From contig JAFNKG010000005.1 of assembly GCA_017883965.1 (NCBI GenBank), positions 194-64,193 on the forward strand: 64,000 nt of DNA. The letters are read 5' to 3'. The DNA is from Candidatus Methanophagales archaeon. GTDB taxonomy: Archaea; Halobacteriota; Syntropharchaeia; Alkanophagales; Methanospirareceae. Below the pieces are notes generated by a model. The model worked only from the letters and a program-made list of their open reading frames with translations. It was not told the DNA's origin and did no database searches. Below are positions 1 to 64,000 of the stretch, piece by piece (the first letter of the stretch is position 1; each line of letters begins with the position of its first letter). The translations under genes were made by a program, and so were the position numbers.

Positions 1-266
1 CGGAGATTCCGATTGTCTTGCACGAGTGCCAGAGGGTTCTTCGAAGCGGCGGGCGTATCTGTGTTGTAGCAATGTCTAAGAAGGGAAAGGCCGGTGTGAT
101 GACGAGGCTTTACGAATGGTTGCACAAGAAGTTTCCGAATTGCTTTGATTGCCGACCGATCTTTGTCCAGAAGACGTTGGAAGATGCCGATTTTCTAATC
201 CTTGATGTAACAGAAATGTCCGTGTGGGGTTTGCCAGTTGAGATTGTTGTGGCAAGGAAAGTATAA
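1..266 (+). CDS. C-terminal fragment of a class I SAM-dependent methyltransferase; the 5' end lies outside the window
   Basis: The reading frame is open from the window edge. The motif [11 protein letters not shown] resembles the post-motif-II region (LkPGGrl) of Methyltransf_11/25 enzymes. The gene is convergent with the next gene. Confidence 0.4.
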
Positions 267-387
267 TTCGTGGTATTTGATTAGCTGCCAAGTTTCAAGA
301 TGCAGGATGCAAGATGCAGGACTATGATTTATGACCAGATTCCTCAGCTTTGTATCTTGTATCATGTATCATGCAGCGGCATTACGC

Positions 388-1791
388 CTAACAACCTGTA
401 AATTTAGTTCCTGCACTCTTAACAAAATTCTCGGCAAACCCTATATAAGAAGCAGCATGTAAATGAACGAAAGAAGCGAGGCAGTTCTTTGAAATGATGC
501 CGTCCATTCCATCTTTTATACCTTCCCCTCTGTGTATCTTATAAGCAAAATCAACGTTTGCCATATCTTCAAGCAGTATTTTAGAATAATGGAATTCATG
601 CCCCTTAAACCTGCTGCCTTTTTTTCCTAATATACAATCCTTCCGAAACTCACCCTCCACATAATTTATGACTCTCTTTTCGCCGCTCATCTTCGCCAAT
701 CCTTTTAGCACACCACACATCTCAAATCTATTACCCTTATATTCGAGTTCTTCCATCAGATACGTCACCCCGCCACACTCCGCGTATATAACCCCGTATC
801 CATCGTAAAAGTTTTTGAGGTCATCGAGCATTTGCGTATTCGAGGAAAGTTCCTCTGCATAAATATCCGGAAAGCCACCACCGATATAAACGGCATCCAC
901 GCCTCCCGGAAGCTTTTTATCCCTTATAGGACTGAAATATACGACCTCCGCACCTTCTAAAGCGAGTAAATCCAACGTATCCTGATAGTAAAAATTGAAC
1001 GCCTCGTCAAAAGCCACTGCAATCCTGACTTTTGCCTCTTCACTTCTACCCGCATGAAAAATCCTTGCCTCCGGCGTTTTCAGAGCACTTGCAGACTTTG
1101 CAACGTCAAAAAGCACTTTTATATCAACATTCTCCTCTACTGACGTTTTTATCCCATCCAAAACGCTGTTAAAATCACTCCATCTATTTTTACATTCCGT
1201 GGCGGTAATCAAGCCAAGGTGACGCATAGAAATACCCAGCTCGCTCTTACGCGGAATCTTACCGATAACTTTTACACCACTATACTTCTCCACTGCCTTC
1301 TCCGCCTTCTCTCCATGTCTCTCGCTTCCAATATTGTTTAAAATAACGCCTGCTATCTGCACCTCAGGGTCAAAACTTTTATAGCCGTTAACCACCGCGG
1401 CAACACTTCTCGTTATGCTACTCGCATCAATCACAAGTATAACCGGGCAGTGCAGAATCTTTGCTATCTGTGCAGTGCTTCCTGCATCATCGAAATAGTT
1501 CAAACCTTCGTAAAGCCCACGCACTCCTTCTATTACTGCAATATCCGCACCCTCACAGCCCCTTATAAATACCTCCTTCACCGTATCTGCTGGCATCAAA
1601 AAACCGTCCAGATTCCTCGACGGTCTGCCAGACACTAATGTATGAAACCCGGGGTCTATATAGTCAAGTCCAACCTTGAAACCCTGAACCTCATGCCCCC
1701 TCTCTCGCAAAGCGCCCAATAGTCCGATACACACGGTAGTCTTACCTGCCGAGCTTCTGTCTCCTGCAATCAACACTCTTGGGATGGTCAT
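388..1791 (-). CDS. cbiA: Cobyrinate / Ni-sirohydrochlorin a,c-diamide synthase (CbiA/CfbB family)
   Basis: 467 aa. The N-terminal P-loop reads IAGDRSSAGKTTVCIGLLGAL. The C-terminal glutamine amidotransferase region contains GHEFHYS. Both are typical of CbiA/CobB. Confidence 0.8.
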   Translation of the reverse strand: MTIPRVLIAGDRSSAGKTTVCIGLLGALRERGHEVQGFKVGLDYIDPGFHTLVSGRPSRNLDGFLMPADTVKEVFIRGCEGADIAVIEGVRGLYEGLNYFDDAGSTAQIAKILHCPVILVIDASSITRSVAAVVNGYKSFDPEVQIAGVILNNIGSERHGEKAEKAVEKYSGVKVIGKIPRKSELGISMRHLGLITATECKNRWSDFNSVLDGIKTSVEENVDIKVLFDVAKSASALKTPEARIFHAGRSEEAKVRIAVAFDEAFNFYYQDTLDLLALEGAEVVYFSPIRDKKLPGGVDAVYIGGGFPDIYAEELSSNTQMLDDLKNFYDGYGVIYAECGGVTYLMEELEYKGNRFEMCGVLKGLAKMSGEKRVINYVEGEFRKDCILGKKGSRFKGHEFHYSKILLEDMANVDFAYKIHRGEGIKDGMDGIISKNCLASFVHLHAASYIGFAENFVKSAGTKFTGC

Positions 1792-2095
1792 AATAATATA
1801 TATCTTTTACATGAGACCTAAACTATATATAAAGCGATATAATCAAAATTTTAGTGTATCTTGGATTCCTGCTATAATGTTGGAATAAGATGAATAAGAT
1901 ATACAAACAAGATGGCATCAAACAAAAAATATGAGGAACTGCTCTGGGTAGAAAAATATGATGATTATGAGAAAGGTGAGAAGATACCAATTGAAAAGCC
2001 GAACCTGCCTTTCCAAGTTGTGGAAACTGTGGATTTCACGGAAAGAACAAAACTCGGAGGAATAACACGAATAAGGTGGTGGAGGTGAGGGGGAG

Positions 2096-2956
2096 ATGAA
2101 TGAGGGGAAAGATTTAGAAGAAATGAAAATTTTAGTCCAGGATAACGGCGAAGTGCCGAAAGAAGACATTGGAGATTTGGGAGAGCAATTTACGGAGGGC
2201 CTATTTAAAGGATTTATAAGGAGGCATGGTACACCAGATTATACCATCACTATGAATAGAAAGGACTTTATCTTAGAGACAACTGTAATAGATAAGATAT
2301 ACCGAAACCCATTAAAAATTTTTTATGATATATGTAAGGAGATAGGGAATAAGAAATTGGCAGCAGACTATGGAATATCAGTAGATCCATCTAACCTTCA
2401 CGAAAAAGATGAAGATACTTTCAAAGAAGAATTAAATGAGATTATAAATATCATCCAAGACAAGCGCCCAAAATATCAAAAATTTTCTATAAAGGGGGTA
2501 ATACGGGATTATACCGTTACATTTGAAAGAAGAAATATAGATTCAACTAAACTTTGTTTGGGTGAAATCTATAGACCAGCATCTAATTTAATCCATACTT
2601 TGATAAAAAAAGGGAAAAACAAACAAATAGAAAAAAGTGATATATTATTGTTGATAATCCTCAACGATTTAGTAGAAAAGAATTACGAGTTACTTGATGA
2701 ATTGTATAAACAAATGGAGGGAGGAACAGAAAATGAGTTTATCACTCAGTATCGTCTTGAAGAAACTGTATGGTTTAACACAAGACTAAAATGTGTTATA
2801 GCCGTTTATCCGGGGGATAAAAATGTGGTCGTCTGTCCTTCTTTATGTCATTATGAGGAGTTTAGTGCGGTTGAATACACAATCTTACGAAAAGTTATAG
2901 AAAATAAGGGATTTAAAGTGGATTCTGTTGTGCATAGCTCGACTATAAATGGATAA
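2096..2956 (+). CDS. Hypothetical protein of 286 aa with no recognisable domain, encoded in AT-rich DNA
   Basis: Long ORF with an upstream purine-rich RBS (ggaggtgaggggga). It lies directly upstream of the AbiE pair. Confidence 0.5.
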   Translation: MNEGKDLEEMKILVQDNGEVPKEDIGDLGEQFTEGLFKGFIRRHGTPDYTITMNRKDFILETTVIDKIYRNPLKIFYDICKEIGNKKLAADYGISVDPSNLHEKDEDTFKEELNEIINIIQDKRPKYQKFSIKGVIRDYTVTFERRNIDSTKLCLGEIYRPASNLIHTLIKKGKNKQIEKSDILLLIILNDLVEKNYELLDELYKQMEGGTENEFITQYRLEETVWFNTRLKCVIAVYPGDKNVVVCPSLCHYEEFSAVEYTILRKVIENKGFKVDSVVHSSTING

Positions 2957-3034
2957 AATAACAAAAAAGAGTGGAAAGTTTTTCTCAACCATATACACCA
3001 ACAATAACAGAATTGTTAAGGATGGTGCATAAAA

Positions 3035-3796
3035 ATGCGAATTACAATGCTTGAAGAACTGGCAAAAAAGGGAAATACTTTCACTATTGAGCATGTTCTA
3101 AGTACGACAAATATTCAAAAAGAGGTGTTATGGGTGATTCTTTCACGATTGGAGAAGAAGGGATGGATTGAGCGAATAGAAAAAGGAAAATATATGATCA
3201 TCCCGCTTGGTGCAGAGAAAGGAAAATATACGTTAAATGAATTTGTTATTGGTTCTTTGCTGGTAAATCCCTATTGTGTTGCTTACTGGAGTGCTCTCAA
3301 TTTTTATGGATTGACCGAGCAGATACCAAATACTGTTTTCATACAGACAACTTCAAGAAAGAAAAAACAGGCAATTGAGGTCTTTGATGTCCGATACAGG
3401 ATTGTTAGGGTAAAAGAAGAGAAGTTTTTTGGAATTAGAAAGGAGTGGATTGAAAACACGCAAATAAACATCACGGATAAAGAAAAAACAATAATAGATT
3501 GCCTTGATAAACCACGGTATTGCGGTGGCGTAATCGAAGTTGCCAAGGCACTAAAATATGGCAGCGAACTGGACAAGAAAAAACTCTTGGAATACGCCCA
3601 AAAGATTGGAAATTCGGGTGTTATTAGAAGATTTGGCTATCTCTGCGATTTCTTAGCCATAGACATTAGCATTCCTGAAATTAAAACGAGGAATTACCTT
3701 TTACTTGACCCCACGATGCCCCATAAAGGTTCAAAAAACGCAAAATGGAGATTGATCATAAATCTGGATGATAAAATACTTGGAGATTTGGAATGA
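3035..3796 (+). CDS. AbiEi-family type IV toxin-antitoxin antitoxin (winged-HTH transcriptional regulator)
   Basis: The N-terminus LEELAKKGNTFTIEHVL...LSRLEKKGWIERIEKGKYMI matches the AbiEi_4 wHTH signature with its G-x-Y motif. It overlaps the downstream AbiEii gene by 4 bp. Confidence 0.65.
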   Translation: MRITMLEELAKKGNTFTIEHVLSTTNIQKEVLWVILSRLEKKGWIERIEKGKYMIIPLGAEKGKYTLNEFVIGSLLVNPYCVAYWSALNFYGLTEQIPNTVFIQTTSRKKKQAIEVFDVRYRIVRVKEEKFFGIRKEWIENTQINITDKEKTIIDCLDKPRYCGGVIEVAKALKYGSELDKKKLLEYAQKIGNSGVIRRFGYLCDFLAIDISIPEIKTRNYLLLDPTMPHKGSKNAKWRLIINLDDKILGDLE

Positions 3797-4584
3797 TACC
3801 TTCAAGAGAGATAAGGGAGAAAGCGAGGGAGTGCGGTGTTCCAGAAACAACGGTTGAAAGAGACTATGCTCAAAATTGGCTGTTAAAATACCTCGCAACT
3901 AAAGATATGCTTCTAAAAGGTGGCACAGGGATAAGAAAAATCTATATTGCAAATTACAGATTCTCTGATGACCTGGACTTCACTTTGCTGGAAGATTTAG
4001 AGAGGAAAGATTTAGAAAACCAAATCAGTAACGCAGTAAAAGGAGCTAAAGAAGAAAGCGGAATAAATTTTGATGATAGTCTTCAGATTGATGAGAATGA
4101 AAATGGATACTTTGTTTCTGTCTATTTTAGGATTATGCGTAACGTTGGGAATCCATTAAAAATCAAACTGGATATTACAAAAACCAAAAAGGAAATAATA
4201 TTGCTTCCGATAGAAAAGAAGTCCATTACTCATCCTTATTCTGATGATTACAAAGCTGAAATAATCGCTTATTCTCTGGAGGAGATTGTCGCTGAAAAGG
4301 CACGTGCTTTATTTGAAAGAACGAGACCAAGGGACCTCTACGACGTAGGGTATCTATGGAATAGGGTCAATAAAGAGAAGGTGTTAGAGGTACTGGAAGA
4401 GAAATGCAGATTTAAGGATGTAACCATCAATATTTCATCCATCATAAATAGAAAAAGCGATTTTGATAATGCGTGGGAGGTTACACTTAGACATCAATTG
4501 AAACAACTCCCGGACTTTAATAAAACATTTGATACAGTTTTAGGAATAATTAAAGGATTTGAAGAAGAGAATGAAACCAACTGA
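3793..4584 (+). CDS. AbiEii/AbiGii-family nucleotidyltransferase toxin
   Basis: The family motif LKGGTGIRKIY...YRFSDDLDFTL is present (consensus GGTaL...RfSeDlDf). It is translationally coupled to AbiEi. Confidence 0.75.
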   Translation: MIPSREIREKARECGVPETTVERDYAQNWLLKYLATKDMLLKGGTGIRKIYIANYRFSDDLDFTLLEDLERKDLENQISNAVKGAKEESGINFDDSLQIDENENGYFVSVYFRIMRNVGNPLKIKLDITKTKKEIILLPIEKKSITHPYSDDYKAEIIAYSLEEIVAEKARALFERTRPRDLYDVGYLWNRVNKEKVLEVLEEKCRFKDVTINISSIINRKSDFDNAWEVTLRHQLKQLPDFNKTFDTVLGIIKGFEEENETN

Positions 4585-4733
4585 GCTTTTAAATCAGGAA
4601 CAAAGACGCCTAAGTGTAATGTCCATCAACATATTGCCGTTTTTGTTCTACCGCGCGGACAGATAGAAAGCCACTAATATTAAAAACGCATATTTATTGG
4701 ATAGTTTCGGCAACAAGTCTATAGACACTATAA

Positions 4734-7265
4734 TTAGATTTCCATCGTGGAGGCATGAGCACTGCAAGAAAAGCCCCTATTCTCTCCTGGTTTTCCTGCC
4801 CACTTCCAACTCTTACCAAAATCCGGAGAAGCTCTTAAGGTATATTCAAATTTACCTTCTTTTGGTGGCTCTATTCCGCCAGTATAAACATATTTATCAC
4901 CTTCCCGCTCAGTAAAATGCAGGTTTATGTGTATCCATTTTCCTTCTTCAGTTGCATTTGTCCAGATCTGAACAAGCACATCCTCTAGGGGCACACCTTC
5001 ACTCAAACTTACCATTGCAGTAACGGGTAAACTCTCTCCCAGGCCAATAGTTACTATTTCTTTAATAGGTCGGGTATCTTCAATCGAGATAACCCCTTCT
5101 CTTTTAAGCGCCTTATTCCACTGCCTTAAGTATTCTGCTGCAGTCAGTTCCGCCTCTAAGATGCGGCTGAGCCTTACAGAAGTCGCCTGATATTTTGCGA
5201 AATCATCAGGATTCATCTCTATCAGCCTTTTAAGTATGGCAAGATAGCTTTGAGATGTGGGATTAGCAGGGATTATGGTATTCCCTTCTCCGGGCACGGC
5301 AAAATTAACGATTACACCTTGAGGCTGTATAATTCCTTCTTTATACGGCGGACCGACTACAAGTCCTCCATTAGCAGAGACATCCGTCTCGGTATATCCC
5401 GCCGCCTCTGTTCCTCTGTCTGAATCCTGAACCTGAATATCGGTAGCGGCTAAAAGTGCAATTTGCTCTTCTATGGTGAAGTTATTGACCACTATTAACT
5501 TTCCCGGGTATCCTTTTGCTTCGAGCCTGTTACGAAACGCCATTAATCCCTTATAAAGCTCCTGGCTTCCTTTCCCGGGCTGAACACTGCCGAAAATGAT
5601 TACCTGTGCACCCATCTTGACTAACTCCTCAATATTTTCATCTGTAAATGCCCGCTTGCGCCCTGCCTTCTCATCTACCAAACGACCGGAATAAGAAATT
5701 ACTGGCTGATAAGGATTCAGTCCCAATTTGACCTTAGCAATTCTTTTCACTATTTCTATCTGTTGTGCTGTAGGAAATTCGACATCCACATCCTCAAAAG
5801 CATCCTTCAAAATTCCCCTGAACACCTTTGCTGAAAAGCTCCTGTCATCTCCGTTGGTAATGGAAATCAGCGGCACACCTTTATCATAATCCTTAACCTC
5901 TTCTACCTGGATCTCACTCACTCCATTGACTCCGTTAGCAGAACGAATCCCTCCACTGCTTATGTCTATAACTCCTTCTTTGGGAATAAACCACCATCTC
6001 ACTTCTTCCGGTAACTTCCACTGTGATAAAATCCTATTTCCTTCCTCATAGCCAAATATCCCACGATTACCGTAAGTATGAGTAGTAAACCAGAACAGGG
6101 CATCGTCTAATACCCCTTTATTATTACGCAAAAATCTGAATATATTTGGAAGTGCAGTCTGAGCATCATTGGTGTGGATAACAGGAGATTTATACTCTTT
6201 CCCATGTCTTTCAAACGCTCGTTCTTCCAGAATACCGATTAACTTTAAGGCTGCTCTTGAGAAAAATTCTGTAAAGTCTTCCCAACTGGTGTATTCTCCA
6301 CCATAAAAATATAACGTCTTCACATGGTAGGCTTCTTTATCCCTGACCAAGAATATAGGTATATCCTCCTCCCTGGTCTTCCCTGTGTAAACAACAACCT
6401 CGACAGGCTTACCCCCTACCTCTATTGCAAACCTTATATATTCTTTTATATCCTTTATTGACTTCTTCCATTTCACCTCTACCTCTTTGCCTTCTCTATT
6501 TAGCCCGTATGGAAAATAAGGCTCAATATGAATAACTTCTGCATCTCTGCCAATTAGTCTCTTTATTGCTTTACCGTGGTTGCGCATAACCCGCTTTAAC
6601 CCGCCTCCTTCTCTTCCCGGATGCCAGATTTCACAGGCAATCTGATAGATACGACGCCCAACAAGTAAAGGAGCGTTCTCTTTCAGCCAATTCTCAGAAA
6701 CTCTACCTGACATCAGCAAAATGGAGTTAATCAAAGGGTCCGCTTGCAGGAAAACACCGGCATCGTGAAGAATAGAAAGCAATCTTTCCTGCTCTTCTTT
6801 ATCTAAGAGAGTTACTGCTTTTAATACCGGCCAGCGTGCTTCAACGGGATGCAAAGGCTTTATACTGGTTGTCCATGAGAGTAGTTTAAGAAAATTAAGT
6901 AAGGTATTGTAATCGTCTAATCTTTCTCTTAAATTACGGATAACCCATTTATAATCGCAGGTTAAAATAGCCAGCTCCGTGAATCCTTTCTTCGGCTTAT
7001 AAAGTAATTCTCTTATCTGCTCTTCATTTAGCTTAAAACCATGTACAAGGAATTCATCTCTGGAAAGTGATATAATTCTTTTTTCATCAACAAGTGCCTC
7101 TCCTCCCAACTGCTCCTTCATATTAACCATTGTCTGACTGAGTAAATTCAAAAGATACCATTCTGGTGAAAGTGCCCCAAGATTTTCTACCCCTACCGCC
7201 AACTCTGCAATCTCTCCTGCTAACTTCGATGCTGCTTCATCCATTTGGTGAATTGTAGCTACCAT
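4734..7265 (-). CDS. Large GT-B fold glycosyltransferase, alpha-glucan phosphorylase/glycogen-synthase-like
   Basis: 843 aa. The N-terminal region contains REGGGLKRV, which resembles the glycogen synthase KxGGL motif. The C-terminal Rossmann half contains TEAAGYTETDVSANGGL, which resembles the GT35 EASGTSNMK...NGAL stretch but lacks its lysine. The size fits alpha-glucan phosphorylases. Confidence 0.4.
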   Translation of the reverse strand: MVATIHQMDEAASKLAGEIAELAVGVENLGALSPEWYLLNLLSQTMVNMKEQLGGEALVDEKRIISLSRDEFLVHGFKLNEEQIRELLYKPKKGFTELAILTCDYKWVIRNLRERLDDYNTLLNFLKLLSWTTSIKPLHPVEARWPVLKAVTLLDKEEQERLLSILHDAGVFLQADPLINSILLMSGRVSENWLKENAPLLVGRRIYQIACEIWHPGREGGGLKRVMRNHGKAIKRLIGRDAEVIHIEPYFPYGLNREGKEVEVKWKKSIKDIKEYIRFAIEVGGKPVEVVVYTGKTREEDIPIFLVRDKEAYHVKTLYFYGGEYTSWEDFTEFFSRAALKLIGILEERAFERHGKEYKSPVIHTNDAQTALPNIFRFLRNNKGVLDDALFWFTTHTYGNRGIFGYEEGNRILSQWKLPEEVRWWFIPKEGVIDISSGGIRSANGVNGVSEIQVEEVKDYDKGVPLISITNGDDRSFSAKVFRGILKDAFEDVDVEFPTAQQIEIVKRIAKVKLGLNPYQPVISYSGRLVDEKAGRKRAFTDENIEELVKMGAQVIIFGSVQPGKGSQELYKGLMAFRNRLEAKGYPGKLIVVNNFTIEEQIALLAATDIQVQDSDRGTEAAGYTETDVSANGGLVVGPPYKEGIIQPQGVIVNFAVPGEGNTIIPANPTSQSYLAILKRLIEMNPDDFAKYQATSVRLSRILEAELTAAEYLRQWNKALKREGVISIEDTRPIKEIVTIGLGESLPVTAMVSLSEGVPLEDVLVQIWTNATEEGKWIHINLHFTEREGDKYVYTGGIEPPKEGKFEYTLRASPDFGKSWKWAGKPGENRGFSCSAHASTMEI

Positions 7266-7266
7266 T

Positions 7267-7638
7267 TTACGCTTCTAAAATCCGCACTATCGCATTCTGC
7301 CATTTCCTGAGCTTGCTTAATATCGCTCTCGCTTCTATCATTGTAAATGGTATGCGGCGACTAAAAACAGTTTCTCGATAGATTTCCATCTCTGCTGCAA
7401 TACCCTCAAATCGTTCATCTCTTCTTAAAATCCACTCCATTATTTGTAATACCTCCCTCATCTTCTCCACCTCAGAAAGACCGGTTTCAATTAAAAATTC
7501 GATTGTATCTTTCAAATCGTCGGGTAGCGTGGGTTCCAATATACATACCATCTTTATCCCTTTCTTCCCCTTTATTATAACATCATCATCGTGAACCCAC
7601 ACAAACGGCAAAGACATGGGAGATATATTGTTCGTCAT
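7267..7638 (-). CDS. Hypothetical protein of 123 aa, co-directional with the glycosyltransferase
   Basis: The ORF ends 2 bp before the downstream gene, so it is probably co-transcribed. No recognisable motif. Confidence 0.35.
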   Translation of the reverse strand: MTNNISPMSLPFVWVHDDDVIIKGKKGIKMVCILEPTLPDDLKDTIEFLIETGLSEVEKMREVLQIMEWILRRDERFEGIAAEMEIYRETVFSRRIPFTMIEARAILSKLRKWQNAIVRILEA

Positions 7639-7793
7639 AACTGATACTTTGTTATTATAAGCTTTAAAATTATTTGTTTACCGCCGTGGTCACGGAGAGC
7701 GCTGAGATAAGATGAGATAAATGATTTTTCTGACTCTCTGTGTTCTCTGCGGGCTCAGCGGTAAATAAGTACAAAATATAATATCAATATCCT

Positions 7794-8432
7794 CTAAAAA
7801 CCTATTTCCTCCATCAACATCCTTATGTGCTCGCTTATTTCATGAAACCTGCGATGTCTTCTCGTAGGATAATAAGAAATCATAAACTTGATGTTTTTAT
7901 CCCCCATCTTCATTTCTAACACTTTTCCCGCTGCCTCGGATAATGTCCTTCCCACTTGCACTCGCATGCCCCATAGATTGCGTAAGATAAAAAAACCACG
8001 TAGCGCTGTCCTTCCTAATAAACAAATACCATCGGGCTTTATATACTCTATTTCTCGTTTAAGGTGGCACTCCGCACAGAGTTTTATAACTTTTCCATGA
8101 GGTGCTGCATTTTGCCCGTTTCTCGCCGAGGGGCATTTCGCTGTCGGCAGAAGATAAAAACCCGCAGCGATAAAATCGCTTACGGAGCTGATTTCATAGC
8201 CCAGGTCAGTTCGTAAGATCTCAAATAAACTATTTCGCAGTCTATCATTTGATTTTTTATTGTAGAAGTAGTAGCGACTGTTCAGAGGCGGTGCTTCGGA
8301 AATAAAAAGAAGCTTTACGTCCTGCGGCTCTGATACAGGAACCCGCTCATCAGGGCATATAACCTCACAATTGTCTTCTTCCTTGCACTTCTTACATTGT
8401 CTTATCTCCTCTTGTAGTTCGTTCCAGTTCAT
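7794..8432 (-). CDS. Uracil-DNA glycosylase superfamily protein (family 4-like, likely Fe-S)
   Basis: The N-terminal Cys cluster CKKCKEEDNCEVIC is present. LFISEAPP resembles motif A (GEaPG). KCPS matches the conserved kCrP. SYYPTRRH resembles motif B (HPS). Confidence 0.45.
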   Translation of the reverse strand: MNWNELQEEIRQCKKCKEEDNCEVICPDERVPVSEPQDVKLLFISEAPPLNSRYYFYNKKSNDRLRNSLFEILRTDLGYEISSVSDFIAAGFYLLPTAKCPSARNGQNAAPHGKVIKLCAECHLKREIEYIKPDGICLLGRTALRGFFILRNLWGMRVQVGRTLSEAAGKVLEMKMGDKNIKFMISYYPTRRHRRFHEISEHIRMLMEEIGF

Positions 8433-8474
8433 ATTGCCATCGTTAGGGCATGCTTTCTTATCTAATTATAACTT

Positions 8475-9257
8475 ATGTCATATACGCCAGATACGAAGGT
8501 GCAAGATAAAATGACATGGAAGGATGAGAAAGAAGAACTCGGAAAAGAGATAACTCGTTTATTATACGAAAAGGGGCTGATTAAAACGTGGTATCGTGAT
8601 AATCCAGACGGTTGGAAGCTCGTTTCTGGCTTATGGAGTCCTTTCTACATACAATTACGACCGCTTCCTTCTTATCCCGAACTGCTCCGAAAGGTGGGAC
8701 ATGCACTTGGAAAAATGCTCAAAGAGGAATGCAAAGCAGTGAATAAAGTAGTGGGCGTAGCAATGACTGGGATACCTATTGCATGTGCAATAACGTTACA
8801 AGAAGGCATACCCTCTTTATGGACGAGAAAAATAGATGTCCGGTCTTTAGACGAATTTAAAAGATACATTCAAAGTTATGGTGAGCATACGCTGGTAGAG
8901 GGCGAGTTTGAGACAGGCGACCGGATAGCGGTTATTGATGACTTAGCGACAAAATTCGATTCCAAACTCGTTGCTATTGAGCAAATAAAAACCGAAGCGA
9001 AGAAGAAGGGTTTAAAGATCGAATGTAAGGATGTGGTTGTTTTACTTGATCGCGAGCAAGGAGCGGCTGAAGTCGCATCTCAGCATGGCATTTCTTTTCA
9101 TTCGCTCATCCCTTTTAAATCGAAAGGAATTGAATGGCTGAAAACTTCGCTATCTGAGATTGAATATGAAGTCATCACTGAATATCTACGGGACGAGAAG
9201 AAATATCAGGATGCGGGGGTTCAAGAGGAGTTATATGAGGTGTGTTTAAAAAGATAA
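8475..9257 (+). CDS. Orotate-phosphoribosyltransferase-like type I PRTase
   Basis: A PRPP-binding loop is present (IAVIDDLATKFDS). The N-terminal region GWKLVSGLWSPFYIQLR resembles the OPRT start (f.lsSGr.SpyY.d.r). At 260 aa it is longer than canonical PyrE. Confidence 0.5.
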   Translation: MSYTPDTKVQDKMTWKDEKEELGKEITRLLYEKGLIKTWYRDNPDGWKLVSGLWSPFYIQLRPLPSYPELLRKVGHALGKMLKEECKAVNKVVGVAMTGIPIACAITLQEGIPSLWTRKIDVRSLDEFKRYIQSYGEHTLVEGEFETGDRIAVIDDLATKFDSKLVAIEQIKTEAKKKGLKIECKDVVVLLDREQGAAEVASQHGISFHSLIPFKSKGIEWLKTSLSEIEYEVITEYLRDEKKYQDAGVQEELYEVCLKR

Positions 9258-9859
9258 TAAACTATATAGTAAATAGGGAAGAAATCATGAAAAAAGGGGG
9301 TTATAAAAGTAAAAGTGATTTTTTGCAGAGGAAACAATTAAAATGGTCTAAAAGGAGCGAAATGCGGGAATTCTTTAAGAATAGATCGAAAATAAAAAGC
9401 GGTGAGATTATCGAAGAAGTAAGAGAAGAAGAAGACAAGGATATATGCAGCGGATTCAATGCATGTTGCAACGGCAAACAATACCAACGCTAACGTGATG
9501 CTGGTTGACGATAGGCATTTTGAGAAGTTTTCTGGGATTGAAGACATGAAGGTATTGAATGTCGCGGATGATGCTTTTCGTGACGTATTTGCAGAAATAA
9601 AGGACAGTTCAAAGAAATTTTGAAGGATGGACGAATATAAAATAAAGATACGGGATGTTGCAAAGGTGGAAAGTCTCCAAGAAGAAGGTTATCAAATCCC
9701 TGTATTGCAAACAAGGGAAGAATTGATAGATTTCTTAATACGAAACAAAGCGTATCCTTACTGTAGCAAAACAGGGAAAATCTTTTTAGGAGATTTAAAA
9801 AAGCGGAAGACGAGAATACGAATTTTGAGGGAATAATAAAGAATGGTGCCGTTAGAAAA

Positions 9860-10426
9860 TTGGGCTTGCAAACAGAAGAAGATTGCAGATTTCTTAGAGA
9901 AAAGATTAATTTCAGGAACTTAGACTCCGCTAGCTTCTCAGAGTTATGCTCGGTTGAAGGAATTGGTATGGCGAAAGCAGCCCAGATAAAAGCAGCTTTG
10001 GAAATAGGCAAACGGTTTTTACGAGAGAAAACCAAAATAGGAAGGAAAATTAAATCGGTTGAAGACGTAGTCAATTATTACAAGCCTTATCTAAGAGATT
10101 TGAAGAAAGAGGTGTTTAAAGTCATGTTGTTGGACGGAAGAAATAAAATAATTAATGATATAACAATTTCAGAAGGAAGTTTGACAGCAAGTGTAGTGCA
10201 TCCACGAGAAGTGATAAAAGAGGCGATAAAGGAATCTGCTGCTGCGCTAATCTTCGTGCATAATCATCCAAGTGGGGAATCACAGCCGAGTGAGGAGGAT
10301 ATTGAGATTACCAATCGGTTGGTTCAGGCTTGCGATTTGGTGGGGATATGGGTTTTGGACCATATTATTATAGGTGGTGATGGTTATATAAGTTTCGTGG
10401 ATGAAGGATTAATGAAGGCGGGATGA
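9860..10426 (+). CDS. radC: RadC-like JAB/MPN domain protein; the N-terminal region appears truncated or frameshifted
   Basis: Contains HNHPSGESQPSEEDIEIT (the JAMM HNHPSG signature), VHPREVIKEAI and VLDHIIIG..YISF. A helix-hairpin-helix motif GIGMAKAAQIKAALEIG is present. The ORF has a TTG start, and its likely N-terminus lies in another frame at 9627-9836. Confidence 0.75.
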   Translation: MGLQTEEDCRFLREKINFRNLDSASFSELCSVEGIGMAKAAQIKAALEIGKRFLREKTKIGRKIKSVEDVVNYYKPYLRDLKKEVFKVMLLDGRNKIINDITISEGSLTASVVHPREVIKEAIKESAAALIFVHNHPSGESQPSEEDIEITNRLVQACDLVGIWVLDHIIIGGDGYISFVDEGLMKAG

Positions 10427-10427
10427 A

Positions 10428-12269
10428 ATGAAAATAAAAAGGGTTAAAATAAAGAATTTTCGATCAATTGGAGAGGAAGGTGTAGATTTTAAACCGAAAG
10501 ATGGATTAAATATAATTATTGGCGAGAATAATGTAGGGAAATCAAATATTCTGAAAGCGTTGAAGCTGTTAGTGGATACGTTAGAAGAAAAACACAAAGA
10601 GATTAGTGAAATTGAATGGTACAATGGAATTACTGAAAGAGAAATTGAAATATCGGTTGAAGTTACTTTAAATGATGAGGAGATTGATAAGGTAATTCAA
10701 AATCTTGTAGGAACCACCCCAATAGATAATAAAACGAAGATAAAACGACTTAAAAAGGATTTTTGTGACAAAGTAGAAATTACCATGTGCCATAAGAAGA
10801 GAGATGACCTCTGGAACTCTATTTTCCTTAAATGGGGCTTTTTGTATTTAGATAGAAGTAATAAAGGTTTTTTAAATCCGGAAGCTAAAAGTTGGAGAAA
10901 TTATTACCCCATTAAATGGAGAGATATACTCTCAGAATATATTAGTGAGAATAATGAAAAATCTATTAATAATGTAATTGAAGAGAGACTTCAGGAAAGG
11001 GATAACGCTATAATCGAGTTTGACCAAAGACACCAAATTCATCCTGTTTTTATAACTATATTTAAAGAAAACTTTAAAGTATTTGAAGATATTCGACAAA
11101 AGCCGATAGGGAAAGGTAGCGATGCTTTAGAATCTTTCGATGGGTTATTAATAGCAGATGTTCTCTTCAATCTGTCTACGGGATATCACCCAAGAAGAAG
11201 GAAATACAAATCAATTCAAGAAAAATTTGGTGCACTGTTCCCTAATTTAGAGTTAGCAGCAGTACAGGACAAAACAAGCAGGAAACCAGACATCCACGTA
11301 ATTAAAAAAACTACAAAATATGAGGGGTCTCTTAATTCTATGGGTACTGGCATTATAGAGATTGTGATATTCTTAACTAACATCATGGCATCTAAAAATA
11401 AAGTGTTTGGAATAGAAGATCCAGAACTTCATCTTCATCCACATGCACAAAGATTGTTATTTGAAATATTACAAAAATATGGGGGCAACAAACAACTATT
11501 CGTAATAACTCATTCTCCCTTGTTTATGGATGTTAAACGAATAGATAGCCTAATTTTAATAAGAGAAGGAAGAGGTGGGACTACGGCAAAGCAGTTACCG
11601 GAAAATCATTTTAGCTCTGAAGAACAATCAAAACTCGAGAAAAATTTAGATGCTGAGAGTAAAGAAATATTTTTCTCCAGAGGAATTTTGCTCGTAGAAG
11701 GTCCTACTGAAAAGGGTGCGCTACCTGTTTTTGCAAAATCTCTCAATTCCGATTTTGATAAAAACGGATTTTCTGTTGTTTGGGTTGGCGGTAAAGATAA
11801 TCTTGAGATATTTATGAAATTGTTAAAAGGATTTGAGATTCCCTATATGGTGACATGTGACAAGGATGCGATTATGGAAATAAGCAAAGGTAAAATGGAG
11901 GGTATCAAAACAAGTTCATTATTCCGTCAACTCCATAATTTAAAAATACTAACTAATGAAGAAGTTGAAAAAATTAAACGATTTGCCAGTCAAATTGAAA
12001 ATAAAAAGAGCTATAAAGAGGATTTATTTGAGGGATTAAAGGAAATTGCTTTAAAATATAATTGCTTTGTTCTTTCCGGTACTTTTGAAGATATTTTAAA
12101 AAAGTCGGGTTATGGAGATTTAATTGAAGAAGCAAAAAATATTGTTGGAAATAGTAACCCAAGAATAGGGAGATATGTTGCTGAAAAAATTGTAGAACAA
12201 GGTGGAGAAATCCCGAAAGAGTTTAAAGAGATAATTTCTAAAGTAAACCAAATCACAGAGGTAGGATAA
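10428..12269 (+). CDS. OLD-family ATP-dependent endonuclease (AAA_15/ABC-type ATPase with a C-terminal TOPRIM)
   Basis: The N-terminus MKIKRVKIKNFRSIGEEGVDF...IIGENNVGKSNILKAL is the Walker A region of the OLD family. The Walker B/D-loop region is IEDPELHLHPHAQRLL. The TOPRIM region reads ILLVEGPTEKGALPVF...VWVGGKDNL...PYMVTCDKD. The start codon lies 1 nt after the radC stop, and the gene is very AT-rich. Confidence 0.85.
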   Translation: MKIKRVKIKNFRSIGEEGVDFKPKDGLNIIIGENNVGKSNILKALKLLVDTLEEKHKEISEIEWYNGITEREIEISVEVTLNDEEIDKVIQNLVGTTPIDNKTKIKRLKKDFCDKVEITMCHKKRDDLWNSIFLKWGFLYLDRSNKGFLNPEAKSWRNYYPIKWRDILSEYISENNEKSINNVIEERLQERDNAIIEFDQRHQIHPVFITIFKENFKVFEDIRQKPIGKGSDALESFDGLLIADVLFNLSTGYHPRRRKYKSIQEKFGALFPNLELAAVQDKTSRKPDIHVIKKTTKYEGSLNSMGTGIIEIVIFLTNIMASKNKVFGIEDPELHLHPHAQRLLFEILQKYGGNKQLFVITHSPLFMDVKRIDSLILIREGRGGTTAKQLPENHFSSEEQSKLEKNLDAESKEIFFSRGILLVEGPTEKGALPVFAKSLNSDFDKNGFSVVWVGGKDNLEIFMKLLKGFEIPYMVTCDKDAIMEISKGKMEGIKTSSLFRQLHNLKILTNEEVEKIKRFASQIENKKSYKEDLFEGLKEIALKYNCFVLSGTFEDILKKSGYGDLIEEAKNIVGNSNPRIGRYVAEKIVEQGGEIPKEFKEIISKVNQITEVG

Positions 12270-12436
12270 AATGCCAAGAGAATACAAACCAACTGAGGAA
12301 GCCACTAAAGAAGGATATGTCCAAGACATAACTGGGGAGTGGCTCCGTGCAACACCGGAGGTTATGGATGCTAAAAAAGTTTTTGCTGATAGATTGGTCA
12401 ATGAATTTGGGTACTCACTAGGACAGATACAAACAA

Positions 12437-12823
12437 TTGAAGGTGTTTAGAGAAGGAGAAATAAGGATTGGGGGTAAAATGAAAAAGGAGAAAAAGAAAA
12501 TTGTTGTGAAAGCAAGAAAAACAATTCGCCTTATCGCTGATAAATTAAAGGAAAGCTACAACCCGGAGAAAATAATCTTATTTGGCTCTTATGCATGGGG
12601 CTTGCCCGATGAAGACAGCGACATTGACATTTTGGTTATTAAGGATACAGAAGAAACACCACATCGCAGAAACGTGAATGCAAGGAAACTTGTTTCATCG
12701 CTTAGAAGGGGCTACGGACTTGATATTTTGGTTATTACACCAGAAGAATTGAAATCAAGGCTTAATATTGGAGATAAATTTCTGGAAGAAATCATTTCAA
12801 GAGGAGAAAGATTATATGGCTAA
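12437..12823 (+). CDS. Minimal nucleotidyltransferase (MNT) antitoxin-type protein
   Basis: The motif ILFGSYAWGLPDEDSDIDILVI matches the polymerase-beta-type GS...D.D motif. Confidence 0.75.
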   Translation: MKVFREGEIRIGGKMKKEKKKIVVKARKTIRLIADKLKESYNPEKIILFGSYAWGLPDEDSDIDILVIKDTEETPHRRNVNARKLVSSLRRGYGLDILVITPEELKSRLNIGDKFLEEIISRGERLYG

Positions 12824-13214
12824 AGAATCTCGCTACTGGAAAGACTGGCTTGATAAAGCGGAAAAGGATTTGCAAAGGGTAGAGAAACGTCTCGAGAATG
12901 GAGATACCGAAGATGCTGCGTTTCACTTACAGCAAGCTGTGGAGAAGTATCTGAAAGGATATCTCTTATCAAAGGGCTGGAAATTTAAACCTATCCATGA
13001 TTTGGAAAGGCTTTTAGATGACGCTGCCCATTTTGACAGCGATTTTGAGAGATTTAGGGAAATTTGCCAAGAGATTACTTCTTATTATACGGAAGAACGT
13101 TATCCTTTCTTCGTTTCCGAGCCAAGCAAGGAAGAAGTTGCGGAAGCTTTGGAGATGGCTAAAGAATTGGTTAAAAGGATTTTTGGGAAGATGAGAAGAG
13201 AGCCTGAAGAATAA
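12816..13214 (+). CDS. HEPN-domain protein, partner of the MNT
   Basis: It overlaps the MNT stop codon. The helical protein contains ...AAFHLQQAVEKYLKGYL... and ERYPFF, the HEPN R-x4-6-H/ERYP region. The start was moved to the internal ATG (MAKESRYW). Confidence 0.6.
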   Translation: MAKESRYWKDWLDKAEKDLQRVEKRLENGDTEDAAFHLQQAVEKYLKGYLLSKGWKFKPIHDLERLLDDAAHFDSDFERFREICQEITSYYTEERYPFFVSEPSKEEVAEALEMAKELVKRIFGKMRREPEE

Positions 13215-13275
13215 ATAGATAAAAGGGGGAGTTTTAAAGACAAGTGGCTACTTATATAGATCATAGCAAAATGAA

Positions 13276-15249
13276 ATGACAAATCTTGACGAATTGGAAG
13301 ATTTGTTGCGCAAAGACGAAAAAGAAAAGGCATACGAACTGATAAAAGAAGATAGAGGCATCACTGCTGAAATTTTAATGGATGAGGGAATCCTTTTTGG
13401 AATTAGCGGAGAATATAGCATTTCGATTTCTTATTTCGAGTTTGGGGAAAAGATTGCCGAAGATGACAAAAAAAAAGAAGTAGCACGGGAAAACGTAGCA
13501 GTAGCTTACAACAAACGAGGGTGTACTTATTATGAATTAACCCAGCATGAAAAAGCGATTGACGACTACAACAAGGCAATTGAATTTAATCCAAATTATG
13601 TCGAGGCTTACTATAACCGTGGAAAAGCTTATCATGAATTGAAACAGCATGAAGAAGCGATTGCCGATTACAACAAGGTAATGGAACTCAATCCATATCT
13701 TGCGGAGGCTTACAACAACCGTGGAGTTGCTTATTGTGAATTAGAACAATATGAAGAAGGGGTTGAAGATTACAACAAGGCAATTGAATTTGATCCAAAT
13801 CATGTCGAGGCTTACTATAACCGTGGAAAATCTTATCATAAATTGAAACAGCATGAAAAGGCGATTGAAGATTTTAACAAGGCGATAGAACTCAATCCAG
13901 AATACGCTGATGCTTATATCAGTCGTGGGCTTGTTTATCGTGAATTATATCAGTATGAAAAGGCAATTGAAGATTTTAACAAGGCAATAGAACTTAATCC
14001 AAAATATACTGGGGCTTACTACAACCGTGGAATTGCTTATCATGAATTAAAGCAGCATGCGAAAGCGATTGAAGATTACAATAAGGCAATAGAACTTAAT
14101 CCAAAAGATGCTGAGGCTTATGCAAATCGTGGAGGGATTCACCTTCAAACAAATAACGATTTAGACACTGCAATTGGCGATTTTAAGACTGCAAGAGACC
14201 TTTTTGAAGGGAAAGATAAAGAGAGGATGCTTGGATTTGTAGAGTGGGCAAAGGCAAGGAAGGAGATGAACATGAAGAATTGGGGTGATTTTAGAGAACG
14301 AATGAACGAAGCAAAAGAAATCTTTGAGAGAATCAACGACCCTTTATCTCTTTCATTTGCCGCTTCTATAAAATTCTCTTATCTGGATGAGGAATTAGAT
14401 AACGCTTTAAACATCCCCGATCCAATAAAAGCATTGGAAGAGATTGAAACGGCATTAAAAAATCTTCCTGAGGTTGAAGGATTGATTGACCCTGAGGCAA
14501 CGATATTTGGTGCAAGAGTTTCATCTTTTGCAATCCTAAGCGAGTTTATTAGCTCCATGAGAAGTATTGACGAGAACACGGATTTAAGAATGGTTAAAGC
14601 CAAACTTGCTGAATTGCTTAAATATTCAAAAAAAGCGGAAGAAGCGTTTGAAGCAGTCGATTTCATCAAAGGGAAGACGGCAATTGTGGATATTCAAGAC
14701 GTTATAAGCTCAGCTAAACAAGAGATAGGAAAAATAGAATGGGCTGCGAACAAAAAGCAAAAGGCTTTGGAGATACTTAGGGGATATTGGTCAAGACTTA
14801 GCTCTGCTATAAAAGTGATGAATGGTATTTCAACTCGCGAAATTGAAAACATTACCTTGGGAAGGGAAATAAGAGAGATGAAAAGTGAATTGCGCGATGG
14901 ATTTACTGAAACAAAAGAGATGATCTCAGAAGGGTTCGAGAAAAGTAGCGAAGAGCATAAAGAGATTTTAGAGAAAATCTACGCGACCGAAAATATTCTG
15001 TTGCAAAAGGATGTAGCGAATGCACGGTATAGAATAGAATTTCCACCATCCCCTTCTCCAACAAAAATTATTGTTGATATCCCAATGGGGAAACTAACAG
15101 AGGAGCAAATAGAAGAAAAAGCAGAAGAGATAGCTTATAAATTTAAATATCTGAAGAGCAAGGTAAAGGAGGAGTTTTTGGAGGCAATTAAGCGTATACC
15201 GGAAATAGGTGATAAGCTTCTGAAGAGGTTGAAGAAGACAAGAGGTTAA
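13276..15249 (+). CDS. TPR-repeat protein: about 8 tandem TPR units followed by a C-terminal domain of about 300 aa with unknown function
   Basis: Repeated 34-aa units AYYNRGKAYHELKQHEEAIADYNKAIELNP are present, and the repeats are also very similar at DNA level. Confidence 0.8.
   Translation: MTNLDELEDLLRKDEKEKAYELIKEDRGITAEILMDEGILFGISGEYSISISYFEFGEKIAEDDKKKEVARENVAVAYNKRGCTYYELTQHEKAIDDYNKAIEFNPNYVEAYYNRGKAYHELKQHEEAIADYNKVMELNPYLAEAYNNRGVAYCELEQYEEGVEDYNKAIEFDPNHVEAYYNRGKSYHKLKQHEKAIEDFNKAIELNPEYADAYISRGLVYRELYQYEKAIEDFNKAIELNPKYTGAYYNRGIAYHELKQHAKAIEDYNKAIELNPKDAEAYANRGGIHLQTNNDLDTAIGDFKTARDLFEGKDKERMLGFVEWAKARKEMNMKNWGDFRERMNEAKEIFERINDPLSLSFAASIKFSYLDEELDNALNIPDPIKALEEIETALKNLPEVEGLIDPEATIFGARVSSFAILSEFISSMRSIDENTDLRMVKAKLAELLKYSKKAEEAFEAVDFIKGKTAIVDIQDVISSAKQEIGKIEWAANKKQKALEILRGYWSRLSSAIKVMNGISTREIENITLGREIREMKSELRDGFTETKEMISEGFEKSSEEHKEILEKIYATENILLQKDVANARYRIEFPPSPSPTKIIVDIPMGKLTEEQIEEKAEEIAYKFKYLKSKVKEEFLEAIKRIPEIGDKLLKRLKKTRG
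13480..14140 (+). repeat. Tandem TPR-encoding DNA repeats of about 102 bp
   Basis: Near-identical strings such as gaggcttactataaccgtggaaaa and caacaaggcaattgaatt recur. Confidence 0.6.
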
Positions 15250-15363
15250 ATAAGGCAGAGTTTGCCTTTTTGGAGATTTTGCAAAACTGCTCTCACTTCG
15301 ATAATAAAAAACTTTGTGAAAAGCACTCTCTTTCTAAGAAGAAACCTGTGTTGAGAAATGATT

Positions 15364-15942
15364 TTATTCAAACTCCTTCAACCCATAACAAAACCTCTTC
15401 AACTTCTCTTTACCCCTTTCGAGCATGAAATTCGCCTTCGATAAGATAAAATCCAGATGCGCTTCACTGCAAAACATCATCCCGTCTTTACCCAGAGGAA
15501 CGTCCATCCTTTCCGTGCTCATTATCTCCACCACCACTCTTTCATTATCCCTTGAAATCGCCTTTATGCTACTGTATTTAAAGCCGGATTCAATCGCTAT
15601 CCTTAACAATCCCTTTGCCTTCTCTAAACCCCTACACGCCACGTGCAATATCGGCGATTGTGATAACAACCATATCTCGCCTTTTTCTGAAGCCTTTAAC
15701 GCCTCTAACACTTCCTCCTTCCTTACTGAACGATGCCACTTGCCAATAAATGTCGCTTCTCGCTTCGCACCTATCTCAGGTAAACGAATCAAGGATATTC
15801 TGCCTGAGCAACTGCTCGTTGTAAAGAATCCTTCGAGGCTGTTCAGCTTCTCTATTATCTCCTCCACTTCTTCGTCTGCTCCCCTTATCCGCAGTTTCTC
15901 AAGCGCCCTCTTCTTCTGCTCTTTAAATTCCGACATCAACAA
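15364..15942 (-). CDS. taw3: tRNA wybutosine-synthesis protein 3 (Taw3/TYW3 family methyltransferase)
   Basis: 192 aa. The TYW3 signature TSSCSGRISLI is present. Confidence 0.6.
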   Translation of the reverse strand: MLMSEFKEQKKRALEKLRIRGADEEVEEIIEKLNSLEGFFTTSSCSGRISLIRLPEIGAKREATFIGKWHRSVRKEEVLEALKASEKGEIWLLSQSPILHVACRGLEKAKGLLRIAIESGFKYSSIKAISRDNERVVVEIMSTERMDVPLGKDGMMFCSEAHLDFILSKANFMLERGKEKLKRFCYGLKEFE

Positions 15943-15967
15943 CAGAAAAATTCCAAAAGTTATTTAT

Positions 15968-15990
15968 AATATCCCAACAACCAACATACT
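15968..15990 (+). promoter_or_regulatory. Candidate archaeal BRE/TATA box upstream of the antiporter operon
   Basis: The sequence aaagttatttataatatcc lies about 30-45 nt upstream of the mrpF start. Confidence 0.3.
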
Positions 15991-16018
15991 ATAAATTAAT
16001 CAAAGAAGCAAGCGAAAA

Positions 16019-16312
16019 ATGATAGAGCTGGATGTATTCCTAAAAGACTACGTATTCCTCGCTATCGGGCTGTTAATCGCACTCACGATATTGTTGTGTT
16101 TATACAGAGCAGTGCTTGGACCAGGCGTGTTTAATCGCGTGACAGCGGTGAATGTAATAGGGACAAAAACAATCGTTCTCTTAGTTATTATAGGCTATAT
16201 ATTCGAAAGACCTCTGTTCTTTGACATCTCGCTTCTCTATGCAATGCTAAATTTCATTGCCACTTTAGTTTTCGCAAAATATTTAGAGAGGGGTGAGGTA
16301 TGCTTGAGATAA
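16019..16312 (+). CDS. mrpF: Mrp/Mnh antiporter subunit F-like protein (MbhB-like)
   Basis: 97 aa with 3 transmembrane helices. RAVLGPGVFNRVTAVNVIGT matches MnhF (LrGPt..DRvvAld). Confidence 0.7.
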   Translation: MIELDVFLKDYVFLAIGLLIALTILLCLYRAVLGPGVFNRVTAVNVIGTKTIVLLVIIGYIFERPLFFDISLLYAMLNFIATLVFAKYLERGEVCLR

Positions 16313-16623
16313 TCGTGATATTACTCCTAGCTGTCGGAATTTTCTTTATGTTCACCGGCGCAATTGGATTATTACGATTGCCTGACTTTTATACAAGACT
16401 GCATGCAACAGGGAAGTGCGACACGCTTGGAGAAGTCCTTATAATCTTTGGTTTGTTGTTATACCATTTATTCCATTACCCGGAAACACCTCTCGTACCT
16501 GTGAAGCTTCTATTTTTAATAATATTTATTTTTCTCGCCAATCCAACAGCGACACATGCGATAATGAAAGCGGCTTATAATACAGGTGTGAAGCCCTGGA
16601 AGGTGGGGGAAGAGAGAAGATGA
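16300..16623 (+). CDS. mrpG: Mrp/Mnh antiporter subunit G-like protein (MbhC-like)
   Basis: GAIGLLRLPDFYTRLHATGKCDTLG matches the MnhG signature (GalGllRfPDvytRlHAatK). Confidence 0.75.
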   Translation: MLEIIVILLLAVGIFFMFTGAIGLLRLPDFYTRLHATGKCDTLGEVLIIFGLLLYHLFHYPETPLVPVKLLFLIIFIFLANPTATHAIMKAAYNTGVKPWKVGEERR

Positions 16624-17126
16624 AAGGTAAAGGAGGAAAGGGATTTGGAATACTTGTAACGTTTTGTGCCATGTTTCTGTTCTGGCTCCTCTTATCTGGT
16701 TTTTTCGATGCTTTCCATCTCACAGCAGGTGTGATATGCAGTGCGATTGTGGCGTTGATTTCTCATGACCTGCTGGTAAAGGAAAAGGGCGATAAAATGC
16801 TTTTGAAGTCCTTTAAGTTCGTTATTTACCTCGGCTGGGAGTTGTGGCAGATAGTATTGGCGAACTTCGATGTCGCATATCGTGTTCTACATCCAAAGAT
16901 GCCGATAGACCCTCGTATAATAGAATTTGATACTTCCTTGAGAAGCGATTTTGCTCTCGTTACCTTAGCTAATTCCATCACCTTAACGCCCGGAACGATA
17001 ACTATATTGGTAGACCCAGAAAAAGGTACGTTCTGGGTGCATGCAATAGCAAAAAAACCCGCGGATGGGCTCTTAGTGGATAAGACGATGCAGAGGAAAG
17101 TGGCTAACGTGTATATGGAATGGTGA
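16620..17126 (+). CDS. mrpE: Mrp/Mnh antiporter subunit E-like protein (MbhA-like)
   Basis: 168 aa. The N-terminal transmembrane segment FLFWLLLSGFFDAFHLTAGVI resembles MnhE, and the gene is co-oriented in the operon. Confidence 0.6.
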   Translation: MKGKGGKGFGILVTFCAMFLFWLLLSGFFDAFHLTAGVICSAIVALISHDLLVKEKGDKMLLKSFKFVIYLGWELWQIVLANFDVAYRVLHPKMPIDPRIIEFDTSLRSDFALVTLANSITLTPGTITILVDPEKGTFWVHAIAKKPADGLLVDKTMQRKVANVYMEW

Positions 17127-17186
17127 TAAAAATGACAGTTTTTTATATTATATTTATAAACAACAGAAATAGGAGATAAATAAAAA

Positions 17187-17432
17187 ATGATATGGCAGCT
17201 TGACCTCATACTGCTGTTTTTAATTGTGGTTATCGCGATAGCTTCAATAACTGTGAGAGACCTTTTGAGTGCAATCATGTTATTGGGTGCATATAGTTTT
17301 CTGATGGCAATGGTCTGGGTAGAGATGCATTCGGTGGATGTGGGCTTTACAGAGGCTGCCGTCGGCGCCGGTGCAACCACCGCTTTCTTAATCGCTGCTT
17401 TATCCAGGACAGTGAGGTGGGAGAAGAAATGA
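17187..17432 (+). CDS. Small MrpB-N-terminal-like (DUF4040/MbhD-like) membrane subunit
   Basis: 81 aa with 3 transmembrane helices. Its position in the operon corresponds to MbhD/MbhE. Confidence 0.45.
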   Translation: MIWQLDLILLFLIVVIAIASITVRDLLSAIMLLGAYSFLMAMVWVEMHSVDVGFTEAAVGAGATTAFLIAALSRTVRWEKK

Positions 17433-17959
17433 AACTACTGCCGACAATGGGACTCATTTTTGTAATCCTTTTAGGCGGTCTTTTCATATACGTAGCGGAA
17501 GATATACCCGCATTTGGAGACCCGTACTCTCCTCCTAATAAGTATGTCAACTTGTCTATCAGTATTGATGCCGCTGAGTTAGAGGATAATTTGAACCAGG
17601 GTGTTATCCCTGCGAGTTTAATGGATAAAATTGAAGAGAGAGGGCTTCCACTACCTTCCAGGATTGAGAAGGTGGAGGAGGGATGGGACATGATAATTGA
17701 AAAGGGGGAGTTGCATTATCATGAGGAAGAGAGATATTACTTTGTCACTGAGGAAGGCGATGCGTTGTGGGTTTACCGGTATGCGCCTATCGTGAGATAC
17801 ATAGAGAAAGGTCACGAGGAGACAGAAGTGCCGAATATGGTAACCTATATTCTCGCGGATTACAGGGGTTACGATACGCTTGGTGAGACCACTGTCATAT
17901 TTACCGCTGGTGTGGCGGTTATATTATTATTGAGGAGGCGAGAGAAAAGACCTGAATAG
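17417..17959 (+). CDS. Membrane-anchored hypothetical subunit: N-terminal TM, soluble domain, C-terminal TM
   Basis: It overlaps the upstream gene by 16 bp and has no recognisable motif. Confidence 0.4.
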   Translation: MGEEMKLLPTMGLIFVILLGGLFIYVAEDIPAFGDPYSPPNKYVNLSISIDAAELEDNLNQGVIPASLMDKIEERGLPLPSRIEKVEEGWDMIIEKGELHYHEEERYYFVTEEGDALWVYRYAPIVRYIEKGHEETEVPNMVTYILADYRGYDTLGETTVIFTAGVAVILLLRRREKRPE

Positions 17960-18021
17960 ACAATGCGAATAGGTAATGAAGGTATGTCGGTCACATTATT
18001 GTTGAGGAGGCGAGGTAAGCT

Positions 18022-18516
18022 TTGAACCCGGAAAATAGTGAGATAGGAAAAGGCAGGGCGGGGGGTGGAGATGTCATAGTAGAGACAGTATCGAGACTGA
18101 TGGTACCTTTTATCCAGTTGTTTGCATTGTATGTGATAATACATGGAGCAGGCGGACCCGGGGGAGGATTTCAAGGAGGAGTTATATTCGCCGCTTCTTT
18201 TGTCTTACTCGTCATCGCTTTTGGGATTGTTGATGCAGGCGACAGATTCCCGGAGGCTGCAAATATCGCTTTCATCAGTCTTGGAGTGTATATCTTTGCT
18301 GGAGTGGGACTCCTATGCATAATCCTGAGTTTAGGAGCTGCGCAGTACCTCAACTATGGTTTCATTCCATTAACAACCCATTTCGAGGAGAATAGGGCTT
18401 TGGGAATAGACCTCGTAGAGGTAGGAATAGGAATAACAGTAATGGCAGTAATCACTTCTATATTTTTTAACCTCGCGTGGAAAAGAGAAAGTGAAGAAGG
18501 AGGTAGGGAGGAATAG
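18022..18516 (+). CDS. mrpB: Mrp/Mnh antiporter subunit B-like protein (MbhF-like)
   Basis: HGAGGPGGGFQGGVIFAASF matches the MnhB signature HGhltPGGGFqGG. Confidence 0.75.
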   Translation: MNPENSEIGKGRAGGGDVIVETVSRLMVPFIQLFALYVIIHGAGGPGGGFQGGVIFAASFVLLVIAFGIVDAGDRFPEAANIAFISLGVYIFAGVGLLCIILSLGAAQYLNYGFIPLTTHFEENRALGIDLVEVGIGITVMAVITSIFFNLAWKRESEEGGREE

Positions 18517-18518
18517 AA

Positions 18519-18899
18519 ATGATGGAATGGCTAATCGAGGAAATATTTGCAAAATATAATTACTGGGTTTCCATAATTCTCATGCTCATCGGTTTCTATG
18601 CGATGATAGCAAAGGATAATCTGATAAAGAAGGTCATCGGATTGACCATATTCCAAACCGCTATATTCCTGTTCTTCATATCGCTGGGTGATATGGTAGG
18701 AGGAACCGAGCCAATCTATATAAAAGGATACGAAGGCTTATACGTGAATCCGTTACCTCACGTGCTTATCCTGACGGCAATAGTGGTGGCAGTATCCACA
18801 ACCGCAGTTGCCCTCGCTCTGGTAATAAGGATGTATGAGGAATACGGGACGATAGAGGAAGAGGAGATAATAGAGAAGGAGAGAGAATTGGGGCTGTAG
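18519..18899 (+). CDS. mrpC: Mrp/Mnh antiporter subunit C-like protein (NuoK/MbhG-like)
   Basis: 126 aa with 3 transmembrane helices. VIGLTIFQTAIFLFFISLG is NuoK/MnhC-like. Confidence 0.7.
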   Translation: MMEWLIEEIFAKYNYWVSIILMLIGFYAMIAKDNLIKKVIGLTIFQTAIFLFFISLGDMVGGTEPIYIKGYEGLYVNPLPHVLILTAIVVAVSTTAVALALVIRMYEEYGTIEEEEIIEKERELGL

Positions 18900-18973
18900 C
18901 ATCACGGCGCACATTGAAAGCTCAAATCCCCACTGATTTTTGAGCAGATAAGCGCTGAGAGGGGCTAAAAAGC

Positions 18974-18987
18974 GTGTCACCGGTGTC
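18974..18987 (+). promoter_or_regulatory. GTGTCAC-cg-GTGTC motif upstream of the first large antiporter subunit
   Basis: The sequence is gtgtcaccggtgtc. It shares its heptamer with the sites at 31968, 35487 and 43008. Confidence 0.3.
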
Positions 18988-19106
18988 TCGTCAGAGATAA
19001 ATGGGGAGTTTTATATCTAATGGTTTTTTATTCTATAAATGTAGAACTTTTTAGTCCTCTCGGGTGAGAATAGAATGAATAATAAAAAGGAGGAAAGTAA
19101 GGTCTG

Positions 19107-20639
19107 ATGCTGAGTATAGTTGAACAATTTCCTATACTTGTGGTTGCAATATCCTTGCTTTCCGCTTTCACTATTTTGATTGTTGGATGGCTAAACAAGA
19201 AATCTTGCTGTTTCATTTCCATCGCAACCATTCTCGTTCAGCTCGTCATGGCTATTTTTATCCTGGATCATGTCCTGACCAAAGGAACCATACATTACTG
19301 GCTTGGTGGCTGGAAGCCCCCCTGGGGCATAGAATATCTCGTGGATGCCTTGAATGCATACGTATTGGTCATCGTTCTGTTTTTAGGCTTGATATGCGCA
19401 CTACATTCAAAGAGTAGCATAGAACACGAACTGCCTCATAAAAGTGACACTTTTTATACCATTTACCAACTCTTTATAGCTGGATTATGCGGTGTAACCG
19501 TGACCGGCGATATATTTAACATGTATGTGTTCCTCGAGATATTGTCTATATCTGCGTATGCATTAGTAGCTTCGAAAGGAGGAATTGCACTGAGGGCAGG
19601 TTTTACTTACCTCGTAATGGGTTCTATCGGTGCTTGCTTCTTTTTGTTGGGGGTAGGTTTTCTGTATGTGATAACGGGTTCGCTGAACATACATGACCTC
19701 TCGCTTTTATTGCCCCCTTTATACGGAAATAGAGTGGTTCAAGCGGCTTTTATTTTCTTCATCGTGGGATTGGGTATAAAGATGGCTATCTTTCCACTTC
19801 ATACGTGGTTGCCAGATGCACACCCAGCTGCACCCAGTCCAATCTCGGCTATGCTGAGTGGAATCATGATAATGGTTGGACTTTATGCGTTAATTAGAGT
19901 GCTGTTTACACTCTTCCCCTCTTACTACAATTATGGACCCATCTTGCTTATCCTGGGTCTTCTGTCAATGACAGTGGCAAACCTCTTTGCCTTCTTCCAA
20001 AAGGACTTAAAAAGACTTCTCGCTTACTCAAGCATTGTCAATATGGGTATTATAGCCACAGGTGTAGGAGTTGCCGCTTATATTCTCTCAACTGTATCAT
20101 CACCATCAGAGGCTCCTCCAGAGGAGGCTTCTTTAGCCATGGCAGGTGCCTTACTCCATGTTTTGAGTCATGGTGTAGCCAAAGCGATGGCTTTCTTAGG
20201 TTCTGGTAACATTCATTCCAGTATCAATACCAGGGAGCTTGCGAAAATGGGAGGCGTTGGAAGGGACATGCCCTTAACAGGTTACTCGATGTCGGTAGGC
20301 TTGCTCTCATTATTAGGCTTGCCTCCCTTAATTGGTTTTTGGAGTAAATTTCTAATAATAATGTCTGTGGCAATGGCAATTCGATCTGTTGGTGGAGTGG
20401 TAATAATTATGACTTTTTTTCTTCTCTTATTTAATGTTATATATGCTGCTTCATATTATCTCAGAGTGACAAAGGTTTTAATGATGGAAAGCGGGGCTGT
20501 TAGAACCCACGAGGCACCCTTTCCAATGGTATTCTCGGTTGTTGTTTTTGCGCTCTTCTGTATAATAGGGGGTTTATTCCCCATTCCACTCATTAGATTA
20601 GCCGTAAGAGCGTCACTTATAGTTTTAGGAGGTGGATGA
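19107..20639 (+). CDS. NuoN/MrpD-family proton-pumping antiporter-like subunit (set A, D1)
   Basis: 510 aa, about 14 TM helices. Contains WLPDAHPAAPSPISAMLSG and LAYSSIVNMG. It is a paralog of 35555..37063. Confidence 0.8.
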   Translation: MLSIVEQFPILVVAISLLSAFTILIVGWLNKKSCCFISIATILVQLVMAIFILDHVLTKGTIHYWLGGWKPPWGIEYLVDALNAYVLVIVLFLGLICALHSKSSIEHELPHKSDTFYTIYQLFIAGLCGVTVTGDIFNMYVFLEILSISAYALVASKGGIALRAGFTYLVMGSIGACFFLLGVGFLYVITGSLNIHDLSLLLPPLYGNRVVQAAFIFFIVGLGIKMAIFPLHTWLPDAHPAAPSPISAMLSGIMIMVGLYALIRVLFTLFPSYYNYGPILLILGLLSMTVANLFAFFQKDLKRLLAYSSIVNMGIIATGVGVAAYILSTVSSPSEAPPEEASLAMAGALLHVLSHGVAKAMAFLGSGNIHSSINTRELAKMGGVGRDMPLTGYSMSVGLLSLLGLPPLIGFWSKFLIIMSVAMAIRSVGGVVIIMTFFLLLFNVIYAASYYLRVTKVLMMESGAVRTHEAPFPMVFSVVVFALFCIIGGLFPIPLIRLAVRASLIVLGGG

Positions 20640-22200
20640 GTTGGTGATAGTGGAATCCATAAGACCGTTGTTAGCAATTTCATGCCCATTTATTTGTGCT
20701 TTTCTCATATTACTATTTAGAAAGCGACCGAACATAAGAGAGAGCTGCACGATGTTCGCCAGCATATTGCAGTTTTTGATTATCTTTTCTATGGCACCGA
20801 TTATTGTAGAAGGAAATGTAATCGAATGCCCTCTCTTTACTATATTTACTGGACTTGATTTTATATTCAAAGTAGATGCTTTTGGTCTTATTTTCGCTAT
20901 TACTTCTTCCTCCCTGTGGATTCTGGTATCGTCCTACTCCATAGGATATATGAGGTCGCTGCGCGAACACGCCCAAACGCGATACTACGCCTGTTTCGCT
21001 TTAGCCATTTTCGGTGCGGTAGGCATAGCAATGTCCAAGAACCTGATCACAATGTACTTCTTTTATGAGGCATTAACGATAGCAACCTATCCCTTAGTGG
21101 CTCACGATGGCTTACCCGAATGGGGTCACAAGGCAGAGGAGTCTGACAAGGCACGGGAAGCACGATTTGCGGGTCGTAAATACCTAGCTTACTTGCTTAC
21201 TTCTGGTTGGTGTTTCTTTGTTGCGATAGTGTTAACGTTTTACCTTACCGGGACGACTGATTTTGAGAACGGAGGGATTTTAACGGTTGCTTCAGCATCA
21301 CGCGTGACCTTGATGCTGCTATTTGCGCTATTCATGTTGGGCTCCATGAAAGCTGCATGGATGCCTTTTCACTCATGGTTGCCAACGGCAATGGCTGCGC
21401 CAACGCCGGTGAGTGCGCTTTTGCATGCCGTAGCAGTGGTAAAGGCGGGGGTGTTTGTAGTCGTCAGAATAGTCTGTTACATATATGGTGTGGATTTGAT
21501 GAGTGCGCTTGGACTGGGGATAATACTCGCTTGTCTGGCATCTTTCACGATGATAGTTGCCAATTTATTTGCCATTGGAGAAGACAACTTGAAAAGAATG
21601 CTTGCATATTCTACTATAAACCAACTATCTTTTATAATCTTAGGAGTGGCATTATTAAGTCCTATGGGAATAACAGGAGCAATGATTCACATTCCTTTCC
21701 ATGGGTTCATGAAGATAACCCTCTTTCTGTGCGCTGGTGCGATTATGGTGGTAACAGGAAAGAGGAACATAAGTGAGATGGCGGGCATAGGACGAATAAT
21801 GCCGGTAACAATGATGGCATTTACCATAGCCGCATTTGGAATGTGCGGAATTCCACCGATATCAGGTTTTATAACTAAATGGTATATTTGCTTGGGTTCG
21901 ATGCAAGCAGGTGTGGTAGCTTTCTTATTTGTTGCCGTGATATCTTCTTTGCAGGATGTTGTTTATTACTTTCGGGTAATAAGAACTGCATTCTTTGGAA
22001 AACCAGCGGAAACAAATGGAGGAAGCGGAGAAGAAAAGACAAGAAATAAAGAAACAGAACATCCTGTATATCTTTTCATGCTCATTCCATTAGCGATAAC
22101 TGCTATTTTCTCCATCATGTTTTGCTTATTCCCACATGCATTTTATATACTCGACCTTGCGCAAATGGCGGTTAGAGATCTTTTTGGAGGTGTGGTATGA
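20632..22200 (+). CDS. NuoL/M/MrpA/D-family antiporter-like subunit (set A, D2)
   Basis: 522 aa. Contains WLPTAMAAPTPVSALLHAVAVVKAGVFVVVR and KRMLAYSTINQLSFI. Confidence 0.8.
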   Translation: MDELVIVESIRPLLAISCPFICAFLILLFRKRPNIRESCTMFASILQFLIIFSMAPIIVEGNVIECPLFTIFTGLDFIFKVDAFGLIFAITSSSLWILVSSYSIGYMRSLREHAQTRYYACFALAIFGAVGIAMSKNLITMYFFYEALTIATYPLVAHDGLPEWGHKAEESDKAREARFAGRKYLAYLLTSGWCFFVAIVLTFYLTGTTDFENGGILTVASASRVTLMLLFALFMLGSMKAAWMPFHSWLPTAMAAPTPVSALLHAVAVVKAGVFVVVRIVCYIYGVDLMSALGLGIILACLASFTMIVANLFAIGEDNLKRMLAYSTINQLSFIILGVALLSPMGITGAMIHIPFHGFMKITLFLCAGAIMVVTGKRNISEMAGIGRIMPVTMMAFTIAAFGMCGIPPISGFITKWYICLGSMQAGVVAFLFVAVISSLQDVVYYFRVIRTAFFGKPAETNGGSGEEKTRNKETEHPVYLFMLIPLAITAIFSIMFCLFPHAFYILDLAQMAVRDLFGGVV

Positions 22201-22433
22201 TGAAAATAACGTGGAATGTTTTATTCAAGATATACTACATTCTCATGGCTGTGAGTGTCTTGATAGGTTTATTGATGCTTCATTTCCATATGCTTCATTA
22301 TCACTTCCCGTTTCAATGGATACCGGCATTTTTTGCCATTTTTGGATTCTTTGGTTGCGCTCTTTTGATTCTTATAGCCAAAGGAATGGGTCACTGGCTT
22401 ATGAAGGGGGAGGATTATTATGAGAAACGCTAG
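22197..22433 (+). CDS. Small membrane protein with 2 TM helices between antiporter subunits
   Basis: 78 aa. A similarly small, unrelated 2-TM membrane ORF (43767..43994) lies just before the paralogous large subunit in set B. Confidence 0.4.
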   Translation: MMKITWNVLFKIYYILMAVSVLIGLLMLHFHMLHYHFPFQWIPAFFAIFGFFGCALLILIAKGMGHWLMKGEDYYEKR

Positions 22434-22448
22434 GAGGAGGCAGGTAAA

Positions 22449-24299
22449 ATGATTGAATGGATACATCCAGGGATTGTAATTTTGCTTGGCGCTTTCCTGA
22501 TACCAGTTATTAGAAACGAAAAAGTGAAGAAGGCGTACTTCCTTCTGCTCCCCATTATAGGGCTTATAATCCTAATTCTAACATCAATGGGAGTTTTTGG
22601 AATTATTCCTCCTTACCCTGACGCGCTCCATAAATGGCGTATCCCGTTTTTGCATTATACGCTCGAATTAGGAAGGATAGATAAATTGAGCATGATTTTC
22701 GCATACGTATACGTGATTGCTGCGTTTTGCATGAATATATTTGCACTCCGCGTGAAGAAGGATTGGGAGCATGTAGCAGCAATGATCTATGTTGGGAGTT
22801 CGCTTGGAGCAGTTTTCGCTCGTGACCTTTTTACTCTGTATTTCTTTTTGGAGATAATGTCTTTCTCAGCCACATTCCTCGTTTGGTTCCGAGGGACGAA
22901 GACAGCAATGGGTGCTGGATTTAGATATCTTTTTTGGCACCTTTTCAGTGGTGTATGCGTGTTGGCAGGTGCTATCATACATGTGCAAACCACTGGGTCA
23001 ATTGAATTTGTTCATTTCCCCTGGGGATTGGGCTGGGATTATTTTGGCTATTACCTCATACTCCTTGGATTTCTAATAAATTCTGCTTGTACTCCATTCC
23101 ATTCATGGTTGTCTGATGCCTATTCTGAGGCATCTGTTACTGGCGCTATATATATGACCGCATATACTACAAAGACTGGGATATATTGTTTGATAAGAGG
23201 TTTCTCTGGTGTGGAGATTGTTATGTTTATGGGGGCGATAAGTGCCGTGTTTGCACTTTTCCTGGCGGTGCTTGAGAACGATGGAAGAAGACTCTGCTCC
23301 TATCACATCATCTCTCAGCTTGGATACATGGTATGTGGAGTAGGAATAGGAACTCACATGGCAGTAAACGGTGCGGCTTCTCATGCTCTCTGTCATATTA
23401 TCTACAATGCGCTGCTTTACATGGGTGCAAGTACTGTCTTGTCAGTAGCAGGAACGAGCAAATTCAGTGAAACGGGCGGTCTCTACAAATATATGCCCCT
23501 CTCTTGGGCACTTTACATGGTTGGTGGTTTTTCCATTTCCGGATTCCCTCTATTCAATGGATTTGTGAGCAAGTGCATGACTATAGAGGCTGCAGAATTG
23601 ATACATCAACCAATTGTATATTTACTACTTGAAGGAGCTACGGTAGGAACTTTCCTACATACTGGTCTGAAACTTCCCTGGAATATATGGTTTCAAGGGA
23701 GAAAGGAGCCACCAGCAGATATAAAGGCAAAACTAAAAGAGTCGCGTATAAATACGCCTATAAACATGTTAGTTGGCATGGGCATCTTAGCGTTTCTGTG
23801 CATTTTTATTGGTGTATATCCTTATATACTTTATGGCATGCTTCCTCATCCAGTTGAGTTCATTCCTTTCACGCCTACTCGTGTATTTTCAATACTGCAA
23901 CTCTTTCTATTCACATTTCCAGCATTTTGGTTATTAAGAGCATTGGTTCGTGGCATGCCAACATATACAGTTGATTCAGATTGGTTCGGTAGAATACTTG
24001 GTAGTGCGCTTATCTTGTTCTGCGAGAGACAGTTAATGGCATTTGGAGCTTTCATTGACCGTAATGTAATGAGAATGGCAGTTCATTTTCGCTTTCTCAT
24101 ACCAAAGACTCAGCCAGTTGTTGAGGATCCACTGGATAAAGCGTTTCACGAGAGACTTCCTGCTCTTCTAAACTTCGAAAAGACCCATGACAAAATAAAG
24201 CAATTTAAGCTCAGGGAATTGTCGTATAATTTGGTGTATATAATTTTTGCTATGCTACTCCTTCTCCTATATATACTATTTATGGTGGTGATGAAATGA
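22449..24299 (+). CDS. NuoM/MrpD-family antiporter-like subunit with a C-terminal extension (set A, M1)
   Basis: 616 aa. Contains WLSDAYSEASVTGAIYM and LCSYHIISQLGYM. The C-terminal tail ...DPLDKAFHERLP... ends in a transmembrane segment. It is a paralog of 43987..45810. Confidence 0.8.
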   Translation: MIEWIHPGIVILLGAFLIPVIRNEKVKKAYFLLLPIIGLIILILTSMGVFGIIPPYPDALHKWRIPFLHYTLELGRIDKLSMIFAYVYVIAAFCMNIFALRVKKDWEHVAAMIYVGSSLGAVFARDLFTLYFFLEIMSFSATFLVWFRGTKTAMGAGFRYLFWHLFSGVCVLAGAIIHVQTTGSIEFVHFPWGLGWDYFGYYLILLGFLINSACTPFHSWLSDAYSEASVTGAIYMTAYTTKTGIYCLIRGFSGVEIVMFMGAISAVFALFLAVLENDGRRLCSYHIISQLGYMVCGVGIGTHMAVNGAASHALCHIIYNALLYMGASTVLSVAGTSKFSETGGLYKYMPLSWALYMVGGFSISGFPLFNGFVSKCMTIEAAELIHQPIVYLLLEGATVGTFLHTGLKLPWNIWFQGRKEPPADIKAKLKESRINTPINMLVGMGILAFLCIFIGVYPYILYGMLPHPVEFIPFTPTRVFSILQLFLFTFPAFWLLRALVRGMPTYTVDSDWFGRILGSALILFCERQLMAFGAFIDRNVMRMAVHFRFLIPKTQPVVEDPLDKAFHERLPALLNFEKTHDKIKQFKLRELSYNLVYIIFAMLLLLLYILFMVVMK

Positions 24300-25795
24300 T
24301 GATACCCTATATTCTCCTCCAAACAATAGTAGTGCCAGTTATAGCCTCCCTGATCATAATTTTAACCAAATACAAAATAGGAAGAAAATCAGGATGGATA
24401 CCATGTATAACCCTGCTATACACTAATGCTCTTCTCTGCATAGCGGGCATCAGAGTTTATCAGGGTGCAGTAATTAGCGAGGAATACGTGTGGGGACCAT
24501 ATGTGATATTTGGTCTCTTAGCTGACGGTTTGAGTCTACCGGTTGCGTTGATAATAAATATAATATGCACTGCCCTTGCATTTTACTCAATACACTATGT
24601 GGAACACAGAACAGATATAATATATGGAGAAGAGGATGAAAAGACAAAACTTTCCTATTACACCACGTTTTTCTGGCTATACCTCCTCTTTCCCGCAAGT
24701 TTCATCGGTATTTGCTTTGCTGCAAACCTCATAGTAATATATCTTTTTATAGAATTAATGGTTATTCCCCTCTACTTCATAATGAGTTTATTTGGTTATA
24801 TAGAGCGCTTTAGGGTTGCCGTAATGTGTTTCCTATGGGGAATTGTTGGTGGAACATTCGTCTTATTTGGATCTGTATTAGTTTATTCTCAGATAGGAAC
24901 CTTTGAAATCTCGGAGTTACACACCCTTGCCGGGAATCCATTGGTTATTTGGATTGCATTACTTATCCTTCTCGGTTTATTTACTAAGCTGGCAGTATTT
25001 CCCCTTCACGTTTGGATGCCCTGGGTTCACGCAGAGCATCCCACATGCATAGCTGGGTTGCTTGCTATTTATGCGAATATAGGAGCCTATGTGATTGTCA
25101 GGGTTCTCATCTTACCACTCCATAATGATCTCAAAATTTTCAGCATACCTATCATGATAATGGCTATGATAACCATAGTATATGGTGCGCTCCTCACACT
25201 GGCTCAAGATGACGTGAAGCGACTCTGTGCTTGCTCAACTATCGGTCAGATATCATACTCTCTCGTTGGACTGGGAGCACTCACCATCTGGAGTATTGAA
25301 GGCGGAATGTTTTATTTCCTGAGTCATATCCTGGGTAAAGCCATTCTCTTCTCAACTGCAGGTATAGTAGTTTACGTAACGGGAATCAGGGATATGAATA
25401 AGATGGGGGGACTTATACATAAGATGCCAATAGCCGCTACGCTCTGGATATCAGGCTCAATAATTCTCACAGGGGTTCCTCTCTCAAGCGGTTTTACAGG
25501 GAAATGGATACTGTTTACAGGCGTTTTCGGTGCATATCCAACTTCCTTCGGACTGATAATTGCGATTATAGGTATCTTCTCAACCATATTGACGGGAGCA
25601 TATACATTCTGGGCTGCGTATAGAATATTCTTTAAGGGCCCCTTGAAGCCTGAACTATTAAATGATCCTGAGATCAAGGATCCTCCATTAACGATGAGTA
25701 TTCCTCTTCTCATCCTGGCAGTTATATCTATCATCATAGGCTTGTATCCTAAACCCCTCATGGATCTCTTTCACTCTGTGATAGGATTATTATGA
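24296..25795 (+). CDS. NuoN/MrpD-family antiporter-like subunit (set A, N1)
   Basis: 499 aa. Contains VWMPWVHAEHPTCIAGLLA and KRLCACSTIGQISYS. It is a paralog of 39242..40753. Confidence 0.8.
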   Translation: MMIPYILLQTIVVPVIASLIIILTKYKIGRKSGWIPCITLLYTNALLCIAGIRVYQGAVISEEYVWGPYVIFGLLADGLSLPVALIINIICTALAFYSIHYVEHRTDIIYGEEDEKTKLSYYTTFFWLYLLFPASFIGICFAANLIVIYLFIELMVIPLYFIMSLFGYIERFRVAVMCFLWGIVGGTFVLFGSVLVYSQIGTFEISELHTLAGNPLVIWIALLILLGLFTKLAVFPLHVWMPWVHAEHPTCIAGLLAIYANIGAYVIVRVLILPLHNDLKIFSIPIMIMAMITIVYGALLTLAQDDVKRLCACSTIGQISYSLVGLGALTIWSIEGGMFYFLSHILGKAILFSTAGIVVYVTGIRDMNKMGGLIHKMPIAATLWISGSIILTGVPLSSGFTGKWILFTGVFGAYPTSFGLIIAIIGIFSTILTGAYTFWAAYRIFFKGPLKPELLNDPEIKDPPLTMSIPLLILAVISIIIGLYPKPLMDLFHSVIGLL

Positions 25796-25837
25796 GTACA
25801 TCAACAAATAACGAAATGTTTATAAATCGTTCGCTTA

Positions 25838-26126
25838 TATAAAAAGAGAGGAAAAGGAGATGGGAAGTAAATTCAGTAGTGCGGTGAAATGTTTTATTAA
25901 ATGTCCAGTGTGCACAATTAGACTTATGCGGAGTTTTGGTTCGTATGATCAGGGGACAGAGGAATTAATAAAGAAAAGTTGTCCTGAAGTAGACGTGGAG
26001 AGCTTAGGTTATTACTTCGGTATTTTCCAGGCTATTATCTTCGTTGTTCTTTGTGTGATGGCGTATCTATTTTTTTACGCGCTTAAAGTCGTTCTCTTTT
26101 ACCGGGAAATGCTTTTCCCTCCATGA
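25838..26126 (+). repeat. Left copy of an approximately 290 bp direct repeat flanking the HEAT/IS66 block
   Basis: ggagatgggaagtaaattca...aaatgttttattaaatgtccagtg recurs at 28481..28770. Confidence 0.6.
25860..26126 (+). CDS. Small tail-anchored Cys-rich protein (CF.K.PV...R.M / CPEV family)
   Basis: 88 aa. Contains KCFIKCPVCTIRLM...SCPEVDVESLG followed by one TM helix. It belongs to the same family as 43097..43378 and 43432..43704 and the C-terminal tail of 43987..45810. Confidence 0.5.
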   Translation: MGSKFSSAVKCFIKCPVCTIRLMRSFGSYDQGTEELIKKSCPEVDVESLGYYFGIFQAIIFVVLCVMAYLFFYALKVVLFYREMLFPP

Positions 26127-26236
26127 AAACCTTGAGCGTGTTTGATACCCGCCTTTTCCCCGAAGCACATTCCGTAATTGCTCAATATATTGTAAACCTT
26201 CAAATGAGAAAATTATGTCCCAATATTTAATTTAAC

Positions 26237-26944
26237 TTAAAAGCTTTTCTTTATCTTCTCCAAGGCTCCTCTCGCAGCCTCTCGAACATAGCGATCTTCA
26301 TCCTTCAAAGCCTGAATCAAAGACTCTGTCGCTCTTTCATCCTCTATCTCTCCGAGAGCTTCTGCCGCACTCTTTTGAACCTGCCAATCTTCATCCTTCA
26401 AAGCCAGGATTAAAGGCTCTACCGCTCTTTCATCTCTTATCCCTCTAAGAGCTATTGCAGCTCCCCATCGAACAAGCAAACGTTCGTCCTTCAAAGCCTG
26501 AATTAAAGGCTCTACTGCTCTTTCACCCCCTATCCATCTAAGAGCTTGTGCAGCTCCCCATCCAACATAATCATGTTCATCATTCAAAACTTGAATTAAC
26601 GGTTTTACCGCTCTCTTATCTCTTATCTTTCCAAGAGCTAGCGCCGCACTCTTCCGAACACTCCAATCTTCATCCTTCAAAGCCTGAATTAAAGGCTCTA
26701 CTGCTCTTTCATCCTTTATCTCTCCGAGAGCTTCTGCCGCTTTCCATCGAACAAACTCATGTTCATCCTTCAAAGCCCGAATTAAAGGCTCTACCGCTCT
26801 CTTATCTCCTATCTCTCCAAGAGTTTCTGCCCCTATCCATCGAACATACTTATTTCTATTATTTAATGCTTTTATCAGTCCATCAACGTCTTTCTTCTCT
26901 TCCAATTTATATGCTTTGAACATATCAACTATCCCCATCTTCAC
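26237..26944 (-). CDS. HEAT-repeat (PBS-lyase HEAT-like) protein
   Basis: Six or more repeats of [28 protein letters not shown]. Confidence 0.8.
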
Positions 26945-26953
26945 ACCTTTTTA

Positions 26954-27397
26954 CTATTTCGTAACATTTACTGTCTGGCTAAATATTTGCTGATCGCTCT
27001 TTAAATCTATAATTACCAATTTCCCGACTTTCCCCTCTGTTATGTTTATATCCTTTTCTAATTTAGCTACTTCACCAGGTTCAAACTTCGCAATTACACT
27101 TGATTCAGGCCCATTTAATACTAAAGCACCACCTTCTTCAGTGAGATCCGGAGCAGATATATCAGGTGTCCATATACATTTCGTGTTTGCAAACCATATG
27201 ATATCTCCGCCTTGATGTGTTATTATTAGGTTCTTTGCACTTGCAGATGTTTGTGTGATATGTAAAAGTGGTTGTGGTAGTTTTGGTGGAGCAAACGTTA
27301 TAACAGCTGCAACCGCAATTATCACCCCAATCAGGAAAATAGCGCTACCGATTACTGACCAGTCCACACGAGGGTTTTTTTTAAATGTTTTTTTCAT
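26954..27397 (-). CDS. Membrane-anchored/secreted hypothetical protein
   Basis: 147 aa. The N-terminus has a basic stretch followed by a hydrophobic helix (KKNPRVDWSVIGSAIFLIGVIIAVAAVI), then a beta-rich domain. Confidence 0.45.
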   Translation of the reverse strand: MKKTFKKNPRVDWSVIGSAIFLIGVIIAVAAVITFAPPKLPQPLLHITQTSASAKNLIITHQGGDIIWFANTKCIWTPDISAPDLTEEGGALVLNGPESSVIAKFEPGEVAKLEKDINITEGKVGKLVIIDLKSDQQIFSQTVNVTK

Positions 27398-27839
27398 TTT
27401 TTTCTTTTTATTAGATGTTTTTCTTCATGTTATTTAAATATTTTGATTTTTTGCTGTGTCACATAAATAATAAAATAGGTATCTATCCCATATTCCGCAC
27501 TTTAAAATTTTAAGGATATTGTTTTCTGAAATTTTTATTTCCCTTTTTGTCTTAATTTCACCGCTTTGGAATGATTATCGAATAAGAATTTCGGAAAAGG
27601 ATCTAAAACATCTGAGGAATGTGGTAGAGAAAGTGATAGATAAGCACAAAGAACATTGGTAAAAGTTACCAATAAATATAAGATCATGGAATAGATACAT
27701 AGGAGGGGACGTTTTTTAAAAATCTGCCATGTTTAGCTTTTAAAAGCAAGTTTAAAAATTACGTAATGCATTCAACAATCCCCCTTAACCGAACACATAT
27801 GAAATTCATCCGAATGTACAAATCCTAAGCCAAAAAGCG

Positions 27840-28462
27840 TGGTCCTCCTTTTGGGCACAAAGGGACTTCACGCAAAAAGCCCGAAAGGGTGGATAAAGCA
27901 GTCATCATCCGGTTTGAAGCTTGCCCTCACTGCGGAGGTGAGCTAAAAGAATTGGAGGATGTGGGGATAGATATGTGGAAGAAATAGTCCCTATTCCAAT
28001 CCTCGTTATCAGGTATATCATTAAAGGGGGCTACTGCAAGAAATGTGGCAAGGTTGTTTATCCTGAGGTTCCTGAGACAATCGGAAAACGCTAAAAACCA
28101 GCCAGGACCGGGAGAGGGTATATGCCGAGTTTGTGAAAAGGCTGGAGGAGTTCGTAACGAAGGAGGGGAAATGGAAGCACTACAAAGTGAAAATGCTGGC
28201 GAAGCGTGCTTTTAAGTACAGGAATGAACTCTTCACTTTTATCCTCGTGCCCGGTGTAGAGCCCACGAATAACGTTGCTGAGCGAGCACTCCGACCAAGG
28301 GTGAGGCAAAGGAAGATATGGGGTGCTTTAGAACTGAAAAAGGTGCCAAAAACAGTGATATCGTAATGAGCGTTCTGGAGACAATGAAAAAGCTGGAAAA
28401 AGATCTGCTCATTCATGGTAAGGAATATGTCCTCCGCAAACTTTCTCAAAAAGGTGAATAGA
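27840..28462 (+). mobile_element. Degraded IS66-family transposase (TnpC) remnant, a pseudogene with internal deletion and frame breaks
   Basis: Three fragments in different frames are visible. ACPHCGGELKELEDVG and GYCKKCGKVVYPEV are the zf-IS66 CxxC pairs. The C-terminal fragment contains EPTNNVAERALRPRVRQRKIW, the IS66 DNNxAER...GRKNW motif. Confidence 0.6.
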
Positions 28463-28480
28463 TACTAAATCATAAAGCTT

Positions 28481-28770
28481 TTATATAAAAGGGGGAAAAA
28501 GGATGGGAAGTAAATTCATCAGTGCGCTGAAATGTTTTATTAAATGTCCAGTGGACTCAGCGAGACTCATGCTGACTTCGGGTTACGAATCGAGACCTGT
28601 GGAATCAATAAAGGCGCGTTGTCCCGAAGTAGAAGTGGAGAGTTTTGGTTTTTACGTAGGTCTTTTCATGGGTATTATCTTCGTTGTTCTCTGCGTGATG
28701 GCGTATCTATTTTTTACGCGCTTAAAGTCGTTATCCTGTACCGGGAAATGCTTTTCCCTCCATGAATTCA
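28481..28770 (+). repeat. Right copy of the approximately 290 bp direct repeat
   Basis: Near-identical to 25838..26126 with indels that cause a frameshift. Confidence 0.6.
28503..28765 (+). pseudogene. Frameshifted second copy of the small CPEV tail-anchored protein
   Basis: MGSKFISALKCFIKCPV... is nearly identical at DNA level to 25860..26126. The C-terminus continues in another frame (ORF 28544..28765 ends ...YREMLFPP, as the intact copy does). Confidence 0.5.
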
Positions 28771-28816
28771 AAAAATCGAAATGCTTTTTATTTGTGTATC
28801 TTTTATATTAAAAAAT

Positions 28817-30208
28817 ATGGATAGTGGAATACTGCCTGAATTGAGGGAGGCGCTATCAGCGGGGGCGGGGTATTCGCTGCTGATAAAGGGGGAGCCGGGA
28901 ACAGGGAAGACAATGCTTGCATTTGAGATGCTCGACGAGTTCGGGGGCGACAATGCTGTTTATCTTTCAGCGAGGATTTCACCCCCCTCTCTTTACAAAC
29001 AATTTCCATGGCTGAAAAAACGTATCGGTTTTAGCGTGATAGATGCAACTAAGTTGTATCTCTCATCAAAAGCATTTCCAAGGGCGCGCACTTTCTCTGA
29101 CATTCTTTACCTGAAAATGGTACAGGAAAAAAAACCCGCTACGCTCGTAATTGATAGCTGGGAGGCGATAGCATCGGAAGTAAAAAAGGAAGAGATAGAA
29201 ATGCTGGAAGCTGCGATAACTGACCTGATAAGGAATTATGCAACGCAATACGAAATGAATTTGATACTCATATCAGAAAGAAGTGGGACAACCCCGCTCG
29301 ATTATATTGTTGATGGAATAGTAGAGCTAAGCCGCATAACCATTGACTACCGGAGGGCGAGGGAAATGGTGCTAAAGAAATTAAGAGGCGTCAGAATAGA
29401 CCAGCACAAATATGGTTTTACCTTAGATGGTGGCAGATTTCGTTTCTTCGCTCCTTTCGAGCGGAGGAAAATAGAGAAGCCGAGAAGGGTAGAGGTTGTG
29501 CCAAATACTCCCACACATATATCTACGGGGTGTGTGGAGATAAATAGGATTTTGGGTGGTGGATTAAGTAAGGGAAGCACCCATATTATAGACTATGGAG
29601 ATGATTTATCTCTATTAGGATACCAATCCATCGTTTCTCACATGATTATAAACAGTATACAGCAAGGGAATTATTGTGTGAAGATTCCGAGTAGTGGATG
29701 GGATGAGAGGAGATTAAGGAGGGGGATATTGCCCTTCGTGAAGGAAGAGGATTATATGAAGTATTTCACAATCTTTGAGATAAGAAGGGAGAAGAAAGAA
29801 GTAAGAGAGAACGTGAAGGTTTTGAAAGGCGAATCAATGGAGGAAGATTTTCCATTGTTCACTGATTTCATTTCCAATTTAGAACCTCCGGTCATGGTTA
29901 TTATCGGAACGGATTTGTTAGAGTATCAATATCGTTTGAAAACAGTGACCAACCTTGCGAGAATGTTGGAGTTATTCTCATATTGGATAATGGAGTTGAG
30001 AGAGGCAGGAAATGTAGGAGTATTTGGAATGCCCACCGGAGGCGCATTGGGCGAAGAGCTGGGTCACATGGTAACGAATCGCTGGAAGATGACTGTGCTT
30101 GATAAGGGTGTTATCCTCTATTGCAATCGCCCTGATACCAAATTACATTGCGTGGAGAATATTATCACCGAAGAAACTCTTAAGTTAAAGCTCACTCCTT
30201 TTGTGTGA
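28817..30208 (+). CDS. KaiC/RecA-superfamily two-domain ATPase; domain 1 has an intact P-loop and domain 2 a degenerate one
   Basis: Contains GYSLLIKGEPGTGKTMLAFEML (Walker A). The second domain has the GGGLSKGSTHIIDYGDDLS loop in place of a P-loop. The start was set at MDSGILPELREAL by alignment with the paralog at 41014. Confidence 0.65.
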   Translation: MDSGILPELREALSAGAGYSLLIKGEPGTGKTMLAFEMLDEFGGDNAVYLSARISPPSLYKQFPWLKKRIGFSVIDATKLYLSSKAFPRARTFSDILYLKMVQEKKPATLVIDSWEAIASEVKKEEIEMLEAAITDLIRNYATQYEMNLILISERSGTTPLDYIVDGIVELSRITIDYRRAREMVLKKLRGVRIDQHKYGFTLDGGRFRFFAPFERRKIEKPRRVEVVPNTPTHISTGCVEINRILGGGLSKGSTHIIDYGDDLSLLGYQSIVSHMIINSIQQGNYCVKIPSSGWDERRLRRGILPFVKEEDYMKYFTIFEIRREKKEVRENVKVLKGESMEEDFPLFTDFISNLEPPVMVIIGTDLLEYQYRLKTVTNLARMLELFSYWIMELREAGNVGVFGMPTGGALGEELGHMVTNRWKMTVLDKGVILYCNRPDTKLHCVENIITEETLKLKLTPFV

Positions 30209-30226
30209 AGATAATTATAATATTCT

Positions 30227-30574
30227 TCACTTTTTACGAAAAATCTCCACGCCCTCTTCTAAAGCTTTTCTTATGAAGAAATTACCTTCGCTCTTCATCT
30301 TTTCTACCTCCTTCTCTGTATAAGGAAATACATCCACCCCTACCGGGAACCGAGAAGGTAAAAAGCGAGGTATCCTTTTCAAGAATGCCTCTCTCGACTC
30401 TCTCAATATCACAAGCAGGTCTATATCACTCCGAACAAAGGAGCCGAAGAGGAGCACACGCTCTACTTCAGGGTGTTTTCCCCCTATCTCTTTCAGATAT
30501 CTCCTGAGCGATTCTTCCACCAACTTCTTATCGAAATATCTTATCCTCACAGAATCTGACAATTTCCTCTGCAT
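30227..30574 (-). CDS. Minimal nucleotidyltransferase (MNT)
   Basis: Contains VLLFGSFVRSDIDLLVIL. Confidence 0.7.
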   Translation of the reverse strand: MQRKLSDSVRIRYFDKKLVEESLRRYLKEIGGKHPEVERVLLFGSFVRSDIDLLVILRESREAFLKRIPRFLPSRFPVGVDVFPYTEKEVEKMKSEGNFFIRKALEEGVEIFRKK

Positions 30575-30734
30575 ATCCTATTACCCTTTCTGCTCCTTCT
30601 CTTGTGTAAAAATCTAAAGGTGCACCAGAAGGATAGGAATTGGGATAATCTTCATCCTCAAGAGCATGCCGAGCATGCTCCAAATCCCTTTTTGCCTGCC
30701 TTAGCCAATCTTCATCTCTTCTCGCCATTTTCAC
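30528..30734 (-). CDS. Short HEPN-like protein (68 aa, possibly truncated) overlapping the MNT
   Basis: DWLRQAKRDLEHARHALE and YTREGAERVIGYAEEIV resemble the N- and C-terminal HEPN helices of 12816..13214. The central part is missing. Confidence 0.4.
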   Translation of the reverse strand: MKMARRDEDWLRQAKRDLEHARHALEDEDYPNSYPSGAPLDFYTREGAERVIGYAEEIVRFCEDKIFR

Positions 30735-30836
30735 CTCTTAATACTTGCATCTAAGATTTTATAAAGCTTCCTGAAAAATTTGGTGCTTTGAACTTGTAAT
30801 TTTTAAAGGCAGCGGGACAAAACTTTTTACGGTTAC

Positions 30837-31823
30837 TTACTGGCTTGCCCTCGATACTTCAGCGGATAACAACCTGTATTCCTCATACGCCCTTTTTAGA
30901 AACTTCGATAGCACTATTGATGCACAATAAAATATCACTAACGCAAAAAATCTTGCATCTCTGAAAAGGAAATCCATTGGCACAAAAGCTTCTTCCGCTA
31001 AGCCCGCTAAGCTATACCATCTCATTCCATAGTAAACAAGAACATAAATGTTTATAGTGGTTAGACCAATGGCAGTTCCATGATAGACCTTAACCAGTTC
31101 TAACCAGTCTTTCTGTTTCCTGGGCATAGAATATATATAAGCGAAAAAGAGCCAGCCCATGATGAAAAGAGCAATACCTGAGCACATACTTTCCACTATG
31201 GTTATATTGAAGTCAATGCTTATGACTGTTCGCCATAAAAACGCTAAACCTACTATCACTAATAATGTTCGTTCATCAGTTATCACCGTGCCTATTAGTT
31301 CTTTCATGCCCATTTCTCTCAGCTTTTTAACCCTTGGGTATAAATATGGTGATATGAGATGCAGAAGACCCTTCTCTTTGGATAGCGATATATAATCCTC
31401 GTGCATCTTTTTTACATACTTCACTGACCATAGAACCGCACAATAAAACACCACTAATGCGATATATCTTATATCTCTGAAAAGGAAATCCATTGGCGGA
31501 TAAGCTTCTACTTGCAGTAACTCGAACCATCTCATTCCATAGTAAATAACAACGTAAATATTTATAGAGACCATGCTAACGGCAATCCCTTGACAAATCA
31601 AATTCGACATTACCCAGCCCTCCAGTTTCTTGGACTTGTGATACATGTAAGCAAAGAGAACCCAGCCAAATATGAAAATAGCAATGCCTGAACACATACT
31701 TTCCCAAGGGGCTATCTTTCCATCAAGACTAATGACCGTTCGCCATAAAATCGCTACAAATATTATCGCTATTAATGTTCGCCCATCCATTATCACTTTG
31801 CCTACGGAATCTTTTATGCCCAT
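30837..31823 (-). CDS. Polytopic membrane protein built from two tandem homologous halves
   Basis: Residues 1-165 and 166-328 align: MGIKDSVGKVIMDGRTLIAIIFVAILWRTVISLD... versus MGMKELIGTVITDERTLLVIVGLAFLWRTVISID... Confidence 0.55.
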   Translation of the reverse strand: MGIKDSVGKVIMDGRTLIAIIFVAILWRTVISLDGKIAPWESMCSGIAIFIFGWVLFAYMYHKSKKLEGWVMSNLICQGIAVSMVSINIYVVIYYGMRWFELLQVEAYPPMDFLFRDIRYIALVVFYCAVLWSVKYVKKMHEDYISLSKEKGLLHLISPYLYPRVKKLREMGMKELIGTVITDERTLLVIVGLAFLWRTVISIDFNITIVESMCSGIALFIMGWLFFAYIYSMPRKQKDWLELVKVYHGTAIGLTTINIYVLVYYGMRWYSLAGLAEEAFVPMDFLFRDARFFALVIFYCASIVLSKFLKRAYEEYRLLSAEVSRASQ

Positions 31824-31967
31824 CTTTATCTGAAAACTCCTATCCTTCTGGCTATTATTTTAATAGGTAAGTGTGTATAAATATATTTCGGTTTTTAGGC
31901 ACCATGATTTAACCTTTCCTCTTTTTATCAACCCAAAATCATCTACCATATATGGCATAAGGCACTT

Positions 31968-31993
31968 GTGACATAAGTGACACAAAGTGACAC
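31968..31993 (+). promoter_or_regulatory. Three direct GTGACA(C) repeats at about 10 bp spacing upstream of frhB-hdrA
   Basis: The sequence is gtgacataagtgacacaaagtgacac. Confidence 0.35.
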
Positions 31994-32228
31994 GAAAAAA
32001 ACATTAAGTTTTATATAGTATGAATTCTAAATTATTAAATGTGGTGAAGTGATGGCAACAACTCTTGCTCCTCACGGGAATAGGGGTTGCATCAGCGGAA
32101 GGGAAAGCGGAAGCGAGAGCAGAGCAGCGGGTGGATGAATTACAGACAGTGCATGGATAGCATCAAAATAAAAATGAATAAAGGAATGGCAGAAGCAGAA
32201 TTGAAGAGCGGGATTCTCACTATGGACG

Positions 32229-33263
32229 GTGTTAAAAGTGTTAAAAGGGAGGGTCAAGAGATTTGAGGGGTTAAAGGAGGAGATAATTGACAGAAATCTA
32301 TGTTCATACTGTGGAGCTTGCGTTTCCTTCTGTGAACATCTCGAACTTGGACCTAACGCACCAATGTTAAAAGAAGAGTGCCCGCTCGATAAGGAGGGAG
32401 TGCTGAAGTGTAGCGAGAATGGGACTTGCTATGATATATGTCCGATGACGGAAACGGATATAGAAGGTTTAGAGGAGACGTTTTTGGATCCCGAAGGCAT
32501 GAGAGATGAGCATTTTGGCATCTACAAGAAGTCAATCGCCGGAAAAACATCAATAGAAGGGCAGGATGGAGGGGTAGTTACTTCTATGCTGGTCGCAGGC
32601 GTGGAAAAAGAGCTATTTGATTGCGTTATCGTGGCAGAAAGGGTGGAAGGCTACAATGCGGTTCCAAAGATAGCAGAGGATGTAGATACGATAAAAAAAG
32701 CAAAGGGGACAAAATATGTGCAATGCCCCATGGTATCGAAGATAGGGGAAGCGGTGAAAAGAGGGAAAAGAAGAATTGCGATTGTCGGGACAGCATGCGA
32801 GATAAGAGCAGTTCGGAAAATACAGTCTGTTTTGCTAAAAGAAGTCCCACAGATAGGGATTACCACCGTTGGACTTTTTTGTTTCGAAAGTTTTTACTGC
32901 GATAAGTTCGTAAACGAGACGAAGGAGTTATTAGGAATTGACCTTTCGTCTGCCTCTAAAATTCAGATAGCAAAGGGTGAATGTGAGGTTACGGTGAAGG
33001 GGAGGCATTATAAAACAAAAATAACCAATCTGGAAGAGATAGTGAGGGACAGCTGTCGCTATTGTGATGATTTTACTGCGAGGCTTGCGGATATTTCTGT
33101 CGGGTCGGTAGGTAGTGCAGAGGGGTATTGCACCGTAATCGTCAGGTCTGAGAGGGGGGAGCAGCTTTTGGATTTGATTGAATTCGCCAGAGGCGAGGTC
33201 AATAAAGAGGAAATCAGTAAGATAGTGCGGTACAAAAAGGTGAAGATTGAGGATAGAATATGA
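32229..33263 (+). CDS. F420-hydrogenase/dehydrogenase beta-subunit family protein (FrhB/FdhB/FpoF-like) with N-terminal Fe-S motifs
   Basis: CSYCGACVSFC is a 4Fe-4S motif. IEGQDGGVVTSMLVAG matches FrhB_FdhB_N, and IAIVGTACEIRAVRK matches FrhB_FdhB_C. The stop codon overlaps the hdrA start. Confidence 0.75.
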   Translation: MLKVLKGRVKRFEGLKEEIIDRNLCSYCGACVSFCEHLELGPNAPMLKEECPLDKEGVLKCSENGTCYDICPMTETDIEGLEETFLDPEGMRDEHFGIYKKSIAGKTSIEGQDGGVVTSMLVAGVEKELFDCVIVAERVEGYNAVPKIAEDVDTIKKAKGTKYVQCPMVSKIGEAVKRGKRRIAIVGTACEIRAVRKIQSVLLKEVPQIGITTVGLFCFESFYCDKFVNETKELLGIDLSSASKIQIAKGECEVTVKGRHYKTKITNLEEIVRDSCRYCDDFTARLADISVGSVGSAEGYCTVIVRSERGEQLLDLIEFARGEVNKEEISKIVRYKKVKIEDRI

Positions 33264-35233
33264 AAATAGGCGTTTATATATGTCACTGTGGGACGAACAT
33301 AGCAGCAACGGTGGATGTGAACGAGGTAACGAAGTTTGCAAAGAATCTATCAGGCGTTGCTATATCGAGAGATTACGTTTATATGTGCTCAGATCCAGGT
33401 CAGGAGCTGATAAAAAAGGACATTTTAAATGCGAAGCTGGACAGAGTTGTTGTTGCTTCCTGCTCTCCGAGGATGCACGAAGTTACTTTCAGAGGGGCGT
33501 GTGAGGAAGTGGGATTGAACGGCTATTGCATGGAAATGGCAAATATAAGGGAACAGTGCAGTTGGGTTCATTCTGACAAAGAAAAGGCGACAGAGAAAGC
33601 AAAGGAACTGGTGGCGAGTGCAGTTGCAAAAGCATCTTTATTACAGCCTTTGGAGCCAATGCGAGTAGGTGTAACGCCTTCTGCACTGATAATAGGAGGA
33701 GGAATAGCAGGAATTCAATGTGCATTAGATATTGCAGATGCAGGTTTTCAGGTGTATTTAGTAGAAAGGGAGCCCTCAGTAGGCGGGCACATGGCACAGC
33801 TTGATAAGACTTTTCCAACTTTGGATTGTTCTGCTTGCATTCTCACACCGAAGATGGCGGATGTGGCTCGCCATAAGAACATCGAGCTGGTTACTTATGC
33901 GGATGTGGAGAACGTAGAGGGCTACATAGGGAATCTCAAGGTGGTGGTGAGGAAGAAAGTGAGGTATGTGGATGAAGAAAAATGCACGGGATGCGGTTAT
34001 TGTGCGAAAGTGTGTCCCGTGACCATCTCTAATGAGTTTGATATGGGATTAGGAACGAGAAAAGCAGCTTATATCCCTTTTCCACAGGCTGTTCCTTTAG
34101 CTTACACGCTTGAGCGTGCAAAATGTATGGGTTGTGCTCTGTGCGAAGTAGTATGTGAGGTGGGAGCGATAAATTTTGAAGATGATGATGAGGAAATCGA
34201 GTTAGAAGTAGGAGCGATAGTAGTGGCGACGGGTTATGATTTATTTGACCCTTCTTTAGAGCCGAATTACGGCTATGAGTATGATAGGGTAATAACGGGC
34301 TTGGAGTTTGAGCGGCTTTGTAACGCTTCGGGTCCGACAAAGGGGGGTATAGAAATAAATGGTAAAGAGCCGAAAGATGTGGTTTTCATAAGCTGCGTGG
34401 GCTCGAGGGAGAAAGATGTGGAGGGAGGGAAAGGGAATGAATGTTGCTCTCGTGTATGTTGCATGTATATAGCGAAACAAGCGCATTTGGTGAAGGAGCA
34501 GATACCGGATGCGAATGTAACTGTTTTTTATACGGATGTTCAAGCATTCGGTAAAGGATTTGAAGAATTCTACTGGCGAGTGAAAGAAGAGGGAGTTAAT
34601 TACATAAGAAGGGAGTTAAAAGACGAGATAAAAGTAGAGAAGAAAGAGAATGGGAGGTTGAAAGTAAAAACAGTAAGAGAAGGTCGCCCGATAGAGAAGG
34701 AAGCAGACCTCGTAGTGCTCGCAACCGGCATTGTTCCTCGAAGGGATGTCTCTGACCTTGTAAGGAAATTGAAGATAACACAAAGTGGCGATAAATTCTT
34801 CCTTGAGGCACATCCAAAACTCCGCCCGATGGATACGCTTACTGATGGTATTTTCATCACTGGCTGTTGTCAATCGCCAAAAGACATTCCGGATAGCGTT
34901 GCACAGGCATCGGCTGCGGCATCGAGGGTTTGTAGCATATTATCTCAGGACTATATAGAAGTAGAGCCGATAATCGCAGAAGTAAAAGAAGAACTTTGCA
35001 TCGGCTGTGGTTCTTGTAAGGAAGTTTGTCCCTTCGGAGCGATAGAGTTAAAAGAAGAAGAAAGGCAGTTTGAGGAAATCGTGTTAAGAACGAGGAAATC
35101 GTATGTGACCCCAGCGCTCTGCAAAGGTTGTGGCGCTTGCATTCCCGAATGCCCCGTCAGTGCGATGACACAAAAGCACTTCACATCTGCACAGATAGAG
35201 GCGATGCTGAGGGGAGTTGGTGTTACAGCGTGA
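33260..35233 (+). CDS. hdrA: Heterodisulfide reductase subunit A (HdrA), FAD/Fe-S protein
   Basis: 657 aa. The FAD-binding site GGGIAGIQCALDIADAGFQVYLVEREPSVGGHMAQLD is present, with several ferredoxin CxxCxxCxxxCP motifs (CTGCGYCAKVCP, CIGCGSCKEVCP, CKGCGACIPECP). Confidence 0.85.
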   Translation: MKIGVYICHCGTNIAATVDVNEVTKFAKNLSGVAISRDYVYMCSDPGQELIKKDILNAKLDRVVVASCSPRMHEVTFRGACEEVGLNGYCMEMANIREQCSWVHSDKEKATEKAKELVASAVAKASLLQPLEPMRVGVTPSALIIGGGIAGIQCALDIADAGFQVYLVEREPSVGGHMAQLDKTFPTLDCSACILTPKMADVARHKNIELVTYADVENVEGYIGNLKVVVRKKVRYVDEEKCTGCGYCAKVCPVTISNEFDMGLGTRKAAYIPFPQAVPLAYTLERAKCMGCALCEVVCEVGAINFEDDDEEIELEVGAIVVATGYDLFDPSLEPNYGYEYDRVITGLEFERLCNASGPTKGGIEINGKEPKDVVFISCVGSREKDVEGGKGNECCSRVCCMYIAKQAHLVKEQIPDANVTVFYTDVQAFGKGFEEFYWRVKEEGVNYIRRELKDEIKVEKKENGRLKVKTVREGRPIEKEADLVVLATGIVPRRDVSDLVRKLKITQSGDKFFLEAHPKLRPMDTLTDGIFITGCCQSPKDIPDSVAQASAAASRVCSILSQDYIEVEPIIAEVKEELCIGCGSCKEVCPFGAIELKEEERQFEEIVLRTRKSYVTPALCKGCGACIPECPVSAMTQKHFTSAQIEAMLRGVGVTA

Positions 35234-35486
35234 AAGAGGAGAAGGAAGCCCTGATTTATGTTGTCATATACACTCAACTACTCGTTTTTTGTAAACGTTT
35301 TTTATCCTTGCTAAAATTGATTCCAATCCCAAGGAAGCTGGTTGAATACGTGGAAAGCGAGGGCAAACATTACGGAATGAAAAGGTCTTTAATTGTGCGA
35401 CACAGCACAGCATGTTTTTACATCTTCGACATTTCAAGCTGAAGTTTAACGCCGAAAAGCAAGATATCTTTCTTGCAGTTTTCAGC

Positions 35487-35502
35487 GTGTCACCAGTGAC
35501 AC
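35487..35502 (+). promoter_or_regulatory. Palindrome GTGTCAC-ca-GTGACAC upstream of antiporter set B
   Basis: The sequence is gtgtcaccagtgacac, a perfect inverted heptamer, about 55 nt upstream of 35555. Confidence 0.35.
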
Positions 35503-35554
35503 ATAGAGGGAAAAAGAATAACTTTATATATTTTGTTTCCTATAAACAGTTCTG

Positions 35555-37063
35555 ATGTTGAGTGTAGTTGAACATTTTCCTGTGCTTATCGTTGTAATAT
35601 CGCTGTTTTCTGCATTCACCATCTTGATTGTCGGCTCTGTGAAGAAGAAATCGTGCTGTTTCATTTCCATTGGAACCATTCTCGTTCAATTCGTCATGGC
35701 TGTTTTTATCCTGCGTCATGTCCTGACTGAAGGAACCATTCATTACTGGCTCGGGGGATGGAGCCCGCCATGGGGCATAGAATATGTCGTAGATGCCTTG
35801 AATGCATACGTATTGGTCATACTTCTGGTTTTAGCTTTGATATGTGCGATATATTCAAAGAGGAGCATAGAGCACGAATTGCCGCATAAAATTGTCCCTT
35901 TTTATACCATTTATCAACTCCTTATCACTGGTCTGTGCGGTATAACCGTGACCGGCGATATTTTTAATATGTATGTGTTTGTCGAGATAACGTCCTTATC
36001 TGCGTATGCGTTAGTAGCATCGAGGGGTAAAATAGCGTTAAAGGCGAGTTTTACTTACCTCGTATTGGGCTCCATCGGTGCTTGCTTCTTCTTGTTGGGG
36101 GTAGGTTTCCTGTATTCAGTAACGGGTTCGCTGAACATGCACGACCTCTCGCTCTTATTACCACCTTTATACGGGAATAGAGTAGTTCAGGCGGCTTTTG
36201 TTTTTTTCATAGTTGGACTAAGCATAAAAATGGCGCTATTCCCGCTTCATACGTGGTTACCAGATGCACATGCCTTTGCACCTTCGGAGATAAGCGCAAT
36301 GCTTTCCGGTATAATCATCGAGGTTTGCACCTATGCATATATAAGGGTTGCGTTCTCTGTATTCACGCTGGAGTTCATCACGCTTTACGTGCCTATATCC
36401 GGTATACTTTGCTGGATATCTGCAATAGCCATGATCTTTGGTTCTATTCTTGCGATAGCGCAGTTTAATTTAAAGAGGATGCTTGCTTATTCGAGTGTAG
36501 CGCATATGGGCTATATTATGCTCGGTGTGGGGCTTTCCACTTCCAACCCTTTAGGACTAACTCCTCCTTTGATGCACATACTGAACCACGCATTGATGAA
36601 AGGATGCTTGTTCCTGGTTGCCGGTGCTTTTATTTACAAGGCGGATTTGTGGAATATAACGGATTTCCGGGGTTTGGGAAGAAAAATGCCTTATACATGC
36701 ATGGCCTTCATTTTAGCTGCTCTCTCAATGTTAGGAATGCCACCAAGCGTGGGATTCGTCACGAAATGGTATCTAATAATTGCCGCTTTGGAGGCAAAAC
36801 AATTTATATTTGTGGCGGTGATATTCTTTAGCACGCTTCTTATGGTATTTTATTTTTGGCGTGTGATAGAATATATGTATATAAGGGTGGGAGACGAGGA
36901 AGGAAAAGAAAAGGAAATAGAGGAGATACCGAGGAGTATGCTCATCCCGGTGTTAGTACTCGCATTTCTCTGTTTCATCATGGGAATTATCTGGCTCACT
37001 GAGATACCTTTACCCATATTGGACGCAGTTAATTCAATGTATGGATTGGGGGTGGTGCCATAA
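35555..37063 (+). CDS. NuoN/MrpD-family antiporter-like subunit (set B, D1')
   Basis: 502 aa. The N-terminal 70 aa are nearly identical to those of 19107..20639. Contains LAYSSVAHMG. Confidence 0.8.
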   Translation: MLSVVEHFPVLIVVISLFSAFTILIVGSVKKKSCCFISIGTILVQFVMAVFILRHVLTEGTIHYWLGGWSPPWGIEYVVDALNAYVLVILLVLALICAIYSKRSIEHELPHKIVPFYTIYQLLITGLCGITVTGDIFNMYVFVEITSLSAYALVASRGKIALKASFTYLVLGSIGACFFLLGVGFLYSVTGSLNMHDLSLLLPPLYGNRVVQAAFVFFIVGLSIKMALFPLHTWLPDAHAFAPSEISAMLSGIIIEVCTYAYIRVAFSVFTLEFITLYVPISGILCWISAIAMIFGSILAIAQFNLKRMLAYSSVAHMGYIMLGVGLSTSNPLGLTPPLMHILNHALMKGCLFLVAGAFIYKADLWNITDFRGLGRKMPYTCMAFILAALSMLGMPPSVGFVTKWYLIIAALEAKQFIFVAVIFFSTLLMVFYFWRVIEYMYIRVGDEEGKEKEIEEIPRSMLIPVLVLAFLCFIMGIIWLTEIPLPILDAVNSMYGLGVVP

Positions 37064-39153
37064 TGATAGCAGAAGTTGCCTGGTTATGCTTCCTTTTTCC
37101 TTTTGCCGGCGCGCTTTTATCTCCTGTTCTAGCCAGAATTCATCCTAAGCTCAGAGATTATGGGGCGGTGTTTTTCTCTTTCCTCGCAGCTCTATCCAGC
37201 GTGATGTTCATACCCTATTTATTTCATCCCTCGAAGTTGCCAATCGAGAGTGCTTTTGTATGGCTCACCACACCCATAGAATTGAGAGTTGGTGTTTTGA
37301 TTGATCCTTTGAGTATAGTGATGGCAAATGTAGTTGCAGTTATAAGCTTTATAATAATGGTTTATTCCCTGGGGTATATGAAGGGAGACCCTTCCTTAAC
37401 AAGGTGGTGGATGTGGATGAACCTTTTCATTGGAAGTATGCTCCTTCTGGTTCTTTCCAATAACTTGCTATTTCTCTTCGTCGGATGGAAAATGGTAGGC
37501 TTGTGCAGCTATGGATTAATAGGTTTTTACTATAGGGACGAGAAGAAATACTGGATAGGTGGTCCTTCCCCCACTAAATACTGCACACCTTCCCACGCAG
37601 GCTTAAAAGCTTTAGTTGTAACGTCCGCTGGGGATGTTCTCATGTTAGGTGGGATTCTTATAATGTATTCCTATTCGGGAACCTTAAACATCCTGGAACT
37701 TTATGAGACTTCATCAATATGGATACCGGAAATGGCAAAGTCATCGGGAATGATCTTACTGGCGAGTATTCTCCTTCTTGCAGGACCCATCGGTAAGTCA
37801 GCACAGTTTCCACTTCACGAGTGGCTTCCGGAAGCTATGGCAGGTCCTGGTCCAGTTTCAGCACTGATCCATGCAGCAACAATGGTTAAAAGCGGGGTTT
37901 ATCTGGTTGCCAGATTCATACCAATTTTCTTCTACGGCTATTGGGTAGCTGGATGCAGCGAAGCTTCTTATTTCTTCATTTTAACCGCTTGGGTAGGTGC
38001 AATCACAGCCTTTTTGGCTGCTACTCAAGGTATGGTCTCCTTGGAACTGAAAAAAGCGCTTGCATTTTCTACCGTTAGTCAGATAGGCTACATGATGCTT
38101 GCATTAGGAGTATCCGGATTAACTGCGCCCAGTCTAATGGGAGGCTTTACATCAGGAATGTTTCACCTGGTAAATCATGCTCTGTTTAAGGCTTGTCTCT
38201 TCCTTTGCGCTGGTTCGGTCATTCACACCGCTCACTCTATCTATATGAACGATATGGGCTCCATCAGAAAGTACATGCCGTTTACCTGGATTTTCATGTT
38301 TATTGCGGCTCTATCTCTGATGGGTGTTCCGCCACTGCCTGGATTTTGGAGTAAAGACGCCATTCTTGTATCATGTCTGGAAGCCCATAATTACCCATTA
38401 TTCTTACTCGCCTTAATTACCGTAGTCGTAACTTCATTCTATACGCTACGCTTTATAGGAATGGTCTTTCATGGAAGTGAGAGTAAAAACGTAGAAAAAT
38501 TAAAGCAAAAAGGTACGCATCTCGGTGAAGCCCACCGTACAATGGTGGGTGCATGCGGTGTTTTAGCTATCACGATTATTGTACTTGGCATATTTGGTCT
38601 CCCCTTAGAGCATTTATTAGGAGAAGGATTCGGATATACTATGGAAAAACTTCATCTGCCAGTTGAACATGCTACCGAGCATTCGATGCCTCATTTATTA
38701 GTTCCTCTTCTATCAGTAATTTCAGTGGTTATAGGTATTGTGCCGGCATATTTACTTTACATATCGAGAAAAATAGATCCAGAGGGCATGTTGGAGAAGT
38801 ATCTAACCCTGAAGGTGCTTCATAAGTTCTTCTGGAATAGGTGGTACATAGATCGTTTCTATTACATGTTTTTTGTAGGTGGAATGACCAAGCTTTTTAC
38901 TTCTGTACCCAAGTATATTGAAAATCCACTGGATAAATTGTTTCATAAGATAATCCCCTCTATTCCCGGAAGACTCTATGACGGGGGGCGGCTCATTCTG
39001 GCAAGTAAGTATGGGCGAGAGGAGGTAGAAGGGGCACCAGAAGAAGAACCAGTGGTAGGAATAAGCATAGGGCTCGCATTGCTGCTGGTGCTTTTCTGCA
39101 TCGCTTTATATTTGATAGCTATGTTTATACGTGGGTGGCTTATAAGTCCCTAA
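37063..39153 (+). CDS. NuoL/MrpA-family antiporter-like subunit with a long C-terminal extension
   Basis: 696 aa. Contains WLPEAMAGPGPVSALIHAATMVKSGVYLVARF and HLVNHALFKACLF (NuoL-like). The C-terminal tail ...NPLDKLFHKIIP... ends in a TM segment. It overlaps the upstream gene by 1 nt. Confidence 0.8.
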   Translation: MIAEVAWLCFLFPFAGALLSPVLARIHPKLRDYGAVFFSFLAALSSVMFIPYLFHPSKLPIESAFVWLTTPIELRVGVLIDPLSIVMANVVAVISFIIMVYSLGYMKGDPSLTRWWMWMNLFIGSMLLLVLSNNLLFLFVGWKMVGLCSYGLIGFYYRDEKKYWIGGPSPTKYCTPSHAGLKALVVTSAGDVLMLGGILIMYSYSGTLNILELYETSSIWIPEMAKSSGMILLASILLLAGPIGKSAQFPLHEWLPEAMAGPGPVSALIHAATMVKSGVYLVARFIPIFFYGYWVAGCSEASYFFILTAWVGAITAFLAATQGMVSLELKKALAFSTVSQIGYMMLALGVSGLTAPSLMGGFTSGMFHLVNHALFKACLFLCAGSVIHTAHSIYMNDMGSIRKYMPFTWIFMFIAALSLMGVPPLPGFWSKDAILVSCLEAHNYPLFLLALITVVVTSFYTLRFIGMVFHGSESKNVEKLKQKGTHLGEAHRTMVGACGVLAITIIVLGIFGLPLEHLLGEGFGYTMEKLHLPVEHATEHSMPHLLVPLLSVISVVIGIVPAYLLYISRKIDPEGMLEKYLTLKVLHKFFWNRWYIDRFYYMFFVGGMTKLFTSVPKYIENPLDKLFHKIIPSIPGRLYDGGRLILASKYGREEVEGAPEEEPVVGISIGLALLLVLFCIALYLIAMFIRGWLISP

Positions 39154-39241
39154 ACTTCTTTATATTATTCTTCAGCAAATGGTCACGAAAGAAATGATTA
39201 GGAACGTGGTGGATGCAACAAGAGATGGGGTGGTGATGTAA

Positions 39242-40753
39242 ATGATACCTTATATCCTTTTTCAAATAACAGCAGTACCAATTATAGCCTCCGTATTCAT
39301 ATTTTTAACCAGACCAAGATTAGGTGAGAAAGCAGGCTGGATAGTGGGTATTACCCTCTTATACACTACTGCGCTTCTTTGTATGGTTGGCATCAGAGTT
39401 TATCAGGGCACAATAATTTATGAGGAATATCCATTAGCCCCGGCGGTGAATTTTAATCTTTTAGCCGACGGTTTGAGTATACCTGTTGCATTGATAATGA
39501 ATCTGTGCTGTGTAGTCCTGGCATTTTACTCAATACACTATGTAGGACACAGAATAGAGGTAATATATGGAGAAGTGGATAAAGAGACATGGCTTATGTA
39601 TTACACGAGGTTTTTCTTTTTATTTCCCTTCTTTTCCACGGGTTTCATGGGTATTGCCTTTTCTACAAACCTTATAGCGATGTATTTCTTCATGGAACTA
39701 TTGACTATTATTCCCCTTTATTTCATAATGGCTCAATTTGGTTATTCCGATTTTATAGAGCGTTATAAAGTTGCCCTAATGTGTCTTTTCTGGGGAATTG
39801 CTGGGGCGACCCTCTTCCTGATTGGTATCCTTTTAGCATATACCCAGATAGATAGCTTTGAAATCTCGGAGTTGCGCACTCTTTCGGGAAATCCAGTAAT
39901 TACCTGGATTATCTTATGCATGCTTCTTGGTTTATTTTCTAAGCTGGCAATATTTCCACTTCATGTTTGGATGCCCTGGGTTCACGCAGAGCATCCCACA
40001 TGCATAGCTGGATTGCTTGCGGTTTATGCGAATATAGCAGCTTATGTGATGGTTAGGGTTCTCATCTTGCCACTTTATAATGATTTCAAAGTTTTTGGCA
40101 TACCTATTATGGTGTTGGCTCTGGTAACCATGGTATATGGCTCTCTTCTTGCTATGGCTCAAAATGACGTGAAACGATTCGCTGCTTGCTCAACTATAAG
40201 CCAGATATCATATTCTGTCCTTGGACTGAGCGCACTCACAATCTGGAGTATTGAAGGGGGGCTCTTTTTCTTTTTGAGTCACATCATGGGTAAAGCAATT
40301 CTCTTCTCAACCGCTGGTATATTAGTCTATGTGACAGGGATCAGGGATATGAGAGAGATGGGTGGACTCGCATCCAGGATGCCAATAACTGCTACGCTCT
40401 GGATAATGGGCGCTATGATGCTCTCAGGCCTTCCGCCTTTTAGCACCTTCGCAGCAGAATGGATAATGTTCACAGGCATCTTCATGTTTGGAGCACATGG
40501 TCCTTCTATTGCACTGATAGTTGCAATTCTGGGTGTTTCTGCAGTTGGATTAACGATTGCTTACACATTCTGGTCCGCGAAGAGAATATTTTTTGGTCCA
40601 TTGAAACCTAATCTGTCAAATGATGAAATCAGGGACCCACCATTAACGATGTGTGTTCCACTTCTACTTTTAGCTGTTGTATCAATCATCCTTGGCCTGT
40701 ATCCTAAACCCATAATGGATCTTTTTCATTTTGTGATAGGAGGAGTAATATGA
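39242..40753 (+). CDS. NuoN/MrpD-family antiporter-like subunit (set B, N1')
   Basis: 503 aa and a paralog of 24296..25795. VWMPWVHAEHPTCIAGLLA is identical between the two. Confidence 0.8.
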   Translation: MIPYILFQITAVPIIASVFIFLTRPRLGEKAGWIVGITLLYTTALLCMVGIRVYQGTIIYEEYPLAPAVNFNLLADGLSIPVALIMNLCCVVLAFYSIHYVGHRIEVIYGEVDKETWLMYYTRFFFLFPFFSTGFMGIAFSTNLIAMYFFMELLTIIPLYFIMAQFGYSDFIERYKVALMCLFWGIAGATLFLIGILLAYTQIDSFEISELRTLSGNPVITWIILCMLLGLFSKLAIFPLHVWMPWVHAEHPTCIAGLLAVYANIAAYVMVRVLILPLYNDFKVFGIPIMVLALVTMVYGSLLAMAQNDVKRFAACSTISQISYSVLGLSALTIWSIEGGLFFFLSHIMGKAILFSTAGILVYVTGIRDMREMGGLASRMPITATLWIMGAMMLSGLPPFSTFAAEWIMFTGIFMFGAHGPSIALIVAILGVSAVGLTIAYTFWSAKRIFFGPLKPNLSNDEIRDPPLTMCVPLLLLAVVSIILGLYPKPIMDLFHFVIGGVI

Positions 40754-41013
40754 GTGCTTGAAAAACTAAGACTTGACCGACAATTACGCTTGACACAGAC
40801 TGGTTCTACCGGATAACAGGATGTATTAAAACGCTTTTTCTCCAATCAAATTCATCGCTTTGTTATCCATTTAATTGCCCGCTGTTCTCGTCACTCGAAA
40901 CTTCCCCTTCTTCCATTGACAACGACCTTTCTTTGAAAAGAAAGCGTGACCAAAGAAATATGTTTTTAATAACAAAAAACCTTTTTATATATATAAAAAC
41001 AAACTTTTTGATT

Positions 41014-42402
41014 ATGATGGAAGCGAAAATGCCCCCGGAGTTAGCTGAGGCATTCTCCTCACCGAGAGGCTATTCACTGCTGATAAAGGGAGCGCCGGGG
41101 ACAGGGAAGACGATACTCGCACTTGAGCTAATCGGCGAGTTAGGCGAAGTTAATGCCGTTTACCTTTCAGCCCGGGTCTCCACTCACGCCCTTTACGACC
41201 AGCTCCCCTGGCTGGACGAATGTGTCAGCCCGTTGAACCTGATAGATGCCACAAAGTTCTACGTATCTTCGGATATAGTTCCAGGAGTGCAATCTTTCCC
41301 TGATATTCTTTACACAAGGTTAGGGAAAATAAAAAAACCCGCTACCGTTGTAATTGATAGCTGGGAAGCGATAACATCTCAGATGGAGAGGGAAAAGACA
41401 GAAGCGCTGGAAGCGGCGATTACCGAATTAGCAAGACATGCCGAAATGAAATTGATACTCGTGTCAGAGAATCTTGGTATATCATCGCTTGATTACATGG
41501 TGGATGGGATAGTAACGCTAAAGCGTTTAACGCTGAATTACAGAAGGGCGAGGGAATTAGAGATAGAGAAATTAAGGGGTATCCGAATAGACCAGCCAAA
41601 ATATGCATTCTCCTTAGAAGGAGGCAGATTTCATTATTTCAGACCTTTCGAGCGGAGGAAAATAGAGAAGCCGAGAAGAGTAGAGATTGTGCAAAATAGC
41701 GAAGCATACTTGTCTACCGGGGTCCGGGACTTAGATAAAATTCTGAGCGGGGGATTCAGAAAGGGAAGTTTTAATATTATAGAAGCCGGAGATGATATGT
41801 CTGTTTTGGGTTACCAATCCATTATCGCTCACATGATTATAAACAGCATACAGCAAGGGAATAACTGTGTATGTATTCCATGTTGCGGCTGGAATGAGCG
41901 GAGATTGAGAAGGGGGATATTGCCTTTTGTAAATGAAGAAGACTATAATAAGTTTTTCACTGTATTCGAGATAGGTTCAGAGGAGAAGGAAGATGAGGGA
42001 GAGAATGTGAGAATATTGAAAGGAGAGTCGATGAAGACGGACTTTCCCAAATTCCGGGATTTCATTTCTGATTTGGAGCCGCAAGTAATGGTAATTATCG
42101 GAGCGGATACGCTGGAGTATCCATATCAGTTGAAAGAGAAAGGTAAAGTAGGTGAAATGGTGGGGATGTTATCCCGGTTGATGATAGATGTGAGGGATGC
42201 AGATAATGTAGGTGTATTTGGAGTGACTCCGGGGCTTGTGCTGAGCAGTGAGCTGATTCACCTCTCGTCAGTGCACCTGAAGTTGACCGTGCTCGATAGA
42301 AGTGTTATCCTTTACTGCAATCGCCCTGATACCAAAGTACATTGTCTGGAGAATGTTGTTACTGATGATAGTCTTAGAATAGAACTCACTGCTATTGTAT
42401 AG
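41014..42402 (+). CDS. KaiC/RecA-superfamily two-domain ATPase, paralog of 28817..30208
   Basis: Contains GYSLLIKGAPGTGKTILALELI. It shares the stretch FERRKIEKPRRVE with the first copy, and the DNA there is identical over about 35 nt. A TATA-like ttttatatatataaaa lies just upstream. The start was trimmed to the internal ATG. Confidence 0.65.
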   Translation: MMEAKMPPELAEAFSSPRGYSLLIKGAPGTGKTILALELIGELGEVNAVYLSARVSTHALYDQLPWLDECVSPLNLIDATKFYVSSDIVPGVQSFPDILYTRLGKIKKPATVVIDSWEAITSQMEREKTEALEAAITELARHAEMKLILVSENLGISSLDYMVDGIVTLKRLTLNYRRARELEIEKLRGIRIDQPKYAFSLEGGRFHYFRPFERRKIEKPRRVEIVQNSEAYLSTGVRDLDKILSGGFRKGSFNIIEAGDDMSVLGYQSIIAHMIINSIQQGNNCVCIPCCGWNERRLRRGILPFVNEEDYNKFFTVFEIGSEEKEDEGENVRILKGESMKTDFPKFRDFISDLEPQVMVIIGADTLEYPYQLKEKGKVGEMVGMLSRLMIDVRDADNVGVFGVTPGLVLSSELIHLSSVHLKLTVLDRSVILYCNRPDTKVHCLENVVTDDSLRIELTAIV

Positions 42403-43007
42403 GGAGGAAGAAATATGGAGATAGACGTGCAGGTAATGGTAGGCAGCAACATAATTATCACCTTTGGCAGGGTAGACGTGGAGTTGACGAAAGAACAGGC
42501 GGAGAAACTAAAAGTACTTCTTGTAGATGCCCTTGAGAGAAGTGAGCGTAATCTTCTCCTCAGAGGGGTCGATAAAGGCAAGTAAAGTCCTTTCCGTGAA
42601 GAGGAAGAAGTCATCGCCACATTTCTCTCTTATCTCTTCTATACTCTTATTATCGAAATAAATCCGCTTTCCTCTTTCATCCCCTGCTCTTTGAACAGAA
42701 GCAATAAGCTCGATAATATTCTTCTCTTTCCTTTCATTTTTCTCTTCCCCTTCGGGCTCTTCATCAACCATTTTATTATTTTCATTTATTGCTTCTTTTT
42801 CGTTAATAAAAAGCTTTTCTTTTTGATTTGAAATCTTTGGTATGAAAATACTTTATATTTTCATGCTTATGGGTGTCCCGGCGGGTCATGAAAGTTTCCT
42901 TTTGTTTTATCTCACTGGATATTAAAGGACTGAGAACCTGCATTCTGCATCTTCATTGAAATTTACCGAAAACTTTATAAAGCACTGGTGCCATATAAGT
43001 AATTGGA

Positions 43008-43021
43008 GACACAAGTGTCAC
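43008..43021 (+). promoter_or_regulatory. GACACA-a-GTGTCAC inverted heptamer upstream of the small-protein genes
   Basis: The sequence is gacacaagtgtcac. Confidence 0.3.
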
Positions 43022-43096
43022 GAAAGGCACAAAGAAGGAATGCCTCCGAAAAGGGATAAGGTAAAAGTGGTGTCCCGAAAGGGATAAAAAAAGAAG

Positions 43097-43378
43097 GTGG
43101 TGGGAATGGGAATAAAAAAAATAGTTGGCACGTGGCGATGCTTTGGCAAGGACCCGGTGCTCGCAACAAGGATAATGATAGATGTGGCGGGTGCGAAGTT
43201 ACTGGGGACATTTAATCCTGTATATAAGAAATACGAGCAGGATTTGGAAGTGACAAAGAGAAGATGCCACGAAGAAGCGGTCCAAAACCTGGCGATTGGG
43301 ACAGTGGCATTGATGTCGCTTGTCTTCGGGACTCTCTACCTGTTTATTTACCTGACGTATAGGGTGCTGTGGATTTAA
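43097..43378 (+). CDS. Small tail-anchored protein (CF.K.PV..TRIM family), copy 1
   Basis: 93 aa. Contains WRCFGKDPVLATRIMIDVAGAKLLGTFNPVYKKYEQDLEV followed by one TM helix. The gene and its leader are tandemly duplicated. Confidence 0.5.
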   Translation: MVGMGIKKIVGTWRCFGKDPVLATRIMIDVAGAKLLGTFNPVYKKYEQDLEVTKRRCHEEAVQNLAIGTVALMSLVFGTLYLFIYLTYRVLWI

Positions 43379-43431
43379 TTGAAGCTGTGGCGATAATTCC
43401 CGAAAGGGGATAAAATAGGAGGTGAAAGGGA

Positions 43432-43704
43432 ATGGAAATAAAAAAAATTGTCGGCACGTGGCGATGCTTTGGCAAGGACCCGGTGCTCGCAACAAGGATA
43501 ATGATAGATGTGGCAAGTGCGAAGTTACTGGGGACATTTAATCCTGTATATAAGAAATACGAGCAGGATTTGGAAGTGTGTAAGAGAAATTGCCCTGAGG
43601 TATCATGTCATAGTCTGGCTATCGGCACGGGGGTCCTGCTGGCAGTTCTTTTCGGCGTTTTTTGCGCAGTAGCGTATGCGATTCAGGTATTGGTCATTCC
43701 ATAA
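43432..43704 (+). CDS. Small tail-anchored protein (same family), copy 2, with a CPEV motif
   Basis: 90 aa. The N-terminal 45 aa are identical to those of copy 1, then NCPEVSCHSLAIG followed by a TM helix. Confidence 0.5.
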   Translation: MEIKKIVGTWRCFGKDPVLATRIMIDVASAKLLGTFNPVYKKYEQDLEVCKRNCPEVSCHSLAIGTGVLLAVLFGVFCAVAYAIQVLVIP

Positions 43705-43766
43705 ACGCCTGATTCAAGGCAGTAAAGAAGAAACAGATTTTGTCATCGCATAAAGATTAGGATACC

Positions 43767-43994
43767 ATGTTAAAAATGAGGGATGGAATGGAACTTGGAA
43801 AGGAGTTGAAAGGACTTATTATAGCTGGTATATGTGGTATAGGCGTAGCATTAGCTACATCTGCCTTATTTGTGGAGCATCATGAACATTTTTTTGGTTT
43901 CTACGCCCTATACGGGGCGATAGGAGTGGGATTCTTTCTATTAACCACGAAGATATTGTCCGCAATACAAAAGGAGGGGAGTCAAGATGATTGA
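43767..43994 (+). CDS. Small membrane protein with 2 TM helices
   Basis: 75 aa. It overlaps the downstream antiporter gene by 8 bp, in the same relative position as 22197..22433. Confidence 0.4.
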   Translation: MLKMRDGMELGKELKGLIIAGICGIGVALATSALFVEHHEHFFGFYALYGAIGVGFFLLTTKILSAIQKEGSQDD

Positions 43995-45810
43995 AATAAG
44001 TAGCATACCCAATATACCTCCTGTTCTCATTTACTTCGCAGGAGCTGCATTAATACCCCTGCTCGGAAAGGGTAAAGTGCGGAAGATTTATCTCATCATA
44101 TTAGCCGCGCTTGGATTGATATGTGTAACGTTATTAAGACCGCAGCCACCAAGTTGGGTATTCCCTATTCTACCGGGATTTGAACTGACACTCTTGCATG
44201 TAGATAGATTGAGCCTTATAATGGGCTACATATTTGTCATAGCGGGAGGTGCTGCGATATTATACTCGGTTAGCACTATAAAGGAGGCGGGACAATATGT
44301 GTGTGCGTTGCTATACCTGGGAAGCGCTTTAGGAGCGGTATTCGCGGGGGACTTCTTCACCCTGTATATCTTCTGGGAGATAATGGCGTTCTCTTCTCTT
44401 GGCTTGATATGGTATAGCCAAACGGAGAGGGCGACGAACGCAGGGATGCGATACATTTTGTTTCACCTGTTTGGTGGTTGTGCCCTTCTTGGCGGGATAA
44501 TAATTCATTATATGAATACCGGTTCTATCGCAGTAGGACCAGTAGAGCTTGGTATAGGATATTTTCTTTTGCTTATGGGGATAGGAGTAAATACTGCATT
44601 TATACCACTTCATACCTGGCTGCCGGATTCATATCCGAAGGCAACGATAGCTGGCACCATTTTTTTGTCCATATTCACGACAAAAATGGGTGTATACGTG
44701 CTTGCGAGGACCTTTTCGGGTGTAGAAGCGGTAGCATACATGGGCGGAGTGATGTGCCTCTATGGCGTTATATTTGCGATATTACAGAATGATGTAAGAA
44801 AACTTCTTTCGTATCACATTGTGAGTCAGTTGGGCTACATGGTAGCAGCGGTTGGAATAGGCACTTCAATAGCGATAAACGGAGGAATTGCACATCTTTT
44901 TAACAACCTGTTGTTCAAGACAACCCTGTTCATGTGTATGGGTGCAGTAATATACAGGACAGGGAAAAACAACCTCACAGAACTTGGTGGACTGGCGAAG
45001 AAGATGCCCGTGACGATGATAACATGTGTGATTGCGGCTCTTTCCATCTCCGGTGTTGCAGGCTTTAATGGATACATAAGTAAAGGAATGGTAATACACG
45101 CTGTGGAATTGGAGGGAATGCGTGTCCTCGCACTCGCTTTGATGCTGGGTTCAGTAGGCACACTTATTTCATTCTTAAAACTCACGTATTTCACGTTTTT
45201 CAGTAAAAATGAGAATATAGAAGCGAAGGAGGCGCCGTTACCCATGCTTGTTGCGATGAGCGTTACCGCTTTCCTTTGCGTTGCTATCGGGTTATACCCA
45301 AAGTTGCTTTACGGAATATTGCCTTACAAAGAGGTGGCGTTACATTATCAGGCATACGCACTCGGACACGCTTTAGGAACAGTAGAGTTGGTGCTGATGA
45401 CTGTTTTTATGTTCTTCTCGCTGGGGTTCTTCGTACCTCATGAGAAGATAACACGTGACATGGATTATATATACAGAAAGGTAGGGAGAGGGTTTATATG
45501 GTTCTGTGAGAAACCGTTAGTGAGTTTTGCGAATTCCATTGACGAGGGAATAATGAGAATAGCTTCTTCTTCTGTATGGTTCAGCAGGAATCCAGTAGCG
45601 GCATCAAGAATAATGGTAGATATGATGGGTGCAGTGGTGTTGAGACCTTTCAATCCAGTATATATGCGCTATGAACGAGACTTAGAAGAGGTGAAGAGAA
45701 TGTATCCTGGGGAGCCGGTGCAAAGCCTGGCTATCGGTAGTGGAGTGCTGCTGGTACTCGTCTTCTTCGCTTTCTATTTGGCGATATATTTGATGTATGG
45801 GCTAATGTAA
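43987..45810 (+). CDS. NuoM/MrpD-family antiporter-like subunit fused at its C-terminus to the small-protein domain (set B, M1')
   Basis: 607 aa. Contains WLPDSYPKATIAGTIFL and LLSYHIVSQLGYM. The last approximately 75 aa (NPVAASRIMVDMMGAVVLRPFNPVYMRYERDLEEV...PVQSLAIGSGVLL-TM) match the proteins at 43097 and 43432. Confidence 0.8.
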   Translation: MIEISSIPNIPPVLIYFAGAALIPLLGKGKVRKIYLIILAALGLICVTLLRPQPPSWVFPILPGFELTLLHVDRLSLIMGYIFVIAGGAAILYSVSTIKEAGQYVCALLYLGSALGAVFAGDFFTLYIFWEIMAFSSLGLIWYSQTERATNAGMRYILFHLFGGCALLGGIIIHYMNTGSIAVGPVELGIGYFLLLMGIGVNTAFIPLHTWLPDSYPKATIAGTIFLSIFTTKMGVYVLARTFSGVEAVAYMGGVMCLYGVIFAILQNDVRKLLSYHIVSQLGYMVAAVGIGTSIAINGGIAHLFNNLLFKTTLFMCMGAVIYRTGKNNLTELGGLAKKMPVTMITCVIAALSISGVAGFNGYISKGMVIHAVELEGMRVLALALMLGSVGTLISFLKLTYFTFFSKNENIEAKEAPLPMLVAMSVTAFLCVAIGLYPKLLYGILPYKEVALHYQAYALGHALGTVELVLMTVFMFFSLGFFVPHEKITRDMDYIYRKVGRGFIWFCEKPLVSFANSIDEGIMRIASSSVWFSRNPVAASRIMVDMMGAVVLRPFNPVYMRYERDLEEVKRMYPGEPVQSLAIGSGVLLVLVFFAFYLAIYLMYGLM

Positions 45811-45885
45811 ATGCATAAGAATTCGTATATCAGGGATACTACAGGCAATACAATACCGAAAATAAGTAAAGCCAAATGAGATTTC

Positions 45886-46028
45886 TTCCACAAGTACAAA
45901 TACGGAAAGCGATGGCATTCAGAGAGCACCTTCTCGGCGGTAAAGCGTAAATTTGGTGAATTTGTTTTCTACAATGCGATAATAGAGTATGATGTGACTC
46001 AAGGATCGTTTTTCGCAAACTTACTCTG
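45886..46028 (+). pseudogene. C-terminal fragment of an IS4/IS5-type (DDE_Tnp_1) transposase
   Basis: The translation FFHKYKYGKRWHSESTFSAVKRKFGEFVFYNAI matches the conserved transposase terminus YxxRWxIEtxFsxLKrxfG. No upstream portion of the gene is present. Confidence 0.45.
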
Positions 46029-46124
46029 AATAAAAGATATATGTATTAGTAAAAATCTTATATCGAAGATAGTTTAATTCTCAAAACAGCACTTCTTCTT
46101 ATCAAGTTAAATATTCTTTAGCAA

Positions 46125-47015
46125 ATGATCACGAAAGAATTGATAAAGAAAGTGACGGTGAACATTTTGAGGAGAGCGGAGACAACGCTTCCGAGCGATG
46201 TGAAAGAGGCACTGGTTCGTGCATACGAGTGCGAAGAGAATGAAATAGCAAAGGTGCAGTTGGAGGCGATGCTCGAAAATGTAAAGCTCGGCGAAACGAT
46301 GCAAAGACCTTTATGTCAGGACACGGGCATTCCGCTTTTTTACGTAACGCTCGGTAGTGGCAACGGAAACGTGAATCTTAACGATATCGAAAGTGGCATA
46401 CGCGAGGGTGTGAAGGAAGCGACGGAAATAATCCCTTTGCGCCCGAATGTGGTGGATGCGATAACAAGAGAAAGAGAGGGTGGAGAAGCGAATGTAGGTG
46501 ATAGAATGCCGTATATAGATTATAAAATTGAGACTGGTATAGATGGACTGGAGATAACGGCATTTCCAAAAGGCGGTGGTTCGGAGAATGTCAGTGCTTT
46601 TGCTATGCTTGCTCCTAAGCTGGGGGCGGAAGCGGAGAAGGAGATAAAGAAGTTTGTTCTTGAGGCGGTGCTCAATGCTGCCGGGAAACCTTGCCCGCCT
46701 ACTATCATTGGTGTTGGTATAGGTGGGTCTGCAGATATGGCGATGCGGCTCGCAAAAGCAGCGTTGCTTCGACCTGTATGCGTGAGAAACAAGAATGCGA
46801 GGATAGCGAGAATTGAGGAAGAGCTTCTTGAAGCGGTGAACAACACTGGTATCGGTCCTATGGGATTAGGAGGAAAAACAACGGCGCTTGATCTGCATAT
46901 AGAAACCGCAGCTACGCACATAACAAGTTTGCCAGTAGCAATAAATTTCCAGTGCTGGGCAGCTCGTAAAGCAGCGGCAAAAATATATTCGAGTGGCAGT
47001 GTAGAATATTTGTGA
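46125..47015 (+). CDS. fumA: Fe-S hydro-lyase, fumarate hydratase class I alpha subunit / tartrate dehydratase alpha type
   Basis: 296 aa. Contains PLCQDTGIPLFYV, the CQDTG signature. Confidence 0.7.
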   Translation: MITKELIKKVTVNILRRAETTLPSDVKEALVRAYECEENEIAKVQLEAMLENVKLGETMQRPLCQDTGIPLFYVTLGSGNGNVNLNDIESGIREGVKEATEIIPLRPNVVDAITREREGGEANVGDRMPYIDYKIETGIDGLEITAFPKGGGSENVSAFAMLAPKLGAEAEKEIKKFVLEAVLNAAGKPCPPTIIGVGIGGSADMAMRLAKAALLRPVCVRNKNARIARIEEELLEAVNNTGIGPMGLGGKTTALDLHIETAATHITSLPVAINFQCWAARKAAAKIYSSGSVEYL

Positions 47016-47022
47016 TAAATAG

Positions 47023-48135
47023 ATGAGAATAGAGAGAAGCGAGATAATAATAGAGATTATTGCTATTATAATTGCGATAAAGGTTTTTTCCTTTATCTTA
47101 GCTCCTCTATCATGGCTTGTTTTGAAAAATCAGTTCTGCGATATTATTTCACTATGGAACCGATGGGACGCTCCGCATTACGTGGACATAGCAAAGAATG
47201 GTTACACCAGTGTCGGAGAAGGAAGATATTTTATCGTTTTTATGCCGCTGTATCCTTTTTTGATAAGGCTCTTAGCCTCCATCATTGGGAACTACGAGGT
47301 CTCCGCCATGTTAATATCAAACTTCGCATCGCTCTTTGCATGCTTATACCTTTACAAACTCGCAAAAATTGACTATTCCCACAGCACGGCACTAAAAAGC
47401 GTCTTCTATTTTTCTATTTTCCCCACTTCTTACTTCTTAATCGCAGGCTATACCGAAAGTTTGTTCCTGTTTTTGACGATTGGCAGCTTCTATTATGCGA
47501 GGAAAGGGAATTGGCTTTCAGCAGGTGTGATGGGGATGTTCGCATCCGCTACAAGAATCACCGGGCTTGCTCTTATCCCCTCTTTAATCTATGAGTATTT
47601 ATCGCAGAAATCGAAATCGGAATCCGAAACAAGGAGCGTGAAGGACATTTTTTTCCTGTGCATGATCAGCTTCGGGTTTATATCTTATCTCATATTGAAC
47701 TACATCGTATTTGGAAATGCTTTTATGTTTGTTGAGATGCAGAGGGAGCATTGGTCCAGGTACCTCGTACCTCCCTGCGTAGGGCTATTGAGCGATTTGT
47801 GGGGCATTTTATGGCGAGACCCCGCAGGAAAAGTGCTTGTAGGAGGCGCAGAAGTTGTATTTGGCTTATTTGGCTTGGGTTGCATCATTTTTGCATACAT
47901 CAAAAAATTCCGGCTTTCTTACACCATTTACATGCTTCTTACATGGCTTGCAGTAGCTTCAACCGCTTATTGGTTAAGTATGCCACGTTATACGCTCTCT
48001 TTATTCCCTATTTTCATCATGCTCGCTATTATAGGGGATAAGCGAGAAGAGCTGCATTATGTAATGACCATTGCTTTTCTGCTATTTTTTAGTTTCTTCC
48101 TCGTTCTTTTCACGCAGGGGTATTGGGCGTTTTGA
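47023..48135 (+). CDS. Polytopic membrane protein, probable GT-C glycosyltransferase (PIG-V/DUF2029-like)
   Basis: 370 aa with about 9 TM helices. The loop motif WNRWDAPHYVDIAKNGY is typical of mannosyltransferase-like GT-C enzymes. Confidence 0.4.
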   Translation: MRIERSEIIIEIIAIIIAIKVFSFILAPLSWLVLKNQFCDIISLWNRWDAPHYVDIAKNGYTSVGEGRYFIVFMPLYPFLIRLLASIIGNYEVSAMLISNFASLFACLYLYKLAKIDYSHSTALKSVFYFSIFPTSYFLIAGYTESLFLFLTIGSFYYARKGNWLSAGVMGMFASATRITGLALIPSLIYEYLSQKSKSESETRSVKDIFFLCMISFGFISYLILNYIVFGNAFMFVEMQREHWSRYLVPPCVGLLSDLWGILWRDPAGKVLVGGAEVVFGLFGLGCIIFAYIKKFRLSYTIYMLLTWLAVASTAYWLSMPRYTLSLFPIFIMLAIIGDKREELHYVMTIAFLLFFSFFLVLFTQGYWAF

Positions 48136-48199
48136 TAAGCTATCTATATATCTTTCATTAAAGATAAACTACTGAATCTTTATGTATTAGGAATGCATC

Positions 48200-48895
48200 A
48201 TGATATCAATCGTTATCCCGGCGTATAATGTAGCAGAGCATCTTAAAAATGTGATTACAGCATTACTTGATATAAAAAATGTAGAAATAATAATCGCAGA
48301 AGATGGTTCGCTCGATGGTACTAAAGAGATTGCTGAGGAACTTGCAAAGAAATATGAAAATGTGATTTTAACAGGTAGTAGTAAAAGGAGTGGAAAGGGT
48401 GGAGCAATTAAAAGAGGATTTGAAATTTCAAAGGGGGATGTAGTTGGATTTTTAGACGCTGATGAATCAATAGGAATAAAAGATTTAAAAAATCTTCTCG
48501 ATGCTTTGGCTGATGCTGATGCTAATGTTGATGCTGTAATAGCTTCAAGATGGTTAAAAACCTCAAAAATTACTAAAAAACAGCCTTTGAGGAGAAGGGT
48601 TGCAAGTAGAGTTTTTAATATCCTTATACGGTTAATTTTTAATTTGCCATTCAAAGATACACAGTGTGGAGTAAAAGTATTCAAGAAGGAAGTAATTAAA
48701 GCTATTTTAAGTGAAATAAAGGCAAACGGATTTGAATTCGATGTTGAATTGCTCTGGAAATTGAAAAAGAGGGGCTATAAAATAAAGGAGGTCCCTATTA
48801 CCTGGAAACACGAAGAGAGATCAAGTTTTAAGTTATCTTACGCACCACAGATGCTTTTATCGCTATTAAAAATCAGGGTAGCATCCTGGAAATAG
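48200..48895 (+). CDS. GT2 family glycosyltransferase (dolichyl-phosphate hexose synthase-like)
   Basis: Contains ISIVIPAYNVAEHLKNV...IIIAEDGSLDGT and the DAD motif FLDADES. Confidence 0.8.
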   Translation: MISIVIPAYNVAEHLKNVITALLDIKNVEIIIAEDGSLDGTKEIAEELAKKYENVILTGSSKRSGKGGAIKRGFEISKGDVVGFLDADESIGIKDLKNLLDALADADANVDAVIASRWLKTSKITKKQPLRRRVASRVFNILIRLIFNLPFKDTQCGVKVFKKEVIKAILSEIKANGFEFDVELLWKLKKRGYKIKEVPITWKHEERSSFKLSYAPQMLLSLLKIRVASWK

Positions 48896-48929
48896 AAGAA
48901 CGCGAATTCTCTGAATTCGGAAAATGAGA

Positions 48930-50876
48930 TTATTTATAGATGACTTCATATATCCTCCATCTCTCCCCTCCCAACATCTCATCGTATTTTAAATAAAATC
49001 GTGTTTTATCGTCGAAAGCGGAATAATTTATGTCGAAGTGGTTATCCATTGCGAAGGCTTCCTCGTATGGACCAACGCATACGTAATCAACGCCATATTT
49101 CTTAATAAGTGAGTAATTCCCTTTATATATCGCTATTTCATCTCGTTTTACCTCCATAACTTTTGACCAGTTAAATCCCTGCGACCACAGCCAACCCTCA
49201 TAGCCCATCACTCTTTGCCTTCCAGACAGGGAAGGTATAGGATGATTGTGGGCGCTTCCGGTTAAGAACACACTATCGGGCGCTGTATTCTCACGCACCC
49301 ATTCTGCAATTTTTATTTCTTCACCAGACCAAACCATATAATCATTCCTCACCATCGCTACGTGCGTTACCAAGCCAAATAAAGTGCAAGCGATGACCAA
49401 AGTAGCGAGTGATAAGGTAGCGAGTGATTTATCAGACCTTTTACCAAAGTCGTTTATCCAAAATATCGCCAGCGAAGCCAGCACTGCCGTCAGTGATAGC
49501 CAATGTATAAATATCTTGTAGTTGTCAAAATACCAGGGTTGGAATTTCACGACGTTTGCAATGAAGAAAAGAAATAGGAATGGGAGATAAAAAATTCGGG
49601 CTTCGCTATTTGCTTTTAAAAACCCAAAAGAGAGCAGGATGATGAGAGCTCCTGCGTTTAACGCCCAGAATATTTGAAGTAGGAGAATTGTTTTTGTAAC
49701 GGAAGAAAAGGAAGCGGCGATGGAAGACCAATCAAATCCCATTATCATGTTCCTGTTCTCTTCTGCCCAGCCGGGGAAAAAGACGAAGAAATCCTCGGAT
49801 ACCCCTGTCCTTATACTTAATATCTGGGGTAAGGAAAGGAGAATTAACGGCGCAAATAAGAAAATGAAGATTTTTAAATCTCGCTTTCGTATAAAAGCAA
49901 AAGAAGAAAGGAATAGAGAGACGAAAGCAGTGACCATAAAGGAATGAGCGTGGATGTAAGGGAGCAAGCCAATGAGCGCCCCGGCAAGAATCAGTTCCCT
50001 ATGTGTATGTGTCTGTCCTGACGCAGGCTTTTTCTCTTTTTCGTTATCCTCGGTAAACAATGCGTGGAATAGAAGGATATAGATGGCAAAAGAGATTGCC
50101 ATACCCAGGGATGCGGTTCTTTGAGGCATGATAACGGCATACATCGGGTTCAGGAAGTGAATGCCTGAGGATTGCAGACCCGGAGGAAAGCCAGCGAAGA
50201 TGAAAATAAACGTGGCTAATATTCCTACCTTCTTTAAGCCCGTCAATCTGTAAGCAAGAAAAAAGAACAGTCCGAAAAAGGAAAGTTGAAATATTATGTT
50301 TGGAATGATGATAGAACCTCTCAGGTCCAACCCGCCTTTCATTAATACCGCAGAGTAGAAATCCAGGAGGAATGGATAGTGCATTTCCGTCTGTAAAAAC
50401 TGCGGATAACCCGGTGGAAAAGTAAAATCAGCACTATAAACAAAAGAAGTGATGACAGAGGTATGAAAAGGATAATCAGCCCAAACAGTGTGAAAAGCAT
50501 ATAGATTTCCCGATTCGTCAGGGCGAAAAACGCCGTATAAATTCATCACCAGCAGGTAAAGCAGAATGAAGATAAGAAAAGACAGGGTGTATTTATCAAA
50601 CCTTTCTTTGGAAAAGAACTCAAAGAAACTTTTACGCTTAGTTCTAAAAAATATAAGCGATGCCAAAGCGCATATAACGATGCAGAGCAGGATAACGCCG
50701 ATACTTAACGACCCGTTTAGACACGCGAGAAGAAAAATAATCCATATAGATATTGCATGACCAACGACGAAAGAGAAAAAAGCCCTTTCTATCTCGTGGA
50801 AATTGTAATCCAGAAGAAAGGAGATGGAAAGTCCGAGAAAGAAGCTGACTACGATGAATAATATCCATAGAGGCAT
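48930..50876 (-). CDS. Large polytopic membrane protein, probable GT-C glycosyltransferase (PMT/ArnT-like)
   Basis: 648 aa with at least 13 TM helices and a C-terminal soluble domain. It sits next to the GT2 gene. Confidence 0.35.
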   Translation of the reverse strand: MPLWILFIVVSFFLGLSISFLLDYNFHEIERAFFSFVVGHAISIWIIFLLACLNGSLSIGVILLCIVICALASLIFFRTKRKSFFEFFSKERFDKYTLSFLIFILLYLLVMNLYGVFRPDESGNLYAFHTVWADYPFHTSVITSFVYSADFTFPPGYPQFLQTEMHYPFLLDFYSAVLMKGGLDLRGSIIIPNIIFQLSFFGLFFFLAYRLTGLKKVGILATFIFIFAGFPPGLQSSGIHFLNPMYAVIMPQRTASLGMAISFAIYILLFHALFTEDNEKEKKPASGQTHTHRELILAGALIGLLPYIHAHSFMVTAFVSLFLSSFAFIRKRDLKIFIFLFAPLILLSLPQILSIRTGVSEDFFVFFPGWAEENRNMIMGFDWSSIAASFSSVTKTILLLQIFWALNAGALIILLSFGFLKANSEARIFYLPFLFLFFIANVVKFQPWYFDNYKIFIHWLSLTAVLASLAIFWINDFGKRSDKSLATLSLATLVIACTLFGLVTHVAMVRNDYMVWSGEEIKIAEWVRENTAPDSVFLTGSAHNHPIPSLSGRQRVMGYEGWLWSQGFNWSKVMEVKRDEIAIYKGNYSLIKKYGVDYVCVGPYEEAFAMDNHFDINYSAFDDKTRFYLKYDEMLGGERWRIYEVIYK

Positions 50877-50964
50877 GTATATCCATTATTTTCTCGGTTT
50901 TTAAATATTTGATGGTGTTTCATCCAGGGTTAAGATTCACCGTCCGCAGATAAATACAGGCTTT

Positions 50965-51957
50965 TTATGCTTTTACCTTTTTCCTTGCTTTTGCTTTTTC
51001 TACGCCTTTTTTCACACTTCGCTTTCCATATTTCTTCCTTTCCTTCTTCTCCAGATACCACCTTAATATCCCTGCGTTCAGCAGCCATGTGTTCATCAAA
51101 TCCATGACGAGACCGAACAGAAGCACGATTGAAATCTCCCTTAACATGGGGATAGGAGCGAAATGAGCGGAGAATAAATGGATAGAAGAAGAAACGAAGA
51201 ACATGGCGAATACCGCGGACAGCGTTGTGGAAGTCATCGTTATACCTGTTTTCATTGCGTTTCTTACCTTCTCGTTTAAGTCGCCTTTTTTACGAAGCAG
51301 ATTTGTCGTCAGTAAGATATTAGAGTCCACGGAATAGCCAATGAGCATGAGCAATGCGGCTACCGTGCCAAGCGACAATTCCATTCCTATTATGTCCATA
51401 CAGGCAACTGCGATGACGATGTCAGAAAAAGCGGCAAAAATTACTGCCAGCGGTGGTATAACTGTTCGGAACACCACGAAAACGACTATTGCCATCAGAA
51501 CAAAAGCAATTATCACAGCACGCACTGCCTGATTTCGGAATCGTTCGCCAAATACAGGATTCATACTCTTGGGTATTTCATATTGTCCCGACTCATATTG
51601 CTCATCAAGCATATTTTCCAACTCTTCCTTTTGCGATTCGCTCATCGGTCCGAATTGTATCATCGTTTTATTCCCCACATCTGTCTTTCCAACGAGTTCA
51701 ACAGGAAATGCAGAGAATTTTGCAGTTAGCTCTTCGCTTGTTTCGTCAGTTCTTATTTCCACCATTGTTCCGCCTATAAAGTCCATTCCTAAATGGGCCG
51801 GGGAATGAGGCGAATGAGGATATACGGGTGGTTGCACATAAGTGTAAGTGAGCACGATTAGAGAGATGAGTAGGAGGATTAAAGGTATTGCAATCAATTT
51901 TTTCACCGGATATTTTGTTATATCCACCTTTTCAAACAGGCTTTCTCTTTCCTTCAT
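50965..51957 (-). CDS. secF: Protein-export membrane protein SecF (archaeal type)
   Basis: LGMDFIGGTMVEI matches the SecD/F GlDfkGGt motif. The transmembrane core SDIVIAVACMDIIGMELSLGTVAALLMLIGYSVDSNIL matches the SecF core. Confidence 0.6.
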   Translation of the reverse strand: MKERESLFEKVDITKYPVKKLIAIPLILLLISLIVLTYTYVQPPVYPHSPHSPAHLGMDFIGGTMVEIRTDETSEELTAKFSAFPVELVGKTDVGNKTMIQFGPMSESQKEELENMLDEQYESGQYEIPKSMNPVFGERFRNQAVRAVIIAFVLMAIVVFVVFRTVIPPLAVIFAAFSDIVIAVACMDIIGMELSLGTVAALLMLIGYSVDSNILLTTNLLRKKGDLNEKVRNAMKTGITMTSTTLSAVFAMFFVSSSIHLFSAHFAPIPMLREISIVLLFGLVMDLMNTWLLNAGILRWYLEKKERKKYGKRSVKKGVEKAKARKKVKA

Positions 51958-52043
51958 GTCCCTTCACCTTTACCTTTTATCATATCTAAACTAAAGGAAA
52001 TAATTATTTCTTTAGTAAAGGTTTCTTTTTAAAAGAAAAGTTT

Positions 52044-54371
52044 ATGAAAAGGTTTGAAGTAAGGATAATGGATGCGGACGATGAAGAATTGAAGCGAATA
52101 AGTGAGGAGATGGGGCTTTCGCTGAATTTAGAGGAGATGCGAAGGATAAAACGATATTTCATAGCGAAAAACAGAGAGCCAACGGATGTGGAGCTGCAAA
52201 GTATTGCACAGGCGTGGTCGGAACATTGCTGTTATAAGAGTTCGAAAAAGGTATTGCAGGAGTTCGTTTTTGGCATAGAAGCGCCGCAAAATATGTTAGT
52301 GATAAAAGAAGATGCGGGCGTGCTGGAATTTGACGAAGAACATGCTTATGTTCTGGCGTTCGAGAGCCATAACCATCCTTCTGCCATAGAGCCTTACGGC
52401 GGCGCCGCAACGGGAATAGGAGGGATAGTGCGGGATGTAATCTGCATGGGAGCACAGCCTATTGCTTTGGTTGACCCTTTATTCTTTGGGCATCTGGATT
52501 ACCCATACGAAAAACTTCCGGAGACGGTGAAGCATCCGCGGTTTTTGTTTAATGGTGTCGTTGCAGGGATAAGCGACTACGGGAATCGGATAGGCATTCC
52601 AACGTGTGCGGGTATGGTTTATTTCGATGAGGGCTACGTGGGTAATTGCGTGGTGAACGTGGGCTGTGTGGGGATAATGAAGAAGTCGGATTTGAGAAGA
52701 AGCAAGGCGAAGTCCGGCGAGGTGCTTGTTCTGGTCGGCGGAAAAACGGGAAGGGATGGCATACACGGTGTTACTTTTGCTTCGGTTGAGTTAACCGGTG
52801 AGGAGGAATTCAGAAGCGCAGTTCAATTAGGTGACCCGATAAGAAAGGAACCGCTGATGCATGCGATATTAGAAGCGAATGAGAAGAGATTGATAAGCGG
52901 GATGAAAGACCTCGGAGGCGGCGGGCTATCATGTGCAGTGAGCGAGATGTGTCATGCAGGCGGATGCGGTGCTGAAATTCAGTTAGAGAACGTGAAGTTG
53001 AAGGAAGAGGGGCTTAGCGCATGGGAGATATGGGTTTCTGAATCGCAGGAACGGTTCTTAATCGCGGTGGAGCGAGAAAAAGAGGAAGAGTTGCTGGCGA
53101 TATTTGAGAAATGGGATGTAGATGCCGTGGTCATAGGTCAAACTTTTAAAAAAAGTTCAATCAAAAATACTTCGTCAGCTTCGGAGATAAGGATTTTCCA
53201 CGATGGAGAGAAGATATTTGAGCTGGATACCGATTTTCTTGTTTCATGTCCTGTTTATGAGCGTCCGATGGAGGTGATGAGAGAGGAGAAGGAGGAATTC
53301 CTGGAGATAGAAGAGCCTGCGGACTACAATGAAACATTAAAATTGTTGCTTGCATCTCCAAACATCGCATCACGGGAATGCGTTATAAGACAATACGACC
53401 ACGAAGTGCGAGCTTCTACGGTAATAAAACCGATGCAAGGGCTAATAGGGAAAGAGACGCATGGAGATGCCGCGGTGATAAAGCCGTTAGAATCGTCCTA
53501 TAAGGGTATTGCAATTACAACGGATGTGAACCCGTCATTTTGCAAAACGAATCCGTTCTGGGGTGCTGCGAGTGTGGTGGATGAAGTTTGCAGGAATTTA
53601 ACTGCGGTGGGCGCAGTGCCGCACGCGTTTGCCGACTGCTTGAATTTCGGCAACCCGGAGAAGCCAGACCGAATGGGTGCCTTTTATGAATGCTGTCGAG
53701 GTTTAGGCTACATGGCTTCTTCGCTTGGAATACCGTTTGTGAGCGGAAATGTGAGTTTTTATAACGAATCAGCAGCCATTAATGAGTCTATTCCTCCCAC
53801 ACCCACTATTATGGGCGTAGGGATATGCGAAGATATAAGAGAATGCATTACCGTGGACGTGAAGGAAGCATCGAATTTTTTATACGTGGTAGGAGAAACG
53901 AAAAAGGAGTTGGGTGGAAGTGAGTATTATAAGTTACGGGATGTAGAGGCAGGAATTGTGCCGAGGACTGACCCGGATGCGCTGACAAGGAGTATGGATG
54001 CGTTACGGGAAGCGATGAAGGCTGGATTAATCGCGAGCTGCCATGATGTTTCGGAAGGTGGTCTTGCGGTTGCGGTATGCGAGATGTTGATAGGGGGTGA
54101 TATTGGCGCTTCTATTGATATTTCAGGTGTAAATCCAAAACTGAGAAGCGATTATACGTTGTTCTCGGAATCGAATTCGAGGTGGGTGGTGGAGGTGTGG
54201 AGTGAGGAGAAGAGAAGGTTTGAGGAGTTGTTTAAGGAAAGGGGGATTTGTATAAGTAAAATAGGGGAGACGATGGATGAGAAGAGGGTTGGTATATACA
54301 ATGGTGGTAAAAAATTGGTGAATATTTCGTTGGAAGAGGTGAGAGAAGCGTGGAGTGGGGAGGTTTGTTGA
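52044..54371 (+). CDS. purL: Phosphoribosylformylglycinamidine synthase II (PurL)
   Basis: 775 aa. Contains AQAWSEHCCYKSSK and HNHPSAIEPYGGAATGIGGIVRD, an AIRS domain and an AIRS_C domain, each repeated twice. Confidence 0.9.
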   Translation: MKRFEVRIMDADDEELKRISEEMGLSLNLEEMRRIKRYFIAKNREPTDVELQSIAQAWSEHCCYKSSKKVLQEFVFGIEAPQNMLVIKEDAGVLEFDEEHAYVLAFESHNHPSAIEPYGGAATGIGGIVRDVICMGAQPIALVDPLFFGHLDYPYEKLPETVKHPRFLFNGVVAGISDYGNRIGIPTCAGMVYFDEGYVGNCVVNVGCVGIMKKSDLRRSKAKSGEVLVLVGGKTGRDGIHGVTFASVELTGEEEFRSAVQLGDPIRKEPLMHAILEANEKRLISGMKDLGGGGLSCAVSEMCHAGGCGAEIQLENVKLKEEGLSAWEIWVSESQERFLIAVEREKEEELLAIFEKWDVDAVVIGQTFKKSSIKNTSSASEIRIFHDGEKIFELDTDFLVSCPVYERPMEVMREEKEEFLEIEEPADYNETLKLLLASPNIASRECVIRQYDHEVRASTVIKPMQGLIGKETHGDAAVIKPLESSYKGIAITTDVNPSFCKTNPFWGAASVVDEVCRNLTAVGAVPHAFADCLNFGNPEKPDRMGAFYECCRGLGYMASSLGIPFVSGNVSFYNESAAINESIPPTPTIMGVGICEDIRECITVDVKEASNFLYVVGETKKELGGSEYYKLRDVEAGIVPRTDPDALTRSMDALREAMKAGLIASCHDVSEGGLAVAVCEMLIGGDIGASIDISGVNPKLRSDYTLFSESNSRWVVEVWSEEKRRFEELFKERGICISKIGETMDEKRVGIYNGGKKLVNISLEEVREAWSGEVC

Positions 54372-55607
54372 TTGCGAAACGCTTTCTTTTTAAAGAAAGG
54401 GTTTATGCTAAAAGTCAGTGACTCATTATATATTATGAACATGGAAAAAGGAACAATCATTGAAATGTCAAAAGAGCATTTCGGGGAGATCATAGAGGAG
54501 CAGCTAAACCGTGTTGAAACACTGAAAAAAGCCGATAAATGGATAGACTACGAGGCACTGAAACCTATTGTAATAGGCATTATTGGCGGTGACGGTATTG
54601 GACCTTACATTACTAATGAAGCGAAGCGGGTATTGGAGTTTCTACTGGAAGAGAAAGAGAAGAGCGGTAAGGTTCAGTTAAATGATATTGAAGGTTTGAC
54701 CATCGAACGTCGTGCAGAGCTCATGCAGGCAATACCGGATGACGTGCTTGACGAAATAAAGAGATGTCACGTGATTCTTAAAGGACCTACGACAACGCCT
54801 AAAAAGGGCGACCAGTGGCCAAACCTCGAGAGCGCAAATGTCACATTAAGACGAGAACTGGACCTCTTTGCCAATGTGCGTCCGGTAAAAGTGCCTGAAC
54901 AGGGGATAGACTGGGTTTTCTTCAGGGAGAATACCGAAGGCGCGTATATACTCGGAAGTAAAGGTATAAACGTCACCGATGACCTCGCTGTGGACTTTAA
55001 GGTCATCACAACCCAGGGCGCAGAGAGAATAATACGGATGGCGTTTGATTATGCCAAGAAGAACAACATCAACAAGGTAACGGTAGTGACAAAGGCAAAT
55101 ATAATAAAAGCGACTGACGGTAAGTTCCTCAGCGTGGCGGAACGGGTAGCTGGGGAGTATCCAGAAGCCGAATGCGACCACTGGTTCGTGGACATCTTCA
55201 GTGCAAAACTCGTTGACACGAAACGGAGGAAGGAGTTCAGGGTCGTTGTGCTTCCTAACCTGTATGGCGACATTATTACAGATGAAGCAGCGGAATTTCA
55301 GGGTGGCGTGGGCACCGCGGGCAGCGCCAATATCGGCAAACGATACGCAATGTTCGAAGCTATTCACGGCTCCGCACCGAGGATGGTGGAGGAAGGAAGA
55401 GCGAAGTATGCCAATCCGTCAAGCATAATGCGTGCTGCGGTAATGCTTCTCCGCCACATAGGGTTCGTCGAGGAGGCGAAGAAATTAGAGACGGCGCTTG
55501 ACGTCTGTACTCATGATAAAAAACTCGTCATAACCGGTCGTTCTGATGGCGCAACCGGCTCGGAATTTGCCGATTACGTGCGGGAAACAATTAAGGAGCT
55601 AAAATAA
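54372..55607 (+). CDS. icd: Isocitrate dehydrogenase (NADP), prokaryotic type
   Basis: Contains IGIIGGDGIGPYI, KGPTTTPKKGDQWPNLESANVTLRRELDLFANVRPVK and NLYGDIITDEAAEFQGGVGTAGSANIG. The true start may be an internal ATG. Confidence 0.8.
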   Translation: MRNAFFLKKGFMLKVSDSLYIMNMEKGTIIEMSKEHFGEIIEEQLNRVETLKKADKWIDYEALKPIVIGIIGGDGIGPYITNEAKRVLEFLLEEKEKSGKVQLNDIEGLTIERRAELMQAIPDDVLDEIKRCHVILKGPTTTPKKGDQWPNLESANVTLRRELDLFANVRPVKVPEQGIDWVFFRENTEGAYILGSKGINVTDDLAVDFKVITTQGAERIIRMAFDYAKKNNINKVTVVTKANIIKATDGKFLSVAERVAGEYPEAECDHWFVDIFSAKLVDTKRRKEFRVVVLPNLYGDIITDEAAEFQGGVGTAGSANIGKRYAMFEAIHGSAPRMVEEGRAKYANPSSIMRAAVMLLRHIGFVEEAKKLETALDVCTHDKKLVITGRSDGATGSEFADYVRETIKELK

Positions 55608-56234
55608 ATGGCTGATTTGTTAGAAAATATCTTTGGGACTCTGTTCAGTCCGGTTTCTACGTTTAGGCGCATGTTAGAAGAGAGGACAGCAGTAACTACT
55701 GCGGCTATCGTAGTTCTAATTGCAGGTATTTGTAGTGGAGTAGGGGGCATATTAACGCAAAGCGTGCTCATGTCTATGTTCACAGAGTTTCCGCCGGGTT
55801 TTGAACCTGCCACAGATTTTGAAGAAATGGCGTTTTCGCCGGCTGCATCCATGAACATAAGCGTAGTTGGTGGATTTATCGGCTGGGTCTTTATCGCAGG
55901 CATACTTCATGTGGTAGCAAAGATTCTTGGCGGAAAGGGCGCTTTCACAGAAATGCTGGTGCTAATGGGTTTCGCTATGCTTCCAAAGGTATTCCAGGCT
56001 CCAATTGGTTTAGCCGTCATACATATCGGTAGTCTGACTGGAGCATTCGTATCTATGGGTTTGGGAGGCATTTTAACGATCTGGATTTTGATACTCGATG
56101 TTCTCGCAATTAGAGAAGCACATAAGTTCTCAACAGGTAGGGCAATTGCAACTCTCGTCCTCCCATTTGCAATACTTATATTGCTGGCGTTTATACTCGT
56201 GATAAGTATTTTTTTAATTTCAGGAATATTATAA
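55608..56234 (+). CDS. Yip1-family membrane protein
   Basis: 208 aa with 5 TM helices. The N-terminus has LFSPVSTFRRM, typical of Yip1/DUF1282. Confidence 0.4.
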   Translation: MADLLENIFGTLFSPVSTFRRMLEERTAVTTAAIVVLIAGICSGVGGILTQSVLMSMFTEFPPGFEPATDFEEMAFSPAASMNISVVGGFIGWVFIAGILHVVAKILGGKGAFTEMLVLMGFAMLPKVFQAPIGLAVIHIGSLTGAFVSMGLGGILTIWILILDVLAIREAHKFSTGRAIATLVLPFAILILLAFILVISIFLISGIL

Positions 56235-56249
56235 AATGGAGGAGTTTAA

Positions 56250-57194
56250 ATGGAGAGCATAAAAGCGGTAATTGAGAAGAAAAGAAAAGTCATCGCCTTG
56301 CTCCTATTAGGGCTTTGTTTGACTTCCGCGGTGATAGGAATTGCCATTATAGCGGGGGATTCTTTTGATAGTGGTGGTATAGGCGGCGGTAAAATAGCAA
56401 TAATCAACATTGAAGGTGCAATCGTAGGTGGCAGAGGTGGATTTGGGATACTTGGTCCGCAATCAGGCGCTGATGATATTGCGAAGCAGATAAAACATGC
56501 AGGCGAAGACCCTTCGGTAGAGGCGATCATACTCAGGATAAATAGCCCTGGCGGAAGCGCTGCGGCATCTCAAGAATTGCACAAAGAGATATGCAAGGCA
56601 CGAGAGAATGATAAGATAGTTGTAGCTTCGATGAGCGATGTAGCCACTTCTGGAGGCTATTATGTTGCTTGTGCAGCAGACAAAATAGTTGCGAATCCCG
56701 GGACTATAACCGGAAGCATTGGCGCGATCTTTTCACAGTTGCAGTACTCTGAGCTGCTTGAGGAGTATGGGATAAAGGCTAATGTCATAAAGAGCGGTAA
56801 ATATAAAGACATTGGGTCACCGCTTAGAAATATGACTGAAGAAGAGCGTCAAATCCTTCAGGAAATGGTTGATGACATATATATTCAGTTTGTTCGCGCA
56901 GTTGCGGAAGGAAGAGACATGAACGAGAGCGAAGTCCTGGAGCTTGCTGATGGCAGGATTCTCACCGGCAGGCAGGCAAAAGAACTGGGGTTGGTTGATG
57001 AATTGGGGAATTTTCAGGATGCCGTTGACCTCGCAGCGGAAATGGCAGGAATCAAAGGGAAGCCAAAAGTTGTTGAATACGGAAGGAAATCAGCTTTTGA
57101 AGCGATCTTCGGCGTATTTGCAAGAGAACTTGGTCATGGGATAGCAGAGACAATTTTAGAGACGGGAAAGCAGCGAGTGGAGTTGGGGTGGTGA
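56250..57194 (+). CDS. sppA: Signal peptide peptidase SppA (36K type, S49 family)
   Basis: Contains SMSDVATSGGYYVACAADKIVANPGTITGSIGAI, the catalytic Ser/Lys region of S49 peptidases. Confidence 0.8.
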   Translation: MESIKAVIEKKRKVIALLLLGLCLTSAVIGIAIIAGDSFDSGGIGGGKIAIINIEGAIVGGRGGFGILGPQSGADDIAKQIKHAGEDPSVEAIILRINSPGGSAAASQELHKEICKARENDKIVVASMSDVATSGGYYVACAADKIVANPGTITGSIGAIFSQLQYSELLEEYGIKANVIKSGKYKDIGSPLRNMTEEERQILQEMVDDIYIQFVRAVAEGRDMNESEVLELADGRILTGRQAKELGLVDELGNFQDAVDLAAEMAGIKGKPKVVEYGRKSAFEAIFGVFARELGHGIAETILETGKQRVELGW

Positions 57195-57412
57195 AGATCA
57201 GTGGAATCGTTGCTTCTCGTTTGGACTTGAAAAGCGTGTTTTAGGCACTTGTTTTTTCTATATGGCTCTGACATGCGTTATTTATACTTAAACTCTTTTA
57301 TGATGCCTTTGATGAATCTTTATGTAAAACTTTTTACGGTTACAGGCTTCGTACTTAGGTGCAGGGTATGTGACTCCCGTATTTAATTTTTCCAGCAAAA
57401 GGAGGGTTATCC

Positions 57413-57628
57413 ATGGAAGAAAAGAGAGTATCACTTTCGATCATTGTAAGTATTGGATGGCTTGTATTTCTCATCCTATGGTTATTCTTTTATGCCTCGG
57501 ATTTCACTGTGTATGAGAATATAGCGATTGTCGTTGTATCTATTTTAATCATGGTGGCAATACTCGGTGCTTCATGGGCTTCATGGGGAATAAAATATGG
57601 TCCTAAATGTGGGAAAGGAAAAAAATAA
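57413..57628 (+). CDS. Small membrane protein
   Basis: 71 aa with 2 TM helices. An RBS aaaggaggg lies upstream. Confidence 0.35.
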   Translation: MEEKRVSLSIIVSIGWLVFLILWLFFYASDFTVYENIAIVVVSILIMVAILGASWASWGIKYGPKCGKGKK

Positions 57629-57849
57629 AAAGTCTAATCTATTTTGCGAAAATTCCTGTCTTTTTAGTAATATTAGGCATTGCCCTTCCAATCTTTGGTG
57701 CAATCGCCATCTATGGTGGGATATGCGCAGTCAGAAGAGAGAAATTTGAATGGGCAATCGTAGGGGGAATTTTTGCTTTACTATCCTTTACCATTCTGCG
57801 TCTACTTGGACTAATACTCATTATAGTAGCGAGAGATGAATTCAAATGA
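57607..57849 (+). CDS. Small membrane protein
   Basis: 80 aa with 2 TM helices. It overlaps the previous ORF. Confidence 0.3.
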   Translation: MWERKKIKSLIYFAKIPVFLVILGIALPIFGAIAIYGGICAVRREKFEWAIVGGIFALLSFTILRLLGLILIIVARDEFK

Positions 57850-57938
57850 GATAAGTGGTTTTAAGTTATCAGTTCAAAATTCTCTGGCGTTCCTGTTTTA
57901 AAAGAGACTCTGACATGCGGGACGAAAACAATCCGCCA

Positions 57939-58562
57939 CTACAATAGACTTTCTATAAATTCCTTCTCAAGAACAGGAGCGGGAATAATATCAAAAAACA
58001 TGATTCCGGATAGCCTCAAGATTTCCAGGAGTCTATGCACTTCTTCTTCCGATAAGCCGTAAAGTTCCATAAGATCACTAAAAGGTGTCAGTAAAATGGA
58101 ACTGCCAGCACTGGTAATTTTCCCTTTAGAAAATCTGCTTGAAGAGACATCACTCAAAAATGTTCTGATGAATGGTGCAGCAGCATCGTAATCGGATATT
58201 TTCACCGCAATCTCTTTTCTGTTAACATGTCTAAGGTAAACTTCTTTGAGAATTTCATAAAAATCCAGTTCAATGATATCCAGGACCTCTTCATATTCAT
58301 AGAATGATGTATGCTCAACCAAAGCTTTAAGAAGCTCTTTCCCTGCGTCAACCGCTTCTATCAGCTTCTCATCTTTCAGGAAAATAGAAAGATAAGGTTC
58401 CAATCGTGCCTCCATTAATCCCTCTTCTCTACACAGAACAGGAATATCAGTCCCATATCTCACCCTGAATCTTAATATCAGTAAAGCTATGTAAACACCA
58501 AGTGCTTTGGCATCGTTGTCTATCCATTCCTTTCCGAACCATGATAATGTTCCCTTCATCAA
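57939..58562 (-). CDS. Hypothetical protein
   Basis: 207-aa ORF with no recognisable motif. Confidence 0.4.
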   Translation of the reverse strand: MMKGTLSWFGKEWIDNDAKALGVYIALLILRFRVRYGTDIPVLCREEGLMEARLEPYLSIFLKDEKLIEAVDAGKELLKALVEHTSFYEYEEVLDIIELDFYEILKEVYLRHVNRKEIAVKISDYDAAAPFIRTFLSDVSSSRFSKGKITSAGSSILLTPFSDLMELYGLSEEEVHRLLEILRLSGIMFFDIIPAPVLEKEFIESLL

Positions 58563-58616
58563 TTATATTTTGACCCTTTACTATGATATTGCTTTAACTT
58601 AACTCTACGAGTACCT

Positions 58617-59909
58617 TTACAAATCAAAACCCACCTTTAACCTTTCCACGCACTCCTCCACGCTCAATTTCTCCTGCTCCCCAGTATCGAGATTTCTCAA
58701 TGTCACTTTCGCTTCTTTCATCTCGTTTTTACCCACGAGCACGGCAAAAGCGGCATTAATAGAATTTGCATAAGACAACTGAGCGCTTAGACTTCTGCGC
58801 ATCACATCCATATAAGTGGGGAAAAATTCCCTCAGCTCAAACGCTATTTTTATCGCCTCTTTAACCACATCCTGCGCAGCATTTTTCTCTCTTACCGGCA
58901 CCACTACTACCTTCATGCTCTTCAAATCCTTAGTTTCTAGGGGGAATATCTCCGCTACTCGGTCAAAGCCAAAAGCAAAACCGGTAGAAGGCGTGTCATC
59001 ACCACCGAACAATGCAGCCAGCCGATATGACCCGCCACCGCATATCTGATTCTGTGCTCCTAACTTGCCATCGGCTTCGTAGATCTCAAACACCATTCCA
59101 GTGTAATAATCCAAACCTCGTGCTATTCCAAGGTTCAAAGTATAAAGAACGCCGTAATAGTCAAGGATTTCCAGCAGCATCTCCAATTCCTTCAACGCAT
59201 CGCTGCTATCAGAAGCAACTATTTTGTGGTCACGTGCTTCCTTTAACGCATATTTTCCTTTTAAATCTATTAAACATATTAAGTCGTCAATCAACTCCTC
59301 TTTCACTCCCAGCTCGTTCATAAACCCAACCACTTCTTCTCTTTCTCCCTTGTCTATCAACCTCATCACATTGTTTATCTTCTCCTCACCCACATTTGCA
59401 CCACGTAATGTCTCTCTTATCAGACCCACATGACCCACGTGAAGCTCTGCTTTTACGCCCAACGACTTCACGATAAAGTAAGCGAGTGCGATTATCTCTG
59501 CCTGTGCCTCCGGACTGTCAGACCCGATTATCTCAGCGCCGAACTGCCAGAACTCTCTGTAACGAGCCTTTTGCGGCTCCTCATACCTGAAGCAATTGCC
59601 AAAATAATAAACCTTCGTTGGTTTCGGTGCCATCTTCAGTTCGTTAACATACATTCTTATCACAGGTGCGGTCAACTCAGGTCTCAGTGCTAAATGCCGT
59701 CCTCCCTTATCCTTGAACTCGTACATCTCTTTCAGGATTTCTTCGCCGGATTTGAGTGTGAAGAGTTCAGAGCGCTCAAAAGTGGGTGTTCTTATTTCTT
59801 CGTAGCCCCATTTCTCTGCTATCTCACGCATTCGCTCTTCCATTATTCTCCTCTTCCTCATTTCTGCGGGCATGAAGTCCCTTGTCCCACGTGCTCTTTC
59901 TATTCGCAT
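58617..59909 (-). CDS. hisS: Histidine--tRNA ligase
   Basis: Contains ARGTRDFMPAEM, a class II aaRS motif 2/3 region (FRYEEPQKARYREFWQFGAE) and a C-terminal anticodon-binding domain. Confidence 0.9.
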   Translation of the reverse strand: MRIERARGTRDFMPAEMRKRRIMEERMREIAEKWGYEEIRTPTFERSELFTLKSGEEILKEMYEFKDKGGRHLALRPELTAPVIRMYVNELKMAPKPTKVYYFGNCFRYEEPQKARYREFWQFGAEIIGSDSPEAQAEIIALAYFIVKSLGVKAELHVGHVGLIRETLRGANVGEEKINNVMRLIDKGEREEVVGFMNELGVKEELIDDLICLIDLKGKYALKEARDHKIVASDSSDALKELEMLLEILDYYGVLYTLNLGIARGLDYYTGMVFEIYEADGKLGAQNQICGGGSYRLAALFGGDDTPSTGFAFGFDRVAEIFPLETKDLKSMKVVVVPVREKNAAQDVVKEAIKIAFELREFFPTYMDVMRRSLSAQLSYANSINAAFAVLVGKNEMKEAKVTLRNLDTGEQEKLSVEECVERLKVGFDL

Positions 59910-60034
59910 TCTTCTCTTTGTGTCCTGCTATTTTGCTAAGAATAAAAAGCAAAGGTCATAAACTAATAAAATAATAAAGTTTAATTAAAGATAAATCGCC
60001 AGCAATGGCGAACTTCTTATGCAATGGTTGAAAA

Positions 60035-60463
60035 ATGGAGAAAAAGGAAAAAGCCGTAAGGGATTTTGTGGAAAGAATTAGAGGAAAATTCAAGGATAAA
60101 ATAGAAGGGATAATCCTATTCGGAAGTTATGCACGTAGGGAAGCCAAGAAATTCTCTGATATTGATATTTTAATCGTGTTTAAAGAACTGCCAGAGGAAT
60201 GGGAAAAGAGGATAGAAAGTGTCATAGATGAGACTTCTGAAATCGCTTTGGTTTACGGTGTGAAAATATCTCCTCTTTTGCTCTCAAAAGAAGAGCTTTT
60301 GGATAATATTAATTCAGAAGCGCTTTTGTTCCTTGACTTAACCCGAAGCTATCGCATAATTTATGATAACTGTGGTTTTGAAGAAGAAATGGCAAAATTC
60401 AAAGAGAGAATTGCACGGGAATATACATACAATGAGGAGTTTGAGGCATGGATAGAGAAATAG
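60035..60463 (+). CDS. Minimal nucleotidyltransferase (MNT)
   Basis: Contains GIILFGSYARREAKKFSDIDILIVF. Confidence 0.7.
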   Translation: MEKKEKAVRDFVERIRGKFKDKIEGIILFGSYARREAKKFSDIDILIVFKELPEEWEKRIESVIDETSEIALVYGVKISPLLLSKEELLDNINSEALLFLDLTRSYRIIYDNCGFEEEMAKFKERIAREYTYNEEFEAWIEK

Positions 60464-60849
60464 TCGAGGCTTTTTGCAAATCCGCAGAGAGTGATTTAAA
60501 GCTTGCAGAGGAGCTTCTTGAAGCTGGGGAATATTATTATGCAAGCGTTATTTTCTCACAGCAAGCGGCTGAGAAAATTTGTAAAGCTTATTTAGCCTGT
60601 AAAGGGATGAAAAATATAAGAAAACATGATGTTTCAGGAATTTTAGCTCGGTTTATAGATGAAAAAGAAATAATAAAAGCTCTCCAGTTCCTTGAAGCCC
60701 ATGTGACCAAAGCAAGGTATCCTTTCAGGTTGGAACATAGATTAATTTCACCCCCAGAAGCTTATTCCAGAAAAGAAGCGAAACTTGCCTTTGAGAGAGC
60801 AAAGGCAGTTTATAATTATATCGTCGAGGAAATTGAAAAAGAAACATGA
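60448..60849 (+). CDS. HEPN-domain protein, partner of the MNT
   Basis: It overlaps the MNT gene by 16 bp. Contains AAEKICKAYL and KARYPF. Confidence 0.6.
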   Translation: MDREIVEAFCKSAESDLKLAEELLEAGEYYYASVIFSQQAAEKICKAYLACKGMKNIRKHDVSGILARFIDEKEIIKALQFLEAHVTKARYPFRLEHRLISPPEAYSRKEAKLAFERAKAVYNYIVEEIEKET

Positions 60850-61595
60850 ATTTCAGACTGATTTTTGTGATGGATTTGCTTAATGGTATTGTAGTGCATG
60901 CGAAGAAAGGAGAGCGTGATAAATACGAGCCAATTCACCTTTTCAGTTCTATCGTTAGTTCCTCTGATCCTGTACATGTCATCGAAGAGATAAAGCCTGA
61001 GGAAGTTTATATCGCTGACCTGAATAGACTCATGGGTACTGGCTCTAATAAAGGAATAATAAAGGAGATAAGAAATCGAAATAGAAACAGAAAGACGAGA
61101 ATAACGGTAGAATATGGTATAAAGAGGATGGAGGACCTGAAAGAGGCTGTTGAAGCCGGGATAGCCGATAGCATTATTTTAGGAACAGAAACAGCATCTA
61201 TGGAACTGATTGGTGAGGCTTCTAAAAATGATAGTTTTAAGGATACACGTGTAAGTGTGAGCGTTGACCTTTTCAATAAAGAAGTGCTGTCGAGGGATAA
61301 GAGGATGAAGATAGATCCTCTATTGTTAATACAAGAATTGAACGAATATCCGATAGGGGATGTAATCGTGCTGGAACTGGACAGAGTAGGAACGAAAAGT
61401 GGAATAGACTTTGATTTCCTCGCTCGTGCTGTTGAGTGCTCAGAACGGGACATACTGTGCGGTGGTGGCGTTAGGAGTTGCGAAGATGTGCATAAGATGG
61501 AAGAGATAGGAGTAAAAGGCGCACTGGTCGCTACTGCTGTTCACGATGGGGGTATTCCTTTATCATTTATTCGAGAAGAGGGATCCGTTAAATGA
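60846..61595 (+). CDS. HisA/HisF-family (beta/alpha)8-barrel protein
   Basis: The N-terminus reads LIFVMDLLNGIVVHA. The C-terminal phosphate-binding region reads GGGVRSCEDVHKMEEIGVKGALVATAVHDG. Confidence 0.5.
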   Translation: MNFRLIFVMDLLNGIVVHAKKGERDKYEPIHLFSSIVSSSDPVHVIEEIKPEEVYIADLNRLMGTGSNKGIIKEIRNRNRNRKTRITVEYGIKRMEDLKEAVEAGIADSIILGTETASMELIGEASKNDSFKDTRVSVSVDLFNKEVLSRDKRMKIDPLLLIQELNEYPIGDVIVLELDRVGTKSGIDFDFLARAVECSERDILCGGGVRSCEDVHKMEEIGVKGALVATAVHDGGIPLSFIREEGSVK

Positions 61596-61753
61596 AAGTA
61601 TAAAGTTAAAAGCGAAATATTTAAATTGGATTTCCCGTATATTATGTTTATGCTTGAAATATTATACATTTGCGTTATCGCAGGTGTGCTTTGGTTTCTC
61701 TATATCTATCAGAAGGATGACCAATATTACCAACCCGCATAAAATTACGACTT

Positions 61754-62164
61754 TTAACTTCCTTCTAGTTCTCCAACTTCTAAATTTTTCCTCGCAATTT
61801 CCAATATTTCCTCTGCTACGGATATTACAAACTCACCTTCTTTTACTTCTAACCTTGCTGACGGAACATACCTCGCCTCTGCTCTGAGCATCAAAGCTTT
61901 AACGACATTCTCTCCGAGTTCTTTGCTTATTTCCCCAGTGTTAACGAATATTTCTCCGAATTGTTGGATTAGTTCTCCATGTGAAGATGCTAAGCTTTTC
62001 CTTTTGCTTATTATTAGCGCTTTTACTAGATGCTCGATGGCATTGTATCCAGCATCTATGCAAAGCCTTATCTTTTCTTCTCTCATTGCATCCTTCGCAT
62101 AGCTCAAATACTCGTTTGCCAGTTGTAAATACTCCTCAAACTCAAATTTCCATTCTCTTTCCAT
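61754..62164 (-). CDS. HEPN-domain protein, partner of the upstream MNT fusion
   Basis: Contains AGYNAIEHLVKALII and RAEARYVPS, the HEPN R-x-Y/H region. It overlaps 62142..63818 by 23 bp. Confidence 0.55.
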   Translation of the reverse strand: MEREWKFEFEEYLQLANEYLSYAKDAMREEKIRLCIDAGYNAIEHLVKALIISKRKSLASSHGELIQQFGEIFVNTGEISKELGENVVKALMLRAEARYVPSARLEVKEGEFVISVAEEILEIARKNLEVGELEGS

Positions 62165-64000
62165 GCTCTAACACCTCCCATAAAAATGGTGATTTACCTA
62201 TCTGCCGGTTGAATTCGTCCTCATCAAATAAAATCACCTCCATTAACTCCCCATGTTCGCATGCGATATCAAAAGATATTCCGCCTATTTTATCCATTAT
62301 TTCTTCTCTCGCAATACTTTTATAAACCACAAGGGCATCAATATCACTACGCTTTTTAGCGGTTCCTTTTGCCAAACTTCCATACACATAAATCTCAATT
62401 ATGTTCTCACCAAGTGTGTTTCGAACCCTACCTGTAAATTCTTTCAGTGCTTCTTCCTTCTTACTCGATATCAAGCTATACAATGCCACGAGTTTATTTT
62501 TCTCACTTAAATATCTCTTCTCTTTTATTCGTCCTTCTTTTTTCAATTCTTCTAAACTCACAAGTTCTTTATTTACATCTTCTTCCAGAATATCTAAGAA
62601 TGGCTTCTCGTCTCCATCTTTTATATCAAATCTGATATCATCGAGTCTATCAATCAAAAAATCGCCAATCACCGCTATAAAAATGCCTATGAATACCGAA
62701 AATAAAGATCCAGGTAATATCCTATCCAAGACAGGGTTTGCAACAGGGAAAGTCAATACGGGTGGCAAGAATTTTGTTACGAAGTAATCTATTAAGGTGA
62801 TGCTCAGCACTGCATCTAATGCAAAGAAGATACTTTTTTCTCTCATACGCAATCTGAACTTATCGAGGTTCTTCCTCAATTCAATTTTAATTTTATATGT
62901 TTTCTTCTTCAGGGTTTTTGACGGAAACTCAGCGAAATATGCACGCTTTGGGTTCAATATAGTTACTTCACTATGCATTTTTCCACCTGGTAGACTTGCA
63001 CTGCATTTCACAGAGCGATTCGAATTATTGAATAGTATAAGAAGTGTCGTGTCTTTACGAGCTGCAACTAGGGCGCCAATGCCCATCAAGAAATGAGATT
63101 TTAAAGAAGTAGTTAAAAAATGCCATGTCGCAGGTTTTGCGCTTATATCTAACAGCGGACCTACACCAATAACAATTACGCCTAATATCTTCGCTACGAA
63201 TTTGCGAATAGATTGTAAAATGAAAGATTCAAAAAATTCGCCTATTAAATACTTCCATATAAATATAAAAGCACCTATGATAATACCGATTTTAGAAAGT
63301 TCTTCTAACAGGCTCGCCTTTGGCAAATACCATGGTCCCTTTCCATTGCCAACAGCGTGATTATCTCTGAATACAATGCCTTTACATGAATCATCTACAT
63401 AGAAACCGTACTCTGCGTTAAAAGAAGCATCGTTGTTTATTATCATGTCGTTATTCGAAGATGTAATATAAACACCACTTCTCATACTAAATTTTGCAGT
63501 ATTGTTAATTATCTGACAGTTATCAGATGAGTCCAGAAAGATGCCAAAGAGTGATAGTTGACGTGGAGGGTTTCTGTGAAGGTTACCATGGATATCATAG
63601 GTTGGTGGATTTAATGGATCTTTCCAGAATTGATTTACAGTATTGTTGATTATTTGGTTGTTAAGGGATGAAACTAACGAGATACCAGCGAAGCTGTTAA
63701 AATCAGCGGTGTTATAGTTTATATTATTGCTGGACGAATCTCTTAGCGAGATACCTTTTTGGTCGTTATAAATGGCGGTGTTATAAGTTACATTGTTGTT
63801 GCTGGACGAATCTAGCACGATGCCAGAAAAGTCGTTACGGTTGGCTGTGTTAGAGGTTATATTGTTGTTACTGGATGAATGTAGCGAGATACCCTCTTGG
63901 TCGTTATACTTGGCTCTGTTATGGATTATATCGTTGTTGCTGGACGAATGTAGCGAGATACCGTTTTCGTTTAAATTAACGATGTTATTAACTATGCTAT
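62142..64000 (-). CDS. Multidomain protein: N-terminal parallel beta-helix (PbH1/NosD-like) repeats, a polytopic TM region and a C-terminal MNT nucleotidyltransferase domain. The N-terminus runs past the window edge.
   Basis: The MNT motif IEIYVYGSLAKGTAKKRSDIDALVVY is present. The N-terminus has repeated SSSNNNxTxNTAxxN units. The track ORF ends at 63818, but the frame stays open and repeat-encoding through position 64000. Confidence 0.55.
   Translation of the reverse strand, partial: SIVNNIVNLNENGISLHSSSNNDIIHNRAKYNDQEGISLHSSSNNNITSNTANRNDFSGIVLDSSSNNNVTYNTAIYNDQKGISLRDSSSNNINYNTADFNSFAGISLVSSLNNQIINNTVNQFWKDPLNPPTYDIHGNLHRNPPRQLSLFGIFLDSSDNCQIINNTAKFSMRSGVYITSSNNDMIINNDASFNAEYGFYVDDSCKGIVFRDNHAVGNGKGPWYLPKASLLEELSKIGIIIGAFIFIWKYLIGEFFESFILQSIRKFVAKILGVIVIGVGPLLDISAKPATWHFLTTSLKSHFLMGIGALVAARKDTTLLILFNNSNRSVKCSASLPGGKMHSEVTILNPKRAYFAEFPSKTLKKKTYKIKIELRKNLDKFRLRMREKSIFFALDAVLSITLIDYFVTKFLPPVLTFPVANPVLDRILPGSLFSVFIGIFIAVIGDFLIDRLDDIRFDIKDGDEKPFLDILEEDVNKELVSLEELKKEGRIKEKRYLSEKNKLVALYSLISSKKEEALKEFTGRVRNTLGENIIEIYVYGSLAKGTAKKRSDIDALVVYKSIAREEIMDKIGGISFDIACEHGELMEVILFDEDEFNRQIGKSPFLWEVLEHGKRMEI

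Follow-up and report, generated by a model that had tools for sequence, protein, structure and literature searches.

The window, a stretch of 64,000 nucleotides of ANME-1 (Methanophagales) genomic DNA, carries an antiporter set A, whose first large subunit is A1, an antiporter set B with B1, an frhB-hdrA pair, and a duplicated pair of genes for small membrane proteins (43106-43378 and 43432-43704). The antiporter genes belong to a supercluster whose members are Mrp small subunits, several MrpD/MrpA-like large-subunit sets, two KaiC/GvpD-like ATPases, a 328-aa membrane protein (mem328) and several small proteins. An earlier note on this DNA had reported GTGTCAC/GTGACAC sites upstream of these transcription units, and all four are present where it had placed them (Table 1): GTGTCACcgGTGTC at 18974-18987 before A1; the direct repeats GTGACAt/GTGACAC/GTGACAC before frhB-hdrA, which start at 31968, 31977 and 31987 with spacings of 9 and 10 and are preceded by a degenerate fourth unit, aaGGCAC (31959-31965); the perfect palindrome before set B, which ends 52 nt and is centred 60 nt before the ATG at 35555; and GACACaaGTGTCAC at 43008-43021 before the small genes.

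Table 1. Promoter elements, TATA boxes and isolated heptamers in the window (TATA boxes read from the sequence).
Feature	Position	Strand	Context
Upstream-class element GTGTCACcgGTGTCtc	18974..18989		Between NuoK-like gene and A1 (19107-20639)
TATA box TTTATATC	19010..19017	+	Internal promoter, set A large-subunit genes
Lone heptamer	19444..19450		Inside A1 coding sequence; without dimer matrix score
Lone heptamer	27456..27462		Upstream of 147-aa pilin-like gene (minus strand); without dimer matrix score
Four-heptamer array aaGGCAC-tt-GTGACAt-aa-GTGACAC-aaa-GTGACAC	31959..31993		Upstream of frhB-hdrA
TATA box TTTATATA	32010..32017	+	frhB-hdrA promoter
Upstream-class element, perfect palindrome GTGTCACcaGTGACAC	35487..35502		Upstream of set B (B1, 35555-37063)
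TATA box TTTATATA	35523..35530	+	Set B promoter
TATA box TTTATAAA	42974..42981	+	Small-gene promoter; BRE-like ccGAAAAc just before
Weaker dyad GCACtgGTGCC	42982..42992		Between TATA box and predicted start of small-gene promoter; 6.6 bits
Start-site-class element GAGACAC-aa-GTGTCAC-ga-aaGGCAC	43006..43030		Predicted transcription start of small genes

Within the window the heptamer is enriched in intergenic DNA over both coding and shuffled sequence, which is the kind of enrichment that the note had proposed to test for. GTGWCAC occurs 8 times against 2.46 expected, a count reached by none of 100 shuffles; seven of the eight copies are intergenic, in a window whose intergenic share is 11.2%, and the heptamer ranks second among the intergenic-enriched 7-mers of the window, being the only one that is not AT-rich (Fisher p = 1.2e-6). 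The two lone heptamers are probably chance occurrences outside the system, about 2.5 such copies being expected per window.

All four sites represent one conserved DNA element of 16 bp, GTGnCAC-nn-GTGnCAC, built of two, sometimes three or four, GTGnCAC heptamers whose centres lie 9 bp apart and whose central base is free (consensus cGTGnCAC-CG-GTGnCACg). GTGTCAC/GTGACAC itself, taken initially as the conserved unit, is not kept in the relatives because that central base is free, whereas the GTGnCAC-nn-GTGnCAC arrangement is kept; the absence of exact GTGWCAC from equivalent promoters seemed to refute conservation altogether, a conclusion overturned by the related locus L015, which has GTGCCAC/GTGGCAC at the homologous place. 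A weight matrix built only from 24 unique sites of other ANME-1 contigs gives the reported sites the four highest scores in the window, all of them intergenic: 24.2 bits for set A, the highest, 21.3 for set B, 20.5 for the small genes and 16.5 for frhB-hdrA, whose array yields a second match at 11.1 bits. The maximum scores in 200 Markov simulations had a mean of 12.0, a 95th percentile of 16.1 and a largest value of 20.4. The information profile of the element is symmetric, a dyad symmetry compatible with a dimeric factor, and in the relatives' sites the flanking columns that the search pattern left free still favour GT...AC.

Distances between element centre and TATA box cluster sharply in two ranges, +27 to +30, with 10 unique promoters, and -36 to -40, with 14. 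Elements of the upstream class are centred 27-30 nt upstream of the TATA box, and those of both set A and set B lie exactly 28 nt upstream of its start; in set B the ATG follows the TATA box by 25 nt, and therefore the predicted B1 mRNA is leaderless or nearly so. Elements of the start-site class, which includes the small-gene promoter, have their centres 36-40 nt beyond the TATA start and coincide with the predicted transcription start, as placed by the usual archaeal promoter layout, in which the TATA box is centred near -26; for the small genes the predicted start falls at about 43005-43008. Three heptamers with centres 9 bp apart make up the small-gene element, whose own centre lies 40 nt past the TATA start, a distance also seen in L006, L007 and L019, and the TATA box of this promoter is conserved in L006, L007, L009, L019, L026 and L027. 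The weaker dyad that follows this TATA box may be a second operator, and related dyads (GGCAC/GTCAC-ct-GTGAC/GTAAC) occupy the equivalent place in relatives. Atypical in its spacing, the frhB array lies divergent from mem328 and has centres 9, 9 and 10 bp apart, with pair centres 43, 34 and 25 nt from the TATA box, compared with the canonical 28; it can be aligned with GACATcaGTGGCAC, which lies between mem328 and B1 in L015, and the frhB start at 32229 implies a long leader. The copies at set A, set B and frhB share only the dyad and the TATA box; the similarity does not reach beyond them, and a mobile or miniature repeat element was rejected on this ground.

The earlier proposal of a shared operator and a single regulon holds in that one family of cis-elements serves the antiporter large-subunit and small-gene promoters, but the sites are of two types: those of set A and set B occupy what would be an activator-type position, and that of the small genes what would be a repressor-type position. 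Among the relatives, the element in B1 promoters precedes the TATA box in some genomes and follows it in others (L062, L076, L100), which is awkward for one mode of regulation.

The element recurs at orthologous positions in many ANME-1 contigs, namely between the NuoK-like gene and A1 or B1, between mem328 and B1, and downstream of GvpD-like/sm56 genes, and in these intergenic regions the element and BRE/TATA are kept while the remaining sequence has diverged. Orthologues of the set A site were found in L031, L055, L060 and L062, and the set B design is repeated in the mem328-B1 intergenic regions of L028, L033, L034 and L038. The 12-mer core GNCAYNNRTGNC has 33 intergenic matches in 109 kb of the relatives' DNA, compared with 34 coding matches in 639 kb. 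Since the loci were sampled around supercluster genes, the counts of specificity describe that sample rather than whole genomes: the intergenic DNA of the supercluster (50.1 kb) has 24 core matches and that outside it (25.4 kb) has 1, so that the core is 12-fold denser in the former. Counted over unique upstream regions, the core precedes L009_87 (the 87-aa protein of L009) in 4 of 4 cases, sm90 in 3 of 5, A1 in 3 of 5 and B1 in 6 of 18, compared with 1 of 143 unrelated ORFs. It is the dyad, and not the exact heptamer, that is conserved upstream of orthologous operons, and it is present in only about a third to a half of the relatives' B1 and A1 promoters; some relatives with a simple Mrp operon (L013, L014, L102) gave no match. 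In an out-of-sample test with three newly fetched B1 loci, the top match within 12-21 kb fell in the B1 upstream region in two.

We consider that the element is probably bound by a transcription factor that is dimeric or oligomerises and is confined to ANME-1 and its relatives. The enrichment, the conservation in orthologous promoters, the fixed phasing to the TATA box, the restriction to the supercluster and the lack of hairpin covariation were all observed directly; what we infer is that a protein binds, whether it activates or represses at each position, and where transcription starts. Archaeal activators that recruit TBP/TFB bind at about -60 from the transcription start, and a factor bound to an upstream-class element, 28 nt before the TATA box, would sit at about that distance and could help to recruit TBP/TFB. 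Such activation would serve set A and set B, and in this genome the atypically spaced array would serve frhB-hdrA. Conversely, a protein bound from the transcription start to about +25 blocks RNA polymerase, which is what a factor on the start-site-class element might do at the small-gene promoter.

The alternative that survives best, though we hold it to be unlikely, separates the two classes: only the upstream class would be a transcription factor site, and the start-site class would be a conserved initiator, start codon and leader derived from duplicated promoters of the 169-aa family, its resemblance to the dyad being one of descent or mere coincidence. In that class the RTG of the second heptamer doubles as a start codon, either for the 169-aa gene or for short upstream ORFs, so that part of the conservation of this class may have another cause. 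In L006, L007, L009 and L098 the second heptamer, ATGGCAC or ATGGAGC, holds the start codon of a 169-179-aa protein (MARKA.../MERGE...); the A/G variation of its first base, which is start-codon-like, is confined to this class, the Alkanophagales keep only GACAC-nn-ATG, and the small-gene copy in the window opens a 14-codon GTG mini-ORF. Yet the mini-ORFs vary in sequence and in length (3 to over 14 codons), and coding therefore does not explain the conserved RTGnCAC and the third unit GGCAC. Moreover, the small-gene site in the window is a full dyad that scores its 20.5 bits under a matrix dominated by symmetric sites, and the dyad also follows the TATA box in promoters unrelated to the 169-aa gene, both those of B1 in the three relatives named above and A_78 promoters (L036, L039, L040).

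That the conserved element acts instead at the level of RNA, as a hairpin or leader structure governing the processing, stability or translation of the antiporter or small-gene transcripts, for example as a stem after the NuoK-like stop or as a 5'-3' leader helix in the small-gene mRNA, appears to us very improbable. For the set B copy a 6-bp hairpin of -7.0 kcal/mol is possible, and in L055, L060 and L062 the site begins 4 nt past the NuoK-like stop codon; most hairpins, however, reach only -0.4 to -4 kcal/mol, the frhB array consists of direct repeats, and the bases at the heptamer centres are complementary in only 1 of 15 upstream-class sites, a lack of co-variation between heptamers that argues against a hairpin. 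Upstream-class sites in divergent mem328-B1 regions precede both promoters and would not be transcribed, nor does the fixed 28-nt phasing to the TATA box have a rationale at the level of RNA. In the RNAalifold structure of six small-gene leaders the 5' GGGACACC is paired to a distal GGUGUCC, and GUGnC to GnCAC, one position showing three pair types; against this, covariation contributes unfavourably to the fold (+1.07 kcal/mol), and since the heptamers are quasi-palindromic any two of them can pair, so that pairing potential comes free. A search of Rfam families returned no match.

Less probable still is that the sites are functionless, either relics of duplicated promoter segments or copies of a short quasi-palindrome that have clustered by chance. 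The two antiporter sets are indeed paralogous, their sites have the 11-mer AGCGTGTCACC in common, and the cluster has been rearranged and duplicated, as seen from an IS66-like relic and a duplicated 88-aa gene; nevertheless, only about a third of the positions between element and TATA box are shared by the set A and set B promoters, the element keeps a constant spacing even in contigs that share only 55-85% protein identity, the window sites score far higher than simulated sequence with the matrix built from relatives, and the out-of-sample B1 test succeeded. Restriction-site avoidance was rejected by reasoning alone, the heptamer being promoter-specific and not depleted in coding DNA.

Returning to a transcription factor as the preferred explanation, a gene for one near the sites, which the earlier note had suggested seeking, is not recognisable in the window: Pfam and NCBIfam searches of all window ORFs for DNA-binding domains yielded only an AbiEi antitoxin HTH. 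Two window ATPases match Pfam GvpD_P-loop and KaiC. The 88-, 102-, 93- and 90-aa proteins were discarded as regulators, being small membrane proteins similar to the C-terminal end of the 607-aa antiporter subunit, and so was a winged-helix family of 107-118 aa that recurs inside the supercluster in 9 loci, which has no homologue in the window and whose loci are without canonical sites. Further small proteins, sm56, as87 and L009_87, are specific to ANME-1/Alkanophagales. The AlphaFold model of sm56 (pLDDT 73) has three strands and a long helix, with no Foldseek match in the PDB at E below 1 and no PDB sequence match; that of as87 (pLDDT 44) has a strand-strand-helix-strand-strand order reminiscent of AbrB/MazE, an idea left unsupported by hhalign against AbrB (probability 0.2) and by an empty PDB profile search. 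Domains like as87 and L009_87 are fused in the 169-aa protein that heads MetVF-HdrA-FrhB strings. A quite doubtful extension of the transcription factor reading is that the supercluster would have a regulatory circuit of its own, in which the KaiC/GvpD-like ATPases and the small proteins sm56, as87 and L009_87, as a new DNA-binding family reading GTGnCAC arrays, might switch antiporter modules versus HdrA-FrhB bifurcation genes according to energy or redox state. Our literature search on GvpD or KaiC in ANME and on a GTGnCAC motif found nothing.

Several known archaeal systems offer partial parallels. In Thermococcales, SurR boxes (GTTn3AAC, extended GTTn3AACn5GTT) control mbh, mbx and related Mrp-type membrane complexes; like the ANME-1 element, they are short dyads in promoters of Mrp-related energy-converting membrane complexes and lie either upstream of BRE/TATA, for activation, or downstream of TATA, for repression, one factor thereby switching alternative modules. 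SurR differs in sequence, phylum and physiology, and in ANME-1 the half-site, a quasi-palindrome in its own right, recurs at 9-bp intervals, in some cases three or four times; the extended SurR motif GTTn3AAC(n5GTT) has no match in the window, where no SurR-like ArsR-type gene was found either. Gas-vesicle regulation in haloarchaea, which relies on the GvpE upstream activating sequence and the repressing ATPase GvpD, similarly combines an upstream element beside BRE/TATA with a P-loop GvpD-type ATPase in the same cluster, and by this analogy the ANME-1 ATPases might conceivably take part in regulation; the DNA motif is unrelated, though, the ANME-1 targets are not gas-vesicle genes and no GvpE homologue was found. 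The glycolytic motif of Thermococcales, TATCAC-N5-GTGATA, bound by TrmB/TrmBL1/Tgr, is likewise a palindrome with CAC...GTG arms whose position with respect to TATA decides between activation and repression, but it has a spacer of 5, compared with 2 nt in the ANME-1 element, and different flanks; allowing 2 mismatches, it has 2 matches in the window versus 2.35 expected, none at these promoters. Ptr2, an Lrp-family protein with upstream activating sites in Methanocaldococcus jannaschii, resembles the ANME-1 case in its paired dyads at a fixed distance upstream of TATA, from which TBP would be recruited; it differs in sequence and in that its sites are not known to occur at start sites as well, and the ANME-1 cluster has no nearby Lrp/AsnC gene.

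To our knowledge, almost nothing is known of how energy metabolism is regulated in ANME-1 archaea, which are uncultured, and a conserved, position-specific promoter element provides a concrete handle on this regulation. A 16-bp probe could be used to capture the factor from enrichment cultures by DNA affinity, to scan MAGs for the regulon and to read metatranscriptomes. These findings also draw attention to the supercluster itself, conserved and unexplained, with its KaiC/GvpD-like ATPases interspersed among several MrpD/MrpA-like antiporter modules.

As to the functional link between the antiporter modules and FrhB-HdrA that the earlier note had drawn from the shared sites, it is firm in this genome, where the element places frhB-hdrA under apparently shared control and suggests coordination of ion-translocating modules with F420/heterodisulfide-type redox modules, but weaker elsewhere, the arrangement of frhB-hdrA between mem328 and B1 having no orthologous counterpart among roughly 100 related loci. 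Comparison of frhB orthologues is uninformative in this respect, since, of the 9 related frhB loci read upstream of the gene, 8 have it inside hdrA-frhB-hdrA strings without a promoter of its own. Indirect support for the link comes from L006, L007 and L009, in which a MetV-MetF-HdrA-FrhB-HdrA string is headed by a promoter that carries a start-site-class element.

The four sites that the earlier note had described upstream of set A and set B (paralogous groups of antiporter large-subunit genes, with A1 and B1 as their first genes), of frhB-hdrA and of the duplicated small genes check out exactly in the window, in sequence and in coordinates, and we rate the GTGnCAC-nn-GTGnCAC dyad to which they belong as a real, conserved cis-regulatory element and putative factor site, in a gene neighbourhood that we rate as interesting and unexplained. 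The window contains eight copies of GTGTCAC/GTGACAC versus 2.46 expected, a count not attained in any of 100 shuffles; according to a hand-curated gene list the intergenic share of the window is 11.2%, yet seven copies are intergenic and one is coding (Fisher p = 1.2e-6), the heptamer ranking second among 7-mers for intergenic enrichment and being the sole non-AT-rich one among the most enriched. With the degenerate unit of the frhB site, the array there has four heptamer centres spaced 9, 9 and 10 bp. The two lone copies obtain no score with a weight matrix built from relatives and fit what chance would give, about 2.5 per window.

The gene map was drawn from Pfam matches (see table), homologues assign the window to ANME-1/Methanophagales, and 80 metagenome loci with relatives of the ATPase were fetched and annotated by similarity to the window proteins. 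The order in ANME-1 runs from the small Mrp subunits through A1-A2-(78 aa)-A3-A4, an 88-aa membrane protein, ATPase 1, mem328 (a membrane protein, minus strand), B1-B2-B3, ATPase 2 with sm56 and as87, and small genes to more antiporter subunits. This supercluster, conserved in the window and in L015, L025, L028, L034, L045, L055, L060 and L062, comprises one set of small Mrp subunits and then three or more MrpD/MrpA-like large-subunit sets, interleaved with two double-domain KaiC/GvpD-like ATPases (both of which, in the window, match KaiC structures by sequence), the internally duplicated mem328 and a number of small proteins; neither a hydrogenase nor another redox module is joined to it. Neither a description of the supercluster nor any work on the motif or on KaiC/GvpD-like ATPases in ANME was found in the searchable literature.

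Features of the window, with the position and score of the relatives-trained matrix match where there is one
Feature	Positions	Strand	Basis	Matrix match
Defence and toxin-antitoxin genes	3035-4584, 10428-12269, 12437-13214, 30227-30574, 60035-60849
Conserved supercluster	16019-45810
MrpF, MrpG, MrpE, MbhD, MbhE, MnhB and NuoK-like gene	16019-18899		Pfam
Heptamer, set A site	18974			18973, 24.2 bits
Set A, four Proton_antipo_M subunits	19107-25795		Pfam
Lone heptamers	19444, 27456
Small membrane protein family (88, ~90, 93 aa)	25860-26126, 28503-28811, 43106-43378, 43432-43704
Degraded IS66-family transposase	27780-28460		by eye, translations only
First KaiC/GvpD-like ATPase	28817-30208		Pfam
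mem328, 328 aa	30837-31823	minus
Degenerate unit aaGGCAC, frhB site	31959-31965
Heptamers, frhB site	31977, 31987			31967, 16.5 bits
frhB-hdrA	32229-35233		Pfam
Heptamers, set B site	35487, 35496			35486, 21.3 bits
Set B, three antiporter subunits	35555-40753		Pfam
Second KaiC/GvpD-like ATPase	40960-42402		Pfam
sm56, 56 aa	42415-42585	plus
as87, 87 aa, convergent to sm56	42508-42771	minus
Heptamer, small-gene site	43015			43005, 20.5 bits
Small-gene leader	43022-43105
Two duplicated small membrane protein genes	43106-43704
Further antiporter subunit, 607 aa	43987-45810

The exact heptamer, which had been expected to be conserved upstream of orthologues, is absent at the equivalent places in 16 related loci; its centre base is free. 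In L015, where the neighbourhood is syntenic without frhB-hdrA, the mem328-B1 intergenic region contains GTGCCACagGTGTCtt, GACATcaGTGGCAC and GTGCCAC, and because these variants align with the window sites the element is better described as the dyad GNCAY-NN-GTGNC inside GTGnCAC-nn-GTGnCAC. This core has 10 strand matches in the window versus 1.14 expected, at six distinct sites of which five are intergenic, but the pattern was picked after the sites were seen, and independent tests were therefore needed. Among the relatives only, the relaxed core matches 33 times in 109 kb of intergenic sequence versus 34 times in 639 kb of coding sequence, and, counting unique intergenic regions, 24 times in 50.1 kb beside supercluster genes versus once in 25.4 kb elsewhere. 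A symmetric weight matrix made from 24 unique sites of the relatives and zero window sequence is also informative in flanking columns left free by the pattern (GT...AC), with a spacer preference for CG. Its top four matches in the window are the four sites, all intergenic; over 200 first-order Markov simulations the maximum score had a mean of 12.0, its 95th percentile was 16.1, and it stayed at or below 20.4 throughout. In three newly fetched B1 loci, kept out of sample, the best matches were 16.2 and 11.7 bits, both in the B1 promoter, for L100 (11.7 kb) and 14.9 bits, in the spacer between the NuoK-like gene and B1, for L101 (21.5 kb), with no dyad match in L102. That spacer in L102 (9862-10000) is full of tandem GAACAATGAACGAT-like repeats in place of the dyad.

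Counted over unique upstream regions of relatives, the core is present for A1 in 3/5 (heptamer in 5/5), for sm90 in 3/5, for the class of L009_87, an 87-aa gene after ATPase 2, in 4/4, and for B1 in 6/18. The regions that mem328 shares with divergent genes carry the core in 5 of 28 cases; the corresponding counts are 1/30 for ATPase 2, 0/24 for ATPase 1, 0/10 for the 88-aa gene, 0/9 for A3 and 1/143 for unrelated ORFs, and no site was found in L013 and L014, which have a simple Mrp operon without ATPase neighbours.

The window has archaeal-type promoters, with TTTATATA boxes that often follow a cGAAA. Distances between the dyad centre and the closest TTTATATA-like box, taken over unique contexts with one mismatch allowed, fall into two sharp peaks: an upstream class at +27 to +30 (10 promoters) and a start-site class at -36 to -40 (14 promoters). 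The distance is exactly 28 for set A and set B alike; L028, L033, L055 and L060 are also at 28, L038 is at 27 and L062 at 29, and sites of this class occupy the intergenic regions from the NuoK-like gene to A1/B1 and from mem328 to B1. The small-gene promoter of the window is at -40, together with L006, L007 and L019 (L030, L044 and L085 being at -39, L039 and L040 at -37); in this class the dyad is followed 9 bp further on by a third unit, GGCAC, and a weaker dyad lies between TATA box and start. Archaeal TATA boxes are centred near -26, and the upstream class would therefore be centred near -60 and the start-site class would span about +1 to +25.

A start-site-type promoter heads a 169-179-aa gene in L006, L007, L009 and the Alkanophagales loci L098/L099, where the RTG of the second heptamer is the start codon, and in other promoters this RTG begins a mini-ORF whose length varies (in the window a GTG-initiated one of 14 codons); part of the conservation of this class may therefore come from descent of a duplicated promoter plus start codon. 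The mini-ORFs, however, are not kept as ORFs, and the dyad also lies 3' of the TATA box in promoters of B1 and of the 78-aa gene, which are unrelated to the 169-aa gene. An element acting as an RNA hairpin should have complementary free centre bases, whereas these are complementary in one of 15 unique upstream-class sites and five of 13 start-site-class sites, and the predicted hairpins are mostly weak, the perfect palindrome before set B (-7.0 kcal/mol) being the exception. The frhB array, moreover, consists of direct repeats, and sites in divergent intergenic regions sit upstream of both promoters. When six small-gene leaders are folded with RNAalifold, the first heptamer does pair with a distal GGUGUCC and the second one with GGCAC, but the covariation term is unfavourable (+1.07), and any two quasi-palindromic heptamers can pair in this manner. 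Given the weak or non-complementary hairpins, the direct repeats, the divergent sites and the lack of an Rfam match in the window, we therefore favour protein recognition of DNA.

The small-gene leader has repeated CC(C)-GAAA(A)-GG(G) mini-hairpins and then GGATAA; CGAAAGGG occurs four times in intergenic and never in coding sequence, and the equivalent leader hairpin in L009, L026 and L027 is CCU-CGGA-AGG, which might be a compensatory change.

The proposed tie between the antiporter modules and FrhB-HdrA fares unevenly. The array is present in the window; on the other hand, frhB-hdrA lies between mem328 and B1 in none of about 100 related loci, and the array breaks the 28-nt rule, its pair centres being 43, 34 and 25 nt from the TATA box. 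Among nine related frhB loci with the upstream region read, eight have frhB inside hdrA-frhB-hdrA strings. In the window (31824-35554), frhB-hdrA appears to have been inserted between mem328 and B1 in this lineage specifically, leaving element copies on both sides. In L006, L007 and L009 a start-site-class promoter, beside the ATPase 2 module, heads a string of the 169-aa gene, MetV, MetF, HdrA, FrhB and HdrA, which makes a wider regulatory link of HdrA-FrhB genes with the supercluster plausible. The FrhB proteins most similar to that of the window (83-85% identity) are encoded in hdrA-frhB-hdrA operons.

No nearby transcription factor gene of the kind anticipated emerged, the window ORFs having no such domain apart from an AbiEi antitoxin. 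Some of the small proteins beside the ATPases, tried as candidates, are membrane proteins that look like the C-terminal end of the 607-aa subunit; the remaining ones, sm56 and as87, are specific to ANME-1/Alkanophagales. Variation at third codon positions is of coding type in both, sm56 has 61 homologues and as87 has 108, and no fold match or sequence match turned up for either. The 169-aa protein is similar in its N-terminal half to as87 (tblastn E = 1.6e-4) and is labelled by blastp as a relative, at 25% identity, of the 87-aa protein of L009; this ties the three families together, a resemblance from which DNA binding does not follow. The 3' ends of sm56 and as87 share 78 nt, and the two genes always directly follow the second ATPase. 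A winged-helix family (107-118 aa) recurs within the supercluster in some ANME-1 lineages (L021-L025, L029, L046, L049 and L063; e.g. L024 2334-2690 and 5003-5344), frequently with one copy on either side of the ATPase 2 module. The window contains no homologue of this family and its loci have no canonical dyad; a different regulator and motif may operate in these lineages. A few kb downstream of the Mrp genes, two ANME-1 contigs encode a PAS histidine kinase (L101 18005-20927; L100 from 11390), after which L101 has genes for a response regulator and a protein of the EarA family (Pfam PF07381).

The arrangement resembles SurR, TrmBL1 and Ptr2-type archaeal regulation, in which a dyad upstream of BRE/TATA activates and one downstream represses, and the GvpD-type ATPases nearby in the window recall the GvpD/GvpE pair; SurR and TrmB motifs are absent.

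The small membrane protein family is similar to the C-terminal extension found on the 607-aa antiporter subunit; it is as though this tail also existed as free-standing subunits. The 88-aa gene is duplicated where the A4/88-aa gene/ATPase 1 order is interrupted, its second copy (28503-28811) being frameshifted at the 3' end relative to the first; the order is broken by a HEAT-repeat gene and a pilin-like gene, which adjoin the IS66 relic, whose zinc-finger CPHCGG and C-terminal PTNNVAERALRP segments lie in different frames with stops. Defence and toxin-antitoxin genes are dense in the window and include AbiEi/AbiEii, an OLD-family ATPase-TOPRIM nuclease beside RadC, and three genes for nucleotidyltransferases, of which two have a HEPN partner gene.

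Follow-up and report, generated by a model that had tools for sequence, protein, structure and literature searches.

Small membrane proteins of ANME-1 archaea as separately encoded copies of an antiporter-subunit tail

The window analysed here is the whole 64,000-nucleotide stretch of a Candidatus Methanophagales archaeon, a methane oxidiser of the ANME-1 group (GCA_017883965.1 JAFNKG010000005.1:194-64193), and all positions are counted from its first letter. It encodes a series of antiporter-like subunits, among which lie four small genes, s1 to s4 (Table 1). All four small ORFs, as well as the 607-codon ORF of the antiporter-like subunit L607, were found where the initial annotation had placed them, and in public records the small ORFs are all called as genes, although they are left as unannotated "hypothetical proteins". 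The genes of cluster 1 form an Mrp/Mbx-type membrane module without a redox module, and nothing resembling the peripheral redox module MbsJKLMN is encoded beside these antiporter clusters. The two-TM protein p75 is retained upstream of L607-type genes at four other loci (L029, L038, L054 and L056); it does not belong to the small-protein family.

Table 1. Genes and features of the window that are discussed in the text
Feature	Coordinates	Strand	Description
Rest of cluster 1	16019..22200	+	MrpF, MrpG, MrpE, MbhD, MbhE-like, MnhB, MrpC/NuoK, two MrpD-like (510 and 522 aa)
L616	22449..24299	+	Second PRK12668-type subunit (NCBIfam)
D499	24296..25795	+	NuoM-like antiporter subunit without extension; always precedes s1-type small gene
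s1	25860..26126	+	88 aa, subfamily A, four-Cys s1-type, C-terminal TM helix 53-71
s2	28503..28765	+	Subfamily A copy, KCPVDSARLM type, -1 frameshift in T run
GvpD/KaiC-like P-loop ATPase	28781..30208	+	Orthologue 40-182 bp after s1-type gene in 14/17 genomes
L696	37063..39153	+	Bona fide NuoL-type subunit, lateral helix
D503	39242..40753	+	D499 paralogue; last of N-L-M-like trio D502-L696-D503
Second GvpD/KaiC-like ATPase	40933..42402	+	Upstream of s3/s4 array
s3	43106..43378	+	90 aa counted from ATG; subfamily B
s4	43432..43704	+	Subfamily B copy in tandem with s3, 90 aa
p75	43767..43994	+	Two-TM protein, 8-nt overlap with L607 start codon
L607	43987..45810	+	PRK12668/MbsH'-type antiporter-like subunit, 607 aa
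Module inside L607	45547..45807	+	Residues 521-607; part copied in small proteins

The gene s1 starts 64 bp after D499, and the ORF of s3 opens with a GTG codon at 43097. Shine-Dalgarno-like sequences precede the start codons of the small genes (GGAGGTGA in s4). The frameshift that had been noted in s2 was confirmed: its T run holds six residues (28710-28715), against seven in s1 (26070-26076), and past this run frame +2 reads ...YALKVVILYREMLFPP* up to 28765. The shift falls downstream of the TM helix, an identical frameshifted ORF is borne by a second assembly (ENA scaffold_250), and an intact orthologue of 86 aa (P0020) was identified in locus L002.

Each small protein carries one hydrophobic helix at its extreme C-terminus, as had been proposed, with a Kyte-Doolittle 19-mer mean of 2.1-2.5 (residues 63-81 in s3 and 62-80 in s4) and only 7-17 residues beyond it, or 9-17 in s1, s3 and s4 alone. 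Amphipathic segments precede this helix, and 7-11 lysines and arginines lie on its N-terminal side, versus 0-2 on its C-terminal side. By this architecture the small proteins are tail-anchored membrane proteins, with a predicted orientation that places the N-terminal part in the cytosol and a likewise predicted insertion route. The initial annotation had described the part before the TM helix as a soluble domain; it is instead predicted as three short amphipathic helices and is not globular (AF2 model of s1: pLDDT 75, helices 2-14, 16-24, 31-40 and 46-85).

The small proteins form a real family that shares homology with the C-terminal ~87 residues of L607. In pairwise blastp, s3 and s4 are 73% identical over 82 aa, and s1 and s2 66% identical over 76 aa; between the two subfamilies, s1 and s4 share 34% identity (E 6e-10), and profile-profile comparison of 21 s1-type with 10 s3/s4-type sequences gave a probability of 96.4% (E 1.1e-9). 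The resemblance to the antiporter subunit that had been noted in the sequence was borne out, both by blastp (s3 versus L607 residues 521-607: 49% over 87 aa, E 1.5e-23; s4 versus residues 522-607: 44%, E 1e-19) and by hhalign of all small forms against the fused C-termini (99.7%, E 4e-25). The latter match persisted with the TM helix removed (98.6%, E 6e-16), and unrelated TM-rich C-termini, used as controls, remained below 3% probability.

We identified this shared region as native to an antiporter-like subunit of the PRK12668/MbsH' type, whose C-terminus it forms, and not, as had been supposed, as a separate module fused to one. L607 residues 9-602 align to positions 6-582 of the 584-position equivalog model NF009310/PRK12668 ("Na(+)/H(+) antiporter subunit D"), and both L607 (623.5 bits) and L616 (566.2 bits) score above its curated cutoff of 564 bits over their full length, including the tail. 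The C-terminal 129 aa of L607 alone match positions 478-582 of this model (E 5e-4). In the same search neither the small proteins nor the isolated 93-aa module gave a match, and the small proteins are thus not themselves members of NF009310. In L607 a 14-TM core is followed by TM15, a proximal segment, distal helices and TM16; its AF2 model places TM15 at residues 448-481, helices at 489-534, 536-552 and 557-572, and the terminal TM at 578-606, so that the module contains the last turns of the first of these helices, the two that follow and the terminal TM. The tail therefore lies C-terminal to the 14-TM core, after the additional TM15, a placement seen in L607 that applies to the small proteins by homology.

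In terms of position, the module corresponds to helix HL and TMH16 in the structures of MBS (MbsH'), Mrp (MrpA) and complex I (NuoL/ND5), where these two elements form a strap that joins neighbouring antiporter subunits. The best PDB sequence match of L607 is MbsH', and Foldseek alignments of L607 spanned ~640-705 columns when the partner was L-type (MrpA, NuoL and NdhF), versus ~480-490 for D/M/N-type subunits. We used L696 as the reference that ties the extensions to solved structures: it scores 475 bits against TIGR01974 (cutoff 407.5), phmmer aligns it to residues 50-593 of the 613 of E. coli NuoL (3rko_L) and also to NdhF, and its C-terminus matches NuoL/NdhF/FpoL models in the HL region. 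The link is thus an indirect one, in which homology runs from the extension of L607 to that of L616, whose proximal half is homologous to it (hhalign 99.9%, E 3e-31), from the distal half and TM16 of L616 to L696 (98.6%, E 7e-16; 96.8% without the TM), and thence to E. coli NuoL. For the amphipathic part of the module itself, hhalign without the TM gave no significant match to the HL of L616 or L696, and profile searches of the PDB gave no match to any solved chain.

The family was found almost exclusively in metagenome-assembled genomes labelled ANME-1/Methanophagales, with strict synteny. Besides database relatives (10 + 22; P0004 is identical to s3), we identified 46 loci in GTDB species genomes. 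Some 35 genomes bear 61 distinct copies that are intact, and positions, start codons and ribosome-binding sites are fixed among them. Median dN/dS in three subgroups was 0.33, 0.19 and 0.32 at deep divergence (pS 0.4-0.6), and the family is under purifying selection; conservation in related genomes, on which the initial annotation had made its proposal depend, is accordingly found. All 17 distinct s1-type orthologues are separate genes placed 50-104 bp after a D499/D503-type antiporter-like gene, and in other genomes D503 is directly followed by a subfamily A small gene. Subfamily B copies, single or in tandem arrays of one to three, lie directly upstream of L607/L616-type genes. This genetic tie to antiporter-subunit genes makes it reasonable to see in them, as suggested earlier, an accessory subunit of this membrane complex that has not been described before, although not in the form of a soluble metal-binding domain.

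Thus, s1 to s4 are conserved genes that each encode a separate copy of the tail of a Mrp/complex-I-type antiporter subunit, comprising its surface helix and last membrane helix, and their products most likely serve an unusual multi-antiporter complex as additional structural subunits, rather than being a new soluble metal-binding domain. More specifically, we think it probable that they act as free-standing HL+TM16-like straps of redox-module-free multi-antiporter complexes in ANME-1. The mechanism that we propose is modelled on the solved complexes: as free paralogues of the last part of the extension, with surface helices at the HL position and TM16 as anchor, the small proteins would insert tail-first, their N-terminal helices would lie on the cytoplasmic membrane surface, and antiporter-like subunits without such an extension would gain from them an additional strap or accessory subunit. 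The presumed partners of subfamily A are NuoM-like subunits of the D499/D503 type, and that of subfamily B is the L607-type subunit encoded just downstream, the partners being part of the presumed Mrp/Mbx-like complexes. The horizontal geometry of the helices, their role as a strap and their physical binding to the complex are inferred. A free HL+TM16 unit would presumably reach the cytoplasmic face with no need of a TM15. Since a full NuoL-type HL is already present in the trio D502-L696-D503, it is not obvious why D503 should need another strap.

The cysteines had suggested a different role, and the motif claimed for all members proved to be only in part a shared one. The complete pattern (C11-x3-C15-x2-C18 ... 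C41-P in s1) is fixed only in the s1-type orthologues, in which all four residues are invariant (17/17). In many other subfamily A members C15, C18 and C41 are swapped for S, R, Y, D, G, E or F; in subfamily B the motif is shared in part, with some lineages reading WRGF/WRSF and YPG/HPD; and none of the 20 fused or split forms has a cysteine at the motif positions (VWFS and YPGE in the fused module). Four ligand cysteines are thus not a property of the family, and their absence from the fused forms and variability in the s3/s4 subfamily make metal binding at most a lineage-specific add-on, for which the s1-type proteins alone are candidates. A metal or redox accessory subunit, with a putative Zn or Fe-S site at the cytoplasmic membrane surface serving as a structural staple, a redox sensor or an electron entry point, could coexist with a strap role, and is consistent with the invariance of all four cysteines in the s1-type proteins, with an AF2 model in which cysteines coincide with kinks or ends of helices (C15 before P16, C41 before P42), and with the loss in subfamily A, relative to B, of ~12 residues where the cysteines appear. 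However, searches of Pfam and NCBIfam gave no Fe-S or Zn family match for the small proteins, and cluster 1 has no redox module; we regard this reading as unlikely. Cys11 ([KR]CF), which is present in 59 of the 61 free forms and in no fused or split form, speaks for a metal or redox role and is a feature that the strap idea leaves unexplained.

The neighbouring ATPase genes raise the further possibility that the small protein is a membrane adaptor, recruiting the soluble GvpD/KaiC-like ATPase to the antiporter complex for its assembly, turnover or regulation. The ATPase gene that follows the s1-type gene is on the same strand, s2 lies 16 bp directly upstream of one ATPase gene, s3 and s4 lie downstream of the second copy, and nearly all loci have such ATPase genes at the flanks of their antiporter clusters. 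Yet an ATPase gene is the direct neighbour of only 4 of the 31 remaining genes of subfamily A and of hardly any in subfamily B, our literature searches on ANME-1 energy metabolism turned up no report that connects GvpD/KaiC-like proteins with Mrp, and the module, being derived from the tail of an antiporter, suggests a surface that binds antiporters; an adaptor role is accordingly quite doubtful. It is a long shot that both ideas hold together, such that a four-Cys s1-type protein with an Fe-S or Zn centre at the membrane surface and a co-transcribed GvpD/KaiC-like ATPase would form a redox- or ATP-controlled switch. This switch would control how a redox-module-free "super-Mrp" chain, built of four to eight antiporter-like subunits, is assembled or coupled. 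If true, this would be a previously unrecognised, regulated ion-translocating machine in ANME-1 energy metabolism.

Free copies might also be decoys or assembly micro-proteins that mimic the HL-TM16 tail of L607-type subunits and compete for its docking groove, so that the antiporter chain would be capped or remodelled, or its length or composition regulated. Subfamily B lies immediately upstream of the gene that it would mimic, its copy number varies between near-identical strains, and in one copy, P0010, a stretch of 88 bp is still 83% identical in nucleotides to the 3' end of L607, indicating that new copies keep arising. This is pure inference, however, and improbable in our view, as stable purifying selection and the strict pairing of subfamily A with extension-less subunits are explained at least as well by a stoichiometric subunit. 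Finally, the tandem array beside the parent gene, the frameshift in s2 and one "small" match in locus L024, which is evidently a piece of a disrupted fused gene, might suggest non-functional relics of partial duplications of the antiporter-gene 3' end, but this very improbable reading is already largely refuted by the low dN/dS over deep divergence, by the many intact copies with fixed positions and signals, and by the location of the s2 frameshift beyond the TM helix.

The reading of the small proteins as free-standing straps finds its closest counterparts in two solved complexes. MbsH' of P. furiosus MBS (PDB 6u8y chain X) contains TMH15, LoopTMH15-16, helix HL and TMH16 (PMC7684303). L607 resembles it in length (607 versus 618 aa) and has the same order of elements past the 14-TM core, namely TM15, linker, surface helices and terminal TM. 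In contrast, the small proteins of ANME-1 are separate genes with the distal helices and anchor only, and their amphipathic part has no detectable sequence similarity to the solved HLs. In MBH, MbhI is a separate TM1-Loop1-HL-TM2 subunit encoded after MbhH (PDB 6cfw; PMC8165549; PMC7684303). It is a free-standing lateral-helix subunit, as the small proteins are proposed to be, and like the s1-type genes its gene directly follows that of an antiporter-like protein. Forms that may be seen as intermediates were identified in seven ANME-1 genomes, in which the whole TM15-HL-TM16 extension forms a separate gene of 135-140 aa (for example at 7593-8015 in L012) that starts 3-4 bp after a 500-aa antiporter gene, with exactly the TM-HL-TM architecture and gene position of MbhI. 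The 88-93-aa proteins of the window differ in having a single TM and starting within the surface helices, with neither TM1 nor Loop1, the region of contact with the peripheral module in MBH; in addition, they are multi-copy, have conserved cysteines in subfamily A, and gave no sequence match to MbhI in PDB profile searches. Complex-I-type enzymes also have small accessory subunits with a single TM, for example cyanobacterial NdhP and NdhQ beside NdhD/NdhF; these single-pass peptides are specific to their lineage and presumably stabilise antiporter-like subunits. We take them to be unrelated in sequence to the small proteins and not derived from an HL-TM16 tail. The small proteins would thus represent a variant of the known HL + TM16 element, now as free-standing genes.

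The four small open reading frames (s1 to s4) and the 607-aa antiporter-like subunit L607 lie where the initial annotation had placed them, and the small ORFs are called as unnamed genes in the NCBI record. The module proposed to be shared by the small proteins and the tail of L607 is confirmed, well above chance. By blastp, s3 aligns with L607 residues 521-607 at 49% identity (E 1.5e-23) and s4 with residues 522-607 at 44%; identities among the small proteins are 73% (s3 and s4), 66% (s1 and s2) and 34% (s1 and s4), and databases hold 10 relatives of s4 and 22 of s1. We divided the small proteins into subfamily A (s1/s2-like, alignment A1) and subfamily B (s3/s4-like, alignment A2), and profile-profile comparison shows the two to be homologous (96.4% probability, E 1.1e-9), with about 12 residues of B missing from A. 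Each has a single strongly hydrophobic C-terminal helix, with few residues beyond it and an excess of Lys and Arg on its N-terminal side. Pfam and NCBIfam scans assigned no family to the small proteins or to a 140-aa form described below.

We compared C-terminal alignments by local hhalign, with the TM helices present and removed. The small forms match L607-type tails with 99.7% probability, and with 98.6% once TM is removed, and show no significant match to L616-type or L696-type tails in either case. Comparison of the small forms and these tails with unrelated TM-rich C-termini gave less than 3% with TM present, and these controls, together with the TM-less profiles, rule out an artefact of TM composition.

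s2 is frameshifted because a homopolymer has lost one T: the run is T6 at 28710-28715, and in s1 it is T7 (26070-26076). The shift falls after the TM helix, frame +2 then restoring an s1-like tail to 28765. A second assembly carries the identical frameshifted ORF, and an intact orthologue (P0020) is present in another genome.

The window belongs to an ANME-1 (Methanophagales) genome, and the nearest relatives of its small ORFs come from records named 'Methanophagales archaeon', a 'Halobacteriota archaeon' MAG and the Black Sea mat 'uncultured archaeon BSM_29040'. Searching 1.84 billion representative proteins with a module profile (A3, 89 positions) yielded just 21 sequences at E <= 1e-3, nearly all of 57-138 aa, with one full-length fused form of 622 aa. 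Scanning one genome for each GTDB species with profiles A1 and A2 identified 46 loci, nearly all labelled Methanophagales or ANME-1; a few carry unspecific or unexpected names (Methanosarcinales, Methanomicrobiales, Nitrosotalea, Bathyarchaeia, Syntrophoarchaeum), which we suspect to be binning or labelling issues. A metagenome scan added six more loci, with the arrangement unchanged. A local HMM, applied to the six-frame ORFs of every fetched locus, found both free and fused forms, with 61 distinct small members, seven free-standing proteins of 135-140 aa and 13 fused proteins (~600-630 aa). The fused forms were taken from these loci, a search with the C-terminal 129 aa of L607 having given four proteins, mostly fragments. 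Median pairwise Nei-Gojobori dN/dS is 0.33 for s1-type genes, 0.19 for other A genes and 0.32 for B genes (pS 0.4-0.6), indicating that the small ORFs, conserved in related genomes across the 46 GTDB loci, are genes under purifying selection. A reading as relics or pseudogenes is rejected on dN/dS and synteny.

L607 and L616, a second subunit of the same type, pass the curated threshold of NCBIfam NF009310 (PRK12668, 'Na+/H+ antiporter subunit D', 584 positions), whose positions 6-582 align with L607 residues 9-602; the C-terminal 129 aa of L607 alone match positions 478-582 (E 5e-4). Since the family model covers it, the tail is native to a known family rather than a domain added on, and the initial description of a module fused to an antiporter does not hold. 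Among solved structures, the best sequence relative of L607 is the P. furiosus MBS subunit MbsH' (6u8y_X, 618 aa, E 2e-51). In the AF2 model of L607 (pLDDT 77), a 14-TM core is followed by TM15 (448-481), a low-confidence linker, helices at 489-534, 536-552 and 557-572, and a terminal TM (578-606, TM16). The small proteins align onto residues 521-607, and the AF2 model of s1 is segmented in the same way (helices 2-14, 16-24 and 31-40, TM 46-85). The proximal extension contains an invariant Cys in an F-C-E-x-P-L motif (L607 ~510-516, window ~45514-45534), common to L607-type, L616-type and split forms (alignment A5).

Complex-I-type membrane arms share a universal strap, the lateral helix (HL) with its anchor. 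Foldseek aligned L607 over 640-705 columns with L-type subunits (MrpA, NuoL, NdhF) and over 480-490 with D/M/N-type subunits; rmsd over the long alignments is ~29 Å, so that the extension matches in element order and not in modelled position. L696 is a true NuoL, which passes the TIGR01974 cutoff, aligns with E. coli NuoL up to residue 593 of 613, and matches NuoL, NdhF and FpoL models at its C-terminus in their HL region. By hhalign, L607-type and L616-type tails match at 99.9% (E 3e-31; TM removed, 99.9%, proximal half only), L616-type and L696-type at 98.6% (E 7e-16; TM removed, 96.8%, distal half), and L607-type and L696-type at 95.3%, mostly through TM16 (TM removed, not significant). Against all PDB chain sequences, the module profile A3 and a whole-extension profile (A5) gave chance-level matches only, recovering none of the MbhI, MbsH' or NuoL tails, and a Foldseek search of the PDB with the s1 model returned nothing below E 4.5. 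The module appears to lie after the proximal extension and up to TM16, at the place taken by HL in L616, L696, NuoL and MbsH', and seems to share TM16 with these proteins, its amphipathic part having diverged beyond detectable similarity.

In seven ANME-1 genomes we identified a split arrangement: 3-4 bp separate a ~500-aa antiporter gene from the start of a following gene of 135-140 aa, which contains TM15, an FCEGPL-type proximal segment, the distal helices and TM16. It matches fused tails with 100% probability and is nested among them in a neighbour-joining tree, where subfamily B forms a clade adjoining the fused tails and subfamily A a separate clade. Mean identity is 40% between fused and 140-aa forms, 30% between fused and B, 19-21% between B and A, and 17-19% between fused and A. 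A sister strain has an additional B copy, P0010, which shows 54-55% protein identity to fused tails and whose DNA is 83% identical, over 88 bp, to the 3' end of L607; evidently, free copies continue to arise through partial duplication of the 3' end. P0010 lies ahead of a p75-like gene as the third small copy on ENA scaffold_250, which is 99.98% identical to window 33888-43682 over 9,795 bp and diverges inside the s4 3' end (window 43682, locus L001 9795 onward), a divergence that stems either from copy-number variation between strains, from a breakpoint left by recombination in the tandem array, or from chimeric assembly at the repeat.

In all 17 distinct cases, a gene of the D499/D503 type (NuoM-like, without a C-terminal extension) precedes the four-Cys s1-type gene by 50-104 bp. 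Other subfamily A genes follow D503-type, L616-type or 140-aa genes, with one or two paralogues of a 328-aa membrane protein convergent with them in 23 of 31 cases in related genomes, and subfamily B genes lie directly upstream of L607/L616-type genes, singly or in tandem arrays of up to three. The most economical reading is that the small proteins are minimal HL+TM16-like units with an autonomous topology. When encoded on its own, such a unit could dispense with TM15, whose sole topological role would be to return the chain to the cytoplasmic face. Homology and synteny suggest that such units may serve as extra straps or accessory subunits for antiporter-like subunits without their own extension, in complexes that would resemble Mrp/Mbx membrane arms without a redox module.

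The strap reading leaves the cysteines unexplained. Of 61 distinct free forms, 59 have the [KR]CF cysteine (C11), some B lineages reading WRGF or WRSF at this site, and all 20 fused or split tails lack it (VWFS, VWVS or ASFG). The 'CPEV' cysteine is nearly invariant in A; the motif is Y/H/R-P-G/D-x in B and fused forms. The full C-x3-C-x2-C...CP pattern occurs in s1-type orthologues only, where it is invariant. The conserved cysteines initially attributed to the module are therefore not a module property. C11 possibly has a role specific to free forms, and a metal or disulfide function is possible for s1-type proteins, although we consider a metal or redox role as their explanation unlikely.

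A GvpD/KaiC-like ATPase gene lies 40-182 bp downstream of the s1-type gene in 14 of 17 cases, and nearly all related loci have ATPase orthologues at the corresponding positions, suggesting a conserved functional link of a KaiC-family ATPase to these membrane complexes. In the window the s1-to-ATPase adjacency is broken by an inserted block, and s2 now precedes the ATPase gene. That the small proteins are adaptors for this ATPase is slightly less probable again than the metal role. Least probable of the three is a function as decoy or assembly micro-proteins. All are partly compatible with the strap reading.

Features of the antiporter region (window coordinates, except for the split forms, given by locus)
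Feature	Coordinates	Strand	Description
RadC-like JAB protein	9860-10426		
Defence/toxin-antitoxin-type genes	10428-13214 and 30227-30734		OLD-family AAA/TOPRIM nuclease and others
Cluster 1	16019-26126		MrpF, MrpG, MrpE, MbhD, MbhE-like, MnhB, MrpC/NuoK, MrpD-like x2 (510 and 522 aa), L616, D499, s1
L616	22449-24299		PRK12668/MbsH'-type
s1	25860-26126		small single-TM protein
Between clusters			inserted block, s2, GvpD/KaiC-like ATPase gene, MNT/HEPN pair, 328-aa membrane protein (opposite strand)
Inserted block	26237-28450		HEAT/PBS-lyase repeat gene (-), archaeal pilin-like gene (-), IS66 transposase remnant
IS66-family remnant	28133-28366		PF03050, E 4e-8
s2	28503-28765		frameshifted
GvpD/KaiC-like P-loop ATPase genes (two)	28781-30208 and 40933-42402		PF07088/PF06745; flank antiporter clusters
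328-aa membrane protein	30837-31823	-	two ~160-aa halves from internal duplication; no family assignment
FrhB-like and HdrA pair	32229-35233		directly upstream of NuoN/L/M-like trio D502-L696-D503
Cluster 2			FrhB, HdrA, D502, L696, D503, second GvpD/KaiC-like ATPase, two small conserved ORFs, s3, s4, p75, L607
L696	37063-39153		NuoL-type
p56 and p87m	42415-42771	+ and -	convergent small ORFs, 3' ends overlapping; p87m acidic
s3	43106-43378		small single-TM protein
s4	43432-43704		small single-TM protein
p75	43767-43994		two-TM protein; stop overlaps L607 start by 8 nt
L607	43987-45810		PRK12668/MbsH'-type
135-140-aa split forms	L012 7593-8015		also L014, L017, L027, L028, L029, L046

ANME-1 carries unusually many antiporter-like genes, here eight Proton_antipo_M (PF00361) genes within 30 kb in two groups (window 16019-25795 and 35555-45810), and no redox module attached, none of the NuoB/C/D/H/I-like or hydrogenase-like type being found near the antiporter clusters of the window. 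Cluster 1 is a complete Mrp/Mbx-type membrane module with four antiporter-like subunits, and antiporter-cluster gene order is kept across many ANME-1 MAGs. Among the fetched loci, the FrhB-like/HdrA pair adjoins the D502 trio only in the window and the near-identical sister contig L001, making a functional link doubtful; in other loci the 328-aa membrane-protein gene directly precedes D502. The p75 protein, which is unrelated to the module and matches no Pfam or NCBIfam family, is kept upstream of L607-type genes in several loci and may be a further small subunit. The p56 and p87m ORFs, with no Pfam or Rfam match, retain 79-91% protein identity across loci, the neighbouring ATPase being less conserved. 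Defence or toxin-antitoxin-type genes, including the OLD-family nuclease, the RadC-like protein and two nucleotidyltransferase/HEPN pairs, lie amid the bioenergetic clusters. An Rfam scan of the whole window identified no RNA family.

ANME-1 has the lateral-helix element in three versions: fused to the subunit, split off whole (~140 aa), and reduced to minimal HL+anchor proteins of 80-94 aa in multiple copies. Should the small proteins be straps, they would illustrate how antiporter chains can be lengthened by modules, and would point to an ion-translocating complex, as yet uncharacterised, in an uncultured methane oxidiser; metal binding by the four-Cys version, if real, would make it a new type of accessory subunit. 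At present, the results are an evolutionary and structural refinement and not a new principle. Searchable literature on ANME-1 Mrp/antiporter-like genes and on MrpD/HdrA/FrhB does not describe these clusters or proteins, and the portions of two ANME comparative-genomics papers reached by term look-ups make no mention of them. In MBH, the equivalent element is encoded as a separate subunit, MbhI (PMC7684303; PMC8165549), and the ~500-aa antiporter gene followed by a 135-140-aa gene in ANME-1 is the same arrangement as MbhH/MbhI. Free-standing lateral-helix subunits are thus already known, as is the fused tail within a curated family; what appears to be new is a conserved, multi-copy and largely ANME-1-restricted family of truncated HL+anchor proteins, the presence of fused, split and minimal forms side by side, and the four-Cys variant.

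Follow-up and report, generated by a model that had tools for sequence, protein, structure and literature searches.

GvpD, encoded in the gas-vesicle clusters of haloarchaea, is a protein of two domains, of which the N-terminal one alone has a P-loop. It oligomerises, and both its Walker motif and its arginine-rich regions are needed for the breakdown of GvpE (PMC4390858). KaiC, the ATPase and kinase of the cyanobacterial circadian clock, is likewise built of tandem RecA-like domains. Two genes of comparable design are present in the 64,000-nt stretch of archaeal DNA analysed here (the window). Copy A (28817–30208, + strand) encodes 463 aa and is identical to the database protein P0032, and copy B (41014–42402, + strand) encodes 462 aa and corresponds to P0001; the start annotated for P0001, 54 nt further upstream, is unsupported by the family alignment. 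Both genes are supported by their open reading frames and translations and by a match to PF07088. The two ORFs reported in the first-pass annotation as about 60% identical are thus present, and the identity was found to be 59% at the amino-acid level over the full length (BLASTP) and 70% at the nucleotide level.

Domain architecture and family placement

The N-terminal domain of each protein retains an intact Walker A motif, GEPGTGKT in copy A (28889–28912, + strand) and GAPGTGKT in copy B (41089–41112, + strand). The G-x-x-G-x-G-K-T pattern of this motif shows no variation across the family or among distant GvpD-like proteins. The domain also retains the aspartate of Walker B and a K/R pair of the KaiC type, and residues D115, E152, K186 and R188 are conserved. 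The C-terminal domain keeps the KaiC-type lead-in STG..LD..GGG..KGS, while GxxGxGKT is replaced: alignment to the Walker A motif of KaiC CII places the degenerate P-loop site at D-Y-G-D-D-L-S in copy A (29591–29611, + strand) and at E-A-G-D-D-M-S in copy B (41782–41802, + strand). An intact first Walker A motif and a degenerate second one, as proposed from the first reading, were therefore borne out by the translations and the KaiC alignment. The corresponding description, two domains of RecA/KaiC fold of which one has a live P-loop and the other a dead one, is supported by alignment, by the AF2 model of copy B (pLDDT 82.3) and by fold searches, with two RecA-like domains recovered in the model and the searches. 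A basic linker joins the two domains, and basic stretches of both copies include RRKIEKPRR and ERRLRRG. The proteins are soluble, with no membrane-targeting feature. Note that R54 takes the place of the KaiC catalytic glutamate in all 119 family members and in 128 of 135 distant GvpD-like proteins; because this glutamate is missing, ATP hydrolysis by these ATPases is uncertain.

The profile of the GvpD P-loop domain (PF07088, GvpD_P-loop) matched copy A with 54.3 bits and copy B with 61.4 bits at a cut-off of 24. The second GvpD profile (PF20440, GvpD_bR2) gave 12.3 and 24.4 bits, respectively, under its cut-off of 27.9, and this match was limited to the first 55–60 of 254 profile positions. 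In hhalign, comparison with proteins passing both profiles resulted in an end-to-end alignment of 454 columns with a probability of 100% and E = 8e-111; of the seven partner-set members scanned, each scored above the cut-offs for PF07088 and PF20440, and in two the PF20440 match was full-length. Judged by these profile comparisons, copies A and B fit the GvpD-like family better than KaiC. So, of the initial designation as KaiC-type ATPases, the RecA/KaiC fold stands, and KaiC proper as the family has to give way to the better-matching GvpD-like proteins.

A common fold and weak HMM matches to the KaiC, ArlH, RadA and RadB models could suggest that the ATPases belong to one of the characterised RecA-like systems, that is, the KaiC clock protein, ArlH/FlaH or RadA/RadB. 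All of the NCBIfam scores were, however, far under the cut-offs: 48.4 and 51.9 bits against 408 for the KaiC model, 17.7 and 25 against 546 for TIGR02655, 17.9–21.8 against 194–215 for ArlH/FlaH, 14 against 278 for RadB and 16–18 against 403 for RadA/Sms. Moreover, one P-loop is dead, the catalytic glutamates are absent, and the ORFs scanned in the window include no kaiB, arl or recombination gene. Membership of these systems is refuted by the scores and retains practically no probability; the HMM check that had been suggested for a possible ArlH or RadB identity pointed to neither (14–18 bits against cut-offs of 215–278). At the same time, the anti-phage defence models of PADLOC gave only 13–24-bit matches confined to the Walker A region, no gvp families were detected among the window ORFs scanned, and no GvpE-like regulator was found near either copy. 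A GvpA-like motif was not found in the six reading frames, which is a lead only. The proteins form a subfamily of GvpD-like ATP-binding proteins that is restricted to archaea oxidising methane or alkanes, namely ANME-1 (Methanophagales) and, as its sister lineages, Alkanophaga and Syntrophoarchaeum, and copies A and B extend the known GvpD-like family, with an association with antiporter genes that was previously unreported.

Age of the paralogs and the shared 35-nt tract

The family divides into three clades (A, B and C), with copy A in clade A and copy B in clade B. The synonymous divergence dS between the two copies is 1.00 here and 1.13 in a second genome, and dN/dS is 0.17–0.30; copies A and B are ancient paralogs under purifying selection.

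Gene conversion had been suggested by the first-pass annotation from a run of about 35 identical nucleotides. The longest run of identity measures exactly 35 nt (29453–29487 in copy A, 41644–41678 in copy B, + strand in both) and encodes the basic inter-domain linker PFERRKIEKPRR. Maintenance of this identity by conversion between the copies could be argued from an exact run of such length in genes only 70% identical overall, from its P value of 0.00035 when synonymous codons are drawn independently, and from the 60 nt around the tract, where A and B are 0.88 identical while B and its own ortholog reach 0.83. However, when codon pairs were shuffled only between columns sharing an amino acid, which keeps the genes’ own codon-matching rate, the run length had P = 0.067. 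With that rate kept, the tract is not clearly beyond chance, nor is it specific to this genome, since its core ATAGAGAAGCCGAGAAG is common to both orthologs of another genome and hence to all four sequences, and the linker peptide equals the family consensus, being its most conserved basic linker. Moreover, nucleotide identity between A and B is the same within genomes (0.704 here, 0.700 in the other genome) as between them (0.701 and 0.702), and the four-sequence site patterns comprised 207 sites of the orthology type against nine of the conversion type and eight of noise, only one of the nine conversion-type sites lying inside the tract. With dS of about 1 in both genomes as well, conversion is very improbable, and the earlier suggestion was rejected on the constant A–B identity and the excess of orthology sites. 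The 35-nt tract codes for the basic linker and is an ancestral sequence that selection has maintained; where old paralogs share a short stretch of identity, it may be no more than the most conserved, codon-poor motif of their family.

Antiporter neighbourhoods and accompanying small genes

Two antiporter sets lie upstream of the ATPase genes on the + strand. Set A (16300–25795) is an Mrp-type cluster of MnhG, MnhE, MbhE, MnhB, MnhC/NuoK-like and four Proton_antipo_M genes, and set B (35555–40753) comprises three Proton_antipo_M genes of the M-, L- and N-like types, preceded by FrhB-like and HdrA-like genes (32229–35233, + strand) in a position unique to the window among the loci examined. The two sets had been taken for copies of one module, a view that their different gene contents (full Mrp-type cluster versus FrhB-like, HdrA-like and trio) do not bear out. 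Between copy A and set B, a 328-aa internally duplicated membrane protein is encoded on the opposite strand (30837–31823); other loci have it as well, in the interval that separates the clade A ATPase from the following antiporter set. The positions of the ATPase genes were described correctly: copy B starts 260 nt past the N-like Proton_antipo_M gene that ends set B (39242–40753), and copy A lies about 3 kb beyond the final one of set A (24296–25795), with a degraded IS66 element in between.

Set A is closed by an 88-aa membrane ORF, small88, which shares homology with the C-terminal tail of long MrpD-like subunits and has a cytoplasmic, Cys-containing head. It occurs twice in the window. Copy 1 (25860–26126, + strand) closes the Mrp-like cluster, and copy 2 (28503–28811, + strand), the tail of which is out of frame because a T7 run has lost 1 nt, stands immediately upstream of copy A; the duplicated segments (25833–26127 and 28477–28766) are 82.5% identical. 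Flank comparison with one other locus (L018) showed that copy 2, not copy 1, is syntenic with other genomes. The insert between the two copies (26237–28460) holds a HEAT-repeat gene (26237–26944) and a pilin-like gene (26954–27397), both on the − strand, and an IS66 transposase remnant in broken frames (about 27800–28460), recognised by a C-terminal transposase fragment (33 bits, cut-off 23.1) and a zf-IS66 fragment (26.4 bits, just below cut-off). This insert is absent at the equivalent position in L018, L021, L024 and L049.

The survey of homolog neighbours proposed in the first pass showed that relatives of the two ATPases repeatedly adjoin NuoN/MrpD-like genes in other ANME-1 genomes. For clade A, the gene directly follows an Mrp-like cluster and an 80–88-aa membrane ORF of the small88 type at all eight loci examined (the window, L018, L019/L020, L021, L022, L024, L025 and L049). 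The claim that the ATPase is placed consistently beside antiporters thus holds for clade A and fails for clade B, the constant companion of which is a 56-aa gene. Apart from the window, only one close relative has a clade B gene after an antiporter trio; usually, clade B genes adjoin soluble MetF-HdrA-FrhB genes, and no antiporter genes were found within 10 kb in three of five clade B loci (L002, L044 and L045) or at the Alkanophaga and Syntrophoarchaeum outgroups (L004 and L005).

The 56-aa companion, small56 (42415–42585, + strand), is an orphan gene that begins 12 nt past the copy B stop, with GGGAGG upstream. It follows the ATPases of clades B and C and of both outgroups, has 61 database proteins that are 70–93% identical, belongs to no Pfam family, and shows the codon-position bias in substitutions (e.g. 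8/1/14) of a coding gene. AF2 predicted three strands and one long helix, for which no fold match was found in the PDB. Probably, small56 is co-transcribed with the clade B and C ATPases; it is not strictly dependent on them, because it is kept after the trio in slots without an ATPase (L021 and L020). Its 3′ end overlaps by 78 nt with a convergent 87-aa ORF, small87 (42508–42771, − strand), which also has no Pfam family and is found in the same position, with 77–90% amino-acid identity, in L001, L044, L047, L021, L020 and L004.

A separate BRE/TATA-like motif is located upstream of each ATPase gene. For copy A, it is the putative promoter AAAAAATCGAAATGCTTTTTATT (28770–28792, + strand), 25–47 nt upstream of the start, which recurs in conserved form ahead of the clade A genes of other genomes and has one match in the window and zero in shuffles; for copy B, it is a TATA-like A/T box, likewise a putative promoter (40980–41000, + strand), 14–34 nt upstream of the start.

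Such an own promoter-like motif for each ATPase, with no obvious operon coupling, would fit a purely historical adjacency, in which the antiporter neighbourhood is an accident of shared ancestry and the proteins are general signalling ATPases of the KaiC/GvpD type. The location elsewhere of the clade B loci L002, L044 and L045, of the clade C member L023, which is away from antiporter genes, and of the outgroups L004 and L005 is in line with this explanation, as are the distant GvpD-like loci L006, L017 and L027, with no antiporter homolog within 10 kb. Additionally, one archaeal order supplies every clade A locus, and the synteny of clade A could be inherited rather than selected because these relatives are fairly close (70–88% identity). 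Against it, the clade A slot has outlasted heavy rearrangement, including swaps of the upstream module, which differs between loci, the IS/HEAT insertion in the window and a glycosyl-hydrolase insertion in L018, and it has been kept despite two or three tandem ATPase copies (L019/L020 and L049), with a clade C member in the second slot of L047. We regard an accidental adjacency as possible but rather unlikely.

Proposed role and relation to known systems

The reading that we prefer, with a probability of about one half, is that copies A and B are ancient GvpD-like paralogs serving as ATP-dependent regulators that tune the neighbouring antiporter modules, the 35-nt tract being ancestral linker coding sequence. 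By analogy, a GvpD-style ATP-dependent regulator is the most likely function, and among the assembly, regulation and signalling roles considered at first, regulation is favoured only through this analogy; the functional inference rests wholly on GvpD, one characterised but distant relative. The ATPases would form hexameric rings with ATP bound at the subunit interfaces, as suggested by GvpD and KaiC. In the ATP-bound state, a ring might capture a partner protein via arginine-rich surfaces and so alter its level or activity, with small56 as the candidate partner for clades B and C, and through such capture the neighbouring antiporter module would be expressed or assembled in tune with the energy state of the cell.

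The fixed place at the end of structural gene clusters could instead point to assembly or quality-control rings, acting as a chaperone or platform for antiporter complexes on which the inactive C-terminal domain docks. This is improbable in view of proteins without a membrane-targeting feature and of clade B genes that mostly stand beside soluble MetF-HdrA-FrhB genes; also, we know of no RecA-like protein that serves in the assembly of Mrp or complex I modules. Still less credible, to the point of being nearly dismissed, is a peripheral energising subunit, in which the ring would dock on the antiporters so that ion translocation or gating is coupled to the binding or hydrolysis of ATP. Conserved adjacency and small88, always found before clade A with its cytoplasmic head, speak for it, but the catalytic glutamate is lost, the promoter-like motifs are separate, clade B is located elsewhere, and we are aware of no Mrp or complex I-type module that is coupled in this way.

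Energy conservation in ANME-1 is still poorly understood. The genomes of these archaea contain an island of Mrp/NuoLMN-like antiporter modules that is unusually large, and of which no description was found in full-text literature searches. A bolder and improbable extension of the regulatory reading is that the GvpD-like rings are energy or ATP sensors dedicated to this modular island, each paralog (A, B or C) controlling or docking on a different Mrp/NuoLMN-like module, perhaps via small88, small56 and small87, so that the membrane machinery would be reconfigured post-translationally. If true, this would give the GvpD mechanism a second biological role and add a new control layer to the energy metabolism of methane-oxidising archaea. 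A conserved GvpD-like protein at module boundaries, with a putative promoter of its own, also offers a testable handle on module control.

Compared with the known systems, the resemblance to the eukaryotic Elongator Elp4/5/6 ring is of kind only, and beyond a common fold the sequences are unrelated. ArlH/FlaH, PH0284 and SSO2452 are single-domain proteins of about 230 aa, unlike the two-domain copies A and B, and ArlH resides in archaellum operons, whereas the window has no arl genes. KaiC is closer, since its STG..LD..GGG..KGS lead-in and K-x-R pair align with both copies; however, these have lost the second P-loop and carry R54-V55 instead of the catalytic E-E, and KaiB/KaiA genes are not present with them. 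Haloarchaeal GvpD is about 530 aa long, and copies A and B are approximately 70 residues shorter, with about 30–35% identity to the nearest proteins passing both GvpD models. Their own arginine-rich segments may correspond to those of GvpD, and they carry the GvpD-like signature Y-x-S-[TS]-R where KaiC has T-F-E-E. GvpD is encoded within the gas-vesicle cluster of a haloarchaeal host, whereas copies A and B belong to a methanotroph lineage and have antiporter clusters or the 56-aa orphan gene as neighbours, and a family studied only in gas-vesicle regulation is thereby extended to a different physiological setting.

Two GvpD-like ATPase genes

The ORF list and translations place the two ATPase genes on the plus strand, copy A at 28817-30208 (463 aa) and copy B at 41014-42402 (462 aa). 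BLASTP gave 59% amino acid identity, close to the 60% put forward in the first-pass annotation, and 77% similarity from end to end; nucleotide identity in the codon alignment was 70%. The first domain carries an intact Walker A motif (GEPGTGKT in copy A, GAPGTGKT in copy B) and the P-loop of the second is degenerate, as had been read earlier: both second halves keep the KaiC-type lead-in STG..LD..GGG..KGS, with D-Y-G-D-D-L-S (copy A) or E-A-G-D-D-M-S (copy B) at the expected second Walker A, and the C-terminal domain is without a P-loop in every family member. Because the genes, motifs, positions and a 35-nt identical run were found as claimed, the descriptive part of that annotation is correct, apart from its treatment of the neighbouring antiporter genes as two copies of one membrane module. 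Set A is a full Mrp-type cluster (16300-25795) and copy A lies about 3 kb past the last of its four Proton_antipo_M genes, whereas set B is an M-/L-/N-like Proton_antipo_M trio (35555-40753) whose last gene ends 260 nt before the start of copy B; these are different kinds of module.

Between set A and copy A lie an 88-aa membrane ORF (25860-26126) and, closer to copy A, a second copy of it; the stretch between these carries two minus-strand genes, one with HEAT repeats and one pilin-like, and the broken remains of an IS66 transposase (C-terminal DDE_Tnp_IS66, 33 bits; zf-IS66, 26 bits). The HEAT/pilin/IS66 insertion is flanked by a duplication (25833-26127 and 28477-28766, 82.5% nucleotide identity) comprising the ORF and its upstream promoter-like region. 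A one-T deletion in a T7 run shifts the frame of the tail in the ATPase-proximal ORF copy, which is either the mark of a pseudogene or a homopolymer assembly error.

A BRE/TATA-like motif, AAAAAAYCGAAANGYTTTTTATT, stands 25-47 nt upstream of the start codons of clade A genes (the clade of copy A) in five genomes, and an A/T box precedes copy B; since each has its own upstream element, independent promoters are suggested for the two copies. In public annotation, copy B (P0001, 480 aa) begins 54 nt before the start codon that the family alignment favours, and the extra N-terminal stretch (window 40960-41013) would cross the TATA-like box.

The top Pfam match of both copies was PF07088 (GvpD P-loop), with 54 (A) and 61 (B) bits at a cut-off of 24. 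PF06745 (KaiC) scored just behind it in both, PF20440 (the C-terminal GvpD model) gave a weak, partial match of 12 (A) and 24 (B) bits, below its cut-off of 27.9, and the NCBIfam KaiC, ArlH/FlaH and RadA/RadB models scored far under their cut-offs for both copies. A library-wide phmmer search returned 205 representatives at E < 1e-30, most of them 450-550 aa long and aligned over their full length at about 30-36% identity; eight of the ten scanned pass both PF07088 and PF20440, two of the eight matching the full PF20440 model. Profile-profile comparison of the ANME-type alignment with 20 wider-family proteins covered 454 columns end to end (probability 100%, E = 8e-111). From these scores and the full-length profile homology, copies A and B can be assigned with high confidence to a divergent subfamily within the GvpD-like branch of the KaiC/RecA superfamily. 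The proteins do not classify as ArlH or RadB, and GvpD-like replaces KaiC proper as the best family label. That they are true KaiC, ArlH or RadB proteins, a reading favoured by the shared fold and weak model hits and opposed by the NCBIfam results, is scarcely credible.

The AlphaFold2 model of copy B consists of two alpha/beta domains (pLDDT 82), and its best PDB matches are full-length KaiC chains (Foldseek, E about 1e-24). In the HMMER alignment to PDB KaiC chains, the family motif Y-L-S-T-R-V-S lies opposite F-V-T-F-E-E-S of KaiC, which puts an arginine at the position of the catalytic glutamate. Every one of the 119 family members has R54, as do 128 of the 135 distant GvpD-like proteins. 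Conservation is complete or almost complete for the Walker A motif, the Walker B aspartate (D115), E152 and the K186-x-R188 pair. The last aligns with the K-x-R of KaiC, a pair that contacts phosphate across subunits; the HMMER alignment to PDB KaiC chains independently gave the residue correspondences of our KaiC column table. Arginine-rich stretches are also conserved at two places, the linker between the domains and, within the C-terminal domain, the segment G-W-D-E-R-R-L-R-R-G.

Two other readings were dropped. An HbYX-like proteasome-docking role of the conserved ...LTP[FI]V C-terminus calls for an aromatic next-to-last residue and was discarded, since that residue is F in clade A and I in the clade of copy B and in distant relatives; a defence-system reading was set aside, PADLOC giving matches at the P-loop level only.

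Age of the duplication and the 35-nt tract

A word-indexed protein search found 182 proteins at E ≤ 0.001. Among the 120 matches listed, identity to copy B was 52-100% and the organism labels were Methanophagales/ANME-1, Methanospirareceae, Methanomicrobia, Halobacteriota and Syntrophoarchaeum MAGs, with Bathyarchaeia as the sole exception. Average-linkage clustering on identity gave three clades: copy A is one of the 92 representatives of clade A and copy B one of the 17 of clade B, while clade C has 10. The homologs from Alkanophaga and Syntrophoarchaeum, with 48% and 43% identity to copy B, belong to none of the three. On several contigs two or three family members occur together. The dN/dS ratios were 0.17-0.30 for orthologs and paralogs alike, and dS between copies A and B was about 1.0 in the window genome and 1.13 in a related genome; such values indicate an old A/B duplication and purifying selection on each copy.

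Copies A and B share no identical run longer than one of exactly 35 nt, earlier noted as about 35 nt (29453-29487 and 41644-41678); it encodes PFERRKIEKPRR, and gene conversion had been proposed from it. Against this stands an alignment of the two copies with the ortholog of each in GCA_025435355.1 (loci L018 and L001), in which all four A-B comparisons gave 0.700-0.704 nucleotide identity, whether within or between genomes. Of the informative sites, 207 support orthology, 9 a within-genome grouping of the kind conversion would leave (one of these inside the tract) and 8 a third, meaningless grouping. The tract peptide is the consensus of the whole ATPase family, and its core, ATAGAGAAGCCGAGAAG, is common to all four sequences. 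A run of at least 35 nt arose in 6.7% of trials when codon pairs were shuffled among conserved columns with the same amino acid and in 0.035% under fully independent codons, so that it is rare only with the latter null. Since identical amino acids share codons in 65% of cases across the gene, against 39% expected under independence, the elevated matching is gene-wide and old. Gene conversion is neither needed nor supported, and we reject it with high confidence as very improbable.

Genomic neighbourhoods of the three clades

Genomic context was taken from 12 exact-protein look-ups; family-profile searches of genome and metagenome contigs were dominated by generic Walker A/B matches and gave at least two (L004, L005) and at least one (L026) true family loci, respectively. 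One gene order was found for clade A in the window and at L018, L019/L020, L021, L022, L024, L025 and L049, loci that stand for six separate protein lineages and come from different assemblies and samples. It begins with small subunits of Mrp-like type, several Proton_antipo_M genes, or both; there follow an 80-88-aa membrane ORF, the clade A ATPase gene in one to three copies, an oppositely oriented gene for a membrane protein of 326-331 aa, and a further set of Proton_antipo_M genes. This order is kept although antiporter modules swap positions between genomes, and despite insertions of an IS/HEAT segment (window) or a glycosyl hydrolase (L018). The clade A copies are locally amplified in a metagenome contig (two in tandem, L019/L020 10001-12876) and in GCA_964400255.1 (three, L049 5224-11392), all within the slot between antiporter sets.

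Clade B follows the antiporter trio only in the window and in the close relative L001 (84% identity). At L002, L044 and L045 its neighbours are an AAA gene of 303 aa and a DUF5981-MetF-HdrA-FrhB cluster, and the 10 kb around it contain no antiporter gene. The clade C member at L047 comes after an antiporter set, and that at L023 lies in unrelated surroundings, following a winged-helix gene. No antiporter homolog lies within 10 kb of the Alkanophaga or Syntrophoarchaeum gene or at three more distant GvpD-like loci. Adjacency to NuoN/MrpD-like genes holds at all eight clade A loci examined, the window included, and at two of five clade B loci.

Clades B and C, like both outgroup genes, have as their constant neighbour a 56-aa ORF 3' of the ATPase, small56. 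In the window (42415-42585, plus strand) it begins 12 nt past the stop codon of the ATPase, with GGGAGG upstream. Identity among 61 database proteins (ANME-1, Alkanophaga, Syntrophoarchaeum) is 70-93%, and its substitutions by codon position have the pattern of a real coding gene; Pfam, PADLOC and PDB fold searches gave no match. At L021 and L020 it is kept after the trio without an adjoining ATPase gene.

Further observations concern these loci. The AAA protein beside clade B and small56 (L002, L044, L045) is a single-domain AAA plus AAA_lid_3 protein of 294-303 aa on the opposite strand, followed by a DUF5981-MetF-HdrA-FrhB-HdrA cluster, a neighbourhood kept in three assemblies. Another ORF, small87 (42508-42771, minus strand, 87 aa), converges with small56 with a 78-nt overlap of the 3' ends; it is 77-90% identical in six other loci, has no Pfam or PADLOC match, and likewise follows the trio at L021 and L020 without an ATPase gene. 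The 328-aa membrane protein (30837-31823, minus strand) has two similar halves and no Pfam family; at every ANME-1 locus examined its gene, in opposite orientation, separates the clade A ATPase from the antiporter set that follows, and paralogs (44-51% identity) occur deeper in the island at L001, L024, L044 and L047. The long MrpD-like subunits (606-622 aa) have a C-terminal extension to which the small membrane ORFs at 25860-26126, 43097-43378, 43432-43704 and 45520-45810 are homologous, the pattern CF.K.P...R.M ... CPEV..ESLG and a single transmembrane helix being common to both; these ORFs resemble subunit tails encoded on their own.

The ANME-1 antiporter island combines Mrp-type small subunits with many MrpD/NuoL/M/N-like genes (window 16300-45810; L018, L019, L021, L024, L047, L049), and whole modules occupy different slots in different genomes; the M/L/N trio comes after Mrp small subunits in L021 and after FrhB/HdrA in the window. 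No description of this island was found in the literature searched. The FrhB-like and HdrA-like genes (32229-35233) lie on the same strand directly upstream of the trio in the window only, the trio directly following the 328-aa gene in L001/L018, L021, L024 and L047; this may be a lineage-specific fusion of soluble redox and ion-translocating modules, or mere rearrangement.

The window is also rich in toxin-antitoxin and defence-type genes. It carries three nucleotidyltransferase/HEPN pairs (12437-13214, plus; 30227-30734, minus; 60035-60849, plus), the HEPN ORF at 30528-30734 having only 68 aa and matching the first 25 of 117 profile positions, together with an AbiEi/AbiEii pair and an OLD-family AAA/TOPRIM nuclease adjoining a RadC-like gene (3035-4584 and 10428-12269).

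Possible function and relation to GvpD

Haloarchaeal GvpD, the only studied relative, oligomerises, and its Walker motif and arginine-rich regions are needed for breakdown of the activator GvpE (PMC4390858). By analogy, the ANME-type ATPases would be ATP-dependent regulatory rings that bind ATP at N-domain interfaces and probably hydrolyse it slowly or not at all; the catalytically inactive C-terminal domain would likely serve for interactions, and basic surfaces may bind a partner and alter its abundance or activity, clade A being possibly dedicated to the antiporter island. We hold such a regulatory role with modest confidence, and the composite reading of a GvpD-like family with old paralogs, no conversion and GvpD-style regulatory rings has, in our estimate, a probability of about one half.

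Inherited synteny without a functional link would suit the antiporter-free neighbourhoods of most clade B genes and has the clade A order, kept through module swaps and insertions, to account for; we consider it doubtful. An assembly factor for antiporter complexes, a role compatible with the clade A slot and less so with the loci lacking antiporter genes, is unlikely. An energising subunit could likewise be imagined from that slot, but the arginine at the catalytic glutamate position speaks against it, and this reading is extremely improbable.

Full-text literature searches combining GvpD or KaiC with ANME or ANME-1 found nothing, and two major comparative papers on ANME mention neither antiporters nor KaiC. 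We found no published description of a subfamily restricted to ANME-1 and its sisters, with three clades and ties to Mrp-like clusters and a 56-aa gene. Because relatives are already named 'KaiC/GvpD/RAD55 family RecA-like ATPase' or 'GvpD P-loop domain-containing protein' in public annotation, the protein kind is known; the genomic association is unreported. Compared with GvpD itself, copies A and B differ in falling below the C-terminal Pfam threshold and in the absence of a gvp/GvpE context around them, and resemble it in passing the N-terminal GvpD model and in their full-length homology to proteins that carry both GvpD domains.
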